In this document: piece by piece, positions 1 to 64,000 of the stretch
Numbering within the stretch: the stretch's first letter is position 1
Layout: each line of letters opens with the position of its first letter
Origin: an uncultured Chloroflexia bacterium
GTDB taxonomy: Bacteria; Chloroflexota; Limnocylindria; QHBO01
Length of the DNA: 64,000 nucleotides
NCBI GenBank assembly: GCA_963805305.1
Contig: CAWDTM010000008.1
Location: 450,885 to 514,884 of the forward strand
Direction: 5' to 3'
Made by a program: the position numbers and the translations under genes
Notes under the pieces: generated by a model
What the model was told of the DNA's origin: nothing
The model's input: only the letters and a program-made list of their open reading frames with translations
The model's database searches: none

Positions 1-924
1 ATCCTGTACCCCGCCCTTGCCCAGGTGATCTGGGGTTCGCGGGAGCCCGCGGGCAAGCACGACGGGATCGACGGCATCGGTGCCATCGACAAGGTCATCG
101 AGATCGACCAGAGCCCCATCGGCCGCACGCCGCGGTCGAACCCGGCCACGTACACCGGCCTGTGGACCCCCATGCGCGAGCTCCTCGCGGCCGTGCCGGA
201 GTCGCGACTTCGCGGCTACAAGCCCGGGCGTTTCAGCTTCAACGTCAAGGGTGGTCGCTGCGAGGCATGCCAGGGCGATGGGATCGTGCAGATCGAGATG
301 CACTTCCTGCCCGACGTGTACGTCGCGTGCGAGGTCTGCAAGGGGAAGCGCTACAACCGCGAGACGCTCGAGATCCACTACAAGGGAAAGAACGTCGCGG
401 AGATCCTGGAGATGACCGTGGACGAGGCGCTGGGGTTCTTCGAGGCGGTGCCGGCGATCCGGAACAAGCTCCAGACCCTGCACGACGTGGGAATGGGGTA
501 CGTCCATCTCGGGCAGGCGGCCACCACCCTCTCCGGCGGCGAGGCCCAGCGCGTGAAGCTGGCGACGGAGCTTTCGAAGCGCGCGACCGGCAAGACCTTC
601 TACATCCTCGACGAGCCCACGACGGGTCTCCACTTCGACGACGTGTCGCGCCTGCTCAGCGTGCTGGGTCGACTGGCCGATGCCGGCAACACCGTGGTCG
701 TCATCGAGCACAATCTCGATGTCATCAAGACGGCGGACTGGGTCATCGACCTGGGGCCGGAGGGCGGCAACGGCGGAGGCCGCGTCGTGGCGACCGGCAC
801 CCCCGAGGAGGTCGCGGCCAATCCCGGCTCCTACACCGGTCGCTACCTGCGAGGCGTCCTCCCCGCCGCCGCAGCGCCCCGTGCCCGTCGACGCTCGCGA
901 AGACGTGAGGCGGTTCCCGCCTAG
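1..924 (+). CDS. uvrA: Excinuclease ABC subunit A, C-terminal part (5' end lies outside the window)
   Basis: The reading frame is open from the window edge. It has the zinc finger CEACQGDG...CEVCKGKRY, the ABC signature [15 protein letters not shown], the Walker [13 protein letters not shown] and [22 protein letters not shown], all typical of the second UvrA ATPase module. Confidence 0.95.
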
Positions 925-1054
925 CGATGGGCGGGGCGCGCCGCCGCTAGAATCGCGGCGCTGCTCAGGGGGTCCTGGCGCTCATCCGGAGGATGGACCG
1001 ATGCCGGGCGTCCTGGAGACCATGGCCCGGCGACAGCGATGAACGGCTGAGGGA

Positions 1055-2779
1055 TCAGGGTCGTCGCGACCGAGGCTGGTCTGCGGCGACCGCGACGAGG
1101 CCCATCTCCTCGAGGAATCGCGAAGGCCGCGCGGGGTCGAAGGCCAGGACAAGGCGCCGGGTCGGGCGGGTTAGCGCGACGTAGGCGAGCCGGCGCTCCT
1201 CCTCGACCGCGCGCTGCGGGTCGGCGGCGCCCAGCAGGGCGCGGCGGTTCGGGAATCGCTCCTCCTCGAAGCCGACGATCACGACCGTCGGCCACTCACG
1301 TCCCTTGGCGCCGTGGACGGTGACGAGCTCCACGGCCGCATCCGGCACGCGGAGCCGTTGGAGCTGCTCGCGCATGCGCGCGGCCGAGGCGAGGAAGCGA
1401 TCCAGCGACCGGAATCCGACCGACCAGCCCGCAAACGCGTCGAGGGCGAGTTGCTCGTCGTCGCCGAGATCGTCGGCCTGGTCCACGCGTCGCCACCCCA
1501 GGGAGGCGCGCACGGCCTGGATCGCGGCGAACGGGGGGCGATCGGCGGGGAGCCGCCGCAGCGCCTCCAAGAGCCGGGTGACTCCGGGGGAGTCGAGCGG
1601 GCCGTTCACCGCGGTCGCATGCGGTATCCCGCGACGCACGAGGGCCAGGATGATGGGCGCCAGCTCGGCCCGGGTGCGGGCGAGGAAACAGGCGCGCTCG
1701 CCATCGGCCGTGGAGGCCAGTACCAGCTCGATGAGGCGCTCGGGCCAGTCGATGGCATCGGTCGCCAGGGAGACAAGCGCCGGACCTCGGTCGCCCGGGG
1801 CACTCGCCCGTCCCGGTCCGGCCTCGATGCGCTTCGCGAAGCGCTCCACGTTGACGGCAATGAGCCGGGCAGACCGATGGACGACGATCGGAGGACAGCG
1901 GTAGTTCGTCGCCAGCTGGACGCGACGTGCCTCTGGGTAGTGGAGCCCGAAGTCGAGGATGCGCCGCACATCGGCGAGGCGCCATGCGTAGATGGTCTGG
2001 TCGTCGTCGCCAACCACGAAGAGGTTGCGCTCCGGCTCGGCCAGGACGCGCACCAGCTGGAGCTGCGCGGCGTCCACGTCCTGGAACTCGTCGACGCACA
2101 CGTGGGTGAAGCGCGCCTGCCAGCGGCGGCGGCTGACCGGGTCGCGCTCGAGCGAGGCGATCGCTTCCACGACGAGGTCGTCGAAGTCGCGGGCACCGCG
2201 CGCTGCCAGCAACCGGGCGTACAGGCCGAGGATTGGCAGGGCGATCTCCGGTGGCCGTCTTCCCTCGATCTTGGCCGCGGAGAGCCAGGTGTCCAGCGCG
2301 GCGACCCCCGGCAGGTCCGGAGCGTCCGCGGCGCGCCCGACCAGGCATCGGCGGCGAGCGGCGCGCAGGAGCGGCAGACGGTCCGGCACCAGCTCCAGGC
2401 GCGGCTGGCGCTCGAGCAGGATCTGGCGGGCCAGCGCATGGAGCGTTCGGACCTCCATGGCCTCGGCTCCGGGGAGCGACGGGGCGAGCCGCTCCGTGAT
2501 CCTGGCGCGTAGCTCAGCGGCGGCATCGCGGTTGAAGGTCACCACGCAGATGCGCTCGGGCGCCGTTCCCCTCGCCATGAGGTACCCGAGACGCGCCACG
2601 AGGGTGGTTGTCTTGCCACTGCCGGCCGGCGCGATGATCTGCGCGGGACCGTCCGGCAGCGTGGCGGCCGCACGTTGCTCCGGATCGAGGCGGCGCAGCA
2701 TCGCGTCGACCGACGCGGGGAGCGCAACGGGAGCGGGGGCAGCGCGATCGCCTCCGGCGTGCCGAATCGTCGTCATCAC
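1055..2779 (-). CDS. UvrD/Rep/PcrA-family SF1 DNA helicase (574 aa)
   Basis: SF1 helicase motifs are present: Walker A APAGSGKTTTL, motif II CVDEFQDVD, NYRCPP, TVHGAKGREWP and YVALTRPTRRL. The gene is convergent with uvrA. Confidence 0.85.
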   Translation of the reverse strand: MMTTIRHAGGDRAAPAPVALPASVDAMLRRLDPEQRAAATLPDGPAQIIAPAGSGKTTTLVARLGYLMARGTAPERICVVTFNRDAAAELRARITERLAPSLPGAEAMEVRTLHALARQILLERQPRLELVPDRLPLLRAARRRCLVGRAADAPDLPGVAALDTWLSAAKIEGRRPPEIALPILGLYARLLAARGARDFDDLVVEAIASLERDPVSRRRWQARFTHVCVDEFQDVDAAQLQLVRVLAEPERNLFVVGDDDQTIYAWRLADVRRILDFGLHYPEARRVQLATNYRCPPIVVHRSARLIAVNVERFAKRIEAGPGRASAPGDRGPALVSLATDAIDWPERLIELVLASTADGERACFLARTRAELAPIILALVRRGIPHATAVNGPLDSPGVTRLLEALRRLPADRPPFAAIQAVRASLGWRRVDQADDLGDDEQLALDAFAGWSVGFRSLDRFLASAARMREQLQRLRVPDAAVELVTVHGAKGREWPTVVIVGFEEERFPNRRALLGAADPQRAVEEERRLAYVALTRPTRRLVLAFDPARPSRFLEEMGLVAVAADQPRSRRP

Positions 2780-2967
2780 CGGAGCGTGACGGGCGTCCCT
2801 TACCCTCGCGTTCGAGGACGCTTATCGGCGCGGATCGGGGGTCTGTCCCGTGTCGGCGACGATCCGGCCGACTCGCTATCCTGACGATCCACGGCGGTGC
2901 AGGTCAGCACCGGGGGGCGCCGGGAACCAGTACCCGCAGGAGGACCGATCGGCCGGATGACGTCCCG

Positions 2968-4194
2968 ATGATGCGCCGCGACCGCCGCAGGAACCACGCG
3001 GTGCCGACGGCGCGTGCGAAACGCATCCGATCCGACGCCGAGCGCGAGGCCGCGATGCGCGCGGCCGACGAGCGTGACCCGTCGCCCTGGGGCGGCTCGC
3101 CCGACCGACGCACCGCGACGGCCGTGCTGTCGACCCCCGCCCGCTCCGGGCCACGTCCCCGGAAGCGAACGAGCTTCAAGCGGGTCGCCCTCACCGGAAG
3201 CCTGCTGCTGGTTGCGATCGTCGTCCTCGGCTCGGTCCTCCTCTGGCAGCGCGTCAACGCCTTCAACGCCGCGACCTCCAGCCGGGGCACGCTCTCGAGT
3301 GCCCTGTTCGGGCCGCTGGGCGGCCACGATCGGGTCAACGTGCTGATGATCGGGTACAGCGGGGATCCGAACCACGGTGGCACGTATCTCGCCGATTCGC
3401 TGAACATCCTCTCGGTCGATCCGGGGACGAAGACCACGACGCTGATCCCCATCCCGCGCGACCTGTGGATCCAGGGCCTCCCCGAGATGCCGCACAACGG
3501 CAAGGTCAACGAGGCGTTCGCCGATGGATGGGACGCCGGGGGCTGGGAGAACGCGGGCGCCGTGGAGGCGGCGGTCGTCGCGAAGGTCACGGGCGTGCAG
3601 ATCGATCACTTCATCGCCATCGACTTCGCCGGCCTGAGCGATGTCGTCGACGCGGTGGGCGGGGTCACCGTCACGAACCCGCGGGCGTTCCAGTACACCT
3701 GGTGGGAAGGCAACTTCCAGCGCGGCAGCTGGTCCGGCGCATTCAAGGCGGGCCCCATCCACCTGGGCGGGGAGGAGGCCCTCACCTATGCCCGCGCCCG
3801 GTACACGAGCGTCCCGGCCGAGTCGAGCGACTTCGCCCGATCCGTTCGGCAGCAGCGGATCATCTCGGCGCTTCGCGAGAACCTCGGGTCCGGGATCGGG
3901 TCGCTGGGCCCCGGGCTCGCGGTCATGGACGCGCTGAAGGGCCACCTCCACACGGACCTTTCGGCGTTCGACCTCTTCCTGCTCTCGGGCCACCTCCACG
4001 TGGACCGGCGCCTGGAGCTCAAGGAGGACGTGGCCCTGAAGGCGGGTCGCAACGATGCCGGCTCGTACATCCTCTTTCCCGTCGGGGCGGACACCCTTGG
4101 CGACTATGCGCCGCTCCGGCGCTTCATCGCCACCGGGCTCGCCAAGCCGATCCCCTCGCCCAGCCCGACGCCAAGCCCCACCCCGGCCAGCTAG
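2968..4194 (+). CDS. LytR-CpsA-Psr (LCP) family cell-envelope phosphotransferase
   Basis: It has a basic cytoplasmic tail, one TM helix (LTGSLLLVAIVVLGSVLLW), an LCP-like core (LNILSVDPGTKTTTLIPIPRDLW, VNEAF, IDHFIAIDFAGL, ALTYARARY) and a Pro/Ser-rich C-terminus. The exact start is uncertain. Confidence 0.8.
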   Translation: MMRRDRRRNHAVPTARAKRIRSDAEREAAMRAADERDPSPWGGSPDRRTATAVLSTPARSGPRPRKRTSFKRVALTGSLLLVAIVVLGSVLLWQRVNAFNAATSSRGTLSSALFGPLGGHDRVNVLMIGYSGDPNHGGTYLADSLNILSVDPGTKTTTLIPIPRDLWIQGLPEMPHNGKVNEAFADGWDAGGWENAGAVEAAVVAKVTGVQIDHFIAIDFAGLSDVVDAVGGVTVTNPRAFQYTWWEGNFQRGSWSGAFKAGPIHLGGEEALTYARARYTSVPAESSDFARSVRQQRIISALRENLGSGIGSLGPGLAVMDALKGHLHTDLSAFDLFLLSGHLHVDRRLELKEDVALKAGRNDAGSYILFPVGADTLGDYAPLRRFIATGLAKPIPSPSPTPSPTPAS

Positions 4195-4223
4195 CCCGCG
4201 TCGTCGTCGCCGCGCCATCGGCC

Positions 4224-4229
4224 TAGAAT
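4224..4229 (+). promoter_or_regulatory. -10-like hexamer TAGAAT, 6 nt upstream of the uvrC GTG start (possible leaderless transcript)
   Basis: The sequence reads gcc-TAGAAT-cggacc-GTG. With this spacing a transcription start would fall at or next to the start codon, and there is no Shine-Dalgarno sequence in between. Confidence 0.35.
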
Positions 4230-4235
4230 CGGACC

Positions 4236-6209
4236 GTGCCAGCCGCTCCCGACCGCGATCGAGACACGCACCTCCGCGCCATCCTCCGCCAGCTCCCGAC
4301 CAGCCCCGGCGTCTACCTGATGAAGGGCGCCGATGCCCGCGTGCTGTACGTGGGCAAGGCCGATGTCCTCCGCCACCGCGTCCGCTCCTACTTCGGCAGC
4401 AAGGCCGGGCTGGACTCGCGGATCCTGCGGATGGTCGCCGAGGTCGCTGACATCGAGTACATCGTTACCGACACGGTATCGGAGGCCTTTCTCCTCGAAG
4501 GGAACCTCATCAAGGAGCATCGGCCGCGGTTCAACATCCGCCTCCGCGACGACAAGAGCTACCCGTTCGTGAAGATCACGCTGGGCGAGGATTTCCCGCG
4601 GATCGTGCGAACTCGGAAGCTCGCCCGGGACGGGAGCCGCTACTTCGGGCCGTACGCCTCCGCATCGAGCGTCGACGAGACGCTGAAGCTGCTCCGAAAG
4701 ATCTTCCCGTTCCGGACCTGCAACCTGGAGATCCCCGAGGGGAAGCGCGTCCTCGAGCGGCCGTGCCTGCTCTACTACATCAACCGCTGCCAGGGACCGT
4801 GCATCGAGGCGATCGGCAAGGCCGAGTATCGCGGGGCCATCGACCGGGTGGTCGACTTCCTGGACGGCAAGCAGGAGGGGATCGCGCGCGAGCTGGAGCG
4901 CGAGATGGCCGAGGACGCAGAGGCGCTCCGATATGAGGCAGCCGCGGTGGCGCGCGACAAGCTGCGTGCCGTGGAGCGGACGATCGAGCAGCAGAAGATG
5001 GCGGCCTATGCGACGACCGAGGAGGACGTGGTGGGGATGGCGCGCGAAGAGGGGGAGGCCTGCCTCCAGCTCTTCGTGATCCGCAACGGGAAGATGATCG
5101 GCCGCGAGCATTTCATCGTCGAGAACGCGGCGGCGGCGACCGATGGCGAGGTGCTGGGCTCGTTCCTGCAGCAGTACTACTCGGCGGTGGAGCGGCCGCC
5201 CCGCGCGGTGCAGCTGCCGGCCGACCCGGCCGATGCCGACGTCCTCTCAGCATTCCTTGCCGACCGTCGGGGATCCCGGGTCGCCCTGCACGTCCCGGCG
5301 CGCGGCGAGAAGCGGCGCCTCGTGGCCCTGGCAACCCAGAACGCGGTGGAGGCGCTCGCCAAGGAGCGCGCAGAGTGGCTGGCGGACGAGGGCAAGCGTG
5401 ACGAGGCGCTCACCCAGCTGGCGGAGGCGCTGCACCTGGACCGACCGCCCGAGCGGATCGAGTGCTACGACATGAGCAACATCTCCGGGACGAGCGCCGT
5501 GGGGAGCATGGTCGTCTTCATCAACGGCCGCCCGGAGCCGCGCGAGTACCGGCGCTTCCGCATCCGCTCCGGCGACACGCCCGACGACTTCCGGATGATG
5601 GCCGAGGTCCTCCGCCGCCGGTTCACGCGCGCGGCGCGCCTCCGCGCCGAGACGGGGGCGCTCTCGCTGGCCGCGGTCGGTGCGGACGAGGCGCCCGAGG
5701 ACGAGCTGGACGAGCCAGGGGCCGATGGCGGCGCGTCCGCAAGCGGGCGCGATGGCGGCTGGGCGTTGCCCGACCTGGTGATCGTCGACGGTGGGAAGGG
5801 CCAGCTCTCGGCTGCGGTCGGGGTCATGGACGAGCTGCAGCTGACCGACGTCCCGCTCAGCGGTCTCGCCAAGCGCTTCGAGGAGCTCTACGTTCCCGGC
5901 AGGTCGGATCCGATCGTCCTGCCGCGTCGGAGCCAGGGTCTCTACCTGGTCCAGCGCATCCGGGATGAGGCGCATCGGTTTGCGATCACGTACCACCGCC
6001 AGGTGCGCGGCAAGCGAGCGCTGCGATCCGAGCTCGATGACGTGCCCGGCATCGGGTCCGGCCGCAAGAAGGCGCTGCTCAAGCGGTTCGGCAGCGTGCG
6101 GCGCATCCGTGAGGCGAGCGTCGAGGAGGTCGCCGGCACGCCGGGGATCAGCCGCGAAATCGCGGAGCGGGTGAAGAGCCATCTCGCCCGCGAGGGGATG
6201 CTCGCCTGA
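4236..6209 (+). CDS. uvrC: Excinuclease ABC subunit C
   Basis: It has a GIY-YIG N-terminus (PGVYLMKG...VLYVGKA...RVRSYF), a UVR domain (YEAAAVARDKL), an endonuclease V-like domain and a C-terminal (HhH)2 (VPGIGSGRKKALLKRFGS). Length is 657 aa. Confidence 0.95.
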   Translation: MPAAPDRDRDTHLRAILRQLPTSPGVYLMKGADARVLYVGKADVLRHRVRSYFGSKAGLDSRILRMVAEVADIEYIVTDTVSEAFLLEGNLIKEHRPRFNIRLRDDKSYPFVKITLGEDFPRIVRTRKLARDGSRYFGPYASASSVDETLKLLRKIFPFRTCNLEIPEGKRVLERPCLLYYINRCQGPCIEAIGKAEYRGAIDRVVDFLDGKQEGIARELEREMAEDAEALRYEAAAVARDKLRAVERTIEQQKMAAYATTEEDVVGMAREEGEACLQLFVIRNGKMIGREHFIVENAAAATDGEVLGSFLQQYYSAVERPPRAVQLPADPADADVLSAFLADRRGSRVALHVPARGEKRRLVALATQNAVEALAKERAEWLADEGKRDEALTQLAEALHLDRPPERIECYDMSNISGTSAVGSMVVFINGRPEPREYRRFRIRSGDTPDDFRMMAEVLRRRFTRAARLRAETGALSLAAVGADEAPEDELDEPGADGGASASGRDGGWALPDLVIVDGGKGQLSAAVGVMDELQLTDVPLSGLAKRFEELYVPGRSDPIVLPRRSQGLYLVQRIRDEAHRFAITYHRQVRGKRALRSELDDVPGIGSGRKKALLKRFGSVRRIREASVEEVAGTPGISREIAERVKSHLAREGMLA

Positions 6210-6238
6210 TCGCGTTGCGGGTCGCGACCGGTCGCCCC

Positions 6239-6244
6239 TATAAT
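6239..6244 (+). promoter_or_regulatory. Consensus -10 hexamer TATAAT upstream of secD
   Basis: A perfect TATAAT lies in the uvrC-secD intergenic region. It is followed by GAGGAG (6261-6266) and the GTG start at 6277. Confidence 0.4.
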
Positions 6245-6276
6245 CGCGCGGCCCGCCGCGAGGAGCGGCGTGTTCT

Positions 6277-7692
6277 GTGTCTGCGCCATCGCGTTCGCGA
6301 TTGGTCGCCCGACTCCGAGCGAAAGGACCAGTTGGCCGAAGCATGACCTGGCGCCGCATCGCCCCGTGGCTGATCATCGTGATCGCCGTCCTGGCCACGT
6401 ACTACGACCTTCCCCGCAAGACCCTGGGGCTCTACAACACTGCCACGAACTCGAGCACGCTTCCCGCGCCGGGTCTCGGCGGCGACGCGCACACGGTCCT
6501 TGGCCTGGACCTCCAGGGCGGGATTCGCGTCACGCTCAAGGTGAACCCCCAGCCCGGCCAGGCAGTGACCGATGACGACGTGAGCGTGGCCCGCAACATC
6601 ATCGAGCAGCGGGTCGGCGGCCTGGGCGTCAGCGAGCCGCAGGTGAGAACGGAGACGAACGGGTCCGGCGATCGGCTCATCGTGGTCGAGGTGCCGGGCG
6701 TCTCGAACGTCGACGAGGTCCGCAAGCTTGTCGGGTCGACCGGCCTGCTGCAGTTCATCGACCCGAAGTCCGAGACGCTCTCCGTGGGGCAGGACATCAC
6801 GACCCTCCTGCAGCAGGGCAGCATCGGGGTCATCTTCAACGGTGGGGCGATCAACGCGGGGAGCGTCGCGCCCGATTCGCAGAACGGTGTCCTGGGCGTC
6901 AGCTTCAGCCTCGACAGCCAGGCGACCACCGATTGGTGCGCCTACACGACCGCGCACGTGAACCAGCCCGGTCCGGTGGCGCTCGACGGCAAGATCATCA
7001 CCACCCCGAACATCCAGAGCGCAATCTGCCAGGGGACCACGATCATCACCGTGGGGACCGGGACGAGCGCCGAGCAGGAGCGGACGACCCTCTACAACCA
7101 GCTGCGTTACGGCGCCCTGCCGGTGGGCCTGCAGGAGGTCGGCTTCGACAACGTCGCCCCGACCCTGGGCCGCGGCTTCCTGACGCAGGCCCTCTTCGCG
7201 GGTGGCATCGGCCTCCTCCTCGTGCTGCTCTTCATGATCGGCAGCTACCGGCTGCCGGGGGTGCTCGCCTCGCTGGCCCTCATCTTCTACACGCTCGTGA
7301 ACTACGGGATCTTCCGGATCATCCCCGTGACGCTGACCCTTGCCGGGGTGGCGGCCTTCATCCTGTCCATCGGCATGGCGGTCGACGCCAACATCCTCAT
7401 CTTCGAGCGGATGAAGGAGGAGATCCGGGCCGGCAAGACGCTGGGACCGGCCATCGAGGCGGGCTTCAACCGCGCCTGGTCGAGCATCCTCGACTCGAAC
7501 GTGAGCTCCCTGCTCGTGGCGAGCTGGCTCTACTGGCAGGGGACCACGGTCGTCCGCGGGTTCGCCCTGGTCCTGATCATCGGCGTCCTGATCAGCATGT
7601 TCAGCGCCATCACCGTGACCCGCACCATGCTGCGCTGGGTCGTCCGCCGAGAGTGGGGACGTCGCATCGAGCTGTACCACGTGGAGCGCTGA
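6277..7692 (+). CDS. secD: Protein translocase subunit SecD
   Basis: It has an N-terminal TM, a large periplasmic domain (GLDLQGGIRV) and a C-terminal 5-TM bundle with ILSIGMAVDANILIFERMKEE. The start could instead be the ATG at 6343. Confidence 0.9.
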   Translation: MSAPSRSRLVARLRAKGPVGRSMTWRRIAPWLIIVIAVLATYYDLPRKTLGLYNTATNSSTLPAPGLGGDAHTVLGLDLQGGIRVTLKVNPQPGQAVTDDDVSVARNIIEQRVGGLGVSEPQVRTETNGSGDRLIVVEVPGVSNVDEVRKLVGSTGLLQFIDPKSETLSVGQDITTLLQQGSIGVIFNGGAINAGSVAPDSQNGVLGVSFSLDSQATTDWCAYTTAHVNQPGPVALDGKIITTPNIQSAICQGTTIITVGTGTSAEQERTTLYNQLRYGALPVGLQEVGFDNVAPTLGRGFLTQALFAGGIGLLLVLLFMIGSYRLPGVLASLALIFYTLVNYGIFRIIPVTLTLAGVAAFILSIGMAVDANILIFERMKEEIRAGKTLGPAIEAGFNRAWSSILDSNVSSLLVASWLYWQGTTVVRGFALVLIIGVLISMFSAITVTRTMLRWVVRREWGRRIELYHVER

Positions 7693-7695
7693 CCC

Positions 7696-8763
7696 ATGTA
7701 TGACATCGTCGGCAAGCGCCGCTGGTACTTCCTGTTCAGCGCCCTCATCACCGTCCCCGGGCTGATCTTCATCGTGCTGGGCGGTCTCAAGCCCACCGTG
7801 GACTACACCGGAGGAACGGTCTGGCAGGTCCGCTTCGCCGACCGGCCCGCACCGGCGGAGGTGCAGGCGGCCCTCGTCCAGCTCGACCACCCCGAGGCCA
7901 CCGTCAGCGCCCTCGCCGACGGGTATCTCTCGATCCGCACGCGTCCCATCGACCTGCTGCCGCCGTCGACCCCGGAGCCGGTGCCGTCGGTGATTCCGAG
8001 CGCATCGGCGGCCGCCTCGGCGAGCGCCGCGGCGGCGGCGACGGCGAGCCCGTCGGTCACCCCGGTGCCGAGCCCCGTGGCGAGCGCATCGCCGGTGCCA
8101 GTCCCGGCGGGCACCCCCTTCGACACGCTGCGCACGGCCCTCGTGGCACGCTTCGGGGCGGCGGAGACCGCCAGCGCCACCACGGTTGGACCGCTCATCG
8201 GCTCGGACCTGATCCGCAGCTCCGCGATCCTGATCATCGTCGGTGAGCTCTTCATCCTCGCCTACCTGTGGTTCCGGTTCGGCTTCCGGTTCGGCACGGC
8301 CGCCATCGTGGCGCTGCTCCATGACGTCATCGTCGTCGTGGGCACTTTCGCGATCCTCGGCTACTTCTTCGGGCTGGAGTTCGACGCCCTCTTCGTCACC
8401 GCGCTGCTCACGATCATCGGCTTCAGCGTCCACGACACGATCGTGGTCTTCGACCGCATCCGGGAGAACCGCATCCGCCACGCGGGCGAGCCGTTCGGGG
8501 CCATCGTCAACCACTCGATCCTGCAGACTCTTGGCCGCTCGATCAGCACCAGCATGACGGTCATCGTGACGCTGACGGCGCTGCTCCTGCTTGGCCCGGT
8601 GACCATCCGGACCTTCACCCTGGCGCTGCTCATCGGCGTCATCAGCGGGACCTACTCGTCGATCTTCAACGCAAGCCAGATCCTGGTGGCGTGGTACGAG
8701 TGGGACGCTCGCCGGCGGGCCCGCACGGGCAGCGGAAGGCAGGTCCGTCCGCTCAGCCGATAA
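7696..8763 (+). CDS. secF: Protein translocase subunit SecF
   Basis: It starts 4 nt after secD and carries the SecF motifs FGTAAIVALLHDVIVVVG and FSVHDTIVVFDRIREN. The periplasmic loop contains an Ala/Ser/Pro low-complexity insert. Confidence 0.9.
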   Translation: MYDIVGKRRWYFLFSALITVPGLIFIVLGGLKPTVDYTGGTVWQVRFADRPAPAEVQAALVQLDHPEATVSALADGYLSIRTRPIDLLPPSTPEPVPSVIPSASAAASASAAAAATASPSVTPVPSPVASASPVPVPAGTPFDTLRTALVARFGAAETASATTVGPLIGSDLIRSSAILIIVGELFILAYLWFRFGFRFGTAAIVALLHDVIVVVGTFAILGYFFGLEFDALFVTALLTIIGFSVHDTIVVFDRIRENRIRHAGEPFGAIVNHSILQTLGRSISTSMTVIVTLTALLLLGPVTIRTFTLALLIGVISGTYSSIFNASQILVAWYEWDARRRARTGSGRQVRPLSR

Positions 8764-8800
8764 CGGAACCGGCAGCCGGCGATACGCGCTCGCGGCTACC

Positions 8801-10573
8801 ATGGCCTCCGTGATCCCGCCGCGCCTGGAATGGCTCCTCCCGGAGCCGATCGCCCTCCCGCCGGAGCTGCCCGGCTTCGGCGCGCCGGTCGCGACCCTCC
8901 TCGCGCGCCGAGGGATCACCGGCCCGGCCGCCCTGGAGCGATTCCTCTCGGCGAGCGCGGCCACCCTGCATCCGATCGAGCTGATGGCCGATGCGGAGCG
9001 AGCCCTCGACCGCATCGAAGCGGCCATCGCGGCGGGGGAGCGAATCGCCATCTGGGGTGACTACGACGCGGACGGGATGAGCGCCGTCGCCGTCTGGGTC
9101 CTGGCCCTGCGGGCGCTCGGGTCGGACCCGATCCGCCACGTCCCATCCCGGTTGTCGGAGGGCTACGGCCTCTCCGGATCCGGGCTTGCCGCGTTGGCGG
9201 ATCGCGGCGTCGGGCTCGTCATCACCTGCGACTGCGGCGTCACGAACGTCGCCGAGGTCGAAGTGGCGCGAAGCCTGGGCCTCTCGGTCATCATCACCGA
9301 TCACCACCTGCCCGGCCCCGCGCTGCCGGACGCCGCGGCGGTCGTCGACCCGCATCGTGCGGACTGTCGCTACCCGGACGAGGACCTGACCGGAGCCGGC
9401 CTCTCGTTCCGCCTGGGAACCGCACTGCTCGCGCGCCGCGGGATCGTGGCGGAGGACTTGGCCGCTTTGGCGGCCATCGGCACCGTCGCCGATCTCGCGC
9501 CCATGACCGGAGAGTCGCGCACCATCGTCACCCTCGGCGTGCAGCAGCTCGCCGCCACCAATCGCGCGGGACTGCGCGCGCTGCTTGCGCGCTCGGTGAG
9601 CGACCCCGGGCAACCCACCGCACGCGACCTCGCGTATGCCATAGCGCCGCGGATCAATGCGGCCGGACGCATCGCGGATGCCGAGCTGGCCATGGGCCTT
9701 CTCGTCTCCGATGACCCGGCCGAGGCGGAGCGCCTGGCGGACGAGCTCGAGATCGTCCATCGCCGCCGCCGGGAGCTCACCGCGACGGCACTCGACGAGG
9801 CGCGGCAGTGCGTGGCCGGCGCGGGCGTGCCCGACGGCACAGGTCCGCTCGTGATCCGCAACGACGGCTGGGAGCCGGGCCTGATCGGCCTGCTTGCCGG
9901 TCGCCTCGCGGACGAGCTGGGCCGGCCCGTGGCGGTGGTCAGCGCCGCCGACCAGGAGCTACGCGGCTCGGTGCGCGGCCCTGCAGACTTCCACGTGGCC
10001 GCAGCCCTCGAGGCCTGCGCCGCCCACCTCACCAAGCGTGGCGGGCACGCGGCGGCGGGCGGCTTCAGCCTCGCCGCGGAGGGATGGGATGGGTTCGAGC
10101 AGGCGTTCCGGGCACTGCCCCGGCCGTTCCCGGTCGATGCGCCGCCGGGCGGCGAACGACCGGGCAGCCTGACGGTGGACCTGGTGCTGCCCGCCGCGCG
10201 CGTGGGATGGCCGCTCGCCGCCGAGCTGGCTCGCCTGCAGCCGTACGGCCCGGGCAACGCGGAACCGGTCCTGGCGGTCACCGGGTTCGTGGTCGGTGAC
10301 GTGCGACGAGTCGGAGCCACGGATGCACACATCGCATTCCGCATGCGACGCGGGCTGGAGACGGTCGACGCCGTCTGCTTCGGCGCGCCGGCAGACCGGT
10401 CGCTTCCGCGGCCGGGGAGCCCGGTGGATCTCGTCGGCACCCTGGAGCGCGATCGCTACCTGGGCATGGATCGGCTCCGCCTCCGTGTCCTCGACTATGC
10501 CGATGCCGCTCTCAGCCCGTTGGTGGCGCGTCGCCGGGGTCCTGCCCGCGAGGCCGTGCCCGTGGCCGGGTGA
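8801..10573 (+). CDS. recJ: Single-stranded-DNA-specific exonuclease RecJ
   Basis: It has a DHH domain (IWGDYDADGMS, VITCDCG, IITDHHLP) and DHHA1 (GGHAAAGGFS). Length is 590 aa. Confidence 0.9.
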   Translation: MASVIPPRLEWLLPEPIALPPELPGFGAPVATLLARRGITGPAALERFLSASAATLHPIELMADAERALDRIEAAIAAGERIAIWGDYDADGMSAVAVWVLALRALGSDPIRHVPSRLSEGYGLSGSGLAALADRGVGLVITCDCGVTNVAEVEVARSLGLSVIITDHHLPGPALPDAAAVVDPHRADCRYPDEDLTGAGLSFRLGTALLARRGIVAEDLAALAAIGTVADLAPMTGESRTIVTLGVQQLAATNRAGLRALLARSVSDPGQPTARDLAYAIAPRINAAGRIADAELAMGLLVSDDPAEAERLADELEIVHRRRRELTATALDEARQCVAGAGVPDGTGPLVIRNDGWEPGLIGLLAGRLADELGRPVAVVSAADQELRGSVRGPADFHVAAALEACAAHLTKRGGHAAAGGFSLAAEGWDGFEQAFRALPRPFPVDAPPGGERPGSLTVDLVLPAARVGWPLAAELARLQPYGPGNAEPVLAVTGFVVGDVRRVGATDAHIAFRMRRGLETVDAVCFGAPADRSLPRPGSPVDLVGTLERDRYLGMDRLRLRVLDYADAALSPLVARRRGPAREAVPVAG

Positions 10574-10580
10574 GCAGCTG

Positions 10581-11414
10581 ATGGTCCATCCGGACGGGAC
10601 GCCGCTCGACCGGCTGCGCGCACGCGTTCGCACGCTGGGCGCCCCGCTCTGCCTGGGGATCGACCCCCATCCGGACCGATTGCCCGAGGAGCTGCCGCGC
10701 ACCGTTGCGGGCGTCGAGCGCTTCGCGCGGGGACTCATCGAGGCCGCGGCGGAGCAGGCTGCCGCGGTAAAGGTCAATGTCGCGTTCTTCGAGGCATTCG
10801 GCTCCGCGGGCCTCGCCGCCCTGGAGCGGGTGCGCGCCGACCTTCCCGCCGACCACTTCCTGATCCTCGACGCCAAGCGGGGCGATATCGGAACCACGGC
10901 CGAGCGCCAGGCGGAGGCGCTGCTGGGGCACCTGGAGGCGGATGCGGTGACCCTCTCCCCGTACCTGGGTGCGGATGCGATCGAGCCCTTCCTGGCATGG
11001 CCAGACCGGGTCGTCTACGTTCTGGCCCGGACCAGCAACCCGAGCGCGGGTGACCTGCAGGACGTGACGGCGGGCGGCTTGCCGCTCTACCGCCGGGTCG
11101 CCCGGTGGGTCGTCGAGCGATGGCCGGAGGCGCGGGTCGGCCTGGTTGCCGGCGCGACCGCGCCCGATGAGCTTCGCGCCCTGCGCGCCGACGTCCCGGA
11201 TCCGGCCTTCCTGGTGCCCGGCGTCGGAGCCCAGGGTGGCGACATGGCGGCGGCCGTCGCCACGTGCCATGGGCGCCGGGCCCCGGGCGTCGTCGCCCTT
11301 TCCCGCGCGATCAGTGGTGCGAGTCGGGGACCCGACTGGCAGGCGGCGGCTGCGTCTGCCGCCGAGCGCCTGCGGGGCGAGATGCGCGGGCTCGGTGCTA
11401 CACTCGGCCCATAG
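10581..11414 (+). CDS. pyrF: Orotidine 5'-phosphate decarboxylase (type 2)
   Basis: Motifs LCLGIDPHPD, VKVNVAFFEA, ILDAKRGDIGTT and VPGVGAQGG are present. I moved the start to the ATG at 10581, just after the recJ stop, because the upstream part of the track ORF (from 10296) overlaps recJ. Confidence 0.85.
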   Translation: MVHPDGTPLDRLRARVRTLGAPLCLGIDPHPDRLPEELPRTVAGVERFARGLIEAAAEQAAAVKVNVAFFEAFGSAGLAALERVRADLPADHFLILDAKRGDIGTTAERQAEALLGHLEADAVTLSPYLGADAIEPFLAWPDRVVYVLARTSNPSAGDLQDVTAGGLPLYRRVARWVVERWPEARVGLVAGATAPDELRALRADVPDPAFLVPGVGAQGGDMAAAVATCHGRRAPGVVALSRAISGASRGPDWQAAAASAAERLRGEMRGLGATLGP

Positions 11415-11473
11415 TCCCGTCCCGCCGAGCCGGGCGGGCCGATCGGATGTACGCGAGGTGCCAACGCAGGCTC

Positions 11474-11725
11474 ATGCCGTTCAACATCGGCCCGGGCGAG
11501 TTGATTCTCGTCCTGGTCATCGTTCTGATCCTCTTCGGCCCCGGCAAGCTGCCCGACATCGGGAGCGCGATCGGCAAGGGGGTGCGGGAGTTCCGCAAGG
11601 CATCCAGCGACCTCGAGGACTCCATTCGCGGCGAGCCGGCAGCGACGCCGCCAGCGGAGGAGAAGGCAGGCACCCCGTCATCGGGCAGCAACGCGTCGAG
11701 TCCGCCGCCGTCCGAACCCAAGTAG
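11474..11725 (+). CDS. tatA: Sec-independent (Tat) translocase subunit TatA/E
   Basis: MPFNIGPGELILVLVIVLILFGPGKLPDIGSAIGKGVREFRKA is the canonical TatA TM plus amphipathic helix. I used the internal ATG at 11474 of track ORF 11264-11725. Confidence 0.85.
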   Translation: MPFNIGPGELILVLVIVLILFGPGKLPDIGSAIGKGVREFRKASSDLEDSIRGEPAATPPAEEKAGTPSSGSNASSPPPSEPK

Positions 11726-11785
11726 CCGACCGGGCGCGGCATTCGCCGCCGCCGGTCAGTTCGCCCGCCTGCGCCTGAGGCCCCG

Positions 11786-12496
11786 ATGACCAACGACGCG
11801 ACGGCGATGTCGCTGATCGAGCATCTCGAGGAGCTGCGTCGCCGCCTGATCATCATCGTCATCGCCATCGTCCTGGCGGCGATCGCGGGTTTCGTCCTCT
11901 CGAAGCCGGTGCTTGACCTCCTGCGACAGCCGCTACCCGCCGGCTACGAGGACGTGTACTTCACGACCGTCGGTGGCGCGTTCGGAGTCCGGGTCAAGAT
12001 CGCGGTCTTCGTGGGGATCGCCCTCGCCATGCCGGTGATCCTCTATCAGCTCTGGCGCTTCGTGACCCCGGGCTTGACGAAACGGGAGCGACGCGTCGTC
12101 TGGCCGCTCATGCTAGCGGCGCTGCTCCTGTTCTCGATCGGCATGGGCGTGGGCTATTTCATCATCCCGTTCGCCCTGACCTTCCTGCTGGGCTTCGCGG
12201 AGCCGCACCTGAAGCCCCTCCTGACCATCAACGAGTACATCGGCTTCGTCACCACCATGATGCTGGCCTTCGGCCTCGTGATGGAGTTCCCGATCGTGCT
12301 CATCGCGCTCGCGCGGGTCGGGATCCTCTCCTACCGTCGGGTCGCCGCGCAGCGCCGGTTCGTGATCCTGGGGATCGTGATCTTCGCGGTCGTGGTCACG
12401 CCCGGCGGCGATCCGTTCTCGCCGTCCGTCCTCTCCGCGGTGATGTACGTCCTGTTCGAGGCGTCGCTCCTCGTGATGCGCTTCGTTCGTCGATGA
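11786..12496 (+). CDS. tatC: Tat translocase subunit TatC
   Basis: It is a six-TM protein starting MSLIEHLEELRRRLI, with TPGL..E.R, and lies directly downstream of tatA. Confidence 0.9.
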   Translation: MTNDATAMSLIEHLEELRRRLIIIVIAIVLAAIAGFVLSKPVLDLLRQPLPAGYEDVYFTTVGGAFGVRVKIAVFVGIALAMPVILYQLWRFVTPGLTKRERRVVWPLMLAALLLFSIGMGVGYFIIPFALTFLLGFAEPHLKPLLTINEYIGFVTTMMLAFGLVMEFPIVLIALARVGILSYRRVAAQRRFVILGIVIFAVVVTPGGDPFSPSVLSAVMYVLFEASLLVMRFVRR

Positions 12497-13500
12497 GCCC
12501 CGGCCAGCGCGTCCTGCTGCTGACCGACGCGGCGATGGGGCTGCATGCGGCTCCGGAGCACCCGGAGCGGCCCGAGCGCCTGGCGGCCGTGGTCGACGGC
12601 GTTCGCGACGGTTGCGCGCTCGCGGGCGCGCGCCTCGATGAGCACGCTCCGTCCCCCGCGGACGCGGTCGCGATCAGCATGGTCCACGATCCGCAGTACG
12701 TCGCGGCCCTCGATGCCTTCGAGGGTGCGGGCGGGGGGTGGGTGGACCCCGACACCTACGTCTCGACCGGGACGATGCGTGCCGCTCGCCTGTCGGCCGG
12801 TGCCGCCATCGAGGCTGCGGAGTCCGTGGCCCGTGGCGAGGTGGCTGTGGCGTTCGCCGCGGTGCGGCCGCCCGGCCATCACGCCGCGGCCCGGCGTGCC
12901 GGCGGGTTCTGCCTGCTCAACAACGTTGCCATCGCCGCGGAGGCGCTTCTCCGTTCGGGCGCCGCCGAGCGCGTTGCGATCCTGGACTGGGACGTCCACC
13001 ACGGGGACGGGACCCAGGAGGTCTTCGACCATCATCCGGAGGTCCTCTATGCCTCGACCCACCAGCGCCCGCTTTTCCCCGGGACCGGGGCGCCGGGCGA
13101 GCGCGGCCGGGGCGAGGCGCAGGGAACGATGCACAACGTCACCCTGCTCCCCGGCGCGGACGACGTCGCCTTCGTCGACGCCTGGCGTGACCGGCTCCTG
13201 CTCGAGGTGGATGCCTTCGAACCGGACGCGATCCTCATCTCGGCCGGGTACGACGGACATCGCGACGATCCCCTGGCCCACCTGTCGCTCACCGCGGCGG
13301 GATATGCGCAGGTGGCACGCGCGGTCGGCGCGCTGGCGCGAAGGCACGGGCTGTCGGGAGCGGCGGTCGTGCTCGAGGGAGGCTACGACCTGGCAGCGCT
13401 CCGCGCGTCGGTGGCCTCCACGGTTGAGGGCCTGCTGGCGGGTCTGGCCGACGGGGGCGCCTCGGGGGCGATCGGCAGCTCCCCGGCCGGCGCGCCGTGA
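12493..13500 (+). CDS. Histone deacetylase-family (arginase-fold) deacetylase
   Basis: HDAC motifs are present: VRPPGHHA, ILDWDVHHGDGTQ, SAGYDGH and LEGGYD. Its start overlaps the tatC stop (ATGA). Confidence 0.85.
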   Translation: MSPGQRVLLLTDAAMGLHAAPEHPERPERLAAVVDGVRDGCALAGARLDEHAPSPADAVAISMVHDPQYVAALDAFEGAGGGWVDPDTYVSTGTMRAARLSAGAAIEAAESVARGEVAVAFAAVRPPGHHAAARRAGGFCLLNNVAIAAEALLRSGAAERVAILDWDVHHGDGTQEVFDHHPEVLYASTHQRPLFPGTGAPGERGRGEAQGTMHNVTLLPGADDVAFVDAWRDRLLLEVDAFEPDAILISAGYDGHRDDPLAHLSLTAAGYAQVARAVGALARRHGLSGAAVVLEGGYDLAALRASVASTVEGLLAGLADGGASGAIGSSPAGAP

Positions 13501-13549
13501 CCGCCCCGCACCACGGCTATACTCGATGCCCACCGCCAACCCAGGGGAG

Positions 13550-14542
13550 ATGAGCGTGCGACGCAGCGCGGGGAGCACAGTCACGGGGCGGGGACGGGCA
13601 CGTGCCGCCACGACGCCCGCCGGCTCCGCCCGGGCCCGTCGGACGACCGTCGCGGGGGCGATCGCGCCGGAGTCCGAGCGTGAGGGCCTGGTCGTCATCC
13701 TCAGCGGTCTCTCCGGCGCGGGGAAGAGCCAGGCCTCGAAGCTGTTCGAAGACCTGGGCTTCGCCTGCATCGACAACCTGCCCACCGACCTTCTCGACGG
13801 ATTCATCGCCCTGCGCTCCGCGAACCCGGACCGATTCCGGGACGTGGCCCTCGTCCTGGACATCCGCGGCGGCGATCCCGCGCCGGCCATCGCCCGCGCT
13901 CGATCCGCTCTTGGTGAGCGTGGCGCGGAGCCCGTGGTCATCTATCTCGAGGCCAGCGACGCGGTCATCGTCAGCCGGTTCGCGGAGACGCGCCATCGGC
14001 ATCCGCTTCCGTCGCGCGCCGGCGTCCAGGCCTCGATCGCCGAGGAACGGGAGCGCCTTCGGGCGACGCGCGAGCTCGCCGACCACGTCCTCGACACGAG
14101 CGGACTGTCGATCGGCCAGCTCAAGGAGCGCCTCCTGGGTCTGGTGCCGAGATATCCCGCCGACGCCGCGCTGCAGATCGAGATCGTCACGTTCGGGTTC
14201 AAGTTCGGCATCCCCCTCGAGGCCGACCTCGTCTTCGACGTCCGCTTCCTGAACAACCCGTACTGGATCCCGGACCTCAAGCCGCTCTCCGGGCTGCATG
14301 CCTCGGTGCGCGACTTCGTCCTGAGCCAGCCGCGCGCGCGGCGATTCCTCGAGCTCGTGCAGGAGCTCCTCGAGCTCACCGTCCCGGCCTTCCGGGCGGA
14401 GGGCAAGAGCAGGCTCATCGTCGCCCTGGGGTGCACCGGCGGCTACCATCGGTCCATCGCGCTCGCCGAGGAGCTGGCCGAGCGCCTCAAGGGCCGGGAC
14501 GAAACCACCGTGAGCATCTTCCACCGGGAGCTCGAGCGATGA
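13550..14542 (+). CDS. rapZ: RNase adapter / nucleotide-binding protein RapZ (YvcJ)
   Basis: It has the Walker A LSGLSGAGKS, FLEASD-like YLEASD and the C-terminal signature GCTGGYHRS. The start is ambiguous (ATG 13526, ATG 13550 or GTG 13556, all in frame). The long track ORF from 12545 is an upstream extension that overlaps the deacetylase gene. Confidence 0.9.
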   Translation: MSVRRSAGSTVTGRGRARAATTPAGSARARRTTVAGAIAPESEREGLVVILSGLSGAGKSQASKLFEDLGFACIDNLPTDLLDGFIALRSANPDRFRDVALVLDIRGGDPAPAIARARSALGERGAEPVVIYLEASDAVIVSRFAETRHRHPLPSRAGVQASIAEERERLRATRELADHVLDTSGLSIGQLKERLLGLVPRYPADAALQIEIVTFGFKFGIPLEADLVFDVRFLNNPYWIPDLKPLSGLHASVRDFVLSQPRARRFLELVQELLELTVPAFRAEGKSRLIVALGCTGGYHRSIALAEELAERLKGRDETTVSIFHRELER

Positions 14543-15861
14543 AGCGCCGGCAGCTGCCGCGCTGGCTCTACCCGGGGATGCACCTCAAGCGCTGGCTGCT
14601 GCTCGCCTTCCTGGGGATCACGATCCTTGGCCTCGGGGCGGCGATCTTCCTCGTGGACCTGTACCGGCGCTATGGGCTGGACAACGTGTCGATCGTCTTC
14701 TGGGTCACGGGCGCCGGCCTCGAACGACCGATCCGGGCCGCGGTGGTCGTCGCGGCCGGGCTGACGATCACCGGCCTCGGCGTGTGGGGACTCATGCGCA
14801 GCATCGTCTCGCCGTTCGTGGCGCGCGGGGACAGCGTCCTCGAGGTGCTCTACACGAAGCGCTACCTCGCACGCGGGCCGCGCATCGTGGCGATCGGCGG
14901 CGGCACCGGCCTCTCGACGCTGCTCCGCGGGCTGAAGGGGTACAGCGCCAACATCACCGCCGTGGTCGCTGTTGCCGACGACGGGGGGTCGTCGGGTCGC
15001 CTGCGGCAGCAGCTCGGCATCGTGCCCCCCGGCGACATCCGGAACTGCATCGCGGCGCTGGCAGACGCGGAGCCGCTGATGACGCAGCTCATGCAGTACC
15101 GCTTCCCGCCCGGCTCCGGGCTGGACGATCACGCCTTCGGGAACCTCTTCATCGCCGCCATGACCGCGGTCACCGGCGACTTCGAAGAGGCGGTCCGCGA
15201 GTCGAACCGGGTCCTTGCCGTCCGTGGCCAGGTCCTCCCCGCGACCAGCGTGCCGCTCAACCTGTCGGCTCGCCTCGCATCCGGCCGCCGAATCGACGGC
15301 CAGGTCGGCGTGGGCACCGCGGAGGAGCCCATTGAGCGGGTCTTCATCGAACCCGCCGATGTGCGGGCCAACCCCGAAGCCCTCGAACGGATCCTCGAGG
15401 CGGACATGATCGTGATGGGTCCCGGGAGCCTCTTTTCGAGCGTGCTCCCCAACCTGCTCATCAGCGACATTCGCGATGCGCTGTCGGCGGCGCAGGGGCT
15501 GCGGATCTACGTGTGCAACGTGGCGACCCAGCCCGGCGAGACGGCGGCCTTCTCGGCGGCCGAGCACCTCGAGGCGCTCTTTGCCCACATCGGCGAGGGA
15601 CTGATCGATTACGTGCTCCTGAACCACAACCAGGACGCGCGCCGACCGGAGGGCTGGCAGGGGCAGCCGGTGGTGATCGATGCGCGCAGGCTCGAGGAGC
15701 TGCCGGTGGTCGTCGTCGAGGAGGACCTCGTGGACGTCACGAACGCCCACCGTCATGACCCCGCGAAGCTTGCTGCCGCCCTCATGCGGCTGCAGCAGGA
15801 GGACCGCGTGGAGCGTCCGCGGCAGCGCCGGATCACCCGGCCGGACGCCCGGGCCAGCTGA
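14539..15861 (+). CDS. yvcK: YvcK/CofD-like gluconeogenesis-factor family protein with an N-terminal two-TM extension
   Basis: The core motifs IVAIGGGTGLSTLLRGLK, VADDGGSSG and VMGPGSLFSSVLPNLL are present. The ATG at 14539 overlaps the rapZ stop (ATGA). About 115 residues with two hydrophobic helices come before the conserved core. Confidence 0.9.
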   Translation: MKRRQLPRWLYPGMHLKRWLLLAFLGITILGLGAAIFLVDLYRRYGLDNVSIVFWVTGAGLERPIRAAVVVAAGLTITGLGVWGLMRSIVSPFVARGDSVLEVLYTKRYLARGPRIVAIGGGTGLSTLLRGLKGYSANITAVVAVADDGGSSGRLRQQLGIVPPGDIRNCIAALADAEPLMTQLMQYRFPPGSGLDDHAFGNLFIAAMTAVTGDFEEAVRESNRVLAVRGQVLPATSVPLNLSARLASGRRIDGQVGVGTAEEPIERVFIEPADVRANPEALERILEADMIVMGPGSLFSSVLPNLLISDIRDALSAAQGLRIYVCNVATQPGETAAFSAAEHLEALFAHIGEGLIDYVLLNHNQDARRPEGWQGQPVVIDARRLEELPVVVVEEDLVDVTNAHRHDPAKLAAALMRLQQEDRVERPRQRRITRPDARAS

Positions 15862-15872
15862 TCGCCCCGTCA

Positions 15873-16781
15873 ATGCTCGTTGCCAGCGAGGTGAAGGGCG
15901 AGCTGGCCCGGATCGTGCCTGCCCGTGCCTGTTGCCGGCGCGCTGAGCTGGCCGGGCTCCTGTGGGCGGACCGCACCATGGGCGGCGTCAGCACGTTCGA
16001 CCATGCGACGGCGCGCATCGCGGTCCAGCTGGCGACCCTGCTCGGCGTCCAGGTCTCCGGGCCGCACCCCGTCACGCACGCTGCGGGGGCGGGACGGGCG
16101 GCACGTGGACGGAGTCGCCACCACCTCGTCGTGGGGCTGGACGAGTCGTCGGTCGGATCGTGGACCTGGGGCACGGCACCGGCCTGTGACCGGCGTGCCT
16201 TCCTGCGCGGCGTGCTGCTCGGCGGTGGGTCCATCTCGCTCCCGGCGAACGGTCCGCATGTCGAGTTCGTGTTCCGTGAACGGGAGCGCGCGGCGGAGCT
16301 TCTCGCGCGCCTGGCCGCCAGCGACGTCCATGGCGGGCTGCTCGAGCGACGCGGCCGCTGGGTGGCCTACCTGAAGGGGCGCGAGGAGATCGCGACCCTC
16401 CTGCAGCTGACCGGCGCGAACCGCGGCCTCCTGGACTTCGAGACGAGCCGGGTCGGTCGGGACGTGCAGAACCGGCTCAATCGCCTCCTGAATGCGGAGG
16501 AGGCGAACCTCGCGAGAACCGTCCGCGCGGCCGATCGCCAGATGCAGGCCATCGCGGCGCTCGAACGATCCGGCCGCCTGGGGACCCTCTCCGAAGGGCT
16601 CCGGGCTGCTGCGACCGAGCGGCGCCTGCAGCCGGACGCAGACCTTGACACACTGTCCGTCACGCTGGGCGTGAGCCGCTCGGCGGCGAACTACCGCCTG
16701 CGGAGGCTCGTCGAGCTGGCCGCAGGCGACGAACACGGTCCAGCCGCGACGCGAGAACCGAAACGGAGGGCGGCATCGTGA
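15873..16781 (+). CDS. whiA: Sporulation/cell-division transcription regulator WhiA
   Basis: It has the N-terminus VKGELARI.P...CC..AEL.GLL, a LAGLIDADG-like middle region and a C-terminal HTH (LSVTLGVSRSAANYRLRRL). It sits in the conserved rapZ-yvcK-whiA order. Confidence 0.9.
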   Translation: MLVASEVKGELARIVPARACCRRAELAGLLWADRTMGGVSTFDHATARIAVQLATLLGVQVSGPHPVTHAAGAGRAARGRSRHHLVVGLDESSVGSWTWGTAPACDRRAFLRGVLLGGGSISLPANGPHVEFVFRERERAAELLARLAASDVHGGLLERRGRWVAYLKGREEIATLLQLTGANRGLLDFETSRVGRDVQNRLNRLLNAEEANLARTVRAADRQMQAIAALERSGRLGTLSEGLRAAATERRLQPDADLDTLSVTLGVSRSAANYRLRRLVELAAGDEHGPAATREPKRRAAS

Positions 16782-17548
16782 ACCCCGGACGAACGCCGGT
16801 CATCGCCGGCAACTGGAAGATGAACCCGACCAGCCGCGCTGACGCCGTTGGCCTCGCGAGCTCGGTGGCCGATCGCATGGCCGCGCTCGACGCGATCACC
16901 GTCGTGTGCCCGCCGACGATCTGGCTCGAGCCGGTCTCGGCGGCGGTCGCCGGCCGCGTGGGCGTGGGTGCCCAGACCATGGCCTCCCAGGAGAAGGGCG
17001 CCTTCACCGGCGAGACCTCCCCGCTCATGCTGGCCGATGTCGCCGGCTGGGTGATCCTGGGGCACTCGGAGCGTCGCCAGTACGACGGCGAGACCGACGA
17101 GCGCGTTGGCGCCAAGGTCGCGAGCGCGGTGGGGCACGGGCTGCGGCCGATCGCCGCGATCGGGGAGCGGATCGAGCAGCGCGAGGCAGGCAAGACGAGC
17201 GCGGTCATTGACCGGCAGCTGCGCGCGGCGCTGGCGGCCCTGTCGCCGATCGCCGGGAGTGGCCTCGCGATCGCCTATGAGCCGATCTGGGCGATCGGCA
17301 CCGGGAACGCCGCGTCGGGTGACGACGCGCAGGCGGTGGCCGCCCAGATCAGGGCCATCCTCATCGAGGTCGGCGGGGAAGAAGCCGCCGCGCAGGTGCC
17401 CATCCTCTACGGCGGCAGCGTGACCGCGGCCAACGCGGCGGAATTCTTCTCCCAGCCCGATGTGGACGGGGCGCTCGTGGGTGGCGCCTCCCTCGATCCG
17501 GACGGGTTCGCCGCCATCGGCGCGGCGGCCGTGGCCCAGCGTCCATGA
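16778..17548 (+). CDS. tpiA: Triosephosphate isomerase
   Basis: Motifs IAGNWKMN, ILGHSERR, AYEPIWAIGTG and LYGGSV are present. Its GTG start overlaps the whiA stop. Confidence 0.95.
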   Translation: MNPGRTPVIAGNWKMNPTSRADAVGLASSVADRMAALDAITVVCPPTIWLEPVSAAVAGRVGVGAQTMASQEKGAFTGETSPLMLADVAGWVILGHSERRQYDGETDERVGAKVASAVGHGLRPIAAIGERIEQREAGKTSAVIDRQLRAALAALSPIAGSGLAIAYEPIWAIGTGNAASGDDAQAVAAQIRAILIEVGGEEAAAQVPILYGGSVTAANAAEFFSQPDVDGALVGGASLDPDGFAAIGAAAVAQRP

Positions 17549-19101
17549 GCGACACGGCGGGCGAGGGCCGGGTACCCCGACCCGTGGTCCTGTGCGTCCT
17601 CGATGGGTTCGGGATCAACGATGATCCGGCACGCAACGCGCTCCTCGCGGCGCGCATGCCGACCTGGGACGCCATGTGCGAGCGCTGGCCGGTCAGCCAG
17701 CTCGAGGCGGCCGGGACCGCTGTCGGCCTGCCTCCGGGCCAGATGGGCAACTCCGAGGTCGGCCACCTCAACCTTGGCGCGGGTTTCCGTGTGCTCCAGG
17801 ACCTGCCGCGCATCACCGAGGCCATCGAGACCGGCGAGTTCTTCGACAACCCGGTGCTCCGCGCCGCGGCCGACCACGCCATGGCGCAGGGAACCCGGCT
17901 GCACCTCCTGGGCCTGGTCGGTCCCGGCGGGATCCACGCCGTCGATGGCCACATCGAGGCGATGATCGAGCTGGCCCACCGCGCTGGCCTGCCCGCGGAG
18001 CGGGTGGTGCTGCATGCCTTCACCGATGGTCGGGACACGCCGCCGCGATCGGCGATCGAGTTCGTTCCCTCCCTGGAGAGCAGAATCGAAGGGAGGGCCA
18101 TCATCGGCTCAGTCTCCGGCCGCTACTACGCCATGGATCGCGACAAGCGCTGGGAGCGGACCAGGCAGGCCTGGGACGCCCTGGTCCACGGGGAGGGGAT
18201 CCAGGCTCCCACCGCGACGGCGGCCGTGGAGGCTGCCTATGCGCGCGACGAGAGCGATGAGTTCATCCAGCCCACGCTCGTGGCCGGGGTGCCGTGGATC
18301 GGCGATGGAGACGCAGTGGTTCACATGAACTTCCGAGCGGACCGGGCGCGCCAGATGACGCAGGCCCTGGTCCTCGACGACTTCGCCGAATTCGAACGCG
18401 GCCGGCGTCCGTCGACGCTCCTGGTCAGCACCCTGACCGAGTACCAGTCGCCGGCCGAGCTCCCGGTGCCGATCGCCTTCCCGCCCCTGGAGATCGACTC
18501 GCTGGGCGCCTACCTCGCCCGCCTGGGCAAGCGTCAGCTCCACCTGGCCGAGACCGAGAAGTACGCGCACGTGACGTACTTCTTCAACGGCGGCGTGGAG
18601 GCGCCGTTTCCCGGGGAGGAGCGGATCCTCGTCCCGTCGCGGCGCGACGTGCCGACGTATGACCACGCCCCGGAGATGTCCGCGGGGCCGATCACCGACG
18701 AGCTCGTCACCGCCATCGGCTCGGGCGGCTTCGACTTCATCGTCGTGAACTACGCGAATCCCGACATGGTGGGCCACACCGGCGTATGGGATGCCACGGT
18801 GCGGGCGCTCGAGGTGGTAGACGGGTGCCTTGCGCGCGTGCTGGAGTCGGTGACGGCGGCCGGCGGGGCCCTGCTCGTCACCGGCGATCACGGGAACATC
18901 GAGGAGATGCGCGACGAGCAGGGCCGGCCCCAGACCAAGCACACCACCTCGCCTGTGCCCCTGGCGCTCGTCGGCCCAGGGTTCGAGGGGTCGCGACTGG
19001 CGGACGGCATGCTGGCCGACGTGGCGCCCACGATCTGCGATCTGCTCGCCATCCCGCCCGGGCCGTCGATGACGGGTCACAGCCTGCTCAGCCGCGAGTG
19101 A
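17545..19101 (+). CDS. gpmI: 2,3-bisphosphoglycerate-independent phosphoglycerate mutase
   Basis: Motifs LCVLDGFG, GNSEVGHLNLGAG, YANPDMVGHTG and TGDHGN are present. Length is 518 aa. Its start overlaps the tpiA stop (ATGA). Confidence 0.95.
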   Translation: MSDTAGEGRVPRPVVLCVLDGFGINDDPARNALLAARMPTWDAMCERWPVSQLEAAGTAVGLPPGQMGNSEVGHLNLGAGFRVLQDLPRITEAIETGEFFDNPVLRAAADHAMAQGTRLHLLGLVGPGGIHAVDGHIEAMIELAHRAGLPAERVVLHAFTDGRDTPPRSAIEFVPSLESRIEGRAIIGSVSGRYYAMDRDKRWERTRQAWDALVHGEGIQAPTATAAVEAAYARDESDEFIQPTLVAGVPWIGDGDAVVHMNFRADRARQMTQALVLDDFAEFERGRRPSTLLVSTLTEYQSPAELPVPIAFPPLEIDSLGAYLARLGKRQLHLAETEKYAHVTYFFNGGVEAPFPGEERILVPSRRDVPTYDHAPEMSAGPITDELVTAIGSGGFDFIVVNYANPDMVGHTGVWDATVRALEVVDGCLARVLESVTAAGGALLVTGDHGNIEEMRDEQGRPQTKHTTSPVPLALVGPGFEGSRLADGMLADVAPTICDLLAIPPGPSMTGHSLLSRE

Positions 19102-19129
19102 ACGACGTGTCCGCTATACTGCGCCGGCC

Positions 19130-19354
19130 ATGAACCCACTCGTCATCGCCCAGATGATCCTGGCCATCGCGCTGATCGCCGCGGTCCTGCTCCAGCAGCG
19201 GGGCACCGGGCTCGGGGGCGCGTTCGGTGGCGAGGTGACCGCGTACCGCAGCCGGCGCGGGATCGAGCGCACGCTCTTCCGCCTGACCGTGGTGCTGGGC
19301 ATCCTCTTCGTCGTCTTCAGCCTCCTCAACCTGCTGCCCCAGACCTCGGTCTGA
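19130..19354 (+). CDS. secG: Preprotein translocase subunit SecG
   Basis: It is a 74-aa two-TM protein with LLQQRGTGLGGAFGG in the loop. A TATACT hexamer lies at 19115-19120, 9 nt upstream of the ATG. Confidence 0.8.
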   Translation: MNPLVIAQMILAIALIAAVLLQQRGTGLGGAFGGEVTAYRSRRGIERTLFRLTVVLGILFVVFSLLNLLPQTSV

Positions 19355-19390
19355 CGTCCGGCCCGGGGCGCCGTGGGCGGCGTGGCGCTG

Positions 19391-19399
19391 TGCTATGAT
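19391..19399 (+). promoter_or_regulatory. Extended -10 (TGcTATGAT) upstream of the tRNA-Leu/Leu pair
   Basis: A TGn plus TATGAT lies about 40 nt upstream of the first tRNA. I found no clear -35. Confidence 0.4.
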
Positions 19400-19439
19400 C
19401 GGCCGCGCTTTGCCGGTGGCGACGCCGACGGAGCGGCGT

Positions 19440-19527
19440 GCCGAGGTGGCGGAATAGGCAGACGCGCTAGGTTCAGGACCTAGTGACCATTACGGTCGTG
19501 TGGGTTCAAGTCCCTCCCTCGGTACCA
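19440..19527 (+). tRNA. tRNA-Leu(CAG), class II with long variable arm, CCA encoded
   Basis: I folded it by hand. The acceptor is GCCGAGG/CCTCGGT (G1-U72 wobble), the anticodon arm is CTAGG-TTCAGGA-CCTAG, the T-loop is GGGTTCAAGTCCC, and the discriminator is A followed by CCA. Confidence 0.9.
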
Positions 19528-19534
19528 CCTTCTG

Positions 19535-19619
19535 GCCCAGGTGGCGGAATTGGTATACGCGTACGTTTGAGGGGCGTATGGGGAAACCCATCCGGGTTCA
19601 AGTCCCGGCCTGGGCACCA
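19535..19619 (+). tRNA. tRNA-Leu(GAG), class II, CCA encoded
   Basis: The acceptor is GCCCAGG/CCTGGGC, the anticodon arm is TACGT-TTGAGGG-GCGTA, the variable arm is long, the T-arm is CGGGTTCAAGTCCCG, and the 3' end is A-CCA. Confidence 0.9.
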
Positions 19620-19642
19620 ACTCGCAGCACACGAGACCGATG

Positions 19643-19675
19643 ACGCCGCTCCGATGGGGAGCGGCGTTTCCGTAT
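19643..19675 (+). terminator. Hairpin with a short T-rich tail after tRNA-Leu(GAG)
   Basis: A 10-bp stem acgccgctcc/ggagcggcgt with loop gatgg is followed by ttccgtat. The U-tract is weak. Confidence 0.4.
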
Positions 19676-19695
19676 CCAGGTGCTACGCTCGCGGC

Positions 19696-19772
<77 letters not shown>

Positions 19773-19871
19773 CCAACCCGGCGGTCGCATGGTTTGACCG
19801 TCGCCATTTGGATGCTCCGCTGGTACGATGGTTTCGACCATCCCCGAGCAACATGGAGTTGACCAACACCG

Positions 19872-20450
19872 ATGCCTACCGTCTGGATCGTTCTCATCGT
19901 CCTCGCGGTCATCGCGCTCTTCCTCGTCTTCATGTACAACGGGCTCGTCCGCCTGCGGAACATGGTCGACGAGGCATGGAATCAGATCAGCGTGCAGCTC
20001 AAGCGGCGGCACGACCTCATCCCGAACCTCGTGAATGCCGTCAAGGGCTACATGGAGTTCGAGCAGGACACCCTCACCAAGGTCATCGATGCGCGGAACG
20101 CCGCCGTCAGCGCCCAGGCGGCGGGCCCGTCACAGGCCGGCCAGTCGGCGCAGGCGGAGAACGTGCTGACCGGCGCCCTCCGCCAGCTCTTCGCCCTGGT
20201 GGAGAACTACCCCCAGCTCAAGGCGAACGAGAACGTCATGCAGCTCCAGGAGCAGCTGACCACCACGGAGAACCAGATCGGCTTCTCGCGCCAGCATTAC
20301 AACAGCACGGTCCGGGAGTACAACACCTCGATCCAGACCTTCCCGAACGTCCTGATCGCCGGGATGCTCGGCTTCCGGGGTCGGGACTACTTCCAGATCG
20401 CGGAAGAGGATGCCGCCGTTCCGGCCGTCGACCTCAGCCTGAAGGCCTGA
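19872..20450 (+). CDS. lemA: LemA family membrane protein
   Basis: It has an N-terminal TM followed by NGLVRLRN.VDEAWNQI.VQLKRRHDLIPNLV, which is typical of LemA. Confidence 0.85.
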   Translation: MPTVWIVLIVLAVIALFLVFMYNGLVRLRNMVDEAWNQISVQLKRRHDLIPNLVNAVKGYMEFEQDTLTKVIDARNAAVSAQAAGPSQAGQSAQAENVLTGALRQLFALVENYPQLKANENVMQLQEQLTTTENQIGFSRQHYNSTVREYNTSIQTFPNVLIAGMLGFRGRDYFQIAEEDAAVPAVDLSLKA

Positions 20451-20494
20451 CCGCGGATCCTTCGTCCATGCAGCGTCGCGCCGCCGCCTGACCG

Positions 20495-21523
20495 ATGAGC
20501 TCGTCGGCGGCGTCCACCACTTTCTTTCGCGAGATCAACCGCAACCGGCGCAACAGCTGGGTGCTGGTGGGTGTCGTGGTCGTGGTGCTCGGCCTGCTCG
20601 GGGGCGCCATCGGCTACGCGACCGGCTTCGGATGGGTGGGGGTCATCGTGGCGGTGGGCATCGCCACCGCCATGAGCCTGGGCTCCTTCTTCGCGGGCGA
20701 CAGGCTGGTGCTCGCCTCGTCGGGCGCCAAGGAGGTTCCGGTCGCCAATCCGCCGGACCAGTACCGCCAGCTGGTCAACGTGGTGACCGAGATGAGCCTG
20801 GCCTCGGGCATACCCATGCCGCGGGTCTACGTCATCGACGACACGGCGCCGAACGCGTTCGCCACCGGCCGCGACCCCAAGCACGCCTCCATTGCGGCCA
20901 CCACGGGCCTGCTGCAGAAGATGGATCGCGAGGAGCTCCAGGGCGTCATTGGTCACGAGATGAGCCACGTGCGCAACTTCGACATCCGATTCACGCTGCT
21001 GGTCGGCGTGCTCGTCGGATCCATCGCGCTCATATCGGACTGGTTCCTGCGCTACACGTTCTGGTTCGGTGGGGGGCGGCGCCGCGGCAGCAGCTCCGAC
21101 CGCAGCGGAGGCGGGGGAGGGCTGCAGGTCATCCTGTTCGTGGTCGCCATCGTGCTGGCCATCGTGGCGCCCATCATCGGGCGCATGATCCAGCTGGCCG
21201 TGTCGCGGAGCCGCGAGGAGCTGGCCGACGTCAGCAGCGTGGACCTGACCCGCAACCCGGTGGGCCTGGCCCGCGCCCTGCGCACCATCAGCGACGACCC
21301 CGAGGTTCTGGAGGTCGCGAACCGCGCCACCCAGCATCTGTACATCGTGAACCCCATCAAGAGCTTCGAGGAACGCTCGAAGTCGATGTGGGACACCCAT
21401 CCACCCATTGCGGAGCGGATCCGGATCCTGGAGCGGATCGCCGGCCAGATGGGCCAGCCGTTCCCGGCCGGGCTGGACGTCGCGACCCCGGCTGGAACGG
21501 GAGGAACGCCCTCCCCGCAGTAG
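20495..21523 (+). CDS. htpX: M48-family (HtpX-like) zinc metalloprotease
   Basis: It has the HEMSHV zinc motif, NAFATG, four TM segments, ELADVSS and HPPIAERI. It is paired with the upstream lemA. Confidence 0.85.
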   Translation: MSSSAASTTFFREINRNRRNSWVLVGVVVVVLGLLGGAIGYATGFGWVGVIVAVGIATAMSLGSFFAGDRLVLASSGAKEVPVANPPDQYRQLVNVVTEMSLASGIPMPRVYVIDDTAPNAFATGRDPKHASIAATTGLLQKMDREELQGVIGHEMSHVRNFDIRFTLLVGVLVGSIALISDWFLRYTFWFGGGRRRGSSSDRSGGGGGLQVILFVVAIVLAIVAPIIGRMIQLAVSRSREELADVSSVDLTRNPVGLARALRTISDDPEVLEVANRATQHLYIVNPIKSFEERSKSMWDTHPPIAERIRILERIAGQMGQPFPAGLDVATPAGTGGTPSPQ

Positions 21524-21621
21524 GCCGATGGCGCCTTGCCGCTCGCCGAACGGCTGTGCTATCGTCCTCAGCCGATACGCGACCACGAGCGGGCCGCAGA
21601 TCCGCGGGATCGAACAGGCGA

Positions 21622-21697
21622 GCCGAGGTAGCTCAGTTGGTAGAGCACCGCCCTGAAGAGGCGGGTGTCGTCAGTTCGATTCTGACCCTCGGCACCA
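21622..21697 (+). tRNA. tRNA-Phe(GAA), CCA encoded
   Basis: The acceptor is GCCGAGG/CCTCGGC, the anticodon arm is CCGCC-CTGAAGA-GGCGG, and the 3' end is A-CCA. TGTGcTATCGT at 21555-21565 is -10-like. Confidence 0.9.
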
Positions 21698-21722
21698 CGC
21701 TGGGGCGCGCATCGGCAAACGG

Positions 21723-21798
21723 GCGGAAGTGGCTCAGTTGGTAGAGCATCACCTTGCCAAGGTGAGGGTCGCGGGTTCGAGTCCCGTCTTCCGCTCCA
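21723..21798 (+). tRNA. tRNA-Gly(GCC), CCA encoded
   Basis: The acceptor is GCGGAAG/CTTCCGC, the anticodon arm is TCACC-TTGCCAA-GGTGA, and the discriminator is U followed by CCA. Confidence 0.9.
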
Positions 21799-21848
21799 TT
21801 TTTCTGCCCGGTGGCTGATGACCTGCTAGCCTCGTGAGACGGATCCGC

Positions 21849-21922
21849 TGCCCCGTCGTCTAGTGGTAGGACAGCGGACTTTGGATCCGTGAACCGAGGT
21901 TCGAATCCTCGCGGGGCAGCCA
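21849..21922 (+). tRNA. tRNA-Gln(TTG), CCA encoded
   Basis: The acceptor is TGCCCCG/CGGGGCA (U1-A72), the anticodon arm is GCGGA-CTTTGGA-TCCGT, and the discriminator is G followed by CCA. These match tRNA-Gln identity elements. Confidence 0.85.
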
Positions 21923-21935
21923 GTGCGAACGTCGG

Positions 21936-22009
21936 GGCGACGTGCCCGAGTGGTTAGGGAGCGGTCTGCAAAACCGCGTACACCGGTTCAATTCCGGTCG
22001 TCGCCTCCA
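21936..22009 (+). tRNA. tRNA-Cys(GCA), CCA encoded; integration target of the island
   Basis: The acceptor is GGCGACG/CGTCGCC, the anticodon loop is CTGCAAA, the T-arm is CCGGTTCAATTCCGG, and the discriminator is U followed by CCA. Confidence 0.9.
21966..22009 (+). repeat. attL core (3' 44 nt of tRNA-Cys)
   Basis: The sequence ctgcaaaaccgcgtacaccggttcaattccggtcgtcgcctcca is identical to 35037-35080. Imperfect identity (8 of the next 11 nt) continues to 22020/35091. Confidence 0.9.
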
Positions 22010-22054
22010 ACATCTGAGCCTGAATCGGGCGTTCTGAGCCGATCGTTGCGACGA

Positions 22055-22079
22055 CCGGCAGCAATACCGGCAGCAACAG
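22055..22079 (+). repeat. Tandem CCGGCAGCAA(CAG) motifs between attL and int (candidate arm-type recombinase sites)
   Basis: ccggcagcaa lies at 22055-22064 and ccggcagcaacag at 22067-22079. The same 13-mer recurs at 34932-34944 near attR in the same orientation. Confidence 0.5.
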
Positions 22080-22164
22080 ACGTACAATCGCGGACGTAGA
22101 ACGACGCTCCGCCGGGGGAGAGCGGAGCGTCGATACGGAAGTCCTGTTAGGGAGGACGACCGCG

Positions 22165-23376
22165 ATGGCATCGTACCCGACCCGACGCAGCCGGCATCGC
22201 TCGGCTGGCGAGGGGAGCATCTATCAGTCGCCCGATGGTGGCTGGCGCGGTGCGATCACCTGGACTGAGCCCGACGGCAGCCGACATCGTCGGCAAGTCC
22301 GCGGCCGTACGTCAGCCGAAACCCGCGAGCGCCTTGACCAGCTGCGGGCCAAGCTCCGCACAGGGACCCTCGAACCGGCCGGCGCGGCAACGGTGGGGGA
22401 GTACCTCGCCGGATGGCTTGACCGCGAGCGGCAGCGTCTCCGCCCGTCGACCTGGCGCCAGCGCGAGCAGTACGTTCGGTGCTACCTGACGCCCGGCCTT
22501 GGGCGTCGACCCCTTGGCAAGCTCATGCCAGCTGACGTCGAGCACCTGACCGCCAGCCTGGTTGAGCGTGGGCTGTCGGCGAGGACTGCGAGCCATGCCC
22601 GCATCATCCTCCGGCGGGCGCTTGGGGATGCCCTTCGTGATGGCTTGGTGAATCGGAACGTCGCGGCCCTTGCGCGGCCACCGCGCGTGACGGCGCGGAC
22701 GATCGAGCCAGGGCGGGACTACCTGACGGCTGCGCAGCTGCGCACGCTGATGACGGCGGCCGCGCTCCATCCCATTGGACCCCTTGTCACCTTGGCCGCC
22801 ATGACCGGCCTCCGCCAGGGCGAGCTCCTCGGCCTGTCCTGGGACGACGTCGACGTTGACGCCGGGTCCCTAACCGTTCGGCGCGCGCTGGCACGCGCCT
22901 GGGGCGGGGGAGTGGAGCTCTCAGCGCCGAAGACGCCAAAGAGTCGCCGAACGATCCAGCTGCCGGCCGTGGCCCGCGCGGCGCTCGAGCGGCAGCGGGA
23001 TCGTCAGGACACCACACGCATAGCCGCAGACACCGCCTGGCAGGATCGGGACGGCCTGATCTTCACCGACAGTATCGGGCGACCGCTCCACCGGGTTACC
23101 GTGCATCGGGCCTTCCATGAACTGCTGCGGGCCGCTGGCCTGCCATCCATACCGTTCCATGGGCTGCGGCACAGCGCGGCCACGGCGCTCCTCACCGCTG
23201 GCGTGCCACTCCGCGTCGTGAGCGACCTCCTCGGACACTCAGGCATCGCCATCACCAGTGACTACTACGCCCACGTCGAGCCGGAGCTACGCCGCGAGGC
23301 AGCCGAGGCGATGGACAGGGCGATGGCTGGAGCCGGCGCTCGATCACACAACGCACCGCAGGGACGCGCGAAATGA
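22165..23376 (+). CDS. int: Tyrosine recombinase / phage-type integrase
   Basis: It has an N-terminal SAM-like domain. Catalytic signatures are TGLRQGELLGLSW (Arg), HGLRHSAATALL (His-x-x-Arg) and LLGHSGIAITSDYYAHV (His...Tyr). Confidence 0.9.
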   Translation: MASYPTRRSRHRSAGEGSIYQSPDGGWRGAITWTEPDGSRHRRQVRGRTSAETRERLDQLRAKLRTGTLEPAGAATVGEYLAGWLDRERQRLRPSTWRQREQYVRCYLTPGLGRRPLGKLMPADVEHLTASLVERGLSARTASHARIILRRALGDALRDGLVNRNVAALARPPRVTARTIEPGRDYLTAAQLRTLMTAAALHPIGPLVTLAAMTGLRQGELLGLSWDDVDVDAGSLTVRRALARAWGGGVELSAPKTPKSRRTIQLPAVARAALERQRDRQDTTRIAADTAWQDRDGLIFTDSIGRPLHRVTVHRAFHELLRAAGLPSIPFHGLRHSAATALLTAGVPLRVVSDLLGHSGIAITSDYYAHVEPELRREAAEAMDRAMAGAGARSHNAPQGRAK

Positions 23377-24110
23377 GCCGCGAGGCGGGTCCCGAGGAGA
23401 CCTATCCATTGGCTCCTGATACCCTCAAGGTCGAGCATGAGCGGGGGGAACACAGCCCAGTTCGCCGGCAGGGCTGTCCGGTGTGTCAGATGGAGGCGGG
23501 ACGGGCAGCTCGCAAGCGCTCCAGACGTCGCCTGCCACCCGGGATGACTGCGATTGGGGCCAGCACCCCGGCGGGGTTCCTGTATGTCACTCTCTGGCGC
23601 GTGTTCGGCGAGGTCACACCGTTCGACATGGAGCTGGCCCGGCAGGCTCCGGACGGGTCGCCCACGGACCCGCACGATCTCGACCTTTCACAGGTCAGTC
23701 CGCTTGTCGGAAATGCGGTCGTGACCGTAGCCGCCGCGCATGCCGCCAGAGGCGAGCGGCCGGATCTCGAGACCAACGCCTGGGAGCGCATTGCGCGCGT
23801 CGTCTGGCCGACCCTGTCTGCGCAGCAGCGGATGGATCCCGCCGAGATCAGCGCGGCCATCACCCTCATCAGCCCGCGCAGTCGCCGTGCAAGGGCGCGA
23901 CGCACGCCGCCTCCGCGGCGGGGCCGGGGTCGACCGGCCTGGACACCAAGGCAATTCTGGCTGAACTTGAGAGAGGCCGAGGCCAGCGCGGCCCCTTCCC
24001 GTCGCCCGGACGATGTCGCTGCCGAGTTCCGCAGGCTGGATGGCTCGAAGGGAGTCAGCACAGAACATTTCATGCGCCTTCGTGCTCGGTTTGGCGGGGG
24101 ATCATCCTAA
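23373..24110 (+). CDS. Hypothetical protein, translationally coupled to int
   Basis: Its start overlaps the int stop (ATGA). The third codon position is mostly G/C in this frame. It has a single CPVC pair and a basic Arg-rich segment, and I recognise no family. A 195-aa antisense ORF covers the same DNA, so the coding call is moderate. Confidence 0.5.
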   Translation: MSREAGPEETYPLAPDTLKVEHERGEHSPVRRQGCPVCQMEAGRAARKRSRRRLPPGMTAIGASTPAGFLYVTLWRVFGEVTPFDMELARQAPDGSPTDPHDLDLSQVSPLVGNAVVTVAAAHAARGERPDLETNAWERIARVVWPTLSAQQRMDPAEISAAITLISPRSRRARARRTPPPRRGRGRPAWTPRQFWLNLREAEASAAPSRRPDDVAAEFRRLDGSKGVSTEHFMRLRARFGGGSS

Positions 24111-24189
24111 ACGGCCCTTCCACCGCGAAACGAATATGAGCCCGTTTTCCGGCATTTAGTCGTCCCTGCGACCATGGTTTCATCGGGCC

Positions 24190-24408
24190 ATGTCCACAGC
24201 CCAACGCCGCAGGAACCTATCGCTGAGGATTCCGGATTCCGCGATCGCGAACCTCGCGGAGCTCGCAGACGCTGACTTCCGCTCGCCAGCGCAGGAAGCG
24301 GCGATCCTTCTGGTCGCAGCCATTGAGCAGGGAACGCGTCTTCGGCGCCGGCGGCTCGCACGGAGTGAGGCTCGGCCCGTGGACCGCCGGGGGGTTGGCG
24401 AGTCATGA
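24190..24408 (+). CDS. Ribbon-helix-helix (CopG/Arc-like) small DNA-binding protein
   Basis: RNLSLRIPDSAIANLAELADADFRSPAQEAAILLVAAIEQG fits a beta-strand plus two-helix RHH pattern. Length is 72 aa. It follows a lower-GC intergenic region. Confidence 0.6.
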   Translation: MSTAQRRRNLSLRIPDSAIANLAELADADFRSPAQEAAILLVAAIEQGTRLRRRRLARSEARPVDRRGVGES

Positions 24409-24680
24409 CCGCGGGCGACGCGATTCACGCCGCCATCGACGAACTCGTGGACGCGTTGTTAGTTGCTCTGCGTACGCAGCAGAAGTCGCCCGCTCCGGTC
24501 GATCGTCTTCTAAGCATCAGTGAGGCCGCCGCGACCCTCGGCATCGGACGGACAGCGCTCTATAGCGAGCTCACAACTGGCCACCTGCGGTCCTTCAAGG
24601 TGGGGCGCAGGCGGCTGATCCCGGCATCCGCGATCGATGAGTACATCGCTCGCGGCGAGGTAGGTCCAGATGAGCGCTGA
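24405..24680 (+). CDS. Excisionase-family (MerR-like HTH_17) DNA-binding protein
   Basis: LLSISEAAATLGIGRTALYSELTTGHLRSFKVGRRRLIPASAIDEYI is the typical excisionase/AlpA-type HTH. Its start overlaps the RHH gene stop (ATGA). Confidence 0.75.
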   Translation: MTAGDAIHAAIDELVDALLVALRTQQKSPAPVDRLLSISEAAATLGIGRTALYSELTTGHLRSFKVGRRRLIPASAIDEYIARGEVGPDER

Positions 24681-24686
24681 GCGAAG

Positions 24687-25937
24687 GTGGAGGCGGGTCA
24701 CATGACCCGGCTGGCCAATGCCCTCGATGCGGTCGAGTCCCTGCTCGCTCGCTACGTAGTGTTTCCTTCTGATCATGCCGTGGTCGCCACCGCGCTTTGG
24801 GTGGCCCACACCCACGCCGTTGACGCCGCTGAAACCACCCCGTATCTCGCGATCGTGAGCGCGGAGAAGCAGAGCGGCAAGACCAGATTACTGGACGTGC
24901 TCGAGCTCGTTGTCCACCGACCATGGCGTCCGATTGAGCCGTCCGACGCGGTCGTCTACTCGATGATCGAGCAGCGCCATCCCACACTGCTTCTCGATGA
25001 GGTTGACGCCCTCTTCGGGTCAAGGCTCGCAGCAGCCCAACACGAGGCGCTACGTGGCATTCTGAACGCCTCGAACCGGCGGGGTGCCCGGGTCGCCCGC
25101 GTCGAGATGAATGGGCGAGAGCGGCGCCTCGCAGAGTTCGACGCCTTCGGGGCCAAAGGTTTCGCTGGGATCCGGGCCCTGCCAGAAACCCTCCGCGATC
25201 GCTCCATCGTGTTGGAGCTCCGCCGGAGAGCACCATCCGAGGTTATCGAACGCTTCCGCCGACGGGATGTGGCTCCGGAAGCTGCGCGTATTCGTGCTGA
25301 GCTCGTCGAGGCTATCGGCGAGGTCGAGCTCGCCAGCCTCCGCCCCGACATCCCAGCAGGGCTGGATGACCGTGCAGTCGATGGCTGGGAACCACTCTTG
25401 GCCATCGCCGATGCTGCGCGCGGCGAATGGCCAATCAAGGCCCGCCGGGGGGCCATGGCGCTTTCGGGCGCCCGCGCGGCCGATGATCCAAGCCGTGGCG
25501 TCAGGCTCCTAAGTGATATTCGCGACATCTTCCAGGGCATCCCCGAAGAGCGGATCCCGAGCGCCGAGCTCGTACGCCAACTGAGTGCTCGCGAGGACTC
25601 AGATTGGGGTGACCTTCGCGGGCATGCGCTGACCGCCCAGGGACTCGCTCGACTCCTGAAGCCGTACGGCATACATCCGAACCTATGGCGGATCTCGGGC
25701 GAACCGGAGCGGGGGTACGCTCGGTCAGACTTCGAGGACGCTTGGTCTCGCTACCTTGATCCGCTCCCCGCTGACGAGATGGGTGACCGTTACTTCGTTA
25801 CCGACGACCGAGCAACCCGTAACGACGTAACGAGGGATGCCCACCGAGCGCCGAGCGCAACGGGGGATGGTCCGAAGCCTTGGGCCTCGGACGCGGCACC
25901 GAATGGTGCTGAAGAACAGACGACGTGGATGGCATGA
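24687..25937 (+). CDS. DUF3631-type protein (module often found C-terminal to the primase/helicase of actinobacterial integrative elements)
   Basis: From memory it matches the DUF3631 pattern: RYVVFPSDHA.VA.ALWVAHTH, SAEKQSGKTRLLDVLELV, LLLDEVDALFG, GFAGIRALPETLRDRSIVLELRRR and DRAVDGWEPLLAIADAARGEWP. The start is GTG 24687 or ATG 24702. Confidence 0.75.
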   Translation: MEAGHMTRLANALDAVESLLARYVVFPSDHAVVATALWVAHTHAVDAAETTPYLAIVSAEKQSGKTRLLDVLELVVHRPWRPIEPSDAVVYSMIEQRHPTLLLDEVDALFGSRLAAAQHEALRGILNASNRRGARVARVEMNGRERRLAEFDAFGAKGFAGIRALPETLRDRSIVLELRRRAPSEVIERFRRRDVAPEAARIRAELVEAIGEVELASLRPDIPAGLDDRAVDGWEPLLAIADAARGEWPIKARRGAMALSGARAADDPSRGVRLLSDIRDIFQGIPEERIPSAELVRQLSAREDSDWGDLRGHALTAQGLARLLKPYGIHPNLWRISGEPERGYARSDFEDAWSRYLDPLPADEMGDRYFVTDDRATRNDVTRDAHRAPSATGDGPKPWASDAAPNGAEEQTTWMA

Positions 25938-26782
25938 GACTTCCCGCCGACGCTCGCTCCCGCGGGCTCAGCCTGACCGCAGACCGGTCTCGCCCGCTTC
26001 GTGTCGCCCTCTACGCCCGAGTCAGCACCCGGGATAAGGATCAGGACCCCGAGCTCCAGCTGACCGCGATGCGTGAGTACGTGCAGGCTCGCGGCTGGGA
26101 CGCGACCGAGTACGTCGATACGGCGGCCGCCGGAGATCTCGCCCATCGCACGGCCTGGACGCGGCTGCTCGATGATGCCCGCCGCCGGCGGATCGACCGG
26201 GTCCTGGTTTGGAAGCTGGACCGCGCCTTCCGCTCGACACTCCACGCCTTAGCCACCCTGCGGGACCTCGACTACGTCGGGGTCGGCTTCTCGGCACTGA
26301 CCCAGCCCGAGCTCGATACCACCAGCGCCACCGGCCGGCTGGTGTTCACCATCCTGGCCGCGGTGGCCGAGATGGAGCGCGAGCTCATCGCGGACCGGGT
26401 CCGGGAAGGGATGCGCCAGGCGGCGCGCCGCGGATCCCGCATCGGTCGACCGCCGGTGACCGCGCGTCCTGGCTTCTCCGCCCGCTGGCAGCTCGTACGC
26501 CGTGAGATGGCCGAAGCCGGCCTTTCTCGGCGCCAAGCGGCCCGCAGACTGCGGATCGGAACGGCCACGCTGAACCGCCTTCTTGCCGCTAATCCCGTCG
26601 CCGACTTCGCGGAGAGCACGCAGTCGTCGGCCACGACATCTACGGACGGCTCCGGCTCGCTCCGGCGCGATGAGGTCAGCCGGTACCGCGGACGCGTCGC
26701 CCCAGTCGAGCGGACCGAAGAGGTGGGTTCCGGCCGGATTCGGTCAGTTTCTGGCGAAGGAGTCACCGTCAATGGCAGATGA
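25934..26782 (+). CDS. Small serine recombinase (resolvase/invertase type)
   Basis: It has VALYARVSTRDKDQD (catalytic Ser), VLVWKLDRAFRS, GRLVFTILAAVAEMERELIADRV and a C-terminal HTH (QAARRLRIGTATLNRLL). The ATG at 25934 overlaps the upstream stop (ATGA); a GTG at 25925 is also possible. Confidence 0.85.
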   Translation: MRLPADARSRGLSLTADRSRPLRVALYARVSTRDKDQDPELQLTAMREYVQARGWDATEYVDTAAAGDLAHRTAWTRLLDDARRRRIDRVLVWKLDRAFRSTLHALATLRDLDYVGVGFSALTQPELDTTSATGRLVFTILAAVAEMERELIADRVREGMRQAARRGSRIGRPPVTARPGFSARWQLVRREMAEAGLSRRQAARRLRIGTATLNRLLAANPVADFAESTQSSATTSTDGSGSLRRDEVSRYRGRVAPVERTEEVGSGRIRSVSGEGVTVNGR

Positions 26783-26984
26783 CCTCATGCCGCGAGAGGC
26801 GATTCTGGCGGTCCTGTCGGTGGGCCCGGCGAGCACCTCCGAAATCGCGGAGGAGCTTGGGATGCCTGAGCGCAGTATTCGGCGGAACCTCCGCCGTCTG
26901 GCGCGCGAGGGGTACGTCTTCTCCCCAGTGCGCGGATGGCACCGACTTACGGCGCTGGGTCGGATCGCCATAGAACCGCGCTGA
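26772..26984 (+). CDS. Small winged-helix (MarR/ArsR-like) DNA-binding protein, 70 aa
   Basis: REAILAVLSVGPASTSEIAEELGMPERSIRRNLRRLAREGYVFSPVRGWHRLTALG fits a wHTH. I used the internal ATG of track ORF 26583-26984; it overlaps the recombinase 3' end by 11 nt. Confidence 0.55.
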   Translation: MADDLMPREAILAVLSVGPASTSEIAEELGMPERSIRRNLRRLAREGYVFSPVRGWHRLTALGRIAIEPR

Positions 26985-27035
26985 TACCGTTGGCCAAACG
27001 ATGACGGGGGCGGACCGGGGCTGAGGGATCATGAC

Positions 27036-28142
27036 GTGACGGACGAGTACTTCCTGGAGCCGGCGGCGGCAGATCTAGCGCTGCCCAGGTGGGACGAGAA
27101 CCCGGTCGACTACTACCGACGCTCTGGTGCACCGGAGGCCCGGGCGGTCCGCGAGTTCTTGAACCGGACTCTCGCCCTCTTCCCCGAGAAGCATGCGCGG
27201 AGCCTTGTGGGCAAACTCCGCCAGGATTGGCAGTCCTTCTTCTTCGAGATCATCGTTGGGCGGTATCTCCAGGTTCTCGGGGCTGAGATCGAGCCGAGTG
27301 CGAAATACGCCGACGAGACAGACGTGGACTATCGGGCCACATTCCCAGACGGCGTCGTGTCGGTGGAATGTGTGTCCAAGAAGTACAACCGGGCCGCGCA
27401 CGACCAACGGCGCCGAAACGCGAACATGGTCCAGATGCTCGATGCGGTTGGGCCCCACGCGTGGGCCATCGTCTTCCGCCACCTGCCGGACGCACGCAGT
27501 CCTGAGGAGTTCCAGCCGTATGTGGATCAAGCGGCGGCGTTCTATTCGAGTCTACCGACCACTGCGGAAGAAGGCCTGCGCATCCCTTTCCGGTGGGAGG
27601 GTGACCGTGGTGAGATGCGGCTCGAGGCCCTCCCGTTCCCACAGGGAACCCGTCCCAATCATTTCGGGCCAGCGATTGCCTGGTATGACGACTCGATCGG
27701 CCGTATCAAGGCTGCTCTGATCGATAGCCATAAGCGGCGGCAGGCACGCGCGGCCTTTCCGCCCGTATTCCTAGCTGTCGACTCGCCGTTCATGGGGCCG
27801 GACGCCAGCGATTTCGACCAGGCTCTGTTTGGACAGACCGTCGATCACCGTGGTTTTGACATCGCTGAGAGCGTGGGCACGTCATTCAATCCGAACGGGC
27901 TGCTGGTAACGGACAAGGCCATTCCGTTCGCGGGGGTCATCGCGTTCCTTGGCATGGGAATGACGGGAGCTCGCGATCCGATCATCTACCTCAACCCGTA
28001 CCAACGTTGGAGCCTGCCGGCTGCGCTGGCTGCGCACGAGCGCAGGGTGTGGATCTCTGGCATCGAACGCAGACCAGCAGCGAGACCGCCCGTCATCGAG
28101 CAGGTCGGCTTCATCCAGTACCCCGCGGATGACGATCCCTAG
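27036..28142 (+). CDS. Hypothetical soluble protein (368 aa), family unknown
   Basis: The GTG start lies 7 nt after GAGGGA. The frame has coherent codon usage at lower GC than the core genome. I recognise no family. FFFEIIVGRY...DVDYRATFPDGVVSVECVSKKY is loosely like a PD-(D/E)xK nuclease core. Confidence 0.6.
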   Translation: MTDEYFLEPAAADLALPRWDENPVDYYRRSGAPEARAVREFLNRTLALFPEKHARSLVGKLRQDWQSFFFEIIVGRYLQVLGAEIEPSAKYADETDVDYRATFPDGVVSVECVSKKYNRAAHDQRRRNANMVQMLDAVGPHAWAIVFRHLPDARSPEEFQPYVDQAAAFYSSLPTTAEEGLRIPFRWEGDRGEMRLEALPFPQGTRPNHFGPAIAWYDDSIGRIKAALIDSHKRRQARAAFPPVFLAVDSPFMGPDASDFDQALFGQTVDHRGFDIAESVGTSFNPNGLLVTDKAIPFAGVIAFLGMGMTGARDPIIYLNPYQRWSLPAALAAHERRVWISGIERRPAARPPVIEQVGFIQYPADDDP

Positions 28143-28267
28143 TCCCCACCAGTCATGAGGACTGCCCCGAAAGGGGAGGCTCCGTGCGGTCGGTTGCAGG
28201 TGCTCACGGCCGCCTCGAGAGGGGAGCGCCCCCAAAGGAGGTCTATCCGGGCCGGTGAGGTGGGCCA

Positions 28268-28295
28268 TTGACCGGCCATAGCCAGCTGGTACGCT
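28268..28295 (+). promoter_or_regulatory. Sigma70-like promoter TTGACC-16 nt-TACGCT upstream of the 28337 gene
   Basis: I read the hexamers and the 16-nt spacer directly from the sequence. GGGGGAGAAG precedes the ATG at 28337. Confidence 0.35.
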
Positions 28296-28336
28296 CGCGA
28301 TGACCGTTTCGCGGCCCGCCCGGGGGAGAAGAGTCC

Positions 28337-29500
28337 ATGAGTTGGTGGCTGAGCATCGCGTTCGACGGGGTGTATGCCGGGGCCGTGGCCTGGGTGGGCC
28401 TCGCCTGCGTCCTGCCCGAGCTGCGGATTCGTGGCGCACGCCGGGCGCTGCTTGCCGTCCTCGCGGCGGGCATCGCCGCACCGCCCGTGGTGGCGGCGCT
28501 CTCCGCCGTGGTCGATGTCCGCATCGCGATCGCCGTGTCGGGCCTGCCGGTGCTCGCTGCCTGGATCGTGCCGCAATGGCTCGTGCGTGTTTCAGGTGGG
28601 CCCCGACCCTCCCGCAGCGATCTAGCCGAGGTCATGAATGGCGTGCAGCTGGCCAACCAGCATTTCGAGGTCGGCGACATCGATACCTGGCGCCAGGAAC
28701 TCGCTAAGCTCGACGCGCTCCGCACGCCGGCAACCGAGCGCTACATCGACCTCTGGCAGCGCTATGCCGCGGAGGAGGCCGAACGCCGAGCTGGCTCGCG
28801 ACAGTCAAGCAGGGAGACTTTGGAAGCCATCCGAAGCACGGCGGGCGAGATGGCAACCAGGGCTTTCGCTCTCCGCCCGAGACTGCTCGGCTTCCTCGTC
28901 GTGGTGGCAGTCGTGGTGGCCACCCTGCCCCAGGTTGCCGTCGCTACGCTCCTGCCTCAGGCGTCGGCCGACGCATGTATCCGGGCCACCGCCCTGTTGG
29001 GTTCAACGCCGGCCATTGGCGACCAGCCCTCGGATCCACAGACACTCGCGAGCCTGCTGCTGACAGATCCAGGAAGCGCAGCCAGCCTGGTCGATCAAGG
29101 CATTCTCGATCTCGATACGCTGGCGGCCAGCCGCCACGACCCGAACTCCCGCCAGGAACTGATCGACGACCACTACCTCACCGGCTATGCACGCACCTGG
29201 GAGACGCCCGACGGTCGAGCGATCGATGTTGAAGTCCAGCAGTTCGCCACCGCCTCTGGAGAAGCGGCCTTCGACCGATCCATGGTTAGCCATGCGTGCG
29301 CCTACTCGAACACGGCCTTCGAGGTGCCCAGCGGCGGGGTTGGCTTGCAGATCCGGTATGGCACGGGCGATCCCATCCACGAGCAGATCTCCTGGGTGGT
29401 GGGTGCGCGTCGCCTGCTCGTGAGCCGTACCTTCCTGGTCACGCCCGCCACACATAGCGTCATCCTGGATCTAGCGGCTCGAACGCGCGCGCTCTCTTAG
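28337..29500 (+). CDS. Hypothetical multi-pass membrane protein with a C-terminal extracytoplasmic domain (387 aa)
   Basis: It has several N-terminal hydrophobic helices (e.g. AGAVAWVGLACVL, LLAVLAAGIAAPPVVAAL, IAIAVSGLPVLAAWIV), a charged linker, another TM (LLGFLVVVAVVVATL) and then an approximately 190-aa domain. I recognise no family. Confidence 0.6.
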   Translation: MSWWLSIAFDGVYAGAVAWVGLACVLPELRIRGARRALLAVLAAGIAAPPVVAALSAVVDVRIAIAVSGLPVLAAWIVPQWLVRVSGGPRPSRSDLAEVMNGVQLANQHFEVGDIDTWRQELAKLDALRTPATERYIDLWQRYAAEEAERRAGSRQSSRETLEAIRSTAGEMATRAFALRPRLLGFLVVVAVVVATLPQVAVATLLPQASADACIRATALLGSTPAIGDQPSDPQTLASLLLTDPGSAASLVDQGILDLDTLAASRHDPNSRQELIDDHYLTGYARTWETPDGRAIDVEVQQFATASGEAAFDRSMVSHACAYSNTAFEVPSGGVGLQIRYGTGDPIHEQISWVVGARRLLVSRTFLVTPATHSVILDLAARTRALS

Positions 29501-29640
29501 CGGCGGACGCGGTGGCTTGGCGCTCCGAGAACTGAAATGGGGTCCTTTTGCCCTGGGCGACTCCGACTCCAGACGGGCGTCCCCGTGCGACCGGAACCAT
29601 GCCCGGACCTGCTAGGTCTGCCTGCGGCGCGCGGCTGTCC

Positions 29641-32070
29641 TCACGGGAGCCCCTGCCATGTGTGCCCTCCATCGCCGGACACGAACAGCAGCGCCGAACC
29701 CGGGTAGGAGTTGCCAGCTGGAACGAGGGTGGCTAGGTCCCCTCCCTGTAGGGTTGCAATCCAGATCATCCACCCGCCGTTGGCAAGTCCGTTCGTGGCA
29801 ACCTGCTGCCAGGAGGCACCGGCATCAGCAGTCGATAGCAGGGCGAAGGGGTTGTCGACCGGGAGCAGCCAGTGGGCGGCATCGATGGCCGCGAGCCCAG
29901 CGCTCGCCTCGACCGGCCGGTCCGAAGCGAGCGTCCAGGTGGCCCCGCTGTCCGTGGTTTGGAAGATCCTCGTGTGTGAGCCATCGGGCTCGGCGATCGT
30001 GACCGCCACCACGCCCGACTGTGGGCTGAGGAAAACCGGCGGTCCGGCCAGGTAGACCATCGGACCACCTTCCTGGTGCGGTGCAATGCCAGGGAGCGCG
30101 ACCTCGGCCCAGGTCTGACCGCGATCGCGGCTCACTTCGAGCACGGGGTGGACGACCGGGCCGGCCTCCTCCTCCGCACCCGACCACAGGGTCGAGGCAT
30201 CGCTGACGGTGAACTCCGAGCCAAGGTTCGGCACCGACCCGACCTGCGTCCAGGTCCGTCCGCCATCTGAGGTGCTGAGGACCCTGCTGATCCCGTCGCT
30301 GAAGCGCTGCTCGGCGGCGAGCAGGTACCCGTGCTGGGCATCGACGAACGAGAGCACCGGCGCGTGCGAGGCAAAGTTGCCGGGCACCGTCGTCGATCGC
30401 CACGACGCGCCGCCATCGGCAGTCTGCCAGACGACGTAGCGGAGTACGTCTGTGGGCGAACCGGTGACGTCCGTGCTGCCCGCTCCGATACTCACCAGCC
30501 AGGCACGGGAGGCGTCGAAAGCTGTTGCGGCCATCACCTTGGTCGCCTCAACCGGCAAGGGATGCTCCTGCCAGGACGCGATCGCATCCGCGGCGACCCG
30601 CCAGCTCGAGCCGCGGATGGCCCACACGCTGCCATCGGCTCGGCCGGCTCCTGCGAGGTACAGCGCGTCACCCATGGCGGGACTGGCGGTTGGGGCGGGT
30701 GTGGGCGCTGGTGTCGCGGCTGGCGTCAGCCCAAAGGAGCCGAGCCAGATGGTGGTGGTGAATCGGGTGGAAGGGGTGGTTGTGGTCGTCACCAGCACGA
30801 CACCCTCCGGACCGAGGGCGGCGACGGCCCCCGCCCTGTTCAGCGGCGGCAGCCCACCGGTCTGGGGCACCTGCTGCCAATGCTGCGCATCACTCGACAG
30901 CCAAGCGCCATGCGTCGCGCTGCTGGACTGCGTACCGAGGGCCAGGATGCGTGACCCATCCGACACAAGCACAGGACCGTTGTCGCCCCATCCGAACGGG
31001 ATCACGCCGCCCTCCCCACGCCATGCGGATCCGTCAGCGGTCACGGAAACAACGGCGCCGAGGCGTTGCAGCGAGACGCTGAGCGCGCCCGCCGCACTGC
31101 TCAGGAGGGTCGCCCCGACCGACTGTGCCCCGGCGGCTGCATGCCACGTCCGCCCATCGGTTGAATACCAGGCGGCCGGGCCTGCGACCGATCCATCCGG
31201 CGCCTGCCGGTAGCCAACAGTGACATAGGTGCCCCCGGTGACGACCACATTCGTCGGCACCACCCCTGGGAACGCTGCGGAGAACTGCGACGCCGCTTCC
31301 CAGCTCCTGCCGTCGGGTGAGGTCCAGATCGTTCCCTTCCCTGCACCGTTGGCGGGAGCCTGTGCTCCGACCGCCACAATGCCCGCCGGACCGGAAACTA
31401 CGTCGCTGAACGCCACGCGCCCAAAGGCGGCGAGGTCCGCATCGGGCAGGCGATCCCACGTTCTCCCGTCGGGTGAGGTCCACATCCGCAGAGCCATGGC
31501 TGGATTGCAGCCGAACACGCCGCCGGCGCACTCGCTGTCGAGGCGGTTCGAGCTCCCCACGATCAACAGCCCGTCAGGGATGCGCACGATCTGCTGCAAC
31601 AGGCTATCGGCGAACACCGGATCCGCATCATGGCGCTGCCAGGTCCGCCCGTCCGACGAGTACCACCAGGCCGCGTGGTCGGCATTCTGTGCATTGCCGA
31701 CCAAGACGTACCCGCCGTCGTAGGCGATTGCGCTCATCACGGTATCGCCATCGGCGAGGGCGTCGCCGCCGGTACTCGCGACGCTGCCCCAGGCGATGCC
31801 GGCGATGGCGGCTGCGGACGCCGATGGCGATGGCGATGGCGACGTGGCCTGAGGGCCCGGGTTGCGCGGAACAAGCGCGAATAGCAGCGCGGCTGCCACC
31901 ACGAGCACCGGCAGCGATGCGAGCCACACCAGGCGGAACCCGCGCCTTGGACGGCGCGCCTCGGCGTCGGCTGGCAGTCGCTCCAGGAAGGCGCGCAGGG
32001 TCTCTGGCGCTTCCGGCAGACGTTCGCCGCGCAGCGCGTCCTGGAGGCGTCGCTGGAGGTCGTCGCTCAT
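29641..32070 (-). CDS. Membrane-anchored protein with two BNR/Asp-box beta-propeller domains (putative anti-sigma/sensor partner of the upstream ECF sigma)
   Basis: It has a short cytoplasmic N-terminus, one TM (LVWLASLPVLVVAAALLFALV) and at least ten S/T-x-D-x-G-x-T/S-W boxes (SSDGRTW, SPDGRTW, SPDGRSW, STDGRTW, TADGGASW, TSDGGRTW, SRDRGQTW, TTDSGATW, TADAGASW, SGDGGHTW). These fall into two blocks separated by a TPAPTPAPT linker. Its start overlaps the sigma gene stop (ATGA). Confidence 0.85.
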   Translation of the reverse strand: MSDDLQRRLQDALRGERLPEAPETLRAFLERLPADAEARRPRRGFRLVWLASLPVLVVAAALLFALVPRNPGPQATSPSPSPSASAAAIAGIAWGSVASTGGDALADGDTVMSAIAYDGGYVLVGNAQNADHAAWWYSSDGRTWQRHDADPVFADSLLQQIVRIPDGLLIVGSSNRLDSECAGGVFGCNPAMALRMWTSPDGRTWDRLPDADLAAFGRVAFSDVVSGPAGIVAVGAQAPANGAGKGTIWTSPDGRSWEAASQFSAAFPGVVPTNVVVTGGTYVTVGYRQAPDGSVAGPAAWYSTDGRTWHAAAGAQSVGATLLSSAAGALSVSLQRLGAVVSVTADGSAWRGEGGVIPFGWGDNGPVLVSDGSRILALGTQSSSATHGAWLSSDAQHWQQVPQTGGLPPLNRAGAVAALGPEGVVLVTTTTTPSTRFTTTIWLGSFGLTPAATPAPTPAPTASPAMGDALYLAGAGRADGSVWAIRGSSWRVAADAIASWQEHPLPVEATKVMAATAFDASRAWLVSIGAGSTDVTGSPTDVLRYVVWQTADGGASWRSTTVPGNFASHAPVLSFVDAQHGYLLAAEQRFSDGISRVLSTSDGGRTWTQVGSVPNLGSEFTVSDASTLWSGAEEEAGPVVHPVLEVSRDRGQTWAEVALPGIAPHQEGGPMVYLAGPPVFLSPQSGVVAVTIAEPDGSHTRIFQTTDSGATWTLASDRPVEASAGLAAIDAAHWLLPVDNPFALLSTADAGASWQQVATNGLANGGWMIWIATLQGGDLATLVPAGNSYPGSALLFVSGDGGHTWQGLP

Positions 32071-32684
32071 GACACGGTGTCCGCTGCCGCCGACTCGCCC
32101 AGCTCGACCTCCAGCCGCCGGAGGGCGTGGTGCAGGCGCGACTTCACGGTGCCCACCGGCCAGCCGGTGCGTTCCGCGACAGCATCCAGGGTCAGATCGG
32201 CCCAGTAATGAAGGATGACAACGATGCGCTGGTCGCGATCGAGGATCGCGAGGGCTCGGGTCGCCTCGTCGCGGTCGAGGAAGAGGTCGAACGGGTCACG
32301 GATCGCAGCATCCCGGGCGACCTCCAGCTCCACGAACCGCACTCTGCGGCGACGGCGGAGACGATCCCGGCAACCGTTGACCAGGATGCGGTCGAACCAC
32401 GCGGCAAAGCCGGCAAGGTCCCGGAGCGTTGCGCGTCGGTGCCAGGCTCGCACGAGAGCGTCCTGGACGGCATCCTCCGCCTCCGTTCGGTCGGCGAGCA
32501 GCAGCCCAGCCAATCGATAAGCGCGGTCCAACCCATGGCGGGCAAGCCGCAGGAAGCGCTCGGTGACCTCGTCCTCGGTCCTCGTTGTGAGCGCTCCCTC
32601 CGTGAACCAGCGACTGGCAATCGTTGCGTACATCCCGATTGTTCCAGACGAGCGAAGGGCCGGAACTGTTCTCGGCGCAGCCAC
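32067..32684 (-). CDS. ECF-type RNA polymerase sigma-70 family factor
   Basis: Region 2 is EDAVQDALVRAWHRR...FAAWFDRILVNGCRDRLRRR and region 4 is LDRDQRIVVILHYWADLTLDAVAERTGWPVGTVKSRLHHALRRL. The start could instead be the ATG at 32633. Confidence 0.85.
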   Translation of the reverse strand: MAAPRTVPALRSSGTIGMYATIASRWFTEGALTTRTEDEVTERFLRLARHGLDRAYRLAGLLLADRTEAEDAVQDALVRAWHRRATLRDLAGFAAWFDRILVNGCRDRLRRRRRVRFVELEVARDAAIRDPFDLFLDRDEATRALAILDRDQRIVVILHYWADLTLDAVAERTGWPVGTVKSRLHHALRRLEVELGESAAADTVS

Positions 32685-32788
32685 TCCAGGAGCGATTCCC
32701 GAAAGGACCTCTTTTTGGGCCGAGCTCCGAGCAACGCTTCTTGAGCGCCGATCGGGCCTGCGGAGCGGCCGCCTTTTCGGACCGAGTC

Positions 32789-34195
32789 TCAGTTGCTCGG
32801 TAACGTCATCACAGGCAGTGGCAGCTCCACGTTCCCGCCGAGCATCGCCGCGCTGAAGTCCGGGGGTGGCGTAGGCGCTCCGCCGATGCCCCGGTACATC
32901 AAGAACCAGCCGGCGGGTAGCTCAGCGCCAGCAAACTGCTGCTCGGCTAGCCCGACATCGGTGTAGGCCGGCTTGAAGGTGGCGGAGAACTCCGAAGTGC
33001 GGCTGCGATCTGTCAGGTCAATGGCCGTTACGGTCCAGGTACCGGCTTCGTATACAACCCCCTCACCAAGGACGAGCGGTCCATGCGGGCCGGAGATCAA
33101 CTGCTTAGGCGCGAATGGAGCATCCTGGCCGCCGAGCGGCCAATGGTCGCCGGTGCGCAGGTCCACCACGAACCCGTCGCACTCGGCTTCGCCGCAGGTG
33201 TTGCCGCCGATGAGCAGGTCCCCGGTAATGCCGGTGAGGGATCCGTCGAAGAAGAAGTCTGTGAGATGGAGCGGCGGCGCGGCGCCATCGGGTCGCACCG
33301 CGTACAGCTCGCAACTGGTGGTTGGGCAGCTGAGCAGAACGACCCAGCCGCCATCGGCGGAGACGACCAAGTGTGGAAGATACCTGCTGCTGGCCGTGAC
33401 CGAGCCGAGGCGATCCGGGTTGATGAGCAGCCGCGGCTCGCCGCCATCGGTCGCAATCGAGAAGACGCCGGAAGGCTGCCCCGTCTGGCGGTCGGCCTCG
33501 AGGAAATAGGCGGTCTGCCCCGATGGGTCGAGGGCAAGCTGAGCGATGAGGTCGGTGGTCTGCATTGGCTGGCGCTCTGTGCCCGTCAAGGCATTCACGG
33601 CGTGGAGGGTCGCCCACTGACCGTCGTCGGTAACGTAGACCACCAGACCACCGGCTGGGCCCGCCGGCTGCGGGGTCATGGGCATGCCGAGTGGGCCGAG
33701 GGTGGTGCGGGGCAGGCTGATCGACCGCGTCACCGTCCCGTCGAGCGTGCCAAGCCGCAGCGTGCTGTCGGTCATCGTGATTGGCGTCCAGAGCGTCCAG
33801 AACGCCTCGTGCGCCAGGTCAGGGGTAGTGGGTACGGTCGCGGCCGACCGCGCCACCGTGGGCCAGGTCGGTGGGGCCGTCGATTCCGGCGTTGCCGCCG
33901 GGCTGCCCGCGCCCGACGGCGCAGATGAGCCGCTCGGCGCCGGTCCGACAGGGGTGGGCTTCGGCGGGAAAACGCCCGCGAGGACCGCGACGGCCACAAG
34001 CAAGACGACCACCGAGGCGGCAGCGACGGTCGGGAGCATCCAGGTTGGCTGCAGCCGAGCGACCCATGTCCGACGCTGGGGGGTGTGGCGCACTTTGGCC
34101 ATGCCGCGCGCCAGGAGACCAGCGGGCGCCTCGCGAACGGCCCGTGCCTGAAGACGCTCGCGCACCTCGGCCTCGAACCGATCCTGAGCAGTCAT
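32789..34195 (-). CDS. Membrane-anchored protein with a TolB/PD40-like beta-propeller ectodomain (putative anti-sigma partner)
   Basis: It has an approximately 50-aa cytoplasmic N-terminus, a TM (MLPTVAAASVVVLLVAVAVLAGVF) and a Pro/Ser linker. Repeated strands follow: LALDPSGQTAYFL, FSIATDGGEPRLL, LVVSADGGWVVLL, LYAVRPDGAAP. Its start overlaps the sigma gene stop. Confidence 0.75.
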   Translation of the reverse strand: MTAQDRFEAEVRERLQARAVREAPAGLLARGMAKVRHTPQRRTWVARLQPTWMLPTVAAASVVVLLVAVAVLAGVFPPKPTPVGPAPSGSSAPSGAGSPAATPESTAPPTWPTVARSAATVPTTPDLAHEAFWTLWTPITMTDSTLRLGTLDGTVTRSISLPRTTLGPLGMPMTPQPAGPAGGLVVYVTDDGQWATLHAVNALTGTERQPMQTTDLIAQLALDPSGQTAYFLEADRQTGQPSGVFSIATDGGEPRLLINPDRLGSVTASSRYLPHLVVSADGGWVVLLSCPTTSCELYAVRPDGAAPPLHLTDFFFDGSLTGITGDLLIGGNTCGEAECDGFVVDLRTGDHWPLGGQDAPFAPKQLISGPHGPLVLGEGVVYEAGTWTVTAIDLTDRSRTSEFSATFKPAYTDVGLAEQQFAGAELPAGWFLMYRGIGGAPTPPPDFSAAMLGGNVELPLPVMTLPSN

Positions 34196-34737
34196 GCCGC
34201 ACCTCCCTGGCGAGCGAAGTCGCCCTCGGCATCGAGAGCATTGCGCAGGGCGGCTTCCGCGCGGGACAGACGTGACTTGGCGGTGCCGAGGCGGATGCCC
34301 AGCGCGTTAGCGACCTCCGGCACCGAGTGGCCGAGGTAGTGGCGGAGGACGATCACCGCGCGATGGTCAGGACTGAGCCGGTCGAACGCGCGATCGACGG
34401 CGTCGAGCTCGGCGACTGCCGCGGCCGGATCACCACTCACGGCGGCATCCGGATCCAGCTCGAGCTCGGCGCGGGCGTGTCGGCTCCGACGGGCCAGGTC
34501 CAGGCAGGCGTGGACCAGCACTCGGTGCAGCCAGCCGGCGAAGCGGTCCGGGTCGCGCAGCGTTGGCAGGTCCCGCCAGGCGCGCAACATCGTCTCCTGC
34601 ACCGCGTCCTCCGCCAGCACGGGGTCATGAAGGATCAGGCGGGCGGCCGCGTACAGACGATCGAGCCGGGCGGCGATCAGGTCCTCAAAGGCCAGCTCGT
34701 CGCCGCTTCGCGCTCGGAGGACCAATTCCCGCTCCAC
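34192..34737 (-). CDS. ECF-type RNA polymerase sigma-70 family factor
   Basis: It has LVLRARSGDELAFEDLI, region 2 (AEDAVQETMLRAWRDLPTLRDPDRFAGWLHRVLVHACLDLARR) and region 4 (LSPDHRAVIVLRHYLGHSVPEVANALGIRLGTAKSRLSRA). Confidence 0.9.
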   Translation of the reverse strand: MERELVLRARSGDELAFEDLIAARLDRLYAAARLILHDPVLAEDAVQETMLRAWRDLPTLRDPDRFAGWLHRVLVHACLDLARRSRHARAELELDPDAAVSGDPAAAVAELDAVDRAFDRLSPDHRAVIVLRHYLGHSVPEVANALGIRLGTAKSRLSRAEAALRNALDAEGDFARQGGAA

Positions 34738-34931
34738 GTCGGTTCCCCCGCCTACTCTCTACTCAGTCAGGCGCACCGAACCGTCGATTCGTTCCCGCGC
34801 CGGTGCCCTACTGTGCGCGGCAGGCTATCGCCCCCGAAGTGCCGTGGAGCCTTCGCAATGCGGGCCAACTGGCATTGTGCCGAGGGGCTGGCCGCAATCG
34901 CAGTCCGGCCGAATCAGTGGCGGCATCAACG

Positions 34932-34944
34932 CCGGCAGCAACAG
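34932..34944 (+). repeat. Third copy of the CCGGCAGCAACAG motif, about 90 nt inside attR
   Basis: It is an exact 13-mer match to 22067-22079. Confidence 0.5.
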
Positions 34945-35036
34945 GGGCGGACCACGGCGGTCAAAAGGTCGACCTGACCGGCCGATCTGAGCGTGGCGAC
35001 GACGCCAACGGACGTCCGCGGACGGTATGGCCATCC

Positions 35037-35080
35037 CTGCAAAACCGCGTACACCGGTTCAATTCCGGTCGTCGCCTCCA
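35037..35080 (+). repeat. attR core (duplicated 3' 44 nt of tRNA-Cys; not a complete tRNA)
   Basis: It is identical to 21966-22009. The upstream sequence does not continue the tRNA: there is no D-arm and no 5' acceptor strand. Confidence 0.9.
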
Positions 35081-35234
35081 TCGTCTGAGCCCGGCATCGA
35101 CGGACATCCAGCCCCCTGTCATCCAGCGCTACACTCTCGTCCGAGGCTCCAGGCGCATCGGACGGCTCGCCTTCACACGCTCCTTGAGCGGGACGAAGTC
35201 ATCAGGCGCTTTCAGCGACCCGAGGAGCGCGCCG

Positions 35235-36143
35235 GTGGCTGATCGCACACTCGAAATCGACGCGATCTCCAAGCGCTACGGAAGCACCCCTGCCGTGCAG
35301 GAGCTCAGCTTCGAGGTCAGGGCCGGTGAGCTCGTCGGCTTCGTGGGGCGCAACGGGGCGGGCAAGACCACCACCATGCGCGTCGTGCTGGGAGTGCTCG
35401 AGCCGGACGCGGGTGAGGTGCGCTGGGCCGGGACCCGCCTCGACGTCGAGGCACGCCGGCAGATCGGCTACATGCCGGAGGAGCGCGGTCTCTACCCAAA
35501 GATGCGCGTGGCCGAGCAGCTGGCCTACCTTGGTGCGCTCCACGACATGACCGATGCCGACGCGCTGAGCGCCGCCGCGCACTGGTTGGAGCGCTTCGAG
35601 CTGGGTGAGCGCCGCAACGACGAGCTCCAGGCGCTCAGCCTGGGGAACCAGCAGCGGGTCCAGCTGGCCGCCGCTCTCGTCTTCTCGCCGGACATGCTCG
35701 TGCTCGACGAGCCCTTTGCCGGGCTCGACCCGGTGGCGGTGGACGTCATGAGCGTGGTGCTCCGCGAGCAGGCCGATGCCGGCCTCCCCGTGATCTTCTC
35801 CAGCCACGAGCTCGAGCTCGTCGAACGGATCTGCGACCGGGTCGGGATCATCGACCGCGGCCGGATGGTCGCCTGCGGCACGGTCGACGAGCTGCGCTCC
35901 GGCGGCCGCGAACGCCTGTGGCTCGACGTGCCAGGCGCCCCTGCAGACTGGGACGTCGGCGTGCCTGGCGCCCGGGTCGTGCAGGCCGATGGCTCGCGCC
36001 GGCTCCTCGAGCTCGACGACGGGGTGGACGACCAGGCCATCCTCCAGGCCGCACTGGTGACTGGGCCGGTTCGCGAGTTCGAACGAGCGCAGCCCTCCCT
36101 GGGCGAGCTCTTTCGCTCGGTCATCGAGGAGAGTGCGCTATGA
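35235..36143 (+). CDS. ABC transporter ATP-binding protein (ABC-2 / NatA-like)
   Basis: It has the Walker A GRNGAGKTTT, the signature LSLGNQQRV and the Walker B MLVLDEPFAGLD. I placed the start at the GTG at 35235. The rest of track ORF 34563-36143 runs through attR and is not coding. Confidence 0.85.
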   Translation: MADRTLEIDAISKRYGSTPAVQELSFEVRAGELVGFVGRNGAGKTTTMRVVLGVLEPDAGEVRWAGTRLDVEARRQIGYMPEERGLYPKMRVAEQLAYLGALHDMTDADALSAAAHWLERFELGERRNDELQALSLGNQQRVQLAAALVFSPDMLVLDEPFAGLDPVAVDVMSVVLREQADAGLPVIFSSHELELVERICDRVGIIDRGRMVACGTVDELRSGGRERLWLDVPGAPADWDVGVPGARVVQADGSRRLLELDDGVDDQAILQAALVTGPVREFERAQPSLGELFRSVIEESAL

Positions 36144-37315
36144 GCGCAGCACGCCGCAGGCGGCCGACGATCCTTCTCGTTGCCCGCCGCGAGGTCCTCG
36201 TCCGGGTCCGGTCGCCCGTCTTCGCGGGAACGACCGTCGGCATGGTGGCCGCGGTCCTCATCGCGATCTCCATCGCATCGCACTTCGTCGGCAGCCCTCC
36301 CGCGGTGCAGGTGGGCTTCGCCGGCGGATCCCAGGCCCTCGAGCAGGGCTTCACGGCGAACGCGGAGTACCTCGGCGCAACGGTGGCGGTCAGCGACGTG
36401 GCCGATGAGGCGACGGGCCGGGCCGAAGTCATCGACGGGACTCTTGATGCCTTGGTGTCCGGGTCGGCGACCTCTCCGATGGTCGTGGTCAAGGATGCGG
36501 CTCCGGCCTCGATCGATTCCGCCGTCTGGTTGGCTGCGGAGGCGGTCCGTCTCAGCGAGGCCGGACTTTCACCGGCAGCCATCACCTCGACGATGGTCGC
36601 CGTGCCCGTTGAGAGTCTGCAGCCGAGCGACCCCCAGTCCACGCAGAACGTCATCGGCGCCCTCGCGACCGCAATCCTGCTCTTCGTGTCGCTCAGCGCA
36701 TACGGAAACTTCGTCGCGCAGGGCGTCATCGAGGAGAAGTCGACGCGGATGATGGAGATCATGCTGGCCACGGTCCGGCCGAGCCAGCTCCTGGCCGGCA
36801 AGGTCATCGGCATCGGTCTGGTCGGCTTCGCCCAGATGGCCTGCGTGGGCGTGGCAGCCGTCGTCATCGTCGCGCTCACCCATTTCGCATCGATCCCCGC
36901 GCTGGGGGTGGCCACCATCCTTGGCGACCTTCTCTGGTTCGTGCTCGGCTTCCTGCTGTATGCCACCGGCTATGCAGCATTCGCCTCGCTCGTGTCACGC
37001 CAGGAGGAGGCCGCCGCCGCCGCCGCGCCCATCACGGTTCTGCTCTCGGGCGCGTACATCCTCATGTTCTTCGCCCTGCCGGATCCGGCCGCCCCATGGG
37101 TCGCGGTCATCTCCTTCCTTCCGCCGCTGTCTCCGATCTTCATGGCCATCCGAATGGCGAGTGGCAATCTGCCGCTCTGGCAGCTGGCGCTCGCCGTCGC
37201 GCTGACCGCAGCGAGCATCGCCGGGCTCACGTCGCTCGCCGGCCGCATCTACGCCAACGCGGCCCTTCATAGCGGCAAGCGCATGCAGTTCCTGGAGGCC
37301 TTCCGCGGCCGATAG
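36140..37315 (+). CDS. ABC-2 family transporter permease (NatB-like)
   Basis: The ATG at 36140 overlaps the ATPase stop (ATGA). It has an N-terminal TM, a large extracytoplasmic loop and a C-terminal five-TM bundle. Confidence 0.8.
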   Translation: MSAARRRRPTILLVARREVLVRVRSPVFAGTTVGMVAAVLIAISIASHFVGSPPAVQVGFAGGSQALEQGFTANAEYLGATVAVSDVADEATGRAEVIDGTLDALVSGSATSPMVVVKDAAPASIDSAVWLAAEAVRLSEAGLSPAAITSTMVAVPVESLQPSDPQSTQNVIGALATAILLFVSLSAYGNFVAQGVIEEKSTRMMEIMLATVRPSQLLAGKVIGIGLVGFAQMACVGVAAVVIVALTHFASIPALGVATILGDLLWFVLGFLLYATGYAAFASLVSRQEEAAAAAAPITVLLSGAYILMFFALPDPAAPWVAVISFLPPLSPIFMAIRMASGNLPLWQLALAVALTAASIAGLTSLAGRIYANAALHSGKRMQFLEAFRGR

Positions 37316-37351
37316 AGGCGTCGGCAGGCGGCCCCGGGCCGCCGGAGTGCG

Positions 37352-37879
37352 TCACCTGAGGGGTGAGCAATCGAACACCGACCAGCAGATATCGTTCCGT
37401 ATGCGCTGGTCGTCCAGCACCAGCTCGCGAATCGCCACGGGGAGCTGGTCACGCTGCCAGTGGCACTCGAGCCGCCCCGCACCGTCACCCTCTCCCGGCG
37501 GCGCAGCAGCACGCGCGGCCTTGATCGCATAGGCGGCCGCCCCCAGTTCGTGCGCGGCGACGTGGGCGACCGCCGCGGCCTGGGCCGCAGCGTAGGCAGC
37601 GTGCCGGGCCGCACCGCGAAGGTCCCTGGCCGCGGCGTCGGCATGGCCGGCCGCCGTGCGAGCCTGGGTCATGGTTACCTCCCCGCGCGCCCAGGCCCGT
37701 CCGAGCTCGATGGCGTGGCGAGGACGGACGTCGCCCGGCCGTGCCCGCTCGAAGAGGTCCAGGACGTGCTCCGCGCATTCGGCCGCCCAGACCGCCAGCC
37801 GGCGGTGATCGTCATCCGTGAGGCTGCCGCCCCGCCGGAGGGTGATGAGCCTCGGGTCGCGGACGTCACTCAGGATCAT
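37352..37879 (-). CDS. Hypothetical Ala-rich all-helical protein (175 aa)
   Basis: It is a clean ORF with paired helical segments (AARHAAYAAAQAAAVAHVAAHELGAAAYAIKAA). It is divergent from the AraC-type gene. I cannot confidently name a family. Confidence 0.55.
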   Translation of the reverse strand: MILSDVRDPRLITLRRGGSLTDDDHRRLAVWAAECAEHVLDLFERARPGDVRPRHAIELGRAWARGEVTMTQARTAAGHADAAARDLRGAARHAAYAAAQAAAVAHVAAHELGAAAYAIKAARAAAPPGEGDGAGRLECHWQRDQLPVAIRELVLDDQRIRNDICWSVFDCSPLR

Positions 37880-37997
37880 CGCGCCATTCTCCCTCTGCCA
37901 GCAGCCAAGGGCCGCAAGGGACGTTCAGTCTCGCCGGCGGACCTTCGCCAACCCCTGGCCGAGCGGCTGTCGGGAGGCGGGCGGTATCATCGGCGAC

Positions 37998-38417
37998 GTG
38001 GACCGCGACGATTTGGTACGTCTGCGGCGCGCCCGGGATCAGATGGATCGCGAGTACGCGCGCCCGCTCGATGTTGAGCAGCTGGCGCGCACGGCCTGCA
38101 TGTCGTCCGGGCATTTCTCGCGCAGCTTCCGCGCGGCATATGGCGAGAGCCCGTACAGCTACCTCATGACCCGGCGCATCGAGCGTGCTATGACCCTCCT
38201 GCGGCGCGGCGACCGTTCGGTCACCGAGGTCTGCTTCGAGGTTGGCTGCTCCTCGCTGGGGACCTTCAGCACGAGATTCACGGAACTCCTCGGCGAGACC
38301 CCGAGCGCCTACAAAGCACGAGACCACTCGTGGTCCGAACCGCTGCCGGCCTGCCTGGTGAAGGCTGCGCTGCGACCGGTCAGGAATCGAGAAGCGGCAT
38401 CGCCTGAAGGCGGATAG
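37998..38417 (+). CDS. AraC/XylS-family HTH transcription regulator (DNA-binding domain only)
   Basis: LARTACMSSGHFSRSFRAAYGESPYSYLMTRRIERAMTLL and VTEVCFEVGCSSLGTFSTRFTELLGETPSAY form the double HTH. I chose the GTG at 37998 because the upstream part of the track ORF overlaps the divergent gene. Confidence 0.8.
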   Translation: MDRDDLVRLRRARDQMDREYARPLDVEQLARTACMSSGHFSRSFRAAYGESPYSYLMTRRIERAMTLLRRGDRSVTEVCFEVGCSSLGTFSTRFTELLGETPSAYKARDHSWSEPLPACLVKAALRPVRNREAASPEGG

Positions 38418-38427
38418 CATCGACATC

Positions 38428-38838
38428 ATGGACGTGAAGCTGCAGAACTGCTTTCTTTCGGTGGACGATCATGAGAAGGCGATCGCGTTCTACCGCGACG
38501 CACTTGGCTGGGAGGTGCGCAACGACGTCAGCGCCTATGGCATGCGCTGGACCACGATGGGCCCGGCGTCGCAGCCGGGCGTAAGCGTCGTGCTCCAGCC
38601 GCCCGCCGCCGACCCCGGCATCTCCGCTTCCGACCGCCAGATGCTCAGCGATCTGCTTGCGAAGGGCCTTCTCGGAGGCCTGGTGCTCGCGACCGGTGAC
38701 GTCGACGCCGCGTTCGACCATGTGCTGGGAACCGGCGCCGAGGTGATCCAGGAGCCGATGGACCAGCCCTACGGCGTGCGCGACTGCGCCTTCCGCGACC
38801 CTGCGGGGAACCATATCCGGATCAGCCAGCCGCGCTGA
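38428..38838 (+). CDS. VOC (glyoxalase/bleomycin-resistance/dioxygenase) family protein
   Basis: It is 136 aa with FYRDALGWEV and PYGVRDCAFRDPAGNHIRISQ, which are typical VOC beta-alpha-beta-beta-beta modules. Confidence 0.8.
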   Translation: MDVKLQNCFLSVDDHEKAIAFYRDALGWEVRNDVSAYGMRWTTMGPASQPGVSVVLQPPAADPGISASDRQMLSDLLAKGLLGGLVLATGDVDAAFDHVLGTGAEVIQEPMDQPYGVRDCAFRDPAGNHIRISQPR

Positions 38839-41216
38839 TGGCGGCATCCCAGCCCGAGCCCGGAACAGCCGGCGACACCCACGATCGCATCCGGATCCAT
38901 GGGGCTCGCGAAAATAACCTCAAGGACATCAGCCTGGAGATCCCTAAGCGCCGGCTGATCGTGTTCACCGGCGTCTCGGGATCCGGCAAGAGCTCGCTGG
39001 TCTTCGCGACCATCGCCGCGGAGTCGCAGCGGCTCATCAACGAGACCTATCCCGCCTTCGTCCAGGGCTTCATGCCCGCGCTGTCGCGGCCAGAGGTCGA
39101 CCTGCTCGAGGGGCTGACCACCGCCATCGTCGTCGACCAGGAGCGGATGGGCGGCAACCCACGCTCCACGGTAGGCACCGCAACCGATGCGAACGCCCTG
39201 CTCCGCGTCCTCTTCAGCCGCATTGCGCAGCCGCACATCGGCTCCGCGCGGGCGTTCGCCTTCAACATTCCCTCGGTCCGGGCAAGCGGCGAGATCACCG
39301 TCGAACGCGGCGGCAGCGGGAAGACCACGACACGAGCCTTCAGCATCACCGGTGGAATGTGCCCGCGCTGCGATGGCCTGGGGTCGGTGACCGATGTCGA
39401 CCTGTCAGCGCTCTTCGACGAGGCGAAATCCCTCGCGGAGGGCGCGCTCACGATCCCGGGCTACACCCCCGGCGGCTGGGCGGTGCGGATGTACACCGAG
39501 TCCGGCTTCGTCGACCCCGACAAGCCGATCCGCGACTTCACCGAGCAGGAGCGCAACGACTTCCTGTACCGCGAGCCGTCCAAGGTGAAGTTCAACGGGA
39601 TCAACATCACCTACGAGGGCCTGGTGCCCAGGCTCCAGAAGGCCCTGTTCTCCAAGGAGATCGGCTCGCTGCAGCCGCACCATCGCACCTTCGTGGAACG
39701 CGCGGTGACCTTCACCACCTGCCCGGAGTGCGGCGGCACCCGGCTCAGCGCGGCCGCCCGGTCGTCGAAGGTCGGTGGGATCAGCATCGCCGATGCGTGC
39801 GCGATGGAGATCAGGGACCTGGCCGAGTGGGTGCGAGGGCTCGACGAACCCGCGGTGGCGCCGCTGCTGGCAGGGCTGCGGCAGACGCTCGACTCGTTCG
39901 TGGAGATCGGTCTCGGCTATCTCTCGCTCGACCGGTCGTCCGGGACGCTCTCGGGCGGTGAGGCACAGCGGGTCAAGATGATCCGCCATATCGGCTCATC
40001 GCTCACCGACGTCACCTACGTCTTCGACGAGCCCACCACGGGCCTGCACCCCCATGACGTCGAGCGCACGAACCGGTTGCTGCTGCAGCTGCGTGACAAG
40101 GGCAACACGGTGCTGGTGATCGAGCACGAACCGGAGGTGATCGCGATCGCCGACCACGTGGTCGACCTGGGTCCGGGCGCGGGCTCCGACGGGGGAGAGG
40201 TGTGCTTCGAGGGCTCGGTCGAGGACCTCCGGGCCAGCGACACGCTCACCGGCCGCCATCTCGGGGACCGGGCCGGCCTGAAGGCGGGGACCCGCACGCC
40301 GACCGGTCGCGTGGAGATTCGCAACGCCACCCTGCACAACCTGGAGGACGTGAGCGTGGACGTTCCCCTGGGCGTGCTCTGCGTGGTCACCGGCGTGGCC
40401 GGATCCGGCAAGAGCTCGCTGATCCACGGGTCGATGCCGAGCGGCGCCGGAGTGGTCGCGGTCGACCAGGCGCCCATCCGCGGGTCGCGACGCAGCAACC
40501 CGGCAACGTACACCGGGCTGCTGGATCCGATCCGGACGGCGTTCGCGAAGGCGAACGGCGTGAAGCCCGCGCTCTTCAGCGCGAACTCCGCCGGCGCCTG
40601 CCCGGCCTGCAACGGCAATGGCGTCATCTACACCGAGCTGGGATTCATGGAGACCGTGGAGACCGTCTGCGAGGAGTGCGAGGGCAAGCGGTTCGATGCC
40701 AGCGTGCTGGAGTACAAGCTCGGCGGCCGGGACATCAGCGAGGTGCTCGCCATGTCGGTCACCGAGGCGCTTGCCTTCTTCGGCGGCGGCGAGGTGAAGA
40801 CGCCCGCGGCCCGGACGACCCTGGCCAGGATGGCCGACGTCGGGCTCGGGTACCTCACCATCGGCCAGCCGCTGACGACGCTGTCGGGCGGCGAGCGGCA
40901 GCGGCTCAAGCTGGCCATCCAGATGGGCAGCGACGGTGGGATCTACGTGCTCGACGAGCCGACCTCCGGCCTGCACCTGGCGGACGTCGAGCAGCTCCTG
41001 GGCCTTTTGGACCGCCTCGTGGACGGCGGCAAGTCGGTGATCGTCATCGAGCACCACCTGGCGGTGATGGCCCACGCCGACTGGATCATCGATCTCGGCC
41101 CCGGCGCAGGCCATGACGGTGGGCGCGTCGTCTTCGCCGGCCCGCCCGCGCAGCTGGTCGCCGAGCGCGGGACGCCCACCGGCGACGCACTCGCCGCGTA
41201 CGTTCGGAACGCATGA
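38838..41216 (+). CDS. UvrA paralog (class II UvrA-like ABC ATPase, 792 aa, apparently shorter than canonical UvrA)
   Basis: It has two ABC modules ([31 protein letters not shown]; GVAGSGKSSL, LSGGERQRLKLA, VLDEPTSGLH) and zinc-finger cysteines (CPRCDGLG, CPECGG, CPACNGNG, CEECEGKRF). Its ATG overlaps the VOC stop by 1 nt. Confidence 0.9.
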   Translation: MAASQPEPGTAGDTHDRIRIHGARENNLKDISLEIPKRRLIVFTGVSGSGKSSLVFATIAAESQRLINETYPAFVQGFMPALSRPEVDLLEGLTTAIVVDQERMGGNPRSTVGTATDANALLRVLFSRIAQPHIGSARAFAFNIPSVRASGEITVERGGSGKTTTRAFSITGGMCPRCDGLGSVTDVDLSALFDEAKSLAEGALTIPGYTPGGWAVRMYTESGFVDPDKPIRDFTEQERNDFLYREPSKVKFNGINITYEGLVPRLQKALFSKEIGSLQPHHRTFVERAVTFTTCPECGGTRLSAAARSSKVGGISIADACAMEIRDLAEWVRGLDEPAVAPLLAGLRQTLDSFVEIGLGYLSLDRSSGTLSGGEAQRVKMIRHIGSSLTDVTYVFDEPTTGLHPHDVERTNRLLLQLRDKGNTVLVIEHEPEVIAIADHVVDLGPGAGSDGGEVCFEGSVEDLRASDTLTGRHLGDRAGLKAGTRTPTGRVEIRNATLHNLEDVSVDVPLGVLCVVTGVAGSGKSSLIHGSMPSGAGVVAVDQAPIRGSRRSNPATYTGLLDPIRTAFAKANGVKPALFSANSAGACPACNGNGVIYTELGFMETVETVCEECEGKRFDASVLEYKLGGRDISEVLAMSVTEALAFFGGGEVKTPAARTTLARMADVGLGYLTIGQPLTTLSGGERQRLKLAIQMGSDGGIYVLDEPTSGLHLADVEQLLGLLDRLVDGGKSVIVIEHHLAVMAHADWIIDLGPGAGHDGGRVVFAGPPAQLVAERGTPTGDALAAYVRNA

Positions 41217-41505
41217 GCGAGGCAGGTTCCGCATCTCCGCTACTGTGTGCCGGTGATCGACCGCCTCCGGCGCTGGTTTCGCCGCATTGGGATGGGAGAA
41301 CGTCGCTGGATTCCCGAACCTGACGAACGCCATCGGCACACCACGCTTGTTCGCGACCGCTTGCCCGCCAGTGGCGCGCACGGTGTCCCGCCCGACGAGG
41401 GGCGAACGGCGCCGGCGCCGGCCGATCCCACGGATTCCGTCATCCCCCCGAGCTGATGGGCTAGGCTGGGGCTCGACCCGGGCGTGTCCGGGACGCCCAA
41501 TCCGT

Positions 41506-41594
41506 GCCGGAGTGGCGAAACGGCAGACGCGGCCGGCTTAAACCCGGCGGTCCCGCAAGGGGCGTGGGGGTTCGAATCCCTCCTCCGGCACCAC
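41506..41594 (+). tRNA. tRNA-Leu(TAA), class II, CCA encoded
   Basis: The acceptor is GCCGGAG/CTCCGGC, the anticodon arm is GCCGG-CTTAAAC-CCGGC, the variable arm is long, the T-arm is GGGGGTTCGAATCCCTC, and the 3' end is A-CCA. Confidence 0.9.
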
Positions 41595-41596
41595 CG

Positions 41597-42802
41597 TCAG
41601 CGACGGCCGAACAGGCCCTTGCGCTGCGCGGTGGGCGCCGAGTTCGCGGGCTGGGCACTGATCCCGAGAATGTTCTGGGCCACCGAGCGCAGGGCGACGG
41701 CGGCCGGAGAAGCGGGACGGCTGATGACGAGCGGCACCCCCTCGTTCACGGCACGGATCATCTCCACCTCGGTGTAGGGGATCTCCGCCGCAGGGCGGGC
41801 GCGGAGCAGGTTCTCGATGTCCCGCGTCTTGAGCAGCTCCTTGGGAAAGATGTGGTTGACGACGAACTCGGTGCGGGCCCGAAGGGTCGCGGTCTCGGCG
41901 AGGTATCCGAGCATCAGGCTCGTGGCCCGCAGCGCGGCGATCTCGGGAAAGATGACGAACAGGTGGGTGTCCGCCTGCTCGAGCATCCACAGGATCCGCG
42001 GATCGAGTGCCGTACCGCAGTCGACGACGATGACGTCGAACCGTGGCCGCAGGAGGTCGAAGATCCTGGCCAGCTCGTCGACGCCGATGCGCGCCTCGGC
42101 GTCGGGGATGGACGGCGCAGCGAGAACCGCAAGACCGGAGCTGTGGCTCGTCAGGTAGGACACGGCCAGCTCCGCATCGGCCAGGGCCTGCTCGTCACCC
42201 GCCAATCCGGCGATGTCGAAGCGCGGGGTCAGGTTGAGGTGCGTGGCGACCTGGCCGAACTGGAGATCGAGGTCCACGAGCAGGACCCGCTGGGTCGGGA
42301 ATCCGGACCCCGCGTGCTCCCCCCCGGCGAGCAGGACCGCGGTGTTCACCGCGAGGGTTGTGGTCCCCACGCCGCCCTTCGGGGAGAAGAGGGTGACGAG
42401 GTGTCCCGCGGCCGTCCCGCGCTCCATGTCCGGACGTATGCGGCCGGAACGGATCAGCAGGGCCTGGACCCGCGCATCCAGCTCGCGGTGAGCCCACCCG
42501 GCCGGCAGGACGTCGTCTGCGCCGGCCTCAAGGAAGGCGATCCGCGCCTCGACGTCACCGGCGGGCGCCACCACCAGGCAGGGTGTCGGAACGGTGGAGG
42601 CGTTGCGGATGGAGCCGATGGCGCCCGTCACCGAGAGCCCATCTGCCACGACGAGGTCGAAGCTCGCATCGCGCAGCGCGGCCACAGCATCGGCCGGAGT
42701 CCGCACCGTGCTCACCGGATACCCGGAGGCCGTGAGTTCCTGCTCGAGCTTCGTGCGCAGCTCACCCGGCGGTGAGCAGAGGAGGATCGGGTTGCCTGCC
42801 AT
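41597..42802 (-). CDS. Receiver-like domain fused to a ParA/MinD-family ATPase (CpaE/Ssd-like)
   Basis: The N-terminal approximately 120 aa have a REC-like fold pattern (FDLVVAD...DDVL) but lack the N-terminal acidic pair. The deviant Walker A is LFSPKGGVGTTTLAVN, and the Walker B-like segments are VLLVDLDLQFG and VIVVDCG. Confidence 0.8.
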   Translation of the reverse strand: MAGNPILLCSPPGELRTKLEQELTASGYPVSTVRTPADAVAALRDASFDLVVADGLSVTGAIGSIRNASTVPTPCLVVAPAGDVEARIAFLEAGADDVLPAGWAHRELDARVQALLIRSGRIRPDMERGTAAGHLVTLFSPKGGVGTTTLAVNTAVLLAGGEHAGSGFPTQRVLLVDLDLQFGQVATHLNLTPRFDIAGLAGDEQALADAELAVSYLTSHSSGLAVLAAPSIPDAEARIGVDELARIFDLLRPRFDVIVVDCGTALDPRILWMLEQADTHLFVIFPEIAALRATSLMLGYLAETATLRARTEFVVNHIFPKELLKTRDIENLLRARPAAEIPYTEVEMIRAVNEGVPLVISRPASPAAVALRSVAQNILGISAQPANSAPTAQRKGLFGRR

Positions 42803-43007
42803 ACCGTCCTTCGTCGTTTTGGGCAGCGCGGGGTGGGCCGAGTATACGGGCCTCCGGAGTCGCGCGTTGCCCGAAGCCCTGGGCTTCGACTATACTTCCG
42901 GCGCGCCTCCGAACGCGGAGGCGGTTGTGTTGTTTGGCTCCTTTCTGCCGCATCGGCCACGCCCGTGATCGAGTGCCGCAGTCCCATAGAGAGGAGGCGT
43001 TCGGCTT

Positions 43008-43508
43008 ATGCGCCGATACGAGCTCATGCTCCTGCTTCGTCCCGACCTCGAGGACGACAAGCTGCAGTCCGCTGTCGAGAAGGTGACCCGCGCCATCGTG
43101 AACGGCGGCGGGAGCCTCTCCAAGGTCTCGCCCTGGGGGAAGCGCCGACTGGCGTACCCGATCCAGCACCTGCGCGAGGCGAGCTATTTCCTCATCCACT
43201 TCGATATCGAGCCGGGCGCTGTCCGCGAGATCGAACGCGGGATGCTGATCAGCGAGGAGATCCTGCGGCACCTGGTGACCGTCATCGAGGATCGAGGGCC
43301 GGCGCTCGAGGAGACCGAGGCGGCGGCAGGTGAAGGCGAAGAGGCAGCCGGCGGCGAGGCCGACGGGGAACCGACGACCCCCGACGAGCCGAAGGCATCC
43401 GGGGAGGCGCCCAGCGTTCCAGCCGAGGAGGACTCGGGCGACGAGCCGGCGGCGGCCGCCACCGGGGACGAGTCGCGTGAGCCGGCGGCTGCATCGACGG
43501 AGGGCTGA
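43008..43508 (+). CDS. rpsF: 30S ribosomal protein S6 with a long acidic C-terminal tail
   Basis: It starts MRRYELMLLLRPDLEDD and contains WGKRRLAYPI. After about residue 95 there is an approximately 70-aa Glu/Asp/Ala/Pro-rich extension. Confidence 0.9.
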   Translation: MRRYELMLLLRPDLEDDKLQSAVEKVTRAIVNGGGSLSKVSPWGKRRLAYPIQHLREASYFLIHFDIEPGAVREIERGMLISEEILRHLVTVIEDRGPALEETEAAAGEGEEAAGGEADGEPTTPDEPKASGEAPSVPAEEDSGDEPAAAATGDESREPAAASTEG

Positions 43509-43511
43509 GCC

Positions 43512-43988
43512 ATGACCCTGAACAAGATGATGATCATCGGCAACCTCGGCGCCGATCCCGAGCTGCGGTACACGCCCAGCGGCAAGGCGGTGACCAACCT
43601 GCGCGTGGCCGTCAACAGCAACCGCCGCGGCCCGGACGGCGAGTGGGTCGAGGAGACCCTCTGGCTGCGCGTCGAGGTCTGGGACCAGGCCGCGGAGCGG
43701 GCGGCGGAGCAGCTGCGCAAGGGAAACAAGGTCTATGCCGAGGGCGAGCTCCGCGCACGAGAGTACGAGGGCAACGACGGCCAGAAGCGCACGAGCCTGG
43801 AGCTCCGCTTCGCCCGCGTCGTCAACCTCGAGCGCCGGAGCCGAGACGAGGGCGAAGGTGCCGGCGGGGGCTTCGGCGAGAGCCCGTCCGGCGCGGGTGG
43901 CACCCCTCCGGCAGCGCGGCCTCGAGGAGCCGCCCCCGGGCCAGCCGGTGACGAGCCCTTCGTCGACGTGGACGACATTCCATTCTGA
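43512..43988 (+). CDS. ssb: Single-stranded DNA-binding protein
   Basis: It has an OB-fold N-terminus (LNKMMIIGNLGADPELRYTPSGKAV), a Gly/Pro-rich linker and a C-terminal acidic tip DDIPF. Confidence 0.95.
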   Translation: MTLNKMMIIGNLGADPELRYTPSGKAVTNLRVAVNSNRRGPDGEWVEETLWLRVEVWDQAAERAAEQLRKGNKVYAEGELRAREYEGNDGQKRTSLELRFARVVNLERRSRDEGEGAGGGFGESPSGAGGTPPAARPRGAAPGPAGDEPFVDVDDIPF

Positions 43989-44010
43989 GCACTGAGGAAG
44001 AGCAAGACGC

Positions 44011-44280
44011 ATGGCAAGCCCACGATCCCGTCGAGAGACGGCGGACTACTACCGCGATCGGCGCCGACGCAAGGTCTGCAACTTCTGCGTCGACAAGGCG
44101 GAGAGCATCGACTACAAGGAGGTCAACCGCCTCCGACGCTACCTCTCCGAGCGGGCGAAGATCGAGCCGCGCAGGAAGACGGGCACCTGTGCCCGTCACC
44201 AGCGGATGCTGACCGTGGCGCTCAAGCGCGCCCGGCAGGTCGCGCTGCTCCCGTACGCCCCGCAGCACCTGCGCCCATAG
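44011..44280 (+). CDS. rpsR: 30S ribosomal protein S18
   Basis: CNFCVDK...[34 protein letters not shown] matches S18. Confidence 0.9.
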
Positions 44281-44346
44281 CCAGCCGCTGCCGTCGGCCG
44301 TCCACCGCGGTGGCGGCCGCGTTGTCCTGCAACCGGGAGGCGTGAC

Positions 44347-45465
44347 GTGGATGTCGTCCTGCTCATCGGCTCGCTTGCGCTCATCCTGTTCGGCGCCGAG
44401 CTGTTCACGAACGGCATCGAGTGGTTCGGGCACAAGCTGAACCTGGCCGAGGGGGCCGTGGGCAGCGTCCTGGCCGCCGTCGCCACGGCGATGCCGGAGA
44501 CCCTGATCCCGCTCATCGCCATCGTGGGACCGATCGTCTTCGGGGGCGGGACGCCGCACGCAGCCGAGGTGGGCGTGGGTGCCATCCTGGGAGCGCCCTT
44601 CATGCTCTCCACGCTCGCGATGTTCGTCACGGGGGCGGGAGTCCTGGCCTTCTCGCGGCGCGGGCGACGATCGACAGACCTGCGGGTCAACGTCCGGATC
44701 CTGGGGCGCGACGTGGGCTTCTTCATCGTGGCCTACGCCCTCGCCATCGGCACGGCATTCCTCCCCGAACCAGTCCATTGGTTGAAGTGGCCGATCGCAG
44801 GTCTCCTGCTGGTCCTCTACGCCGTCTACGTTCAAGCGCACTTCGCGGAGGAGGGCGCGGACACCGACGCCGCGGACCTCAACCGGCTGCACCTGACCCG
44901 TCTGCCCGGCATGCAGGGCCCACGCTTCATGGACATCGACCTGCTACCGGGCGAGGTCGACGACTGGGAGGCGGCGGAGGGCTCGCCCCGCCTGCGGATC
45001 ATCGTCGTCCAGGTCATCGTGGCCCTGGCCGCCATCATCATCGGGGCCCAGGTCTTCGTCGGCGCGGTCGAGCACCTCTCCACGGTCGTCGGGCTGGACC
45101 CGCGGATCCTCGCCCTGGTCATTGCTCCCATCGCCACGGAGCTGCCGGAGAAGGCGAACTCGATCCTCTGGGTTCGCACCGGCAAGGACACGCTGGCCAT
45201 GGGCAACATCACCGGCGCCATGGTCTTCCAGAGCTGCATCCCCACCGTGCTGGGCCTCGTCTTCACCGACTGGGTCTTCAGCCCCGGGAGCGCCCTCTCG
45301 TTCGCGTCGGCCGGTGCGGCCTTCCTGGCGACCTTCGTGATCTTCGGCGTCATGGTTCGGGTCCGTCGCCTGAGCGCCTGGCTGCTGCTCGTGGGTGGCC
45401 CGATCTATGCAACGTACATCGTCGCCGCGCTCATGCTGCCGGTGCCGATCGCCGCGGGCCACTGA
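44347..45465 (+). CDS. Sodium/calcium exchanger (CaCA) family membrane protein
   Basis: It has two alpha-repeat regions (GSVLAAVATAMPETLIPLIA and VIAPIATELPEKANSILW) in a roughly 10-TM protein. The start is GTG. Confidence 0.8.
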   Translation: MDVVLLIGSLALILFGAELFTNGIEWFGHKLNLAEGAVGSVLAAVATAMPETLIPLIAIVGPIVFGGGTPHAAEVGVGAILGAPFMLSTLAMFVTGAGVLAFSRRGRRSTDLRVNVRILGRDVGFFIVAYALAIGTAFLPEPVHWLKWPIAGLLLVLYAVYVQAHFAEEGADTDAADLNRLHLTRLPGMQGPRFMDIDLLPGEVDDWEAAEGSPRLRIIVVQVIVALAAIIIGAQVFVGAVEHLSTVVGLDPRILALVIAPIATELPEKANSILWVRTGKDTLAMGNITGAMVFQSCIPTVLGLVFTDWVFSPGSALSFASAGAAFLATFVIFGVMVRVRRLSAWLLLVGGPIYATYIVAALMLPVPIAAGH

Positions 45466-45577
45466 TTCCGCAAGGGTCCGGCCGCGAGGCCAAGGCGTGG
45501 CGAGTCGACGGCTATACTGAAACGGCCGCAAGCTGGCGCGCGCGGTTGACGCGGGCCCGGCCCATGAGGAGAGCACG

Positions 45578-46537
45578 TTGCTGAAGCAAGCCACACCCAC
45601 TCCCGCCGCCGGGCTGGAGAGCACCCCCGACCTGTGGGCGTTCTTCCGCGGCGGGTTCGTCCCGCTCCGCGACGCGAACATCAGCGTCATGACCCATGCG
45701 CTGAACTACGGCACCGCCGTTTTCGAGGGAATTCGCGCCTACTGGAACGCCGACCACGGGCAGCTCTACGCGCTCGACCTGCTCCCGCACTTCCAGCGCA
45801 TCGTTCGCTCTGCCCGCGTCCTCTACATGGCCGTGCCCTATACGCCCGAGCAGATGGCCGATGCCACGCTCGAGCTTCTCCGGCGCGACGGGCTGCAGGA
45901 GGACGTCTACGTGCGGCCCCTGATCTACAAGTCGAGCGAGCTCATCGGCGTCAGGCTCCACAACCTCGACGCGGATTTCACGATCTTCGCCATCCCGTTC
46001 GGGAAGTACATCGACACCGAAACGGGCGTGCGCGCCCAGGTGAGCAGCTGGCGCCGGACCGATGACAACGCCATCCCGGCACGCAGCAAAATCACCGGCG
46101 CCTACGTCAACTCGGCGCTGGCCAAGAGCGAGGCGCAGCTGAACGGCTTCGATGAGGCGATCGTCCTGACCCAGGACGGCCACGTCAGCGAGGGGAGCGC
46201 GGAGAACCTGTTCATCGTGCGCGACGGAATGCTCATCACGCCTCCGGTCAGCGACAACGTCCTTGAGGGCATCACCCGGCGCCGGCTCATGTCGGTCGCC
46301 AACGACATGGGCGTCTCCGTGATCGAACGCTCCATCGACCGCACCGAGCTCTACACTGCCGACGAGATCTTCCTCTGCGGCACCGGTGCCCAGGTGTCAC
46401 CCGTTATCGAGGTCGATCGGCGCACGGTGGGAGACGGGAGCCCCGGACCGCTCACCAGCCGGCTGTCGCATACGTACTTCGACGCGGTGCGCGGAAAGCT
46501 CGACGCGTATCGCTCCTGGCTGACGCCGGTCTACTAG
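45578..46537 (+). CDS. ilvE: Branched-chain-amino-acid aminotransferase (fold type IV)
   Basis: Motifs HALNYGTAVFEGIRAY, KITGAYVNS, EGSAENLF and EGITR are present. The start is TTG, preceded by GAGGAGAG. A TATACT hexamer lies at 45513-45518. Confidence 0.9.
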   Translation: MLKQATPTPAAGLESTPDLWAFFRGGFVPLRDANISVMTHALNYGTAVFEGIRAYWNADHGQLYALDLLPHFQRIVRSARVLYMAVPYTPEQMADATLELLRRDGLQEDVYVRPLIYKSSELIGVRLHNLDADFTIFAIPFGKYIDTETGVRAQVSSWRRTDDNAIPARSKITGAYVNSALAKSEAQLNGFDEAIVLTQDGHVSEGSAENLFIVRDGMLITPPVSDNVLEGITRRRLMSVANDMGVSVIERSIDRTELYTADEIFLCGTGAQVSPVIEVDRRTVGDGSPGPLTSRLSHTYFDAVRGKLDAYRSWLTPVY

Positions 46538-46553
46538 GCAGCATCGCGACCGT

Positions 46554-46577
46554 CCGGCCGGGCGGCCGCCCGGCCGG
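46554..46577 (+). terminator. Perfect 24-nt GC palindrome after ilvE (hairpin, no U-tract)
   Basis: ccggccgggcgg/ccgcccggccgg is self-complementary. No T-run follows, so its function as a terminator is uncertain. Confidence 0.3.
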
Positions 46578-46585
46578 AGATCCGA

Positions 46586-48130
46586 ATGGTCGAGGATACG
46601 CAGGCAGATCGGTACCGTTGGCTCCAGCGCCTGCTGGAGATCGTTCCCGGCCTGATCAGCTGGGCGATCATCCTGGGCCCCATCTGGCTCAGCTTCAGCT
46701 ATCCGTGGCTGGTCGCCTACTTCGTCCTGACCTTCGACTTCTACATGCTCTGCCGCTCCCTGTGGCTCGCGGTCACCGTCGTGATCGGCTATCGGCGCGT
46801 GCGTGCGGTCGAGGCGACGGACTGGATGTCCCGGCTCCAGGCCGGTGACTACGCGACGTCGGCGGACACCCGCGCCATCCCGCCGGATGGTCAGCCATCC
46901 GTGCCGGACTGGCGCTCCTACACGCAGCTGGCCCTGATTCCGACCTACACCGAGTCGCTCGAGAAGCTGCGCGAGACCGTGCGGGCCCTGGCGGCTGCCG
47001 AGTGGCCGAAGGAACGGAAGATCTGCGCGATCATCACCCGCGAGACGGACGAGGAGGGGATCGCCAACGTCGCCGCTCTTCGGCAGGAGTACGGCGACGC
47101 CTTCGCAGACTTCATCCACATCCGGGACCCGTTGGAGCCCGGCATCGTGGTGGGCAAGAGCAGCGCCATGGCCTGGGGTGGCCGCTACCTGTATCGACTC
47201 CTGGTGCGCGAACGGGGCATGGATCCGAGCCGGATCCTGATCACCGACCTCGACGCGGACTTCCGCGTGCACCCGAAATACTTCAGCTACCTTGCCTGGA
47301 CGCACGTGGGCGACCCGAACCGCGAGACGCAGCTGTACCAGCCCATCCCGTACTTCCACAACAACATCTGGGAGGCACCGATCCTGCTGCGGCTCTTCGC
47401 GGGGATGCTCACGCAGCTCCAGCTGTGGCGGAACGTGATGCCGGAGAAGCTCGTGAGCTTCTCGAGCTACTCGACGACGCTTCGGGTCGTGCACGAGGTG
47501 GGCTACTGGGCCACCGACGCCATCCCCGAGGACAGCCGCTTCTACTGGAAGAGCTACTTCCGCTACGGCGACCGGTTCCGGGCGGTGCCGCTCTTCATTC
47601 CCATCTACGGTGACGCGGTTCGTGCGCGGACCTACTGGCGCTCGATGATGGTCCAGTACACCCAGGCGAGGCGCTGGGCGTGGGGCGTCACCGACATCCC
47701 GTTCGTGGTGCAGAACGCCTTCCACCATCCCGAGATCTCGCTCTTCTCGCGGGTCTGGCGCATCGTGAACCTCTTCTGGGAGCACATCAGCTGGGCCATA
47801 GGCCCGTTCGTCATCACCTTCGGGGCGCTGATCCCGCTCGTCCTCAACCCGGCCTTCGGCCAGACCATCCTGGGGCAGAACCTGCCGCTCTTCGCGAGTA
47901 CCATGCTGTCGCTGGCCTTCGTGGCCCTCATCGTGATGATCTACGTCGAGCACGCGATCGTGCCGCCGCGTCCCGCGTCCTGGGGGCCGGTCACGCGTGC
48001 CATCAGCTACCTGCAGTGGCTGGGCCTGCCGATCATCGGCATCCTGTTCAGCAACCTCCCGGCCCTTGATGCCCAGACCCGCCTGCTGACCGGCCGGTAC
48101 CTCGAGTACCGCGTCACGGAGAAGGCCTGA
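46586..48130 (+). CDS. Membrane-embedded family-2 glycosyltransferase with processive-synthase motifs
   Basis: It has N-terminal TMs, a GT-A core (ALIPTYTES, ITDLDADF, AIPEDSRF), a QARRW (QxxRW) motif and then four or five C-terminal TMs. Confidence 0.7.
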   Translation: MVEDTQADRYRWLQRLLEIVPGLISWAIILGPIWLSFSYPWLVAYFVLTFDFYMLCRSLWLAVTVVIGYRRVRAVEATDWMSRLQAGDYATSADTRAIPPDGQPSVPDWRSYTQLALIPTYTESLEKLRETVRALAAAEWPKERKICAIITRETDEEGIANVAALRQEYGDAFADFIHIRDPLEPGIVVGKSSAMAWGGRYLYRLLVRERGMDPSRILITDLDADFRVHPKYFSYLAWTHVGDPNRETQLYQPIPYFHNNIWEAPILLRLFAGMLTQLQLWRNVMPEKLVSFSSYSTTLRVVHEVGYWATDAIPEDSRFYWKSYFRYGDRFRAVPLFIPIYGDAVRARTYWRSMMVQYTQARRWAWGVTDIPFVVQNAFHHPEISLFSRVWRIVNLFWEHISWAIGPFVITFGALIPLVLNPAFGQTILGQNLPLFASTMLSLAFVALIVMIYVEHAIVPPRPASWGPVTRAISYLQWLGLPIIGILFSNLPALDAQTRLLTGRYLEYRVTEKA

Positions 48131-48134
48131 GCGC

Positions 48135-49331
48135 ATGGCAGACGATCCGATCGCCATCGCCCGGGTAGGCCTTGCCCGCAGCCTCTCCCGGATCCTGCTG
48201 CTGCCCGGGGTGCTCCTTGCGATCGCGGCAGCCGCGGTGGCCGGAGGGTTCGTCGTGCCGATGGGGGCGGATCTGGCGCTCTGGGTGGGGGCAGGGCTCC
48301 TGGTGGGGGTTGCCGTCGTTGTCGCCATCATCCCGCTGACCCTGCGGCTGGAGGTCGAGGTGGGCGGCCTGCGTGTCCGATGGCTGGCCGGGAGTCGCCG
48401 GTACCGCCTCGTTCCCGGCGCTGTCACCCGCGCGACCATGGCGGGCACCGGCCAGGGCGCGATCCGCACCCGGTTCGGGTTCGTGGGCTGGGCGTACGGT
48501 GGCGCGGTCCTGCGCGGCGAGGAGCGCATCTCCATCGTCCGGCTGGCGCCGACCTCGACCGTGATCCTCGTGCCAACCGACCACGGACGGCTGGCCATTG
48601 CCGCCGCGTCCGAGCCGGAGCTCCTCGAGGCCCTGGGAGCGGCCGCGCGCGTGCAGCAGCGCCTGGACGAGGTGAGCGGCCGTCTCCTGGCGGTGCTTCC
48701 GGGGGACGTCGGATCGGCGCAGCGCGAGCCGCCAGCGGATGCCGGGCGCCCGCAGGAGGACGGCGGATGGCACGCGGACGCATCCCCGGCGGCCGGTCCA
48801 CGGATCCTGACCGGGATCGAGCGGGCGAGGCTGGAGGCCGAGCTTGCCGCGGCGCGCCAGGCCGCGCTGGAGGCGGCCGAGGCGGAGCGCCGTTCGATCG
48901 TCGAGGCGCGGATGGCGGGGGATGCGCTCGAGGTGGAGGGGCGCCGCGAGGAGCCGAGGGTGGTCCGCGAGCCGGACGAGGAGGCCGAGGTCCCGTGGAC
49001 AGCGCCGGGGCCCGCGCGCCGGCGAGCACGGGCAACCTGGACGCGCCCAGAGTGGGCCACGGACGCGCGCCTGCGGGTCCTGGTGGCCATCGCCTGGGCC
49101 TTCGTGCCGCTCACCGCATCGTTGGCGGCGTACCTCGTTGCGGGCGGTGACGCGGCGATCGCCAGCGCCGACAGCACGGCACGGCTGGAGGCGCTCGCGC
49201 TGGTGGCATGCGGTCCCCTCACCGCGCTGGGGATCCTCGCCGCTCGCGCCTGGTGGCCCCGGCTCACGGGCCTGATCACGGTGACCTCGCTCTCTGCCCT
49301 GGTGCTCCTTGGCCGCGCCGTGATCGGGTGA
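48135..49331 (+). CDS. Hypothetical membrane protein (2 TM, a possibly PH-like beta domain, a charged coiled segment, 3 TM)
   Basis: It starts 4 nt after the GT2 gene. It has two N-terminal TMs, then a beta-rich segment (LRVRWLAGSRRYRLVP...ISIVRLAPTSTVILVPTDHGRLAIA), an Ala/Glu/Arg-rich helix and three C-terminal TMs. The PH-like reading is tentative and I cannot name a family. Confidence 0.6.
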   Translation: MADDPIAIARVGLARSLSRILLLPGVLLAIAAAAVAGGFVVPMGADLALWVGAGLLVGVAVVVAIIPLTLRLEVEVGGLRVRWLAGSRRYRLVPGAVTRATMAGTGQGAIRTRFGFVGWAYGGAVLRGEERISIVRLAPTSTVILVPTDHGRLAIAAASEPELLEALGAAARVQQRLDEVSGRLLAVLPGDVGSAQREPPADAGRPQEDGGWHADASPAAGPRILTGIERARLEAELAAARQAALEAAEAERRSIVEARMAGDALEVEGRREEPRVVREPDEEAEVPWTAPGPARRRARATWTRPEWATDARLRVLVAIAWAFVPLTASLAAYLVAGGDAAIASADSTARLEALALVACGPLTALGILAARAWWPRLTGLITVTSLSALVLLGRAVIG

Positions 49332-49347
49332 TCGCCGGACCAGCGAA

Positions 49348-49377
49348 TTGACAAGCGCCGCGCCGCGCTGCCACGAT
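49348..49377 (+). promoter_or_regulatory. Candidate promoter for the ileS leader (TTGACA-18 nt-CACGAT)
   Basis: A perfect -35 hexamer lies at 49348-49353. The -10 is weak. Confidence 0.3.
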
Positions 49378-49399
49378 CCGCCGACACAGGACAAGACGG

Positions 49400-49717
49400 C
49401 TGCGACGGAGCCACCGCTCCCGTCGGTACGAGCCATCAGCGAGCCCGGACGGTGAGAGCGGGCGGCATCGCGACGGCGTGCGATCCCTCCTGAGCCGGAG
49501 GCGCCAAGCGCGGGGCGGCATTGGCCGCCGCACGTGGGTAACGTCTCCCGGGTCACGCCTCCCGATACCAGGGGCGGCGCCATCGGTCAGGCCGAGTGCG
49601 GCTGACTCGTGGCGGCAGAGCGGGCCGGGGCGGCGACAGGACGCCATCGGTCAAGCGCGGGTGGTACCGCGGGATTGCGTCACGGCGCTCCCGTCCCGGC
49701 ATCGGGACGGGTTTTTT
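49400..49717 (+). promoter_or_regulatory. T-box leader (tRNA-sensing riboswitch) upstream of ileS; 5' boundary approximate
   Basis: The 13-nt T-box core GGGTGGTACCGCG at 49659-49671 is exact, and a terminator hairpin with a T6 run follows directly. The intergenic region is 422 nt. UGGU in the bulge would pair with the ACCA end of a tRNA that has discriminator A. Confidence 0.7.
49690..49717 (+). terminator. Intrinsic terminator of the T-box leader
   Basis: It has a 9-bp stem cccgtcccg/cgggacggg, loop gcat, then TTTTTT (49712-49717). Confidence 0.75.
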
Positions 49718-49753
49718 CATGGCCGATGGGCCCCGAAGCGAACAGGAGGAGCG

Positions 49754-52700
49754 GTGTTCAGGCCGGTCAGTCCAAAGCTCGACGTTCCGGCGCTGGAACG
49801 GGAGCAGCAGGCGCGCTGGCGCGAGCGCGACACCATGGCGCGCTACCTCGCGCGTAACGAGAGCGCGGAGCGCCGCTTCTCGTTCCTGGACGGACCCATC
49901 ACCGCCAACAACCCGATGGGTGTGCATCACGCCTGGGGACGTACGTACAAGGACCTCTACCAGCGCTACCACACGATGCTCGGCGAGCGGCAGCGCTACC
50001 AGAACGGGTTCGACGCGCAGGGCCTCTGGATCGAGGTCGAGGTGGAGCGCGAGCTGGGCTTCAACAACAAGCGGCAGATCGAAGAGTTCGGGATCGACCG
50101 TTTCGTGGAGCTGTGCAAGGCGCGGGTCGACCGCTTCGTCGGCATCCAGACCCAGCAGAGCAAGCGGCTCGGGATGTGGATGGACTGGGACCACAGCTAC
50201 ATCACGAACTCCGAGGAGAACAACTACGCGATCTGGGCCTTCCTGGCGGAGTGCCATCGGCGTGGGCTCGTGTACAAGGGCCACGACGTCATGCCCTGGT
50301 GCCCCCGCTGCGGGACCGGCCTCTCGAACATGGAGATCGCCACCGAGGGCTACCGCGAGCTCAGCCACCTGTCGCTCACGATCCGGCTGCCCATCACGAC
50401 CCCCGGCCACGAGGGTGAGGACCTGCTGGTCTGGACCACGACCCCGTGGACCCTGTCGTCGAACGTCGCGGCCGTCGTGCACCCGGACCTGACCTACCAG
50501 CTCGTGGAGGGGCGCGACGGGCGGCGCTGGTGGGTCTCCTCCGGCTCCCGCGCGCGGGTCGCCGGCGCCGCGCCGGTGCTGCAGTCGGTGAACGGCGCGC
50601 AGCTGGTCGGGCTCAGCTACCGTGGACCGTTCGACGATCTCCCGGTGCAGGCCGGCGTGGAGCACCGGGTCATCGACTGGAACGAGGTCTCCGACGAGGA
50701 GGGGACCGGGATCGTCCACATCGCCCCGGGATGCGGCCAGGAGGACTTCGCGCTGGCGAAGGCCTTCGGGCTGGCGGTGCTGGACCCGATCGACCAGTTC
50801 GGCATCTTCCGGGACGGGTACGGCTGGCAGACGGGCCGCTTCGCCGGAGCGACAGAGGACCCGGCCGAGGACATCGCCGGAGACGTGGCCGCCGACCTCG
50901 AACGCCGTGGGCTGCTCGTTGCGAAGGAGCACTACCGTCACAGCTACCCGGTCTGCTGGCGCTGCGGCACCCAGCTCGTCTTCCGACTGGTCGACGAGTG
51001 GTTCATCCGCATGGACCCGCTGCGCGAGCCCATCGCCCAGGTCACGCGCCAGATCGCGTGGCTTCCCGAGGGGGTGGGGCTCGAGGAGCGCGAGCTCGAC
51101 TGGCTGCGGAACATGGGCGACTGGATGATCAGCAAGAAGCGCTACTACGGCCTTGCGCTGCCGATCTGGGTGTGCGGTGACTGCGAGGCATGGGAGGTCA
51201 TTGGCGGACGCGACGAGCTTCAGGCGCGCGCGGTCTCCGGCTGGGAGGCGTTCGAGGGCCACTCGCCGCATCGCCCGTGGGTCGACGGCGTCGAGATCGC
51301 CTGTGCGAGCTGTGGTGGCCGAGCCCGCCGGATCTCCGACGTGGGGAACCCGTGGCTCGACGCCGGGATCGTGGGATTCTCGACGCTCCGCTGGACCACG
51401 GACCCCGACTATTGGCGCGCCTGGTTCCCGGCCGACTTCATCACCGAGTCCTTCCCGGGCCAGTTCCGGAACTGGTTCTATGCCCTGCTCACGATGTCGA
51501 CCGTGCTGGCCGACGAGCCGATGACCCGGACCCTGTTCGGGTACGCGCTCATGCGCGACGAGCACGGCGAGGAGATGCACAAGAGCAAGGGCAACGCGAT
51601 CCCCTTCGACGAGGCGGCCGATGGCATTGGCACCGACGTGATGCGCTGGATGTTCATGGCCCAGAACCCGGCGAGCAACCTGAACTTCGGCTACGGGCCA
51701 GGGCACGAGGTGGTGCGGCGTTTCTTCCTGCCGCTGTGGAACACGTACGCGTTCCTCGTGACCTATGCCCGCCTTGACGGCTGGGTGCCCGGACCGGCCG
51801 GGGCCGATAGCGTCCGGGAGGCACGGAGCCTCATGGACCGATGGGTCCTGTCCCGCCTGGACGGGGTGGTCGGCGAGGTGCGGGCGGCGCTGGACGCGTA
51901 CGACGCGCTGCGGGCGACCCGGGCTATCGAGCGCTTCGTCGAGGACCTTTCGAACTGGTACGTCCGGCGCAACCGCCGGCGCTTCTGGAAGGGTGAGCTC
52001 GACGACGACAAGCGGGCCGCCTACGCCACGCTGCACGCCGTCCTGGTGGGGGTGACCCGCCTGATCGCGCCGATCGTGCCGCACCTGGCCGATGCGATCT
52101 GGGAGAACCTGGTCCATGCGGTCGACCCGGCCTCGGCGGACTCGGTCCATCTCGCCGACTTTCCGAGCACGGAGACGGGGCGCCGCGACGTGGTGCTGGA
52201 GGAGGCGGTCGAGCGCGCACGTGCCGTCGCGGCGCTGGGGCACTCGGCGCGAGCCGCGTCCGGCGTCCGGGTGCGACAGCCCCTGGCTGCCCTCCGCGTC
52301 CGGCGAGCCGGGGGCGGTGCCGCCCTGTCGGCCGACCCCCGTACCGACGTGGAGCTCACGGCCCATGTGCTCGACGAGCTGAACGTGAAATCCATCGACG
52401 CGATCCCCGACGCCTCCACCCTCGTCGAGCGGACGCTCCGGCCGCTGCTTCCGGTCCTCGGTCCGCGCCGCGGTTCGGCGGTGGGCGGGGTGATGGCGGC
52501 TGCCCGTGCCGGGGACTGGTCACAGCTCCCTGACGGACGGATCGAGGCCGGCGGCCTGGTGCTGGAGCCGGACGAGTTCGAGCTCATCGCTCGCGCCCGG
52601 CCGGGACACGCCGTGGCCGAGGAGGGGGACCTGCTCGTCGCCCTCGACACCACGCTGACCCCCGAGCTGGAGGCGGAGGGCATGGCCCGCGAGATCGCCC

Positions 52701-52942
52701 ATCGGCTCCAGGGCATGCGGCGCGACGCCGGCTACGACATCAGCGATCGCGTGGAGATCGCCGTCGCCGGCGACCCGGACCTCCTCGAAGCGCTTGGCGC
52801 CCATCGCGCCTGGCTCGCGGACGAGCTGCTGGCGACCTCGATCCAGATCGGACCCAACGCGCAGCTGGCCAACCCGGACCGCACCGAATCGGCCGAGGTC
52901 GGGGACGGGCGCCTCGACCTGTCCATCAGGCGCTCGGTGTAG
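49754..52942 (+). CDS. ileS: Isoleucine--tRNA ligase
   Basis: It has a HIGH-type motif (PMGVHHAWGRT), a KMSKS-type motif (MHKSKGN), a CP1 editing domain and zinc cysteines (CPRCGT, CWRCGT, CGDCEAW...CASCGG). The GTG start at 49754 lies 3 nt after AGGAGGA. The track ORF from 49478 includes the leader. Confidence 0.95.
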   Translation: MFRPVSPKLDVPALEREQQARWRERDTMARYLARNESAERRFSFLDGPITANNPMGVHHAWGRTYKDLYQRYHTMLGERQRYQNGFDAQGLWIEVEVERELGFNNKRQIEEFGIDRFVELCKARVDRFVGIQTQQSKRLGMWMDWDHSYITNSEENNYAIWAFLAECHRRGLVYKGHDVMPWCPRCGTGLSNMEIATEGYRELSHLSLTIRLPITTPGHEGEDLLVWTTTPWTLSSNVAAVVHPDLTYQLVEGRDGRRWWVSSGSRARVAGAAPVLQSVNGAQLVGLSYRGPFDDLPVQAGVEHRVIDWNEVSDEEGTGIVHIAPGCGQEDFALAKAFGLAVLDPIDQFGIFRDGYGWQTGRFAGATEDPAEDIAGDVAADLERRGLLVAKEHYRHSYPVCWRCGTQLVFRLVDEWFIRMDPLREPIAQVTRQIAWLPEGVGLEERELDWLRNMGDWMISKKRYYGLALPIWVCGDCEAWEVIGGRDELQARAVSGWEAFEGHSPHRPWVDGVEIACASCGGRARRISDVGNPWLDAGIVGFSTLRWTTDPDYWRAWFPADFITESFPGQFRNWFYALLTMSTVLADEPMTRTLFGYALMRDEHGEEMHKSKGNAIPFDEAADGIGTDVMRWMFMAQNPASNLNFGYGPGHEVVRRFFLPLWNTYAFLVTYARLDGWVPGPAGADSVREARSLMDRWVLSRLDGVVGEVRAALDAYDALRATRAIERFVEDLSNWYVRRNRRRFWKGELDDDKRAAYATLHAVLVGVTRLIAPIVPHLADAIWENLVHAVDPASADSVHLADFPSTETGRRDVVLEEAVERARAVAALGHSARAASGVRVRQPLAALRVRRAGGGAALSADPRTDVELTAHVLDELNVKSIDAIPDASTLVERTLRPLLPVLGPRRGSAVGGVMAAARAGDWSQLPDGRIEAGGLVLEPDEFELIARARPGHAVAEEGDLLVALDTTLTPELEAEGMAREIAHRLQGMRRDAGYDISDRVEIAVAGDPDLLEALGAHRAWLADELLATSIQIGPNAQLANPDRTESAEVGDGRLDLSIRRSV

Positions 52943-52954
52943 GCTCTCCTGCAC

Positions 52955-53542
52955 ATGAGCGAGACCCGACCGACCCGCGGCCGAACCGGCGAGATCGCGA
53001 CGCTCCTCGGTGTCGCCGGAGCGATTCTGCTCGCGGACCAGGCAAGCAAGGCCGTGGTCGCCGCAAGACTCGCCCTGGGCGAGCATGTGGACCTCCTCGG
53101 AACCGTGGTGCAGATCTGGCACGCGGAGAACAACGGGGCCGCGTTCAGCCTCTTCCAGGGCGGCCTGCCGCTCTTCCTCGCGGTCAGCGTCGTGGCCCTG
53201 GGCCTGGTCGCCTACTTCGCGTGGTCATTGCGGGACCGGAGCCTGCTGGTCTTCGCGCTGCTTGGCCTCCTGCTCGGGGGCACGCTGGGGAACCTCGTGG
53301 ACCGCCTCGCGCGCGGGGGACGCGTGATCGATTTCCTGTCGGTCGGCATCGGCACCCTTCGCTGGCCAACCTTCAACGTCGCGGACAGCTCCCTGGACAT
53401 CGGGATCGTGGGCCTGGTGGCCTTCCTGTGGTGGGTCGACCGACGCGAGGCTCGCTCGAGGAGGCACGCGGACGGCGGCGGAACGCTGCCGGCTCCCCAG
53501 GCCGGGCCGGGCGAGTCGAGCCGAGGCGGGGGAGCGGGGTGA
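52955..53542 (+). CDS. lspA: Lipoprotein signal peptidase (signal peptidase II)
   Basis: It has four TMs and the motifs NNGAAFS, GNLVDR and WPTFNVADS. Confidence 0.9.
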   Translation: MSETRPTRGRTGEIATLLGVAGAILLADQASKAVVAARLALGEHVDLLGTVVQIWHAENNGAAFSLFQGGLPLFLAVSVVALGLVAYFAWSLRDRSLLVFALLGLLLGGTLGNLVDRLARGGRVIDFLSVGIGTLRWPTFNVADSSLDIGIVGLVAFLWWVDRREARSRRHADGGGTLPAPQAGPGESSRGGGAG

Positions 53543-54525
53543 CGGACCGGGCGGTCTCCGCGCGAACGATGAGCGGTCCGGCCGTGCCGGGCCGCTTTGA
53601 TCTGTCCGTGGCGGCAGTGGCCGGGATCAGTCGCGCCCATGCCCAGCGACTCATCGGGGACGGTCGCGCGCTGGTCGACGGCGGTCGCGCCCGTTCCAGC
53701 GATCGGCTGCGGGGCGGAGAGCAGATCAGCGTTGAGCTGAGCGCGCCGCCCGACCCGACCCTGGTGCCCGAGGCGATCCCGCTCACCGTCGCGTACGAGG
53801 ACGACGCCATGCTCATCGTCGACAAGCCGGCGGGCATGGTCGTCCATCCCAGCGCCGGGCACGCCACCGGGACGCTGGTCCACGCCCTCCTGGGTCGTGC
53901 CCGCGCGCGCGGGCAGTCGCTCGGGTCGGTGGCGGGGGTAGCACGGCCGGGCATCGTCCATCGGCTCGACAAGGACACGTCGGGGCTCCTCATGGTGGCC
54001 AAGACGGACGCGGCGCAGGCCAGCCTCATGCGGCAGCTTGGTGACCGGTCGATCGAGAAGACGTACCTGGCCCTCGTCCGTGGGGAGCCGTCGGCGCATC
54101 GCGGACGCATCGAAGCGCCGGTCGGCCGCGACCCACGCGACCGCCAGCGGATGGCGGTCGTCGCTGCGGGGCGGGATGCCGTGACCGAGTACGAGATCCT
54201 TGCCACCGGGGCCGGCCTAACCCTCCTCGAGCTTCGGCCGCGGACCGGCCGCACCCACCAGATCCGCGCACATCTTGCCTACCTGCACCTCCCGATCGTC
54301 GGTGACCTCCGCTACGGAGGCGGCACCGGGCCGGGCGGCCTTGCGCGGCAGTTTCTGCACGCCGCGCGGCTCGTCCTGCAGCACCCTGACGACGGCCGGG
54401 TGCTCCGTGCGTGGAGCGAGCTGGCCCCGGACCTGCGCGACGCGCTCGACGCGGCCGGACTCCGGGCGACGGACCTGCCTGTCGGCGTGGGGTCGTCCAC
54501 CGACGGCGAGGCGGTGGTTCGGTGA
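53539..54525 (+). CDS. rluD: RluA-family 23S rRNA pseudouridine synthase (RluD-like)
   Basis: It has an S4 domain followed by the catalytic HRLDKDTSGLL, then KTYLALV and GRTHQIRAHL. The GTG at 53539 overlaps the lspA stop; the ATG at 53569 is an alternative start. Confidence 0.85.
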   Translation: MTDRAVSARTMSGPAVPGRFDLSVAAVAGISRAHAQRLIGDGRALVDGGRARSSDRLRGGEQISVELSAPPDPTLVPEAIPLTVAYEDDAMLIVDKPAGMVVHPSAGHATGTLVHALLGRARARGQSLGSVAGVARPGIVHRLDKDTSGLLMVAKTDAAQASLMRQLGDRSIEKTYLALVRGEPSAHRGRIEAPVGRDPRDRQRMAVVAAGRDAVTEYEILATGAGLTLLELRPRTGRTHQIRAHLAYLHLPIVGDLRYGGGTGPGGLARQFLHAARLVLQHPDDGRVLRAWSELAPDLRDALDAAGLRATDLPVGVGSSTDGEAVVR

Positions 54526-55157
54526 CGAGCGAGCTGCAGGAGCCGACCGAGAAGCGGATGACCTTCCCGAACCCGCTGCTGGTCGTGGTCTCGGGCCCGT
54601 CCGGCGTGGGCAAGAGCACCATCGTGGCCGAGCTGGCCCGGGACCATCCGCAGGTCGTGCCCATCGTCACGGCCACGACCCGGCCGCGCCGCTCCGGCGA
54701 GATCGACGACGTGCATTACCACTTCCTGGAGACCGCGGAGTTCGACGCGCTGCGGGGCGATGGTGGCCTCCTGGAGTCGGCAAACGTGCACGGCTACTGG
54801 TACGGCACCCCGGTCCAGCAGGTGCGCGGCATCCTGGCCGCCGGGCGTGACGCGATCCTGACCATCGATCCCCAGGGTGCGCGCTCGGTTCGCCAGCTCG
54901 TTCCCGATGCCCTGCTCATCTTCGTGATGCCGCCCTCGCTCGAGGACCTCGACGCGCGGCTGACCGCGCGAGGATCGGAGTCGGCCGAGTCGCTCGCCAT
55001 CCGGCGTCGCAACGCCCAGCGCGAGATGGCCTCCTCGGAGGACTACGACTACGTGATCGTGAACGAAACGGACCGTCCCGGGGAGGCCGCGGAGCGGATC
55101 TGGGAGATCATCCAGGCGGAGGCACGTCGTGAGCCGCCGCGCCGTCCCCAGGTCTGA
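54522..55157 (+). CDS. gmk: Guanylate kinase
   Basis: Motifs VVSGPSGVGKST, TTR.PR.GE..G..Y.F and YWYGT are present. The GTG at 54522 overlaps the rluD stop; the ATG at 54558 is an alternative start. Confidence 0.9.
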   Translation: MTSELQEPTEKRMTFPNPLLVVVSGPSGVGKSTIVAELARDHPQVVPIVTATTRPRRSGEIDDVHYHFLETAEFDALRGDGGLLESANVHGYWYGTPVQQVRGILAAGRDAILTIDPQGARSVRQLVPDALLIFVMPPSLEDLDARLTARGSESAESLAIRRRNAQREMASSEDYDYVIVNETDRPGEAAERIWEIIQAEARREPPRRPQV

Positions 55158-57531
55158 GGCTGGCGATCGGGTCGTCCGGGTAGCGGTCGACGCCATCGCC
55201 GATCGGCCCGAGCGTACGTTCAGCTACCGGCTGCCGGCGGAGATGGGTGCACCCCGGCCGGGATCGCTGCTGCTCGTGCCGTACGGCCGCCGCGAGGCAC
55301 TCGGCTATCTCGTCGAGGGACCGCTCGCCGCCGCAGCGGTCGATCCCGAGGACAAGGACCTTCGGGACGTGGCGGCCGTCGTCTCCGAGCCGATGCTCAC
55401 GCCGGACCTGCTCGAGGTCGCCCGCCGCATCGCTGAGTACTACCGGGCCCCGATCGGCACGACCATCGCGGCCATGCTGCCGCCTGGGCTGGAGTCGCGG
55501 TTGCGACGCCGCTGGCGCATCACGGACCCGTCGCCGCTGCCCCCGGGGGTCGCCGAGACCGCGGAGCGCGACGCGGACGGGCTTCTCGACGAGCGCGAGC
55601 TGTTGCGCTTCGGCCCTGTGCGCGGCGCATCCACCTGGCTGGATGGCCTGCGCCGCCGAGGCGCGCTCACCGCGGTCTGGTCGCTCGAGGCACCTGAGCT
55701 CCGCGCGCGCCGCATCCGCACCATTCGTCGGCTTCCCGTCGACGGAGATCCTCCGCGCCGCGCTCCCGTCCAGCGGACGATCCTCGACACGCTCGGCGAC
55801 GGTGTCGAGGACCTGCCCACCCTCGCCGCTCGAATGGGGGTGGCGCCGACCGCCCTCCTGGGGCCGGCGCGCCGCCTCGAAGCTCGTGGTCGCGTGGTGC
55901 TGGGCTGGCGCGATGCGCTGCGGGACCCGCTGGCTCATCGGGCCGCCGGTCCGCCCCTGCGCGAGGAGCTGGCCGGGGAGCAGCGCACGGCGCTCGCGGC
56001 GATCGAGGCGCTGCCGGCAGGGAGCGAGCTCCTGCTCGAGGGGGTGGCGGCATCGGGCAAGACGGAGGTCTACCTGGCGGCCATCGAGGCGACCCTCGCC
56101 GCCGGCCGGTCTGCCCTTGTCCTCGTCCCCGAGGTGGCGCTCATCCCCCAGCTCGGCGACCGGCTCACCGCGCTCGTCGGCGGCGAGCTGGTCGTGATGC
56201 ACTCGGGGCTCTCCGCGGGGGAGCGCCACGACTCATGGTGGCGCGTGCTGCGGGGCGAGGCGCGGGTCGTCCTGGGGACGCGCATGGCGGCCTTCGCGCC
56301 CCTGGTCGGCCTGGGGCTGATCGTGGTCGACGAGGAGCACGAGGGTGCATACAAGGCCGATAGGACGCCGCGCTACGACGCGCGCTGGGTCGTCCGCGAG
56401 CGGGCCAGGCTCAGCGACGCGCGGCTCGTCATGGGCAGCGCGACGCCAGACCTCGTGACCCTGGCAAGCGTCCGCGGCGGTCACGTGGAGCGGGCGAAGC
56501 TCGTGGAACGGCGCGTCGGCCGAGCACCGACCGTCGAGATCGTCGACATGCGCGCCGAGCTTGCGACGGGCAACCGCTCGGTCCTCTCCCATCCGTTGGC
56601 CGAGGCGATCACCGGCCTCGGCGAGGGCCGGGGACAGGGGATCCTGCTCATCAACCGCCGGGGGGCGGCCACCTTCGTCCTGTGCCGCGACTGCGGGGAG
56701 AGTCTGCGCTGCCCCGACTGCGACCTGCCGTACGTCTTCCACCTCTCGGGCGGCCAGCTGCGCTGCCACCACTGCGGCCGGAGCGCTCCGGTGCCGGAGC
56801 GCTGTCCGCAGTGCGGGTCGAGGCGCATCCGCTACTTCGGCGCGGGCACGCAGCGGGTCGAGGCGGAGCTCCGCGCTCGCTTCCCGCGCCTGCGCGTGGA
56901 ACGCCTGGACAGCGACGCCCTTGCCGAGCGTCGGGCCTTCGAGTCGGTGTACGACGACTTCCGCGAAGGCCGGACGGACGTCCTGGTCGGCACGCAGCTC
57001 GCGGCGAAGGGCCTGGACCTGCCCGACGTCGTGCTGGCTGCCGTGGTGGCGGCCGACGTCACCCTGAACCTCCCCGACTATCGGGCCGCCGAGCGCACGT
57101 TCCAGCTGCTTGCCCAGGTCGCCGGCAGGGCCGGGCGCGGCCCGCGGCCGGGACGGGTGATCTTCCAGACCTACGCGCCCGACCACTTCGCGATCCGTGC
57201 AGCCGCGAGCCTCGACGTGGACCGGTTCGCAGACGAGGAGCTGGGGCGCCGACGGATGCTGGGCTACCCACCATCGGGCCATCTCGCCCGGCTCCTCGTG
57301 GCAAATCCGGACCGGGCGCGGGCAGAGGGTCGCGGTCGCGCCGCCGCCGAGGCGGTCGCGGTGCGAGGCGTCGAGATCCTGGGCCCGTTGCCCGCCTACG
57401 TCCCGCGACGCGCAGGGCGCTGGCGGATGCAGGTGATCATCCGGGCCGGGGAGCTGGCCGCCCGCGCCGCGGCTCTCGAGCGCGTCCCGGCCGGGGTGGC
57501 GGTGGACGTCGATCCCGAGGCGCTGCTCTGA
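55129..57531 (+). CDS. priA: Primosomal protein N' (replication restart helicase PriA)
   Basis: It has the Walker A GVAASGKTEVY, DEEH and a Cys-rich zinc insertion (CRDCGESLRCPDCDLP...CHHCG...CPQCGS). The GTG start overlaps the gmk 3' end by 29 nt. Confidence 0.9.
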   Translation: MSRRAVPRSEAGDRVVRVAVDAIADRPERTFSYRLPAEMGAPRPGSLLLVPYGRREALGYLVEGPLAAAAVDPEDKDLRDVAAVVSEPMLTPDLLEVARRIAEYYRAPIGTTIAAMLPPGLESRLRRRWRITDPSPLPPGVAETAERDADGLLDERELLRFGPVRGASTWLDGLRRRGALTAVWSLEAPELRARRIRTIRRLPVDGDPPRRAPVQRTILDTLGDGVEDLPTLAARMGVAPTALLGPARRLEARGRVVLGWRDALRDPLAHRAAGPPLREELAGEQRTALAAIEALPAGSELLLEGVAASGKTEVYLAAIEATLAAGRSALVLVPEVALIPQLGDRLTALVGGELVVMHSGLSAGERHDSWWRVLRGEARVVLGTRMAAFAPLVGLGLIVVDEEHEGAYKADRTPRYDARWVVRERARLSDARLVMGSATPDLVTLASVRGGHVERAKLVERRVGRAPTVEIVDMRAELATGNRSVLSHPLAEAITGLGEGRGQGILLINRRGAATFVLCRDCGESLRCPDCDLPYVFHLSGGQLRCHHCGRSAPVPERCPQCGSRRIRYFGAGTQRVEAELRARFPRLRVERLDSDALAERRAFESVYDDFREGRTDVLVGTQLAAKGLDLPDVVLAAVVAADVTLNLPDYRAAERTFQLLAQVAGRAGRGPRPGRVIFQTYAPDHFAIRAAASLDVDRFADEELGRRRMLGYPPSGHLARLLVANPDRARAEGRGRAAAEAVAVRGVEILGPLPAYVPRRAGRWRMQVIIRAGELAARAAALERVPAGVAVDVDPEALL

Positions 57532-57539
57532 TCCATCGG

Positions 57540-57545
57540 TACAAT
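57540..57545 (+). promoter_or_regulatory. -10-like TACAAT, 6 nt upstream of the def ATG (possible leaderless internal promoter)
   Basis: The sequence reads ggTACAATgacgccATG, with no Shine-Dalgarno sequence between the hexamer and the ATG. Confidence 0.35.
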
Positions 57546-57551
57546 GACGCC

Positions 57552-58058
57552 ATGGTGATTCGCCGCATCCTCACCGCCGAGGAGCCCATCCTTCACGAGA
57601 AGACGAAGAAGGTGTCCACCTTCGACGCATCGCTGCACCGGCTCCTCGACGACATGCTCGAGACGATGCGCGATGCGCCGGGCATCGGGCTGGCGGCGAA
57701 CCAGGTCGGCGTGCCCCTGCGGGTCGCGGTCATCGAGCTCGAGGACCACATCACGGAGCTCGTGAACCCCCAGATCGTCAAGGCCTCGGGCGAGATCGTC
57801 GACTGGGAGGGCTGCCTCTCCATCCCGGGCTTCGTGGCCGAGGTCACGCGCGCGGCGAAGGTGACCGTCAAGGCGCAGGATCGCAACGGGAAGGCGTTCC
57901 GGGTCAAGGGCGAGGAGCTCTTCGCTCGAGCGCTGCAGCACGAGATCGACCACCTCAACGGCGTGCTGTACATCGATCACCTCGAGTCGCTCGAAGAGCT
58001 CGTCCGCGTCAGCGAGCACCCGAGCGAGGTGGAGGAAGGGCAGACCGCGGGCATCTAG
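57552..58058 (+). CDS. def: Peptide deformylase
   Basis: Motifs GIGLAANQVG, EGCLSIPG and QHEIDHLNG are present. I used the internal ATG at 57552 of the track ORF that starts inside priA. Confidence 0.95.
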   Translation: MVIRRILTAEEPILHEKTKKVSTFDASLHRLLDDMLETMRDAPGIGLAANQVGVPLRVAVIELEDHITELVNPQIVKASGEIVDWEGCLSIPGFVAEVTRAAKVTVKAQDRNGKAFRVKGEELFARALQHEIDHLNGVLYIDHLESLEELVRVSEHPSEVEEGQTAGI

Positions 58059-58999
58059 TGGCCACCATCGGCCGCATTGCCTTCCTCGGAACCGGATCAT
58101 TCGCCATCCCCCTGCTCGCCCGCCTGGCGGAGATCACGGACGACCTGCTCGTCATCTCGGCGCCCGACCGGCCCGCCGGGCGTCGCCTCCAGCCGCGACC
58201 CTCGCCGGTCGCCGCCCTTGCGCGTGAGCAGGGCATGACCCTGGTCACCCCGGCACGGCTTCGCTCCGACGAGGGCCGCGAGGCGCTGCGCGCGTTCGCC
58301 CCCGACGGGCTCCTGCTGGCCGCCTACGGCCAGCTCGTCCCCGCCAACATCCTGGCCATGGCCGAGCGCCTGCCGCTCAACGTGCACCCGTCACTGCTTC
58401 CACGGCACCGCGGAGCCGCGCCGGTCGCGGGCACGATCCTCGCCGGTGACACGGAGGCGGGGGTGACGCTCATGGTCATGACCCCGGAGCTCGATGCCGG
58501 CCCCATCGTCGCCCAATGGGGGGTGCCACTCGAGGGACGCGAGGAGGCGCCGGTCCTCGAGGCGCGCCTCGCCGAGCTCGCCGCCCGGGAGGTGCCGCCC
58601 CTGTTGGAGCGCTGGCGTGACGGCACGCTGGCGTCCGATCCGCAGGACGGGTCGATGGCCACGATGGTCCGCGCCTTCACCCGCGCCGACGGTTGGATCG
58701 ACTGGACGGCCGACGCGACCCACATCGACCGCCAGGTGCGAGCGCTGCAGCCATGGCCGGGAGCCTGGACGACCGTGGACGGGAGGCGCCTGCACGTCCG
58801 GCGCGCGAACCCGCTTCCCGGCGTCGCCGATCTGCCGCCGGGCGCCCTGCTGCCCGGTGACGCGCCGCGGGTCGCGTGCGGCTCCGGCGCGCTGGCGTTG
58901 CAGCTGGTGCAGCCGGAAGGCCGCGCGGGGATGCCCGCCGCGGACTGGCGACGCGGGCTCCAGCGCGACCACGTTCTGCTCGGTGCCGTCCGCCCCTGA
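58058..58999 (+). CDS. fmt: Methionyl-tRNA formyltransferase
   Basis: Motifs IAFLGTGSFAIP, LNVHPSLLPRHRGAAP and MVMTPELDAGPI are present. The GTG start shares one nucleotide with the def stop. Confidence 0.9.
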   Translation: MATIGRIAFLGTGSFAIPLLARLAEITDDLLVISAPDRPAGRRLQPRPSPVAALAREQGMTLVTPARLRSDEGREALRAFAPDGLLLAAYGQLVPANILAMAERLPLNVHPSLLPRHRGAAPVAGTILAGDTEAGVTLMVMTPELDAGPIVAQWGVPLEGREEAPVLEARLAELAAREVPPLLERWRDGTLASDPQDGSMATMVRAFTRADGWIDWTADATHIDRQVRALQPWPGAWTTVDGRRLHVRRANPLPGVADLPPGALLPGDAPRVACGSGALALQLVQPEGRAGMPAADWRRGLQRDHVLLGAVRP

Positions 59000-59090
59000 C
59001 CCGGCGGACGTGCCCTGGGCGCCTTCATCCAACCGCAAGGGAGTCCCGGTATACTCGCCCCACTTCCCTCCAGGAGGTGGAAGGACCGAC

Positions 59091-59846
59091 ATGTTCTTTG
59101 GCAGCTTCGGAATCTACATCCTGCTCGTCCTGCTCCCGAGCCTGGCGCTCACCGGATGGGCGGCGTTTCGCGTCCGGTCGACGTACGCCAAGTGGTCGAA
59201 GGTGGATTCGGGCATCGCGATGGACCCATTCGACTTCGCCCGCCGGCTGCTGGACCGCCAGGGTCTCACCGACGTTCGCATCGAGCCGACACCGGGCCAG
59301 CTCACCGACCACTACGACCCGCGGGGGAAGGTGCTGCGCGTCTCGCAGGCGGTGGCGGGCACGGCCCAGCTGGGCTCGTACGATCCGCGCCGCGCGGCGG
59401 TCGCCATGCCGGCGCGGGGCGCTCCGCGGCTCTCCGTGGCTTCCGCGGCGGTGATCGCGCACGAAGTGGGCCATGCGCTCCAGGATCGCGAGCGCGATCC
59501 GTGGATGACCGTGCGGATGGCCATCGTCCCCGCCGTGCAGTTCGGCTCCGGCGTGGCGCCCTGGCTCATCATCGGCGGGCTGTGGATGAATCTGCTCGGC
59601 CTGGCCTGGGTCGGTCTCATTGCCTTCGGGGCGGCCGTGGTCTTCACGTTCGTGACGCTGCCGGTCGAGATCGGCGCATCCGGTAAGGCGCTCGCGTTCG
59701 TCTCGAGCCTCGGCATGGTGGGGGAGCGCGAGACCGGTGCGCGCGACGTCCTCAAGGCGGCGGCCTGGACGTACGTGGCGGCGGCCCTCACGGCCCTCTT
59801 GACCTTCCTGTACTACCTCATGCTGATCATGGGGCGTCGTGACTGA
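59091..59846 (+). CDS. Membrane zinc metallopeptidase (YugP/Zn_peptidase_2-like)
   Basis: It has an N-terminal TM, DHYDP..K.LRVS, the HEVGHALQ zinc motif and C-terminal TMs. The ATG at 59091 follows AGGAGGTGGAAGG. Confidence 0.8.
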   Translation: MFFGSFGIYILLVLLPSLALTGWAAFRVRSTYAKWSKVDSGIAMDPFDFARRLLDRQGLTDVRIEPTPGQLTDHYDPRGKVLRVSQAVAGTAQLGSYDPRRAAVAMPARGAPRLSVASAAVIAHEVGHALQDRERDPWMTVRMAIVPAVQFGSGVAPWLIIGGLWMNLLGLAWVGLIAFGAAVVFTFVTLPVEIGASGKALAFVSSLGMVGERETGARDVLKAAAWTYVAAALTALLTFLYYLMLIMGRRD

Positions 59847-61002
59847 GCTGACCCTTGTCGGGCCGCGCCCGACGATCAGTGACGTCGCGCCGGAGCAGCT
59901 CGCCGCGTGGCTCGCCGCCCGCGGCGAGCCCGGATACCGGGTGCGGCAGGTGCTGACCGGGATCCATCGCCCCGATGTGGTCGGCTTCGAGGACCTGACG
60001 GACCTTCCGCTCGCCCTGCGCGAGGCGCTCGCGGGCGACTTCCGCTTCTCCGCGATCGGCGCCACCCATGTCATCGGGGCCGATGGCGGCCTGACCGCCA
60101 AGGCCGTTCACGAGCTGCACGACGGCCAGCGCGTGGAGTCGGTCCTCATGCGGACTCCCGCGCACGGCCGCAGCGCGGAGCGCACCACGATCTGCATCTC
60201 CAGCCAGGCGGGGTGCGCGGTCGGCTGCCCCTTCTGCGCGACGGGACAGGCCGGCTTCGGGCGTCAGCTCACCCCGAGCGAGATCGTCGACCAGGTGCTG
60301 CACTGGCACCGGGCGCCGTGGTTGGCGCTGGGTCGCGACTGGCGGCCCGTCGAGCACACGGGCCACTACAACATCGTGTTCATGGGGATGGGCGAGCCCC
60401 TTGCCAACGCGAACCGGGTCTTCGAGGCGGTCCGGCTGCTCAATGACCCAGGGCGGCTGGGGGTCGGGGCCCGGCACATCACCGTCTCCACCTCGGGCGT
60501 CATCCCCGGCATCGATCGCATGGTCGAGGAGCTCCCCCAGGTCAACCTCGCCATCAGCCTCCATGCGCCCACCGACGCGCTGCGCGACGAGCTCGTCCCG
60601 CTCAACCACAAGTGGAAGGTGGCCGAGCTGATCGGTGCCGGGCGTCGCTTCGCGGAGCGGACCGGGCGACGGGTCAGCCTCGAGTACGTGATGATCGACG
60701 GGCTCAACGACACGCCGGAGCTCGCGACGATCCTGGGCGAGGTTGCCGCCGGGTGGCTGAGCCACGTGAACCTCATCCCCCTCAACCCGACCCCCGGCTC
60801 GCCATGGAGCGGCTCGTCCCGCGCGCGGATCGACGCCTTCGCCGCGATCGTGCGCTCCCGCGGGGTCCCCCTCACCGTTCGCGACACCCGCGGGCGCGAG
60901 ATCGAGGCTGCCTGCGGGCAGCTGCATGCCCAGCTGGCGGGCCGGGAGCTGCCGCGGCCGGAGGTGGCCACCTTTGCCGGGGTGCCGGTGGCCGCCGAAT
61001 GA
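59839..61002 (+). CDS. rlmN: Dual-specificity RNA methyltransferase RlmN (radical SAM)
   Basis: Motifs GEPGYRVRQV, the radical-SAM cluster SSQAGCAVGCPFCATGQ, MGMGEPLAN and GREIEAACGQL are present. Confidence 0.9.
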   Translation: MTELTLVGPRPTISDVAPEQLAAWLAARGEPGYRVRQVLTGIHRPDVVGFEDLTDLPLALREALAGDFRFSAIGATHVIGADGGLTAKAVHELHDGQRVESVLMRTPAHGRSAERTTICISSQAGCAVGCPFCATGQAGFGRQLTPSEIVDQVLHWHRAPWLALGRDWRPVEHTGHYNIVFMGMGEPLANANRVFEAVRLLNDPGRLGVGARHITVSTSGVIPGIDRMVEELPQVNLAISLHAPTDALRDELVPLNHKWKVAELIGAGRRFAERTGRRVSLEYVMIDGLNDTPELATILGEVAAGWLSHVNLIPLNPTPGSPWSGSSRARIDAFAAIVRSRGVPLTVRDTRGREIEAACGQLHAQLAGRELPRPEVATFAGVPVAAE

Positions 61003-61706
61003 CGCGACCCCCGCAGATCAGCGCAAGCATCCTCAACGCCGACTTCGGCGCGCTCGGTGCCGAGGTGGAGCGCGCCTCGAACGGTGGGGTGGATTCGATC
61101 CACCTTGACGTGATGGACGGGCATTTCGTGCCGAACCTGACCATGGGGCCCGTGGTGGTCGAGGCGCTACGACCGCGGACGCCGCTTCCCTTCCACAGCC
61201 ACCTCATGATCAGCCAGCCGCTCCGTTTCGTCGAGGCCTTTGCCAACGCCGGGAGCGACCTCATCGTGTTCCACGTGGAGGCCGAGGACGAGCCGTCCGC
61301 GGTGATCGACCGCATCCATCGGACCGGCCGGGGGGCCGGTCTGGCCCTCAACCCGGAGACGCCCGCGGAGGCGGCTCATCCCTATCTCGAGGAGATCGAC
61401 CTGCTGCTCGTCATGACCGTTCATCCCGGATTCGGCGGACAGGCGTTCATCGCCGACGTCCTGCCCAAGCTCACCGCACTCCGTGCCGAGGCGGAGCGAC
61501 GATCCCTGGACCTGCCCCTCGGCGTCGACGGCGGCGTCAACGAGGACTCGATTGGTGCCGCGTACCACGCCGGTGGGGACCAGCTGGTCGTTGGGTCGGG
61601 CCTGTACCGTCACGACGGCGACCTGCACGGCGTGATCGACGAGCTGCGCGCGATGGCCCTGCGCGGCTCGGGCCGGCCGTCCGTCGCCGGGGAGGCATCG
61701 GCATGA
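60999..61706 (+). CDS. rpe: Ribulose-phosphate 3-epimerase
   Basis: Motifs ISASILNADF, IHLDVMDGHFVPNLT, MTVHPGFGGQ and VDGG are present. Its start overlaps the rlmN stop (ATGA). Confidence 0.95.
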   Translation: MTRPPQISASILNADFGALGAEVERASNGGVDSIHLDVMDGHFVPNLTMGPVVVEALRPRTPLPFHSHLMISQPLRFVEAFANAGSDLIVFHVEAEDEPSAVIDRIHRTGRGAGLALNPETPAEAAHPYLEEIDLLLVMTVHPGFGGQAFIADVLPKLTALRAEAERRSLDLPLGVDGGVNEDSIGAAYHAGGDQLVVGSGLYRHDGDLHGVIDELRAMALRGSGRPSVAGEASA

Positions 61707-63346
61707 GCGGTCTCCGGATCGTGCGCGGATCAGCGATCCTGCTCGCCCTCGCCCTGGTCCTGGCAGCCTGTGGGGAGAACGGGGTGCCGTTCGGCGGATC
61801 GCCCACGCCGGCGCAGCCGCGCCAGGTCACCCTGCACGCGGTGACGACCACCGATGGCGCGCCGGTGCCCGGAGCCACCGTGACCGATGGCGGCGTGACC
61901 GCGACCACCGACGAGCAGGGCCAGGCGACGATCATGGTCATGCGCGGCACGAAGGTCTCCGTCACGGCGGTGGGCCACGACGATGGGACGGCCACGGTTC
62001 CCGACGACGGTGACCTGACGGTCAAGCTCCGCCCGAACACGGTGAGCGGGACGGTGACCGACGAGGCGGGCAGGCCGGTGAACGGCGTCAAGGTCTTCGT
62101 CGACGGCCAGGACACCGTGGTGACGACCGACGACGCCGGCCACTACGCCCTGCCCGGGGTTCCCACCAAGGGGACCCTCATCTACAAGCGCGCCGGCTAT
62201 CGGCTCACCGAGCTGTCCATCGACGGGTCCACCACACGCGACCTGGCCATGCAGCCGTTCACCGTCCGGGCCCTCTACGCGCCGGCATCGGTCTTCGAGC
62301 GGACCGGAGGGCTCGACGCCATGCTCAAGACGATCGCCGACACGGAGATGAACGCGATGGTGATCGACGTGAAGGAGGGGACCGGCAACCTGTACTACGC
62401 GACCGATCTGCCGCAGGCCAAAGCCGCCGGTGCCGTCATGTCGTCACCGCTCCTGCATCTCGACACGCTGCTGCCGATGCTCAAGTCGAAGGGGATCTAC
62501 ACCATCGCCCGCATGGTCGTCATGAAGGACGACACGCTGGGCTCCGCGAAGCCGCAGCTCGCCGTCCAGAACGCGAAGACCGGCAAGCCGTGGACCGACT
62601 ATCGCGGCGACATCTGGCTCGACCCGAACCAGCCGGACGTGGCGAACTACATCGCGTCCATCGCCCGGGACCTCGCGGACAAGGGCTTCGACGAGGTGCA
62701 GCTCGACTACGTGCGGTTCTTCAGCGACGGCGACTACAGCACCGCGCAGACGATCCTTCCCAACACCCAGTCGTTCCGGCTGCCGGCCATCCGGCGCCTC
62801 TTCCGCATCGTCTCGACCGCGATCGCACCGACCCACGCGTTCCTGGGAGCGGACGTCTTTCCCATCAGCTTCATCGCGGCCGATGACCAGGGGATCGGCC
62901 AGCGGCCGGAGGTGATCATGCCGTACGTCGATTACTTCGACCCCATGGTCTATCCCAGCCACTACGCCCCGTATACCTGGGGCTACGCGAACCCCAACGA
63001 GCATCCGTACGAGATCATCTCGAAGTCGTTGCAGAAGATGAACCCCGAGGCGAAGGGTCTGCCCATGGTCATTCGACCCTGGATCCAGGACTTCGGGTTC
63101 GGCCCCTACCGCGCGTACACCGCAGCCGATATCCACAAGGAGATGAAGGCCCTCGCGGACAACGGCGCCATGGGCTTCATGATCTGGAACGCGGCCGCGC
63201 GCTTCACCGTCGGGGCACTCGGACCCCCGCAGCCGGACGAGGCATCCGCGCCGGTGACGAGCGCGGCGCCGGTGCCGGTGACCACGCCGGCACCGTCTGC
63301 CACGGCAAGCCCGGTCCCCTCGTCGTCGCCCGCCGCGACCTCGTAG
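61703..63346 (+). CDS. Lipoprotein with CarboxypepD_reg-like N-terminal repeats and a TIM-barrel glycoside-hydrolase-like domain (DUF4015/GHL-type, by recollection)
   Basis: It has a lipobox LVLAAC, beta-sandwich repeats (VTDGGVTATTDEQGQATI; GTVTDEAGRPVNGVKVFVDG...TTDDAGHYALPGV), then MNAMVIDVKE, IYTIARMVVMKD, IWLDPN and GFDEVQLDYVRF, and a Pro/Ser/Thr tail. Confidence 0.65.
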   Translation: MSGLRIVRGSAILLALALVLAACGENGVPFGGSPTPAQPRQVTLHAVTTTDGAPVPGATVTDGGVTATTDEQGQATIMVMRGTKVSVTAVGHDDGTATVPDDGDLTVKLRPNTVSGTVTDEAGRPVNGVKVFVDGQDTVVTTDDAGHYALPGVPTKGTLIYKRAGYRLTELSIDGSTTRDLAMQPFTVRALYAPASVFERTGGLDAMLKTIADTEMNAMVIDVKEGTGNLYYATDLPQAKAAGAVMSSPLLHLDTLLPMLKSKGIYTIARMVVMKDDTLGSAKPQLAVQNAKTGKPWTDYRGDIWLDPNQPDVANYIASIARDLADKGFDEVQLDYVRFFSDGDYSTAQTILPNTQSFRLPAIRRLFRIVSTAIAPTHAFLGADVFPISFIAADDQGIGQRPEVIMPYVDYFDPMVYPSHYAPYTWGYANPNEHPYEIISKSLQKMNPEAKGLPMVIRPWIQDFGFGPYRAYTAADIHKEMKALADNGAMGFMIWNAAARFTVGALGPPQPDEASAPVTSAAPVPVTTPAPSATASPVPSSSPAATS

Positions 63347-63353
63347 AGCCGGC

Positions 63354-63812
63354 ATGAGGCTCGTCGTCCAGCGGGTCCGCCGCGCGTCGGTCGAGGTGGG
63401 CGGCGCCGTCATCGGGGAGATCGGTCCGGGTGCGGTGGTGCTGGCCGGGGTGGGGGAGTCCGATACGCCGGCGATCATCGACGCGATGGCCGAGAAGCTC
63501 GTGGGCCTTCGCTACTTCGAGGACGACGCGGGGCGCACGAACCGCGATCTGCGCGAGCGCGACGGATCCCTGCTCGTGGTCAGCCAGTTCACGTTGTACG
63601 CGGACCTGCGTCGGGGGCGGCGACCCGGCTTCAGCCACGTCGCAGACCCGGCCGCTGCGGAACTGCTGATCGAACGGTTCGCAACCCGCCTGCGGGCGCT
63701 GGGTGCTCGGGTGGAGACCGGACGGTTCCGGGCGGACATGGCGGTAGCGCTGGTGAACGACGGGCCGTTCACCCTGGTCCTGGATTCGGCAACGGACCTC
63801 GCCGCCGGCTGA
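63354..63812 (+). CDS. dtd: D-aminoacyl-tRNA deacylase
   Basis: It starts MRLVVQRV and has LLVVSQFTLYAD...G.RP.F and NDGPFTL. Confidence 0.9.
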   Translation: MRLVVQRVRRASVEVGGAVIGEIGPGAVVLAGVGESDTPAIIDAMAEKLVGLRYFEDDAGRTNRDLRERDGSLLVVSQFTLYADLRRGRRPGFSHVADPAAAELLIERFATRLRALGARVETGRFRADMAVALVNDGPFTLVLDSATDLAAG

Positions 63813-63839
63813 CGAATGGGTCTCCGCCGCGAGTCGCGC

Positions 63840-64000
63840 TCAGACCTTCTGCGCCGTCCTCCGGCACCGTGAGCAGGCCCGGATCCGGAGCTGCCGGCCA
63901 TCGCGCTGGACGACCATGGGCTGAAGGTTGGGCAGCCAGCGGCGCAGCGCGCGCTTGCGGTTCATTCCGACTGATTGCGGGTTCCAGCCGGTGATCGGCT
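63840..64000 (-). CDS. rpmB: 50S ribosomal protein L28, C-terminal part (5' end outside the window)
   Basis: I translated the minus strand by hand: ...PITGWNPQSVGMNRKRALRRWLPNLQPMVVQRDGRQLRIRACSRCRRTAQKV*. It fits the L28 pattern (..G.N.S.....RRW.PNLQ......G....+.+C..C). It is absent from the ORF track because no start codon lies in the window. Confidence 0.7.
   Translation of the reverse strand, partial: PITGWNPQSVGMNRKRALRRWLPNLQPMVVQRDGRQLRIRACSRCRRTAQKV

Follow-up and report, generated by a model that had tools for sequence, protein, structure and literature searches.

A 13.1-kb integrative element with a RepAM-type replication module and no recognised transfer genes at a tRNA-Cys gene of a soil Chloroflexota-like bacterium

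In the 64-kb stretch of DNA analysed here (the window), a tRNA-Cys gene is followed by 13.1 kb of sequence that ends in a partial copy of the same tRNA. An earlier note on this DNA had described the segment as an integrative island, and left it undecided whether it is a mobilisable or satellite-type element or a purely integrative one. The question is what kind of element this is, and how it might persist and move. The features that define its ends are as follows.

21936..22009, + strand: tRNA-Cys(GCA) (ARAGORN; Rfam RF00005, 62 bits)
21966..22022, + strand: attL identity segment, 44 nt perfect (21966-22009) and 13 nt imperfect (string comparison, repeat search and a 57-nt blastn overlap with the related genome L003)
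35037..35093, + strand: attR identity segment, a partial tRNA-Cys copy with 44 nt perfect and 13 nt imperfect; no tRNA gene

The tRNA-Cys gene is intact and is the final gene of a Phe-Gly-Gln-Cys tRNA cluster. The attL core is its 3′-terminal 44 nt, from 2 nt 5′ of the anticodon to the CCA. String comparison confirmed the perfect 44-nt repeat that had been reported (21966-22009 = 35037-35080), with zero extension on its left side. The reported imperfect continuation to the right is also present, with 8 of the next 11 nt identical, and a repeat search gives a 55-nt repeat at 96%. A 26-nt sub-pattern of the repeat, allowing up to 3 mismatches, is found at only two places in the 64 kb, both of them att sites, and 0 of 100 shuffles gave a match. 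No internal att copy was found inside the island.

The earlier note had proposed to look for an empty site in related genomes, in which tRNA-Cys leads directly to the ABC transporter gene. Such a site exists. The metagenome-assembled genome (MAG) L003 (contig CAVXEH010000009.1) has the same tRNA cluster with tRNA-Cys as its last member, lacks the 13,071 bp, and has an ABC ATPase gene beginning 157 nt further on. It is collinear with the window on both island flanks, and in blastn the two flanks abut, overlapping by the 57 nt of the duplicated att. According to the earlier note, the island reading would fail if the right-hand copy belonged to a second full tRNA gene, or if all close relatives had identical content here and no shift in composition; ARAGORN and Rfam call no tRNA at 35037-35080, and the island content is not common to the relatives. 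A shift in base composition had been claimed from two 60-nt segments (36/60 and 48/60 G+C). The counts are correct, but the segments were hand-picked, and the difference in bulk GC is weak (67.8% over the whole island, 70.4% in its flanks). A clearer difference is seen at third codon positions, where mean GC3 is 0.77 for 8 island ORFs and 0.86 for 35 ORFs outside it (Mann-Whitney p = 3e-4, on a crude choice of ORFs), which marks the 13-kb segment as foreign in origin. The segment is a 13,071-bp mobile element inserted precisely at the end of the tRNA-Cys gene, and an intact integrative element of an uncultured soil Chloroflexota-like bacterium.

Domain searches identified all four of the genes that had been named from the letters alone: a tyrosine integrase, an excisionase-type HTH protein, a DUF3631 protein and a serine recombinase. 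The following features would serve integration and excision.

22055..22078, + strand: tandem 12-nt repeats, CCGGCAGCAAYA twice, in the P′ arm (motif search of the 64 kb)
22103..22131, + strand: conserved hairpin, GACGCTCCGC / GCGGAGCGTC, between attL and int (comparison with relatives, and fold)
22165..23376, + strand: tyrosine integrase (Int), 403 aa (Pfam Phage_integrase, E 2e-27, SAM_3 and Phage_int_M; phrog_1, E 1e-71)
24405..24680, + strand: excisionase-type HTH_17 protein (Xis), 91 aa (PF12728, E 4e-11; TIGR01764 'excise', E 3e-11)
34932..34943, + strand: third copy of the arm-type motif, CCGGCAGCAACA, in the P arm (motif search of the 64 kb)

The int gene starts 156 nt 3′ of tRNA-Cys. 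Relatives of Int at 70-88% identity adjoin tRNA-Cys or tRNA-Ser: other MAGs have, at the same syntenic locus, a 77%-identical integrase 155 nt past tRNA-Cys, and a 70%-identical integrase is located after tRNA-Ser. The arm-type motif has three matches in the 64 kb, none of them further than about 115 nt from the att cores, and these 12-nt repeats are candidate arm-type binding sites for the integrase. The tandem pair is kept in the related element L088, while in L085 both of its copies are altered together to CTGGTAGCAAC and in L090 both to GTGGCAGCAACA. The hairpin is identical in L088 and is also kept in L090; L085 retains it with one mismatch and with compensatory changes at two pairs. Folding of 22010-22170 gives z = -2.8. 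It may serve to insulate or control int. No circular junction was found: a 28-nt attP/attR-specific probe had no match in JGI metagenome contigs, among which the source sample is probably not included.

The replication module consists of one gene and a site within it.

24702..25937, + strand: RepAM-type (DUF3631) replication initiator-helicase (Rep), 411 aa (PF12307, E 3e-48)
25788..25833, + strand: origin-like hairpin site inside the rep 3′ end, with a pair of CGTTAC-type repeats and then a pair of CGTAACGA repeats in inverted orientation (sequence, TRF and DNA fold)

The rep gene has an alternative GTG start at 24687, and its product contains Walker A (SAEKQSGKT) and Walker B (LLLDEVD) motifs. 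An AF2 model (pLDDT 84) was compared using Foldseek, which returned MCM, the NrS-1 helicase region, RuvB, PriRep1 and AsfvPrimPol, all with probability 1.0; the predicted fold matches that of hexameric replicative helicases. Some Rep homologues are fused to primase or DnaB-N domains, and no primase domain is present in the island. DUF3631 is RepAM, the replication protein of pMEA300 (PMC3218068; PMC2440964), which binds 8-bp repeats, capable of forming hairpins, in the 3′ coding region of its own gene (PMC2440964). The origin-like site has just this form: its 8-bp repeats lie as two tandem pairs inverted relative to each other, two copies being direct and two inverted. Both motif and layout are alike in L004, L005 and L006, while in L088, L083 and L007 the layout is alike and the motif different, so that across six relatives the motif changes along with Rep. 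The hairpin energy is modestly better than that of shuffles (z = -2.0). By analogy with pMEA300, and from its conservation in comparisons, 25788-25833 is a putative origin. Free Streptomyces plasmids of 13-14 kb bear the series int-HTH-DUF3631, and circular Rep-bearing contigs exist. The suggestion that the segment could be a pure integrative island is therefore not upheld: a RepAM-type initiator-helicase with origin-like repeats points to a replicative, plasmid-like element.

Four further genes complete the conserved left part of the island.

23373..24110, + strand: conserved core protein with a CxxC motif, 245 aa (full-length identity of 47% to its positional counterpart in L090)
24190..24408, + strand: small protein, 72 aa (40% identical to a 64-aa protein at the same position in L090)
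25934..26782, + strand: small serine recombinase of resolvase/invertase type, 282 aa (PF00239, Resolvase, E 3e-38; phrog_125 DNA invertase, E 2e-46)
26772..26984, + strand: winged-helix (ArsR/TrmB-like) protein, 70 aa (Pfam HTH_5, HTH_20 and TrmB, precomputed for the called gene)

The start of the gene for the 245-aa protein overlaps the int stop codon, and the protein has no family match in Pfam, PHROGs, NCBIfam or PADLOC. The 72-aa protein has no Pfam match, but from its sequence pattern looks like a ribbon-helix-helix (RHH) regulator; small ORFs are also found at this position in L088, L004 and L006. The serine recombinase is 75-83% identical in L004, L006, L088 and L090, and always lies directly 3′ of the replication gene. 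It is not a second integrase but belongs to the conserved core, where it partners the replication module whatever the integrase type. On the basis of its position and conservation, we propose that it is a multimer resolvase of the excised circle; no res site for it was identified. The winged-helix protein, 70-76% identical in L088 and L090 and 41-45% in L004 and L006, is a probable regulator.

The same order is found in all four of these sister elements (L088, L090, L004 and L006), which occupy tRNA-Cys or tRNA-Ser: Int, the 245-aa protein, the small protein, Xis, a replication slot, the serine recombinase, the winged-helix protein, and then variable cargo. What fills the replication slot is a divergent DUF3631 protein or, in L090, an AAA_25 protein. 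The island belongs to a little-described, modular family; as a genomic island it is genuine, though of a fairly ordinary kind.

The conserved backbone takes up the left 5 kb, and the right 8 kb is exchangeable cargo.

27036..28142, + strand: orphan protein, 368 aa (80 homologues, none with a Pfam domain or a name)
28337..29500, + strand: membrane protein, 387 aa, with three hydrophobic segments
29641..32070, - strand: single-pass membrane protein, 809 aa, with BNR/sortilin-like repeats (Pfam Sortilin-Vps10 and PSII_BNR; TM residues 44-62)
32067..32684, - strand: ECF-type sigma-70 factor, Sig2 (Pfam Sigma70_r2, r4_2, ECF)
32789..34195, - strand: single-pass membrane protein, 468 aa (TM residues 50-68)
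34192..34737, - strand: ECF-type sigma-70 factor, Sig1 (Pfam Sigma70_r2, r4_2, ECF)

Homologues of the 368-aa orphan adjoin an integrase or DUF3631 gene in two of three contexts. Its AF2 model has a pLDDT of 90, and E71, D98 and E111 are invariant. Foldseek found nothing significant (best E 0.067), although PD-(D/E)xK nucleases are frequent among the weak matches, and the N-terminus is tentatively assigned as a PD-(D/E)xK-like nuclease domain. No family match to the 387-aa membrane protein was found in Pfam, PHROGs, NCBIfam or PADLOC; the block that contains its gene (28231-29549) has 96% nucleotide identity to the sister L088, in the opposite orientation. The remaining cargo is two pairs of genes, in each of which the start of the membrane protein gene overlaps the stop codon of the sigma factor gene. 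The 809-aa protein is likely to be the anti-sigma partner of Sig2, encoded upstream of it, and the 468-aa protein, which has no Pfam match, is likewise a likely anti-sigma factor. Sig1 is 42% identical to Sig2 and 59% identical to a sigma factor of the sister L090. In L004 and L006, the cargo includes RM systems.

As the earlier note had observed, the island has no capsid, terminase or FtsK/TraB-like gene, in searches against Pfam, PHROGs, NCBIfam and PADLOC. Nor did Pfam and PHROGs give a match to a portal gene, TerS, an HNH/TerL/portal/capsid set or capsid-size redirection genes, and profile searches with Pfam and NCBIfam found no relaxase domain, which leaves room for a bare oriT. A phmmer search with the Streptomyces TraB found no TraB in the sister loci. 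More distant relatives of Rep do occur on conjugative plasmids and on satellites that form capsids or carry TerS, and some bear a MobA/VirD2 relaxase. With no transfer or packaging genes of its own, the island must rely on a helper or on passive routes for movement between cells.

The closest resemblance to a described group is to the pMEA-type elements of Actinomycetes (pMEA300, pMEA100, pSE211). The size is alike (13 kb, compared to 13.3 kb for pMEA300), as are the tyrosine integrase at a tRNA 3′ end with restoration of the tRNA, the HTH excisionase, and a RepAM/DUF3631 protein with multiple hairpin-forming 8-bp repeats in the 3′ end of its own gene (PMC2440964). The free 14.3-kb AICE plasmid NZ_CP108973.1 of Streptomyces longwoodensis, which bears TraB, has an Int 36% and a Rep 38.5% identical to those of the island. 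However, the island lacks an FtsK/SpoIIIE-type TraB/TraJ, spread genes, Nudix, a GntR/Kor regulator and Prim-Pol. Its int adjoins attL and reads away from it, and xis lies upstream of rep, a different gene order; and it has the conserved pair of serine recombinase and winged-helix protein, which is absent from the review's description (PMC2440964). The host lineage also differs, and appears to be Chloroflexota: the nearest genome is labelled uncultured Chloroflexia, and the Int and Rep relatives Chloroflexi, Chloroflexota and Limnocylindrales, all of these being MAG labels only. The island thus has the Rep and 8-bp repeats of the AICE pMEA (RepAM) group, but neither the FtsK/SpoIIIE-type translocase nor the Actinomycete host.

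Other known systems share less. The satellites that use this Rep family (capsid-forming PICI-like, phiRv2-type and TerS-only PICI-like) are 8-14 kb long, with an integrase by a tRNA and a DUF3631 Rep that is sometimes fused to a primase, and exist in both integrated and circular forms. They carry HNH, TerL, portal, scaffold, capsid or TerS genes, whereas the island and its sisters carry none, and their Rep is at most 49% identical to the island's. Measured against PICI, cf-PICI and P4-like elements, the island has Int, Xis and a Rep helicase but no packaging or hijacking genes. An IME is characterised by a relaxase and/or an oriT recognised by a conjugative helper; of these, a relaxase domain is absent from the island. 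Sulfolobus pXZ1 (pRN/pSSVi-like) similarly has an integrase, one large replication helicase protein, little else and no transfer genes, but its host is archaeal and its replication protein far larger, matching only the P-loop region of the island Rep in a weak and very distant similarity (28% over 150 aa, E 2e-9). IME1 of Dehalococcoides, also in Chloroflexota, is both integrated and circular and lacks tailed-phage hallmark genes (bioRxiv 10.64898/2026.09.15.751708), but is 21-28 kb long and has 14 conserved gene groups, one of them a pI-like ATPase, to which the island has nothing comparable.

On the basis of these observations, we think it probable that the island is an integrative, self-replicating element that has no transfer functions and depends on a helper. 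The insertion with its exact ends, the identities of the genes, the architecture of the family and the conserved origin-like repeats are established; present-day excision and replication, the part played by the resolvase and the route of transfer are what we infer. On entry, Int recombined attP with the 3′ part of tRNA-Cys (anticodon loop to CCA), which rebuilt the tRNA at attL and left the 44-nt (approximately 57-nt) partial copy at attR. Int and Xis would excise the element as a circle, Rep would bind the inverted 8-bp repeats so that the circle is replicated, the small serine recombinase would resolve multimers, and Int would reintegrate the element. Spread between cells would use a helper (a phage, a satellite capsid or another element) or passive routes.

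Three other explanations need to be weighed against this. The island could be a phage satellite, induced by a helper phage or a capsid-forming relative and packaged into its particles through a cis packaging site instead of packaging genes of its own. Satellite-like elements make wide use of this Rep family: among 73 clustered Rep-bearing loci, 23 have an HK97-type capsid gene and 12 plus 7 have portal genes, together with HNH and TerL, and these loci include 10-12 kb Int-Rep-HNH-TerL-portal-scaffold-capsid elements and circular 8-10 kb contigs. There is also a PICI-like circular 10.4-kb contig with a primase-DUF3631 fusion, small terminase and integrase, and a RepAM homologue in the prophage-like element phiRv2 of M. 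tuberculosis (PMC2440964); the size and int/xis/rep layout of the island fit. Against this, the island and its four sisters have no TerS, TerL, capsid, portal, HNH or known capsid-remodelling gene, IMG/VR holds no member of the close Rep clade (at least 67% identity; the best match there is 49%), the island has no known helper, and neither a cos nor a pac site was identified. We therefore regard a satellite as unlikely.

Somewhat less likely still is that the island is a decayed and immobile remnant of a conjugative AICE-type element, fixed in the chromosome after loss of its transfer module. Its int-xis-RepAM module is indeed homologous to that of the TraB-carrying Streptomyces plasmid, at the identities given above, it has no tra gene, and pMEA elements are reviewed as mostly co-evolving with their hosts (PMC2440964). 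But the att repeats show no mismatch in 44 nt, every backbone ORF is intact, conservation extends to the arm sites and the origin repeats, and a related genome has the empty site. Moreover, the layout without tra recurs in at least four sisters with differing integrases, replication proteins, cargo and target tRNAs, which argues for a stable design rather than decay, and the 1.3-kb cargo block shared between sisters at 96% identity, when their backbones are approximately 80% identical, indicates recent exchange. Finally, there may have been no insertion at all, the 13 kb being ancestral and lost from L003. Deletion between the 44-nt direct repeats would indeed give an identical empty-site sequence, but this is very improbable: a partial tRNA copy adjoining an integrase is characteristic of site-specific integration, the segment stands out as foreign by its GC3 shift, related integrases are found at other tRNAs, and exact loss through the att repeats would itself be excision.

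The reading that we prefer, a replicating element dependent on a helper, allows a broader and distinctly speculative proposal, which we put forward as doubtful. The island may be one of a family, so far undescribed, of RepAM-type 'integrative plasmids' in soil Chloroflexota that are transfer-less. Its members would keep a fixed backbone (Int, the 245-aa protein, RHH, Xis, replication slot, resolvase and winged-helix protein) and swap integrases, replication helicases and cargo, and would be packaged by helper phages or by capsid-forming satellites that share their Rep. The cargo slot past the winged-helix gene, which in L004 and L006 contains the RM systems, would then be a hotspot for defence or regulatory genes, and, if this is true, the 368-aa nuclease-like orphan and the 387-aa membrane protein could form a new two-gene defence system.

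The island in the tRNA-Cys gene is an insertion, and its unoccupied site is present elsewhere, in a related genome. Its features, in window coordinates, are the following.

Features of the island and its attachment site
21936–22009, tRNA-Cys(GCA), last member of a Phe-Gly-Gln-Cys cluster (ARAGORN, with Rfam in agreement)
22103–22131, hairpin with a 10-bp stem, just 5' of int
22165–23376, plus strand, tyrosine integrase (Int)
23373–24110, plus strand, 245-residue protein, its start overlapping the int stop
24190–24408, plus strand, 72-residue protein with a ribbon-helix-helix pattern recognised by eye
24405–24680, plus strand, HTH_17 excisionase (Xis)
24702–25937, plus strand, DUF3631 protein (Rep)
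25934–26782, plus strand, small serine recombinase (Res)
26772–26984, plus strand, ArsR/TrmB-like winged-helix protein of 70 residues
27036–28142, orphan protein of 368 residues
28337–29500, membrane protein of 387 residues
34737–32789, minus strand, operon of a sigma factor (Sig1) and a single-pass membrane protein
32684–29641, minus strand, operon of a sigma factor (Sig2) and a single-pass membrane protein

The last 44 nt of the tRNA gene (21966–22009), running from two bases 5' of the anticodon through the CCA, recur perfectly at 35037–35080. There is no leftward extension; rightward, identity continues at 8 of the following 11 positions, and a repeat search reports a 55-nt repeat of 96% identity at this pair of sites (attL and attR). 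A search with a 26-nt sub-pattern, allowing up to three mismatches, hits just these two sites within the 64 kb and nothing in shuffles. An earlier note on this DNA had described the perfect repeat with its imperfect extension, and had held that the right-hand copy is not part of a second full tRNA gene; direct comparison and the repeat search bear out the former and Rfam, which calls no tRNA at 35037–35080, the latter. A degenerate att copy inside the island, which would be a sign of a tandem or composite arrangement, was sought and none was found, so that the island counts as one element, 13,071 bp long.

Species-representative genomes were scanned using the flanking ABC permease, which identified one relative, at 86% identity. 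It is L003, contig CAVXEH010000009.1 from a MAG labelled 'uncultured Chloroflexia bacterium', and it has the same eight tRNAs as the window, in unchanged order. In L003, 157 nt separate the end of tRNA-Cys from the ABC ATPase gene; in the window, this gene starts 155 nt past attR. Blastn aligns L003 6608–8952 with window 19680–22022 (90.5%) and L003 8896–11745 with window 35037–37878 (85.7%). The two matches adjoin, and therefore the window flanks abut in L003, the shared 57 nt being the segment that is duplicated in the window; a three-way alignment agrees on both points. The empty attB that the earlier note proposed to look for, with tRNA-Cys followed by the ABC transporter, is thus found in L003.

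A Logan contig contains the island at 100% identity. An ENA assembly from the same project (L001, ERZ25039463 contig_40543) matches window 12192–33375 at 99.1% identity, the alignment having 59 gap openings. The splitting of several housekeeping genes in L001 (CofD, iPGM, HtpX) looks to be due to indel errors in long reads and not to be biological. Exact-protein look-ups with the flanking ABC ATPase and HtpX gave no match, in the case of the ATPase maybe because its GTG start was translated as V. A 28-nt probe specific for attP/attR had no match in JGI metagenome contigs, a result that is neutral as to a circular form.

The shift in base composition described previously is slight in bulk GC and plainer in GC3. 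Both of the original GC counts are correct, but they were hand-picked; bulk GC is 67.8% in the island against 70.4% outside, and mean GC3 is 0.77 for island ORFs against 0.86 for those outside (p = 3e-4, with a crude selection of ORFs). The ABC transporter genes to the right of attR (35235–37315) have a GC3 of ~0.77–0.80, compared to 0.86–0.93 in most host genes, and are still syntenic in the island-free L003.

The island has seven backbone genes, all on the plus strand, and these can be compared with those of its relatives. Relatives of Int are abundant in soil metagenomes and, where the source is named, are mostly labelled Chloroflexi/Chloroflexota. In three MAG contigs (L085–L087, Int 77% identical), each of which stops just past int, the integrase lies 155 nt past tRNA-Cys in the same TatC...LemA-HtpX-tRNA locus. 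Two further Int relatives, L088 and L089, have the order Int, 183-residue protein, 57-residue protein, HTH_17, DUF3631, resolvase and winged helix, with different cargo; identity of L088 to the island is 88% for Int, 75% for Res, 76% for the winged-helix protein and just 42% for Rep. L090 (Int 70%) sits after tRNA-Ser(TGA), and contains homologs of the 245-residue protein (47%), the small protein (40%), Xis, Res (77%) and the winged-helix protein (70%), together with an ECF sigma factor that matches Sig1 at 59% identity. In its replication slot (12860–14230, flanked by Xis and the resolvase) there is an AAA_25 protein and no DUF3631, a non-homologous replacement at a conserved position. L004 and L006, which are relatives by Rep (68–70%) and Res (83%), also have an HTH_20 protein, and carry a serine recombinase of 409–417 residues where the tyrosine integrase would be. 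In the slot after the winged-helix gene (L004 8856–12908, L006 6649–10923) they encode an N6/N4 methyltransferase and a type IIG/ISP restriction enzyme of 1000–1100 residues, and this cargo slot may be a defence hotspot. Comparison of the four sets of relatives thus indicates that the order of the backbone is fixed, while the integrase, replication protein, cargo and target tRNA vary.

The motif CCGGCAGCAAYA is present in three copies in the 64 kb, as a tandem pair 46–69 nt inside attL and a single copy 94–105 nt inside attR. Arm-type integrase sites flank the core, and in the circular form these copies would do likewise, which makes them candidate arm sites. The tandem pair is kept in L088, while both copies read CTGGTAGCAAC in L085 and GTGGCAGCAACA in L090, and this paired change argues for a protein-binding site. 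The hairpin at 22103–22131 is kept in all the relatives; in L085 two of its base pairs have changed in a compensatory manner. It may shield or control int. Consensus scans for promoters and terminators gave counts at or under shuffle expectation.

Ghinet et al. 2011 (PMC3218068) recognise RepAM by PF12307; RepAM initiates replication of pMEA300, an integrative element. The replication protein of pMEA300 is the product of repAM, a gene whose 3' end contains several identical 8-bp repeats, bound by RepAM and able to form a hairpin, and phiRv2 of M. tuberculosis has a RepAM homolog (te Poele review, PMC2440964). In the island, rep has two copies of CGTTAC (25788 and 25796) and, further 3', a tandem pair of the inverted CGTAACGA (25818, 25826), a layout exactly as the review describes for repAM. 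The two repeat sets pair in a predicted DNA fold (z = -2.0). In the three closest relatives of Rep (L004, L005 and L006, 68–74% identity) both the motif and its two-plus-two inverted arrangement are as in the island, and the two sets are separated by a spacer that varies among these loci and the island. More distant Reps keep the layout with a changed motif, namely GGTACC in L088, CGAAAYA/TGTTTCG in L083 and CGCTACC in a Streptomyces plasmid. The motif therefore co-varies with Rep, as expected of a cognate binding site, and this comparative evidence for origin-like repeats is stronger than the predicted DNA fold.

PDB sequence searches with Rep, using both a single sequence and a profile, were empty, and fold comparison alone gave matches. 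An AlphaFold model (30 homologs as input, pLDDT 84) was matched by Foldseek to MCM subunits, the helicase region of the phage NrS-1 primase-polymerase, RuvB, PriRep1 and the ASFV primase-helicase, with probability 1.0 and E values of 3e-6 to 1e-4. Walker A and B motifs are present, and in some homologs the protein is joined to a DnaB-N, zf-CHC2, Toprim or RepB-primase domain. The DUF3631 protein is read as a replication initiator-helicase of the RepAM type, with a candidate origin in its gene.

Across the family, Res in every case lies directly 3' of the replication gene. That Res might be an IS607-type transposase, or an additional integrase, was considered and rejected, because it keeps this position whether the element has a tyrosine integrase or a larger serine integrase; we infer instead that Res is a multimer resolvase of the replicating circle. 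The gene segment for its C-terminal tail of ~60 residues (window 26590–26782) shares no more than its final 11 nt with the winged-helix ORF, in a different frame. The tail is missing from the 218-residue L004 and L006 versions; Res is similarly long in L088 and L090 (270–272 residues).

Among the cargo, both minus-strand operons have an ECF sigma factor first, with the start of the membrane-protein gene overlapping the sigma stop, and Sig1 and Sig2 are 42% identical. The island has two sigma/anti-sigma pairs and L090 one more, so that regulatory circuits are a recurrent cargo of the family. PADLOC gave no defence-system match for any of the cargo genes.

The 368-residue protein belongs to a compact family of 80 members (50–87% identity) without domain or name. 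Two of three contexts place its homologs next to a remnant of an integrase, or next to an integrase accompanied by a DUF3631 gene; a pairing test with the 387-residue protein found no conserved partner. Foldseek gave nothing significant for its model (pLDDT 90), the weak list being mostly PD-(D/E)xK nucleases (SfsA, Hjc, cap-snatching endonucleases and the R2 endonuclease domain). Residues 65–149 follow an alpha-beta-beta-beta-alpha-beta order, which is typical of the PD-(D/E)xK fold, and E71, D98 and E111 are invariant. Given the lack of significance of the Foldseek matches, the suggestion that this protein may be a nuclease is tentative, and a lead only. The first cargo protein of L088 (5432–6424, 330 residues) has motifs resembling an NYN/LabA-type nuclease domain by eye.

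The block containing the 387-residue gene (28231–29549) is 96% identical at the nucleotide level to L088 9269–10586, in the opposite orientation and with sharp borders, which points to a recent cassette exchange; the backbones of the two elements are only 78–83% identical. No inverted or terminal repeats were seen at the ends of this 1.3-kb block.

The Rep family was also followed more widely. A profile scan of IMG/VR with Rep gave 64 loci (identity to the island Rep ≤49%), and neighbouring ORFs of 73 Rep-bearing loci in total were clustered and the clusters annotated. Among these 73, a tyrosine integrase is present in 39, an HK97-type capsid in 23, portal proteins in 12 + 7 and a MobA/VirD2 relaxase in 5; TerL, HNH, Prim-Pol and methyltransferases also occur. 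Four IMG/VR contigs of 10–12 kb, classed there as viral (L032, L033, L041, L044), encode, in this order, Int, DUF3631 Rep, HNH, TerL, portal, scaffold and capsid; L037 and L047 share the layout and are circular at 8–10 kb. No tail genes were seen in these six, and they are capsid-forming satellite-like elements. Several of the contigs with this Int-to-capsid gene set derive from isolate genomes. The layout of L062 (circular, 10,370 bp), with a primase-DUF3631 fusion of 830 residues, a P27-type small terminase and a tyrosine integrase, is PICI-like. Two complete small Streptomyces plasmids encode DUF3631, and one of these, of 14.3 kb, is annotated with int, HTH, DUF3631, Prim-Pol, TraB and TraA; it is a classic AICE in free form, and resembles the island at 36% identity for Int and 38.5% for Rep. 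One replication module is thus found in four settings: the conjugative TraB-type plasmid, relaxase-bearing elements, capsid-forming or TerS-type satellites, and transfer-less, gene-poor carriers, including the island.

Searches of the island with Pfam, NCBIfam, PHROGs and PADLOC gave no capsid, portal, terminase, relaxase, FtsK/TraB or defence-system match, in keeping with the earlier note, which had seen no capsid, terminase or FtsK/TraB-like genes, and transfer or packaging genes were likewise sought in the sister elements with none found. The island is not an AICE, because the defining translocase is missing, nor a recognisable satellite, because packaging genes are absent. It remains an ordinary, well-formed genomic island, one that would work like the integration-replication half of pMEA-type elements, to which a resolvase-regulator pair and a cargo slot are added. 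The insertion is real, and the first reading of it was essentially correct; this copy may still be able to excise.

Integrative elements of Chloroflexota are little described, and RepAM-type elements have so far been treated as an actinomycete speciality linked to conjugation. The RepAM family is a clean example of 'hitcher' islands built from interchangeable modules. The island also offers a testable system in an unculturable organism, having a defined attP/attB and a helicase of recognised fold, alongside candidates for the arm sites and the origin. Finally, the two ECF sigma/anti-sigma pairs suggest that such islands move cell-surface-sensing regulatory circuits, and not defence genes alone.
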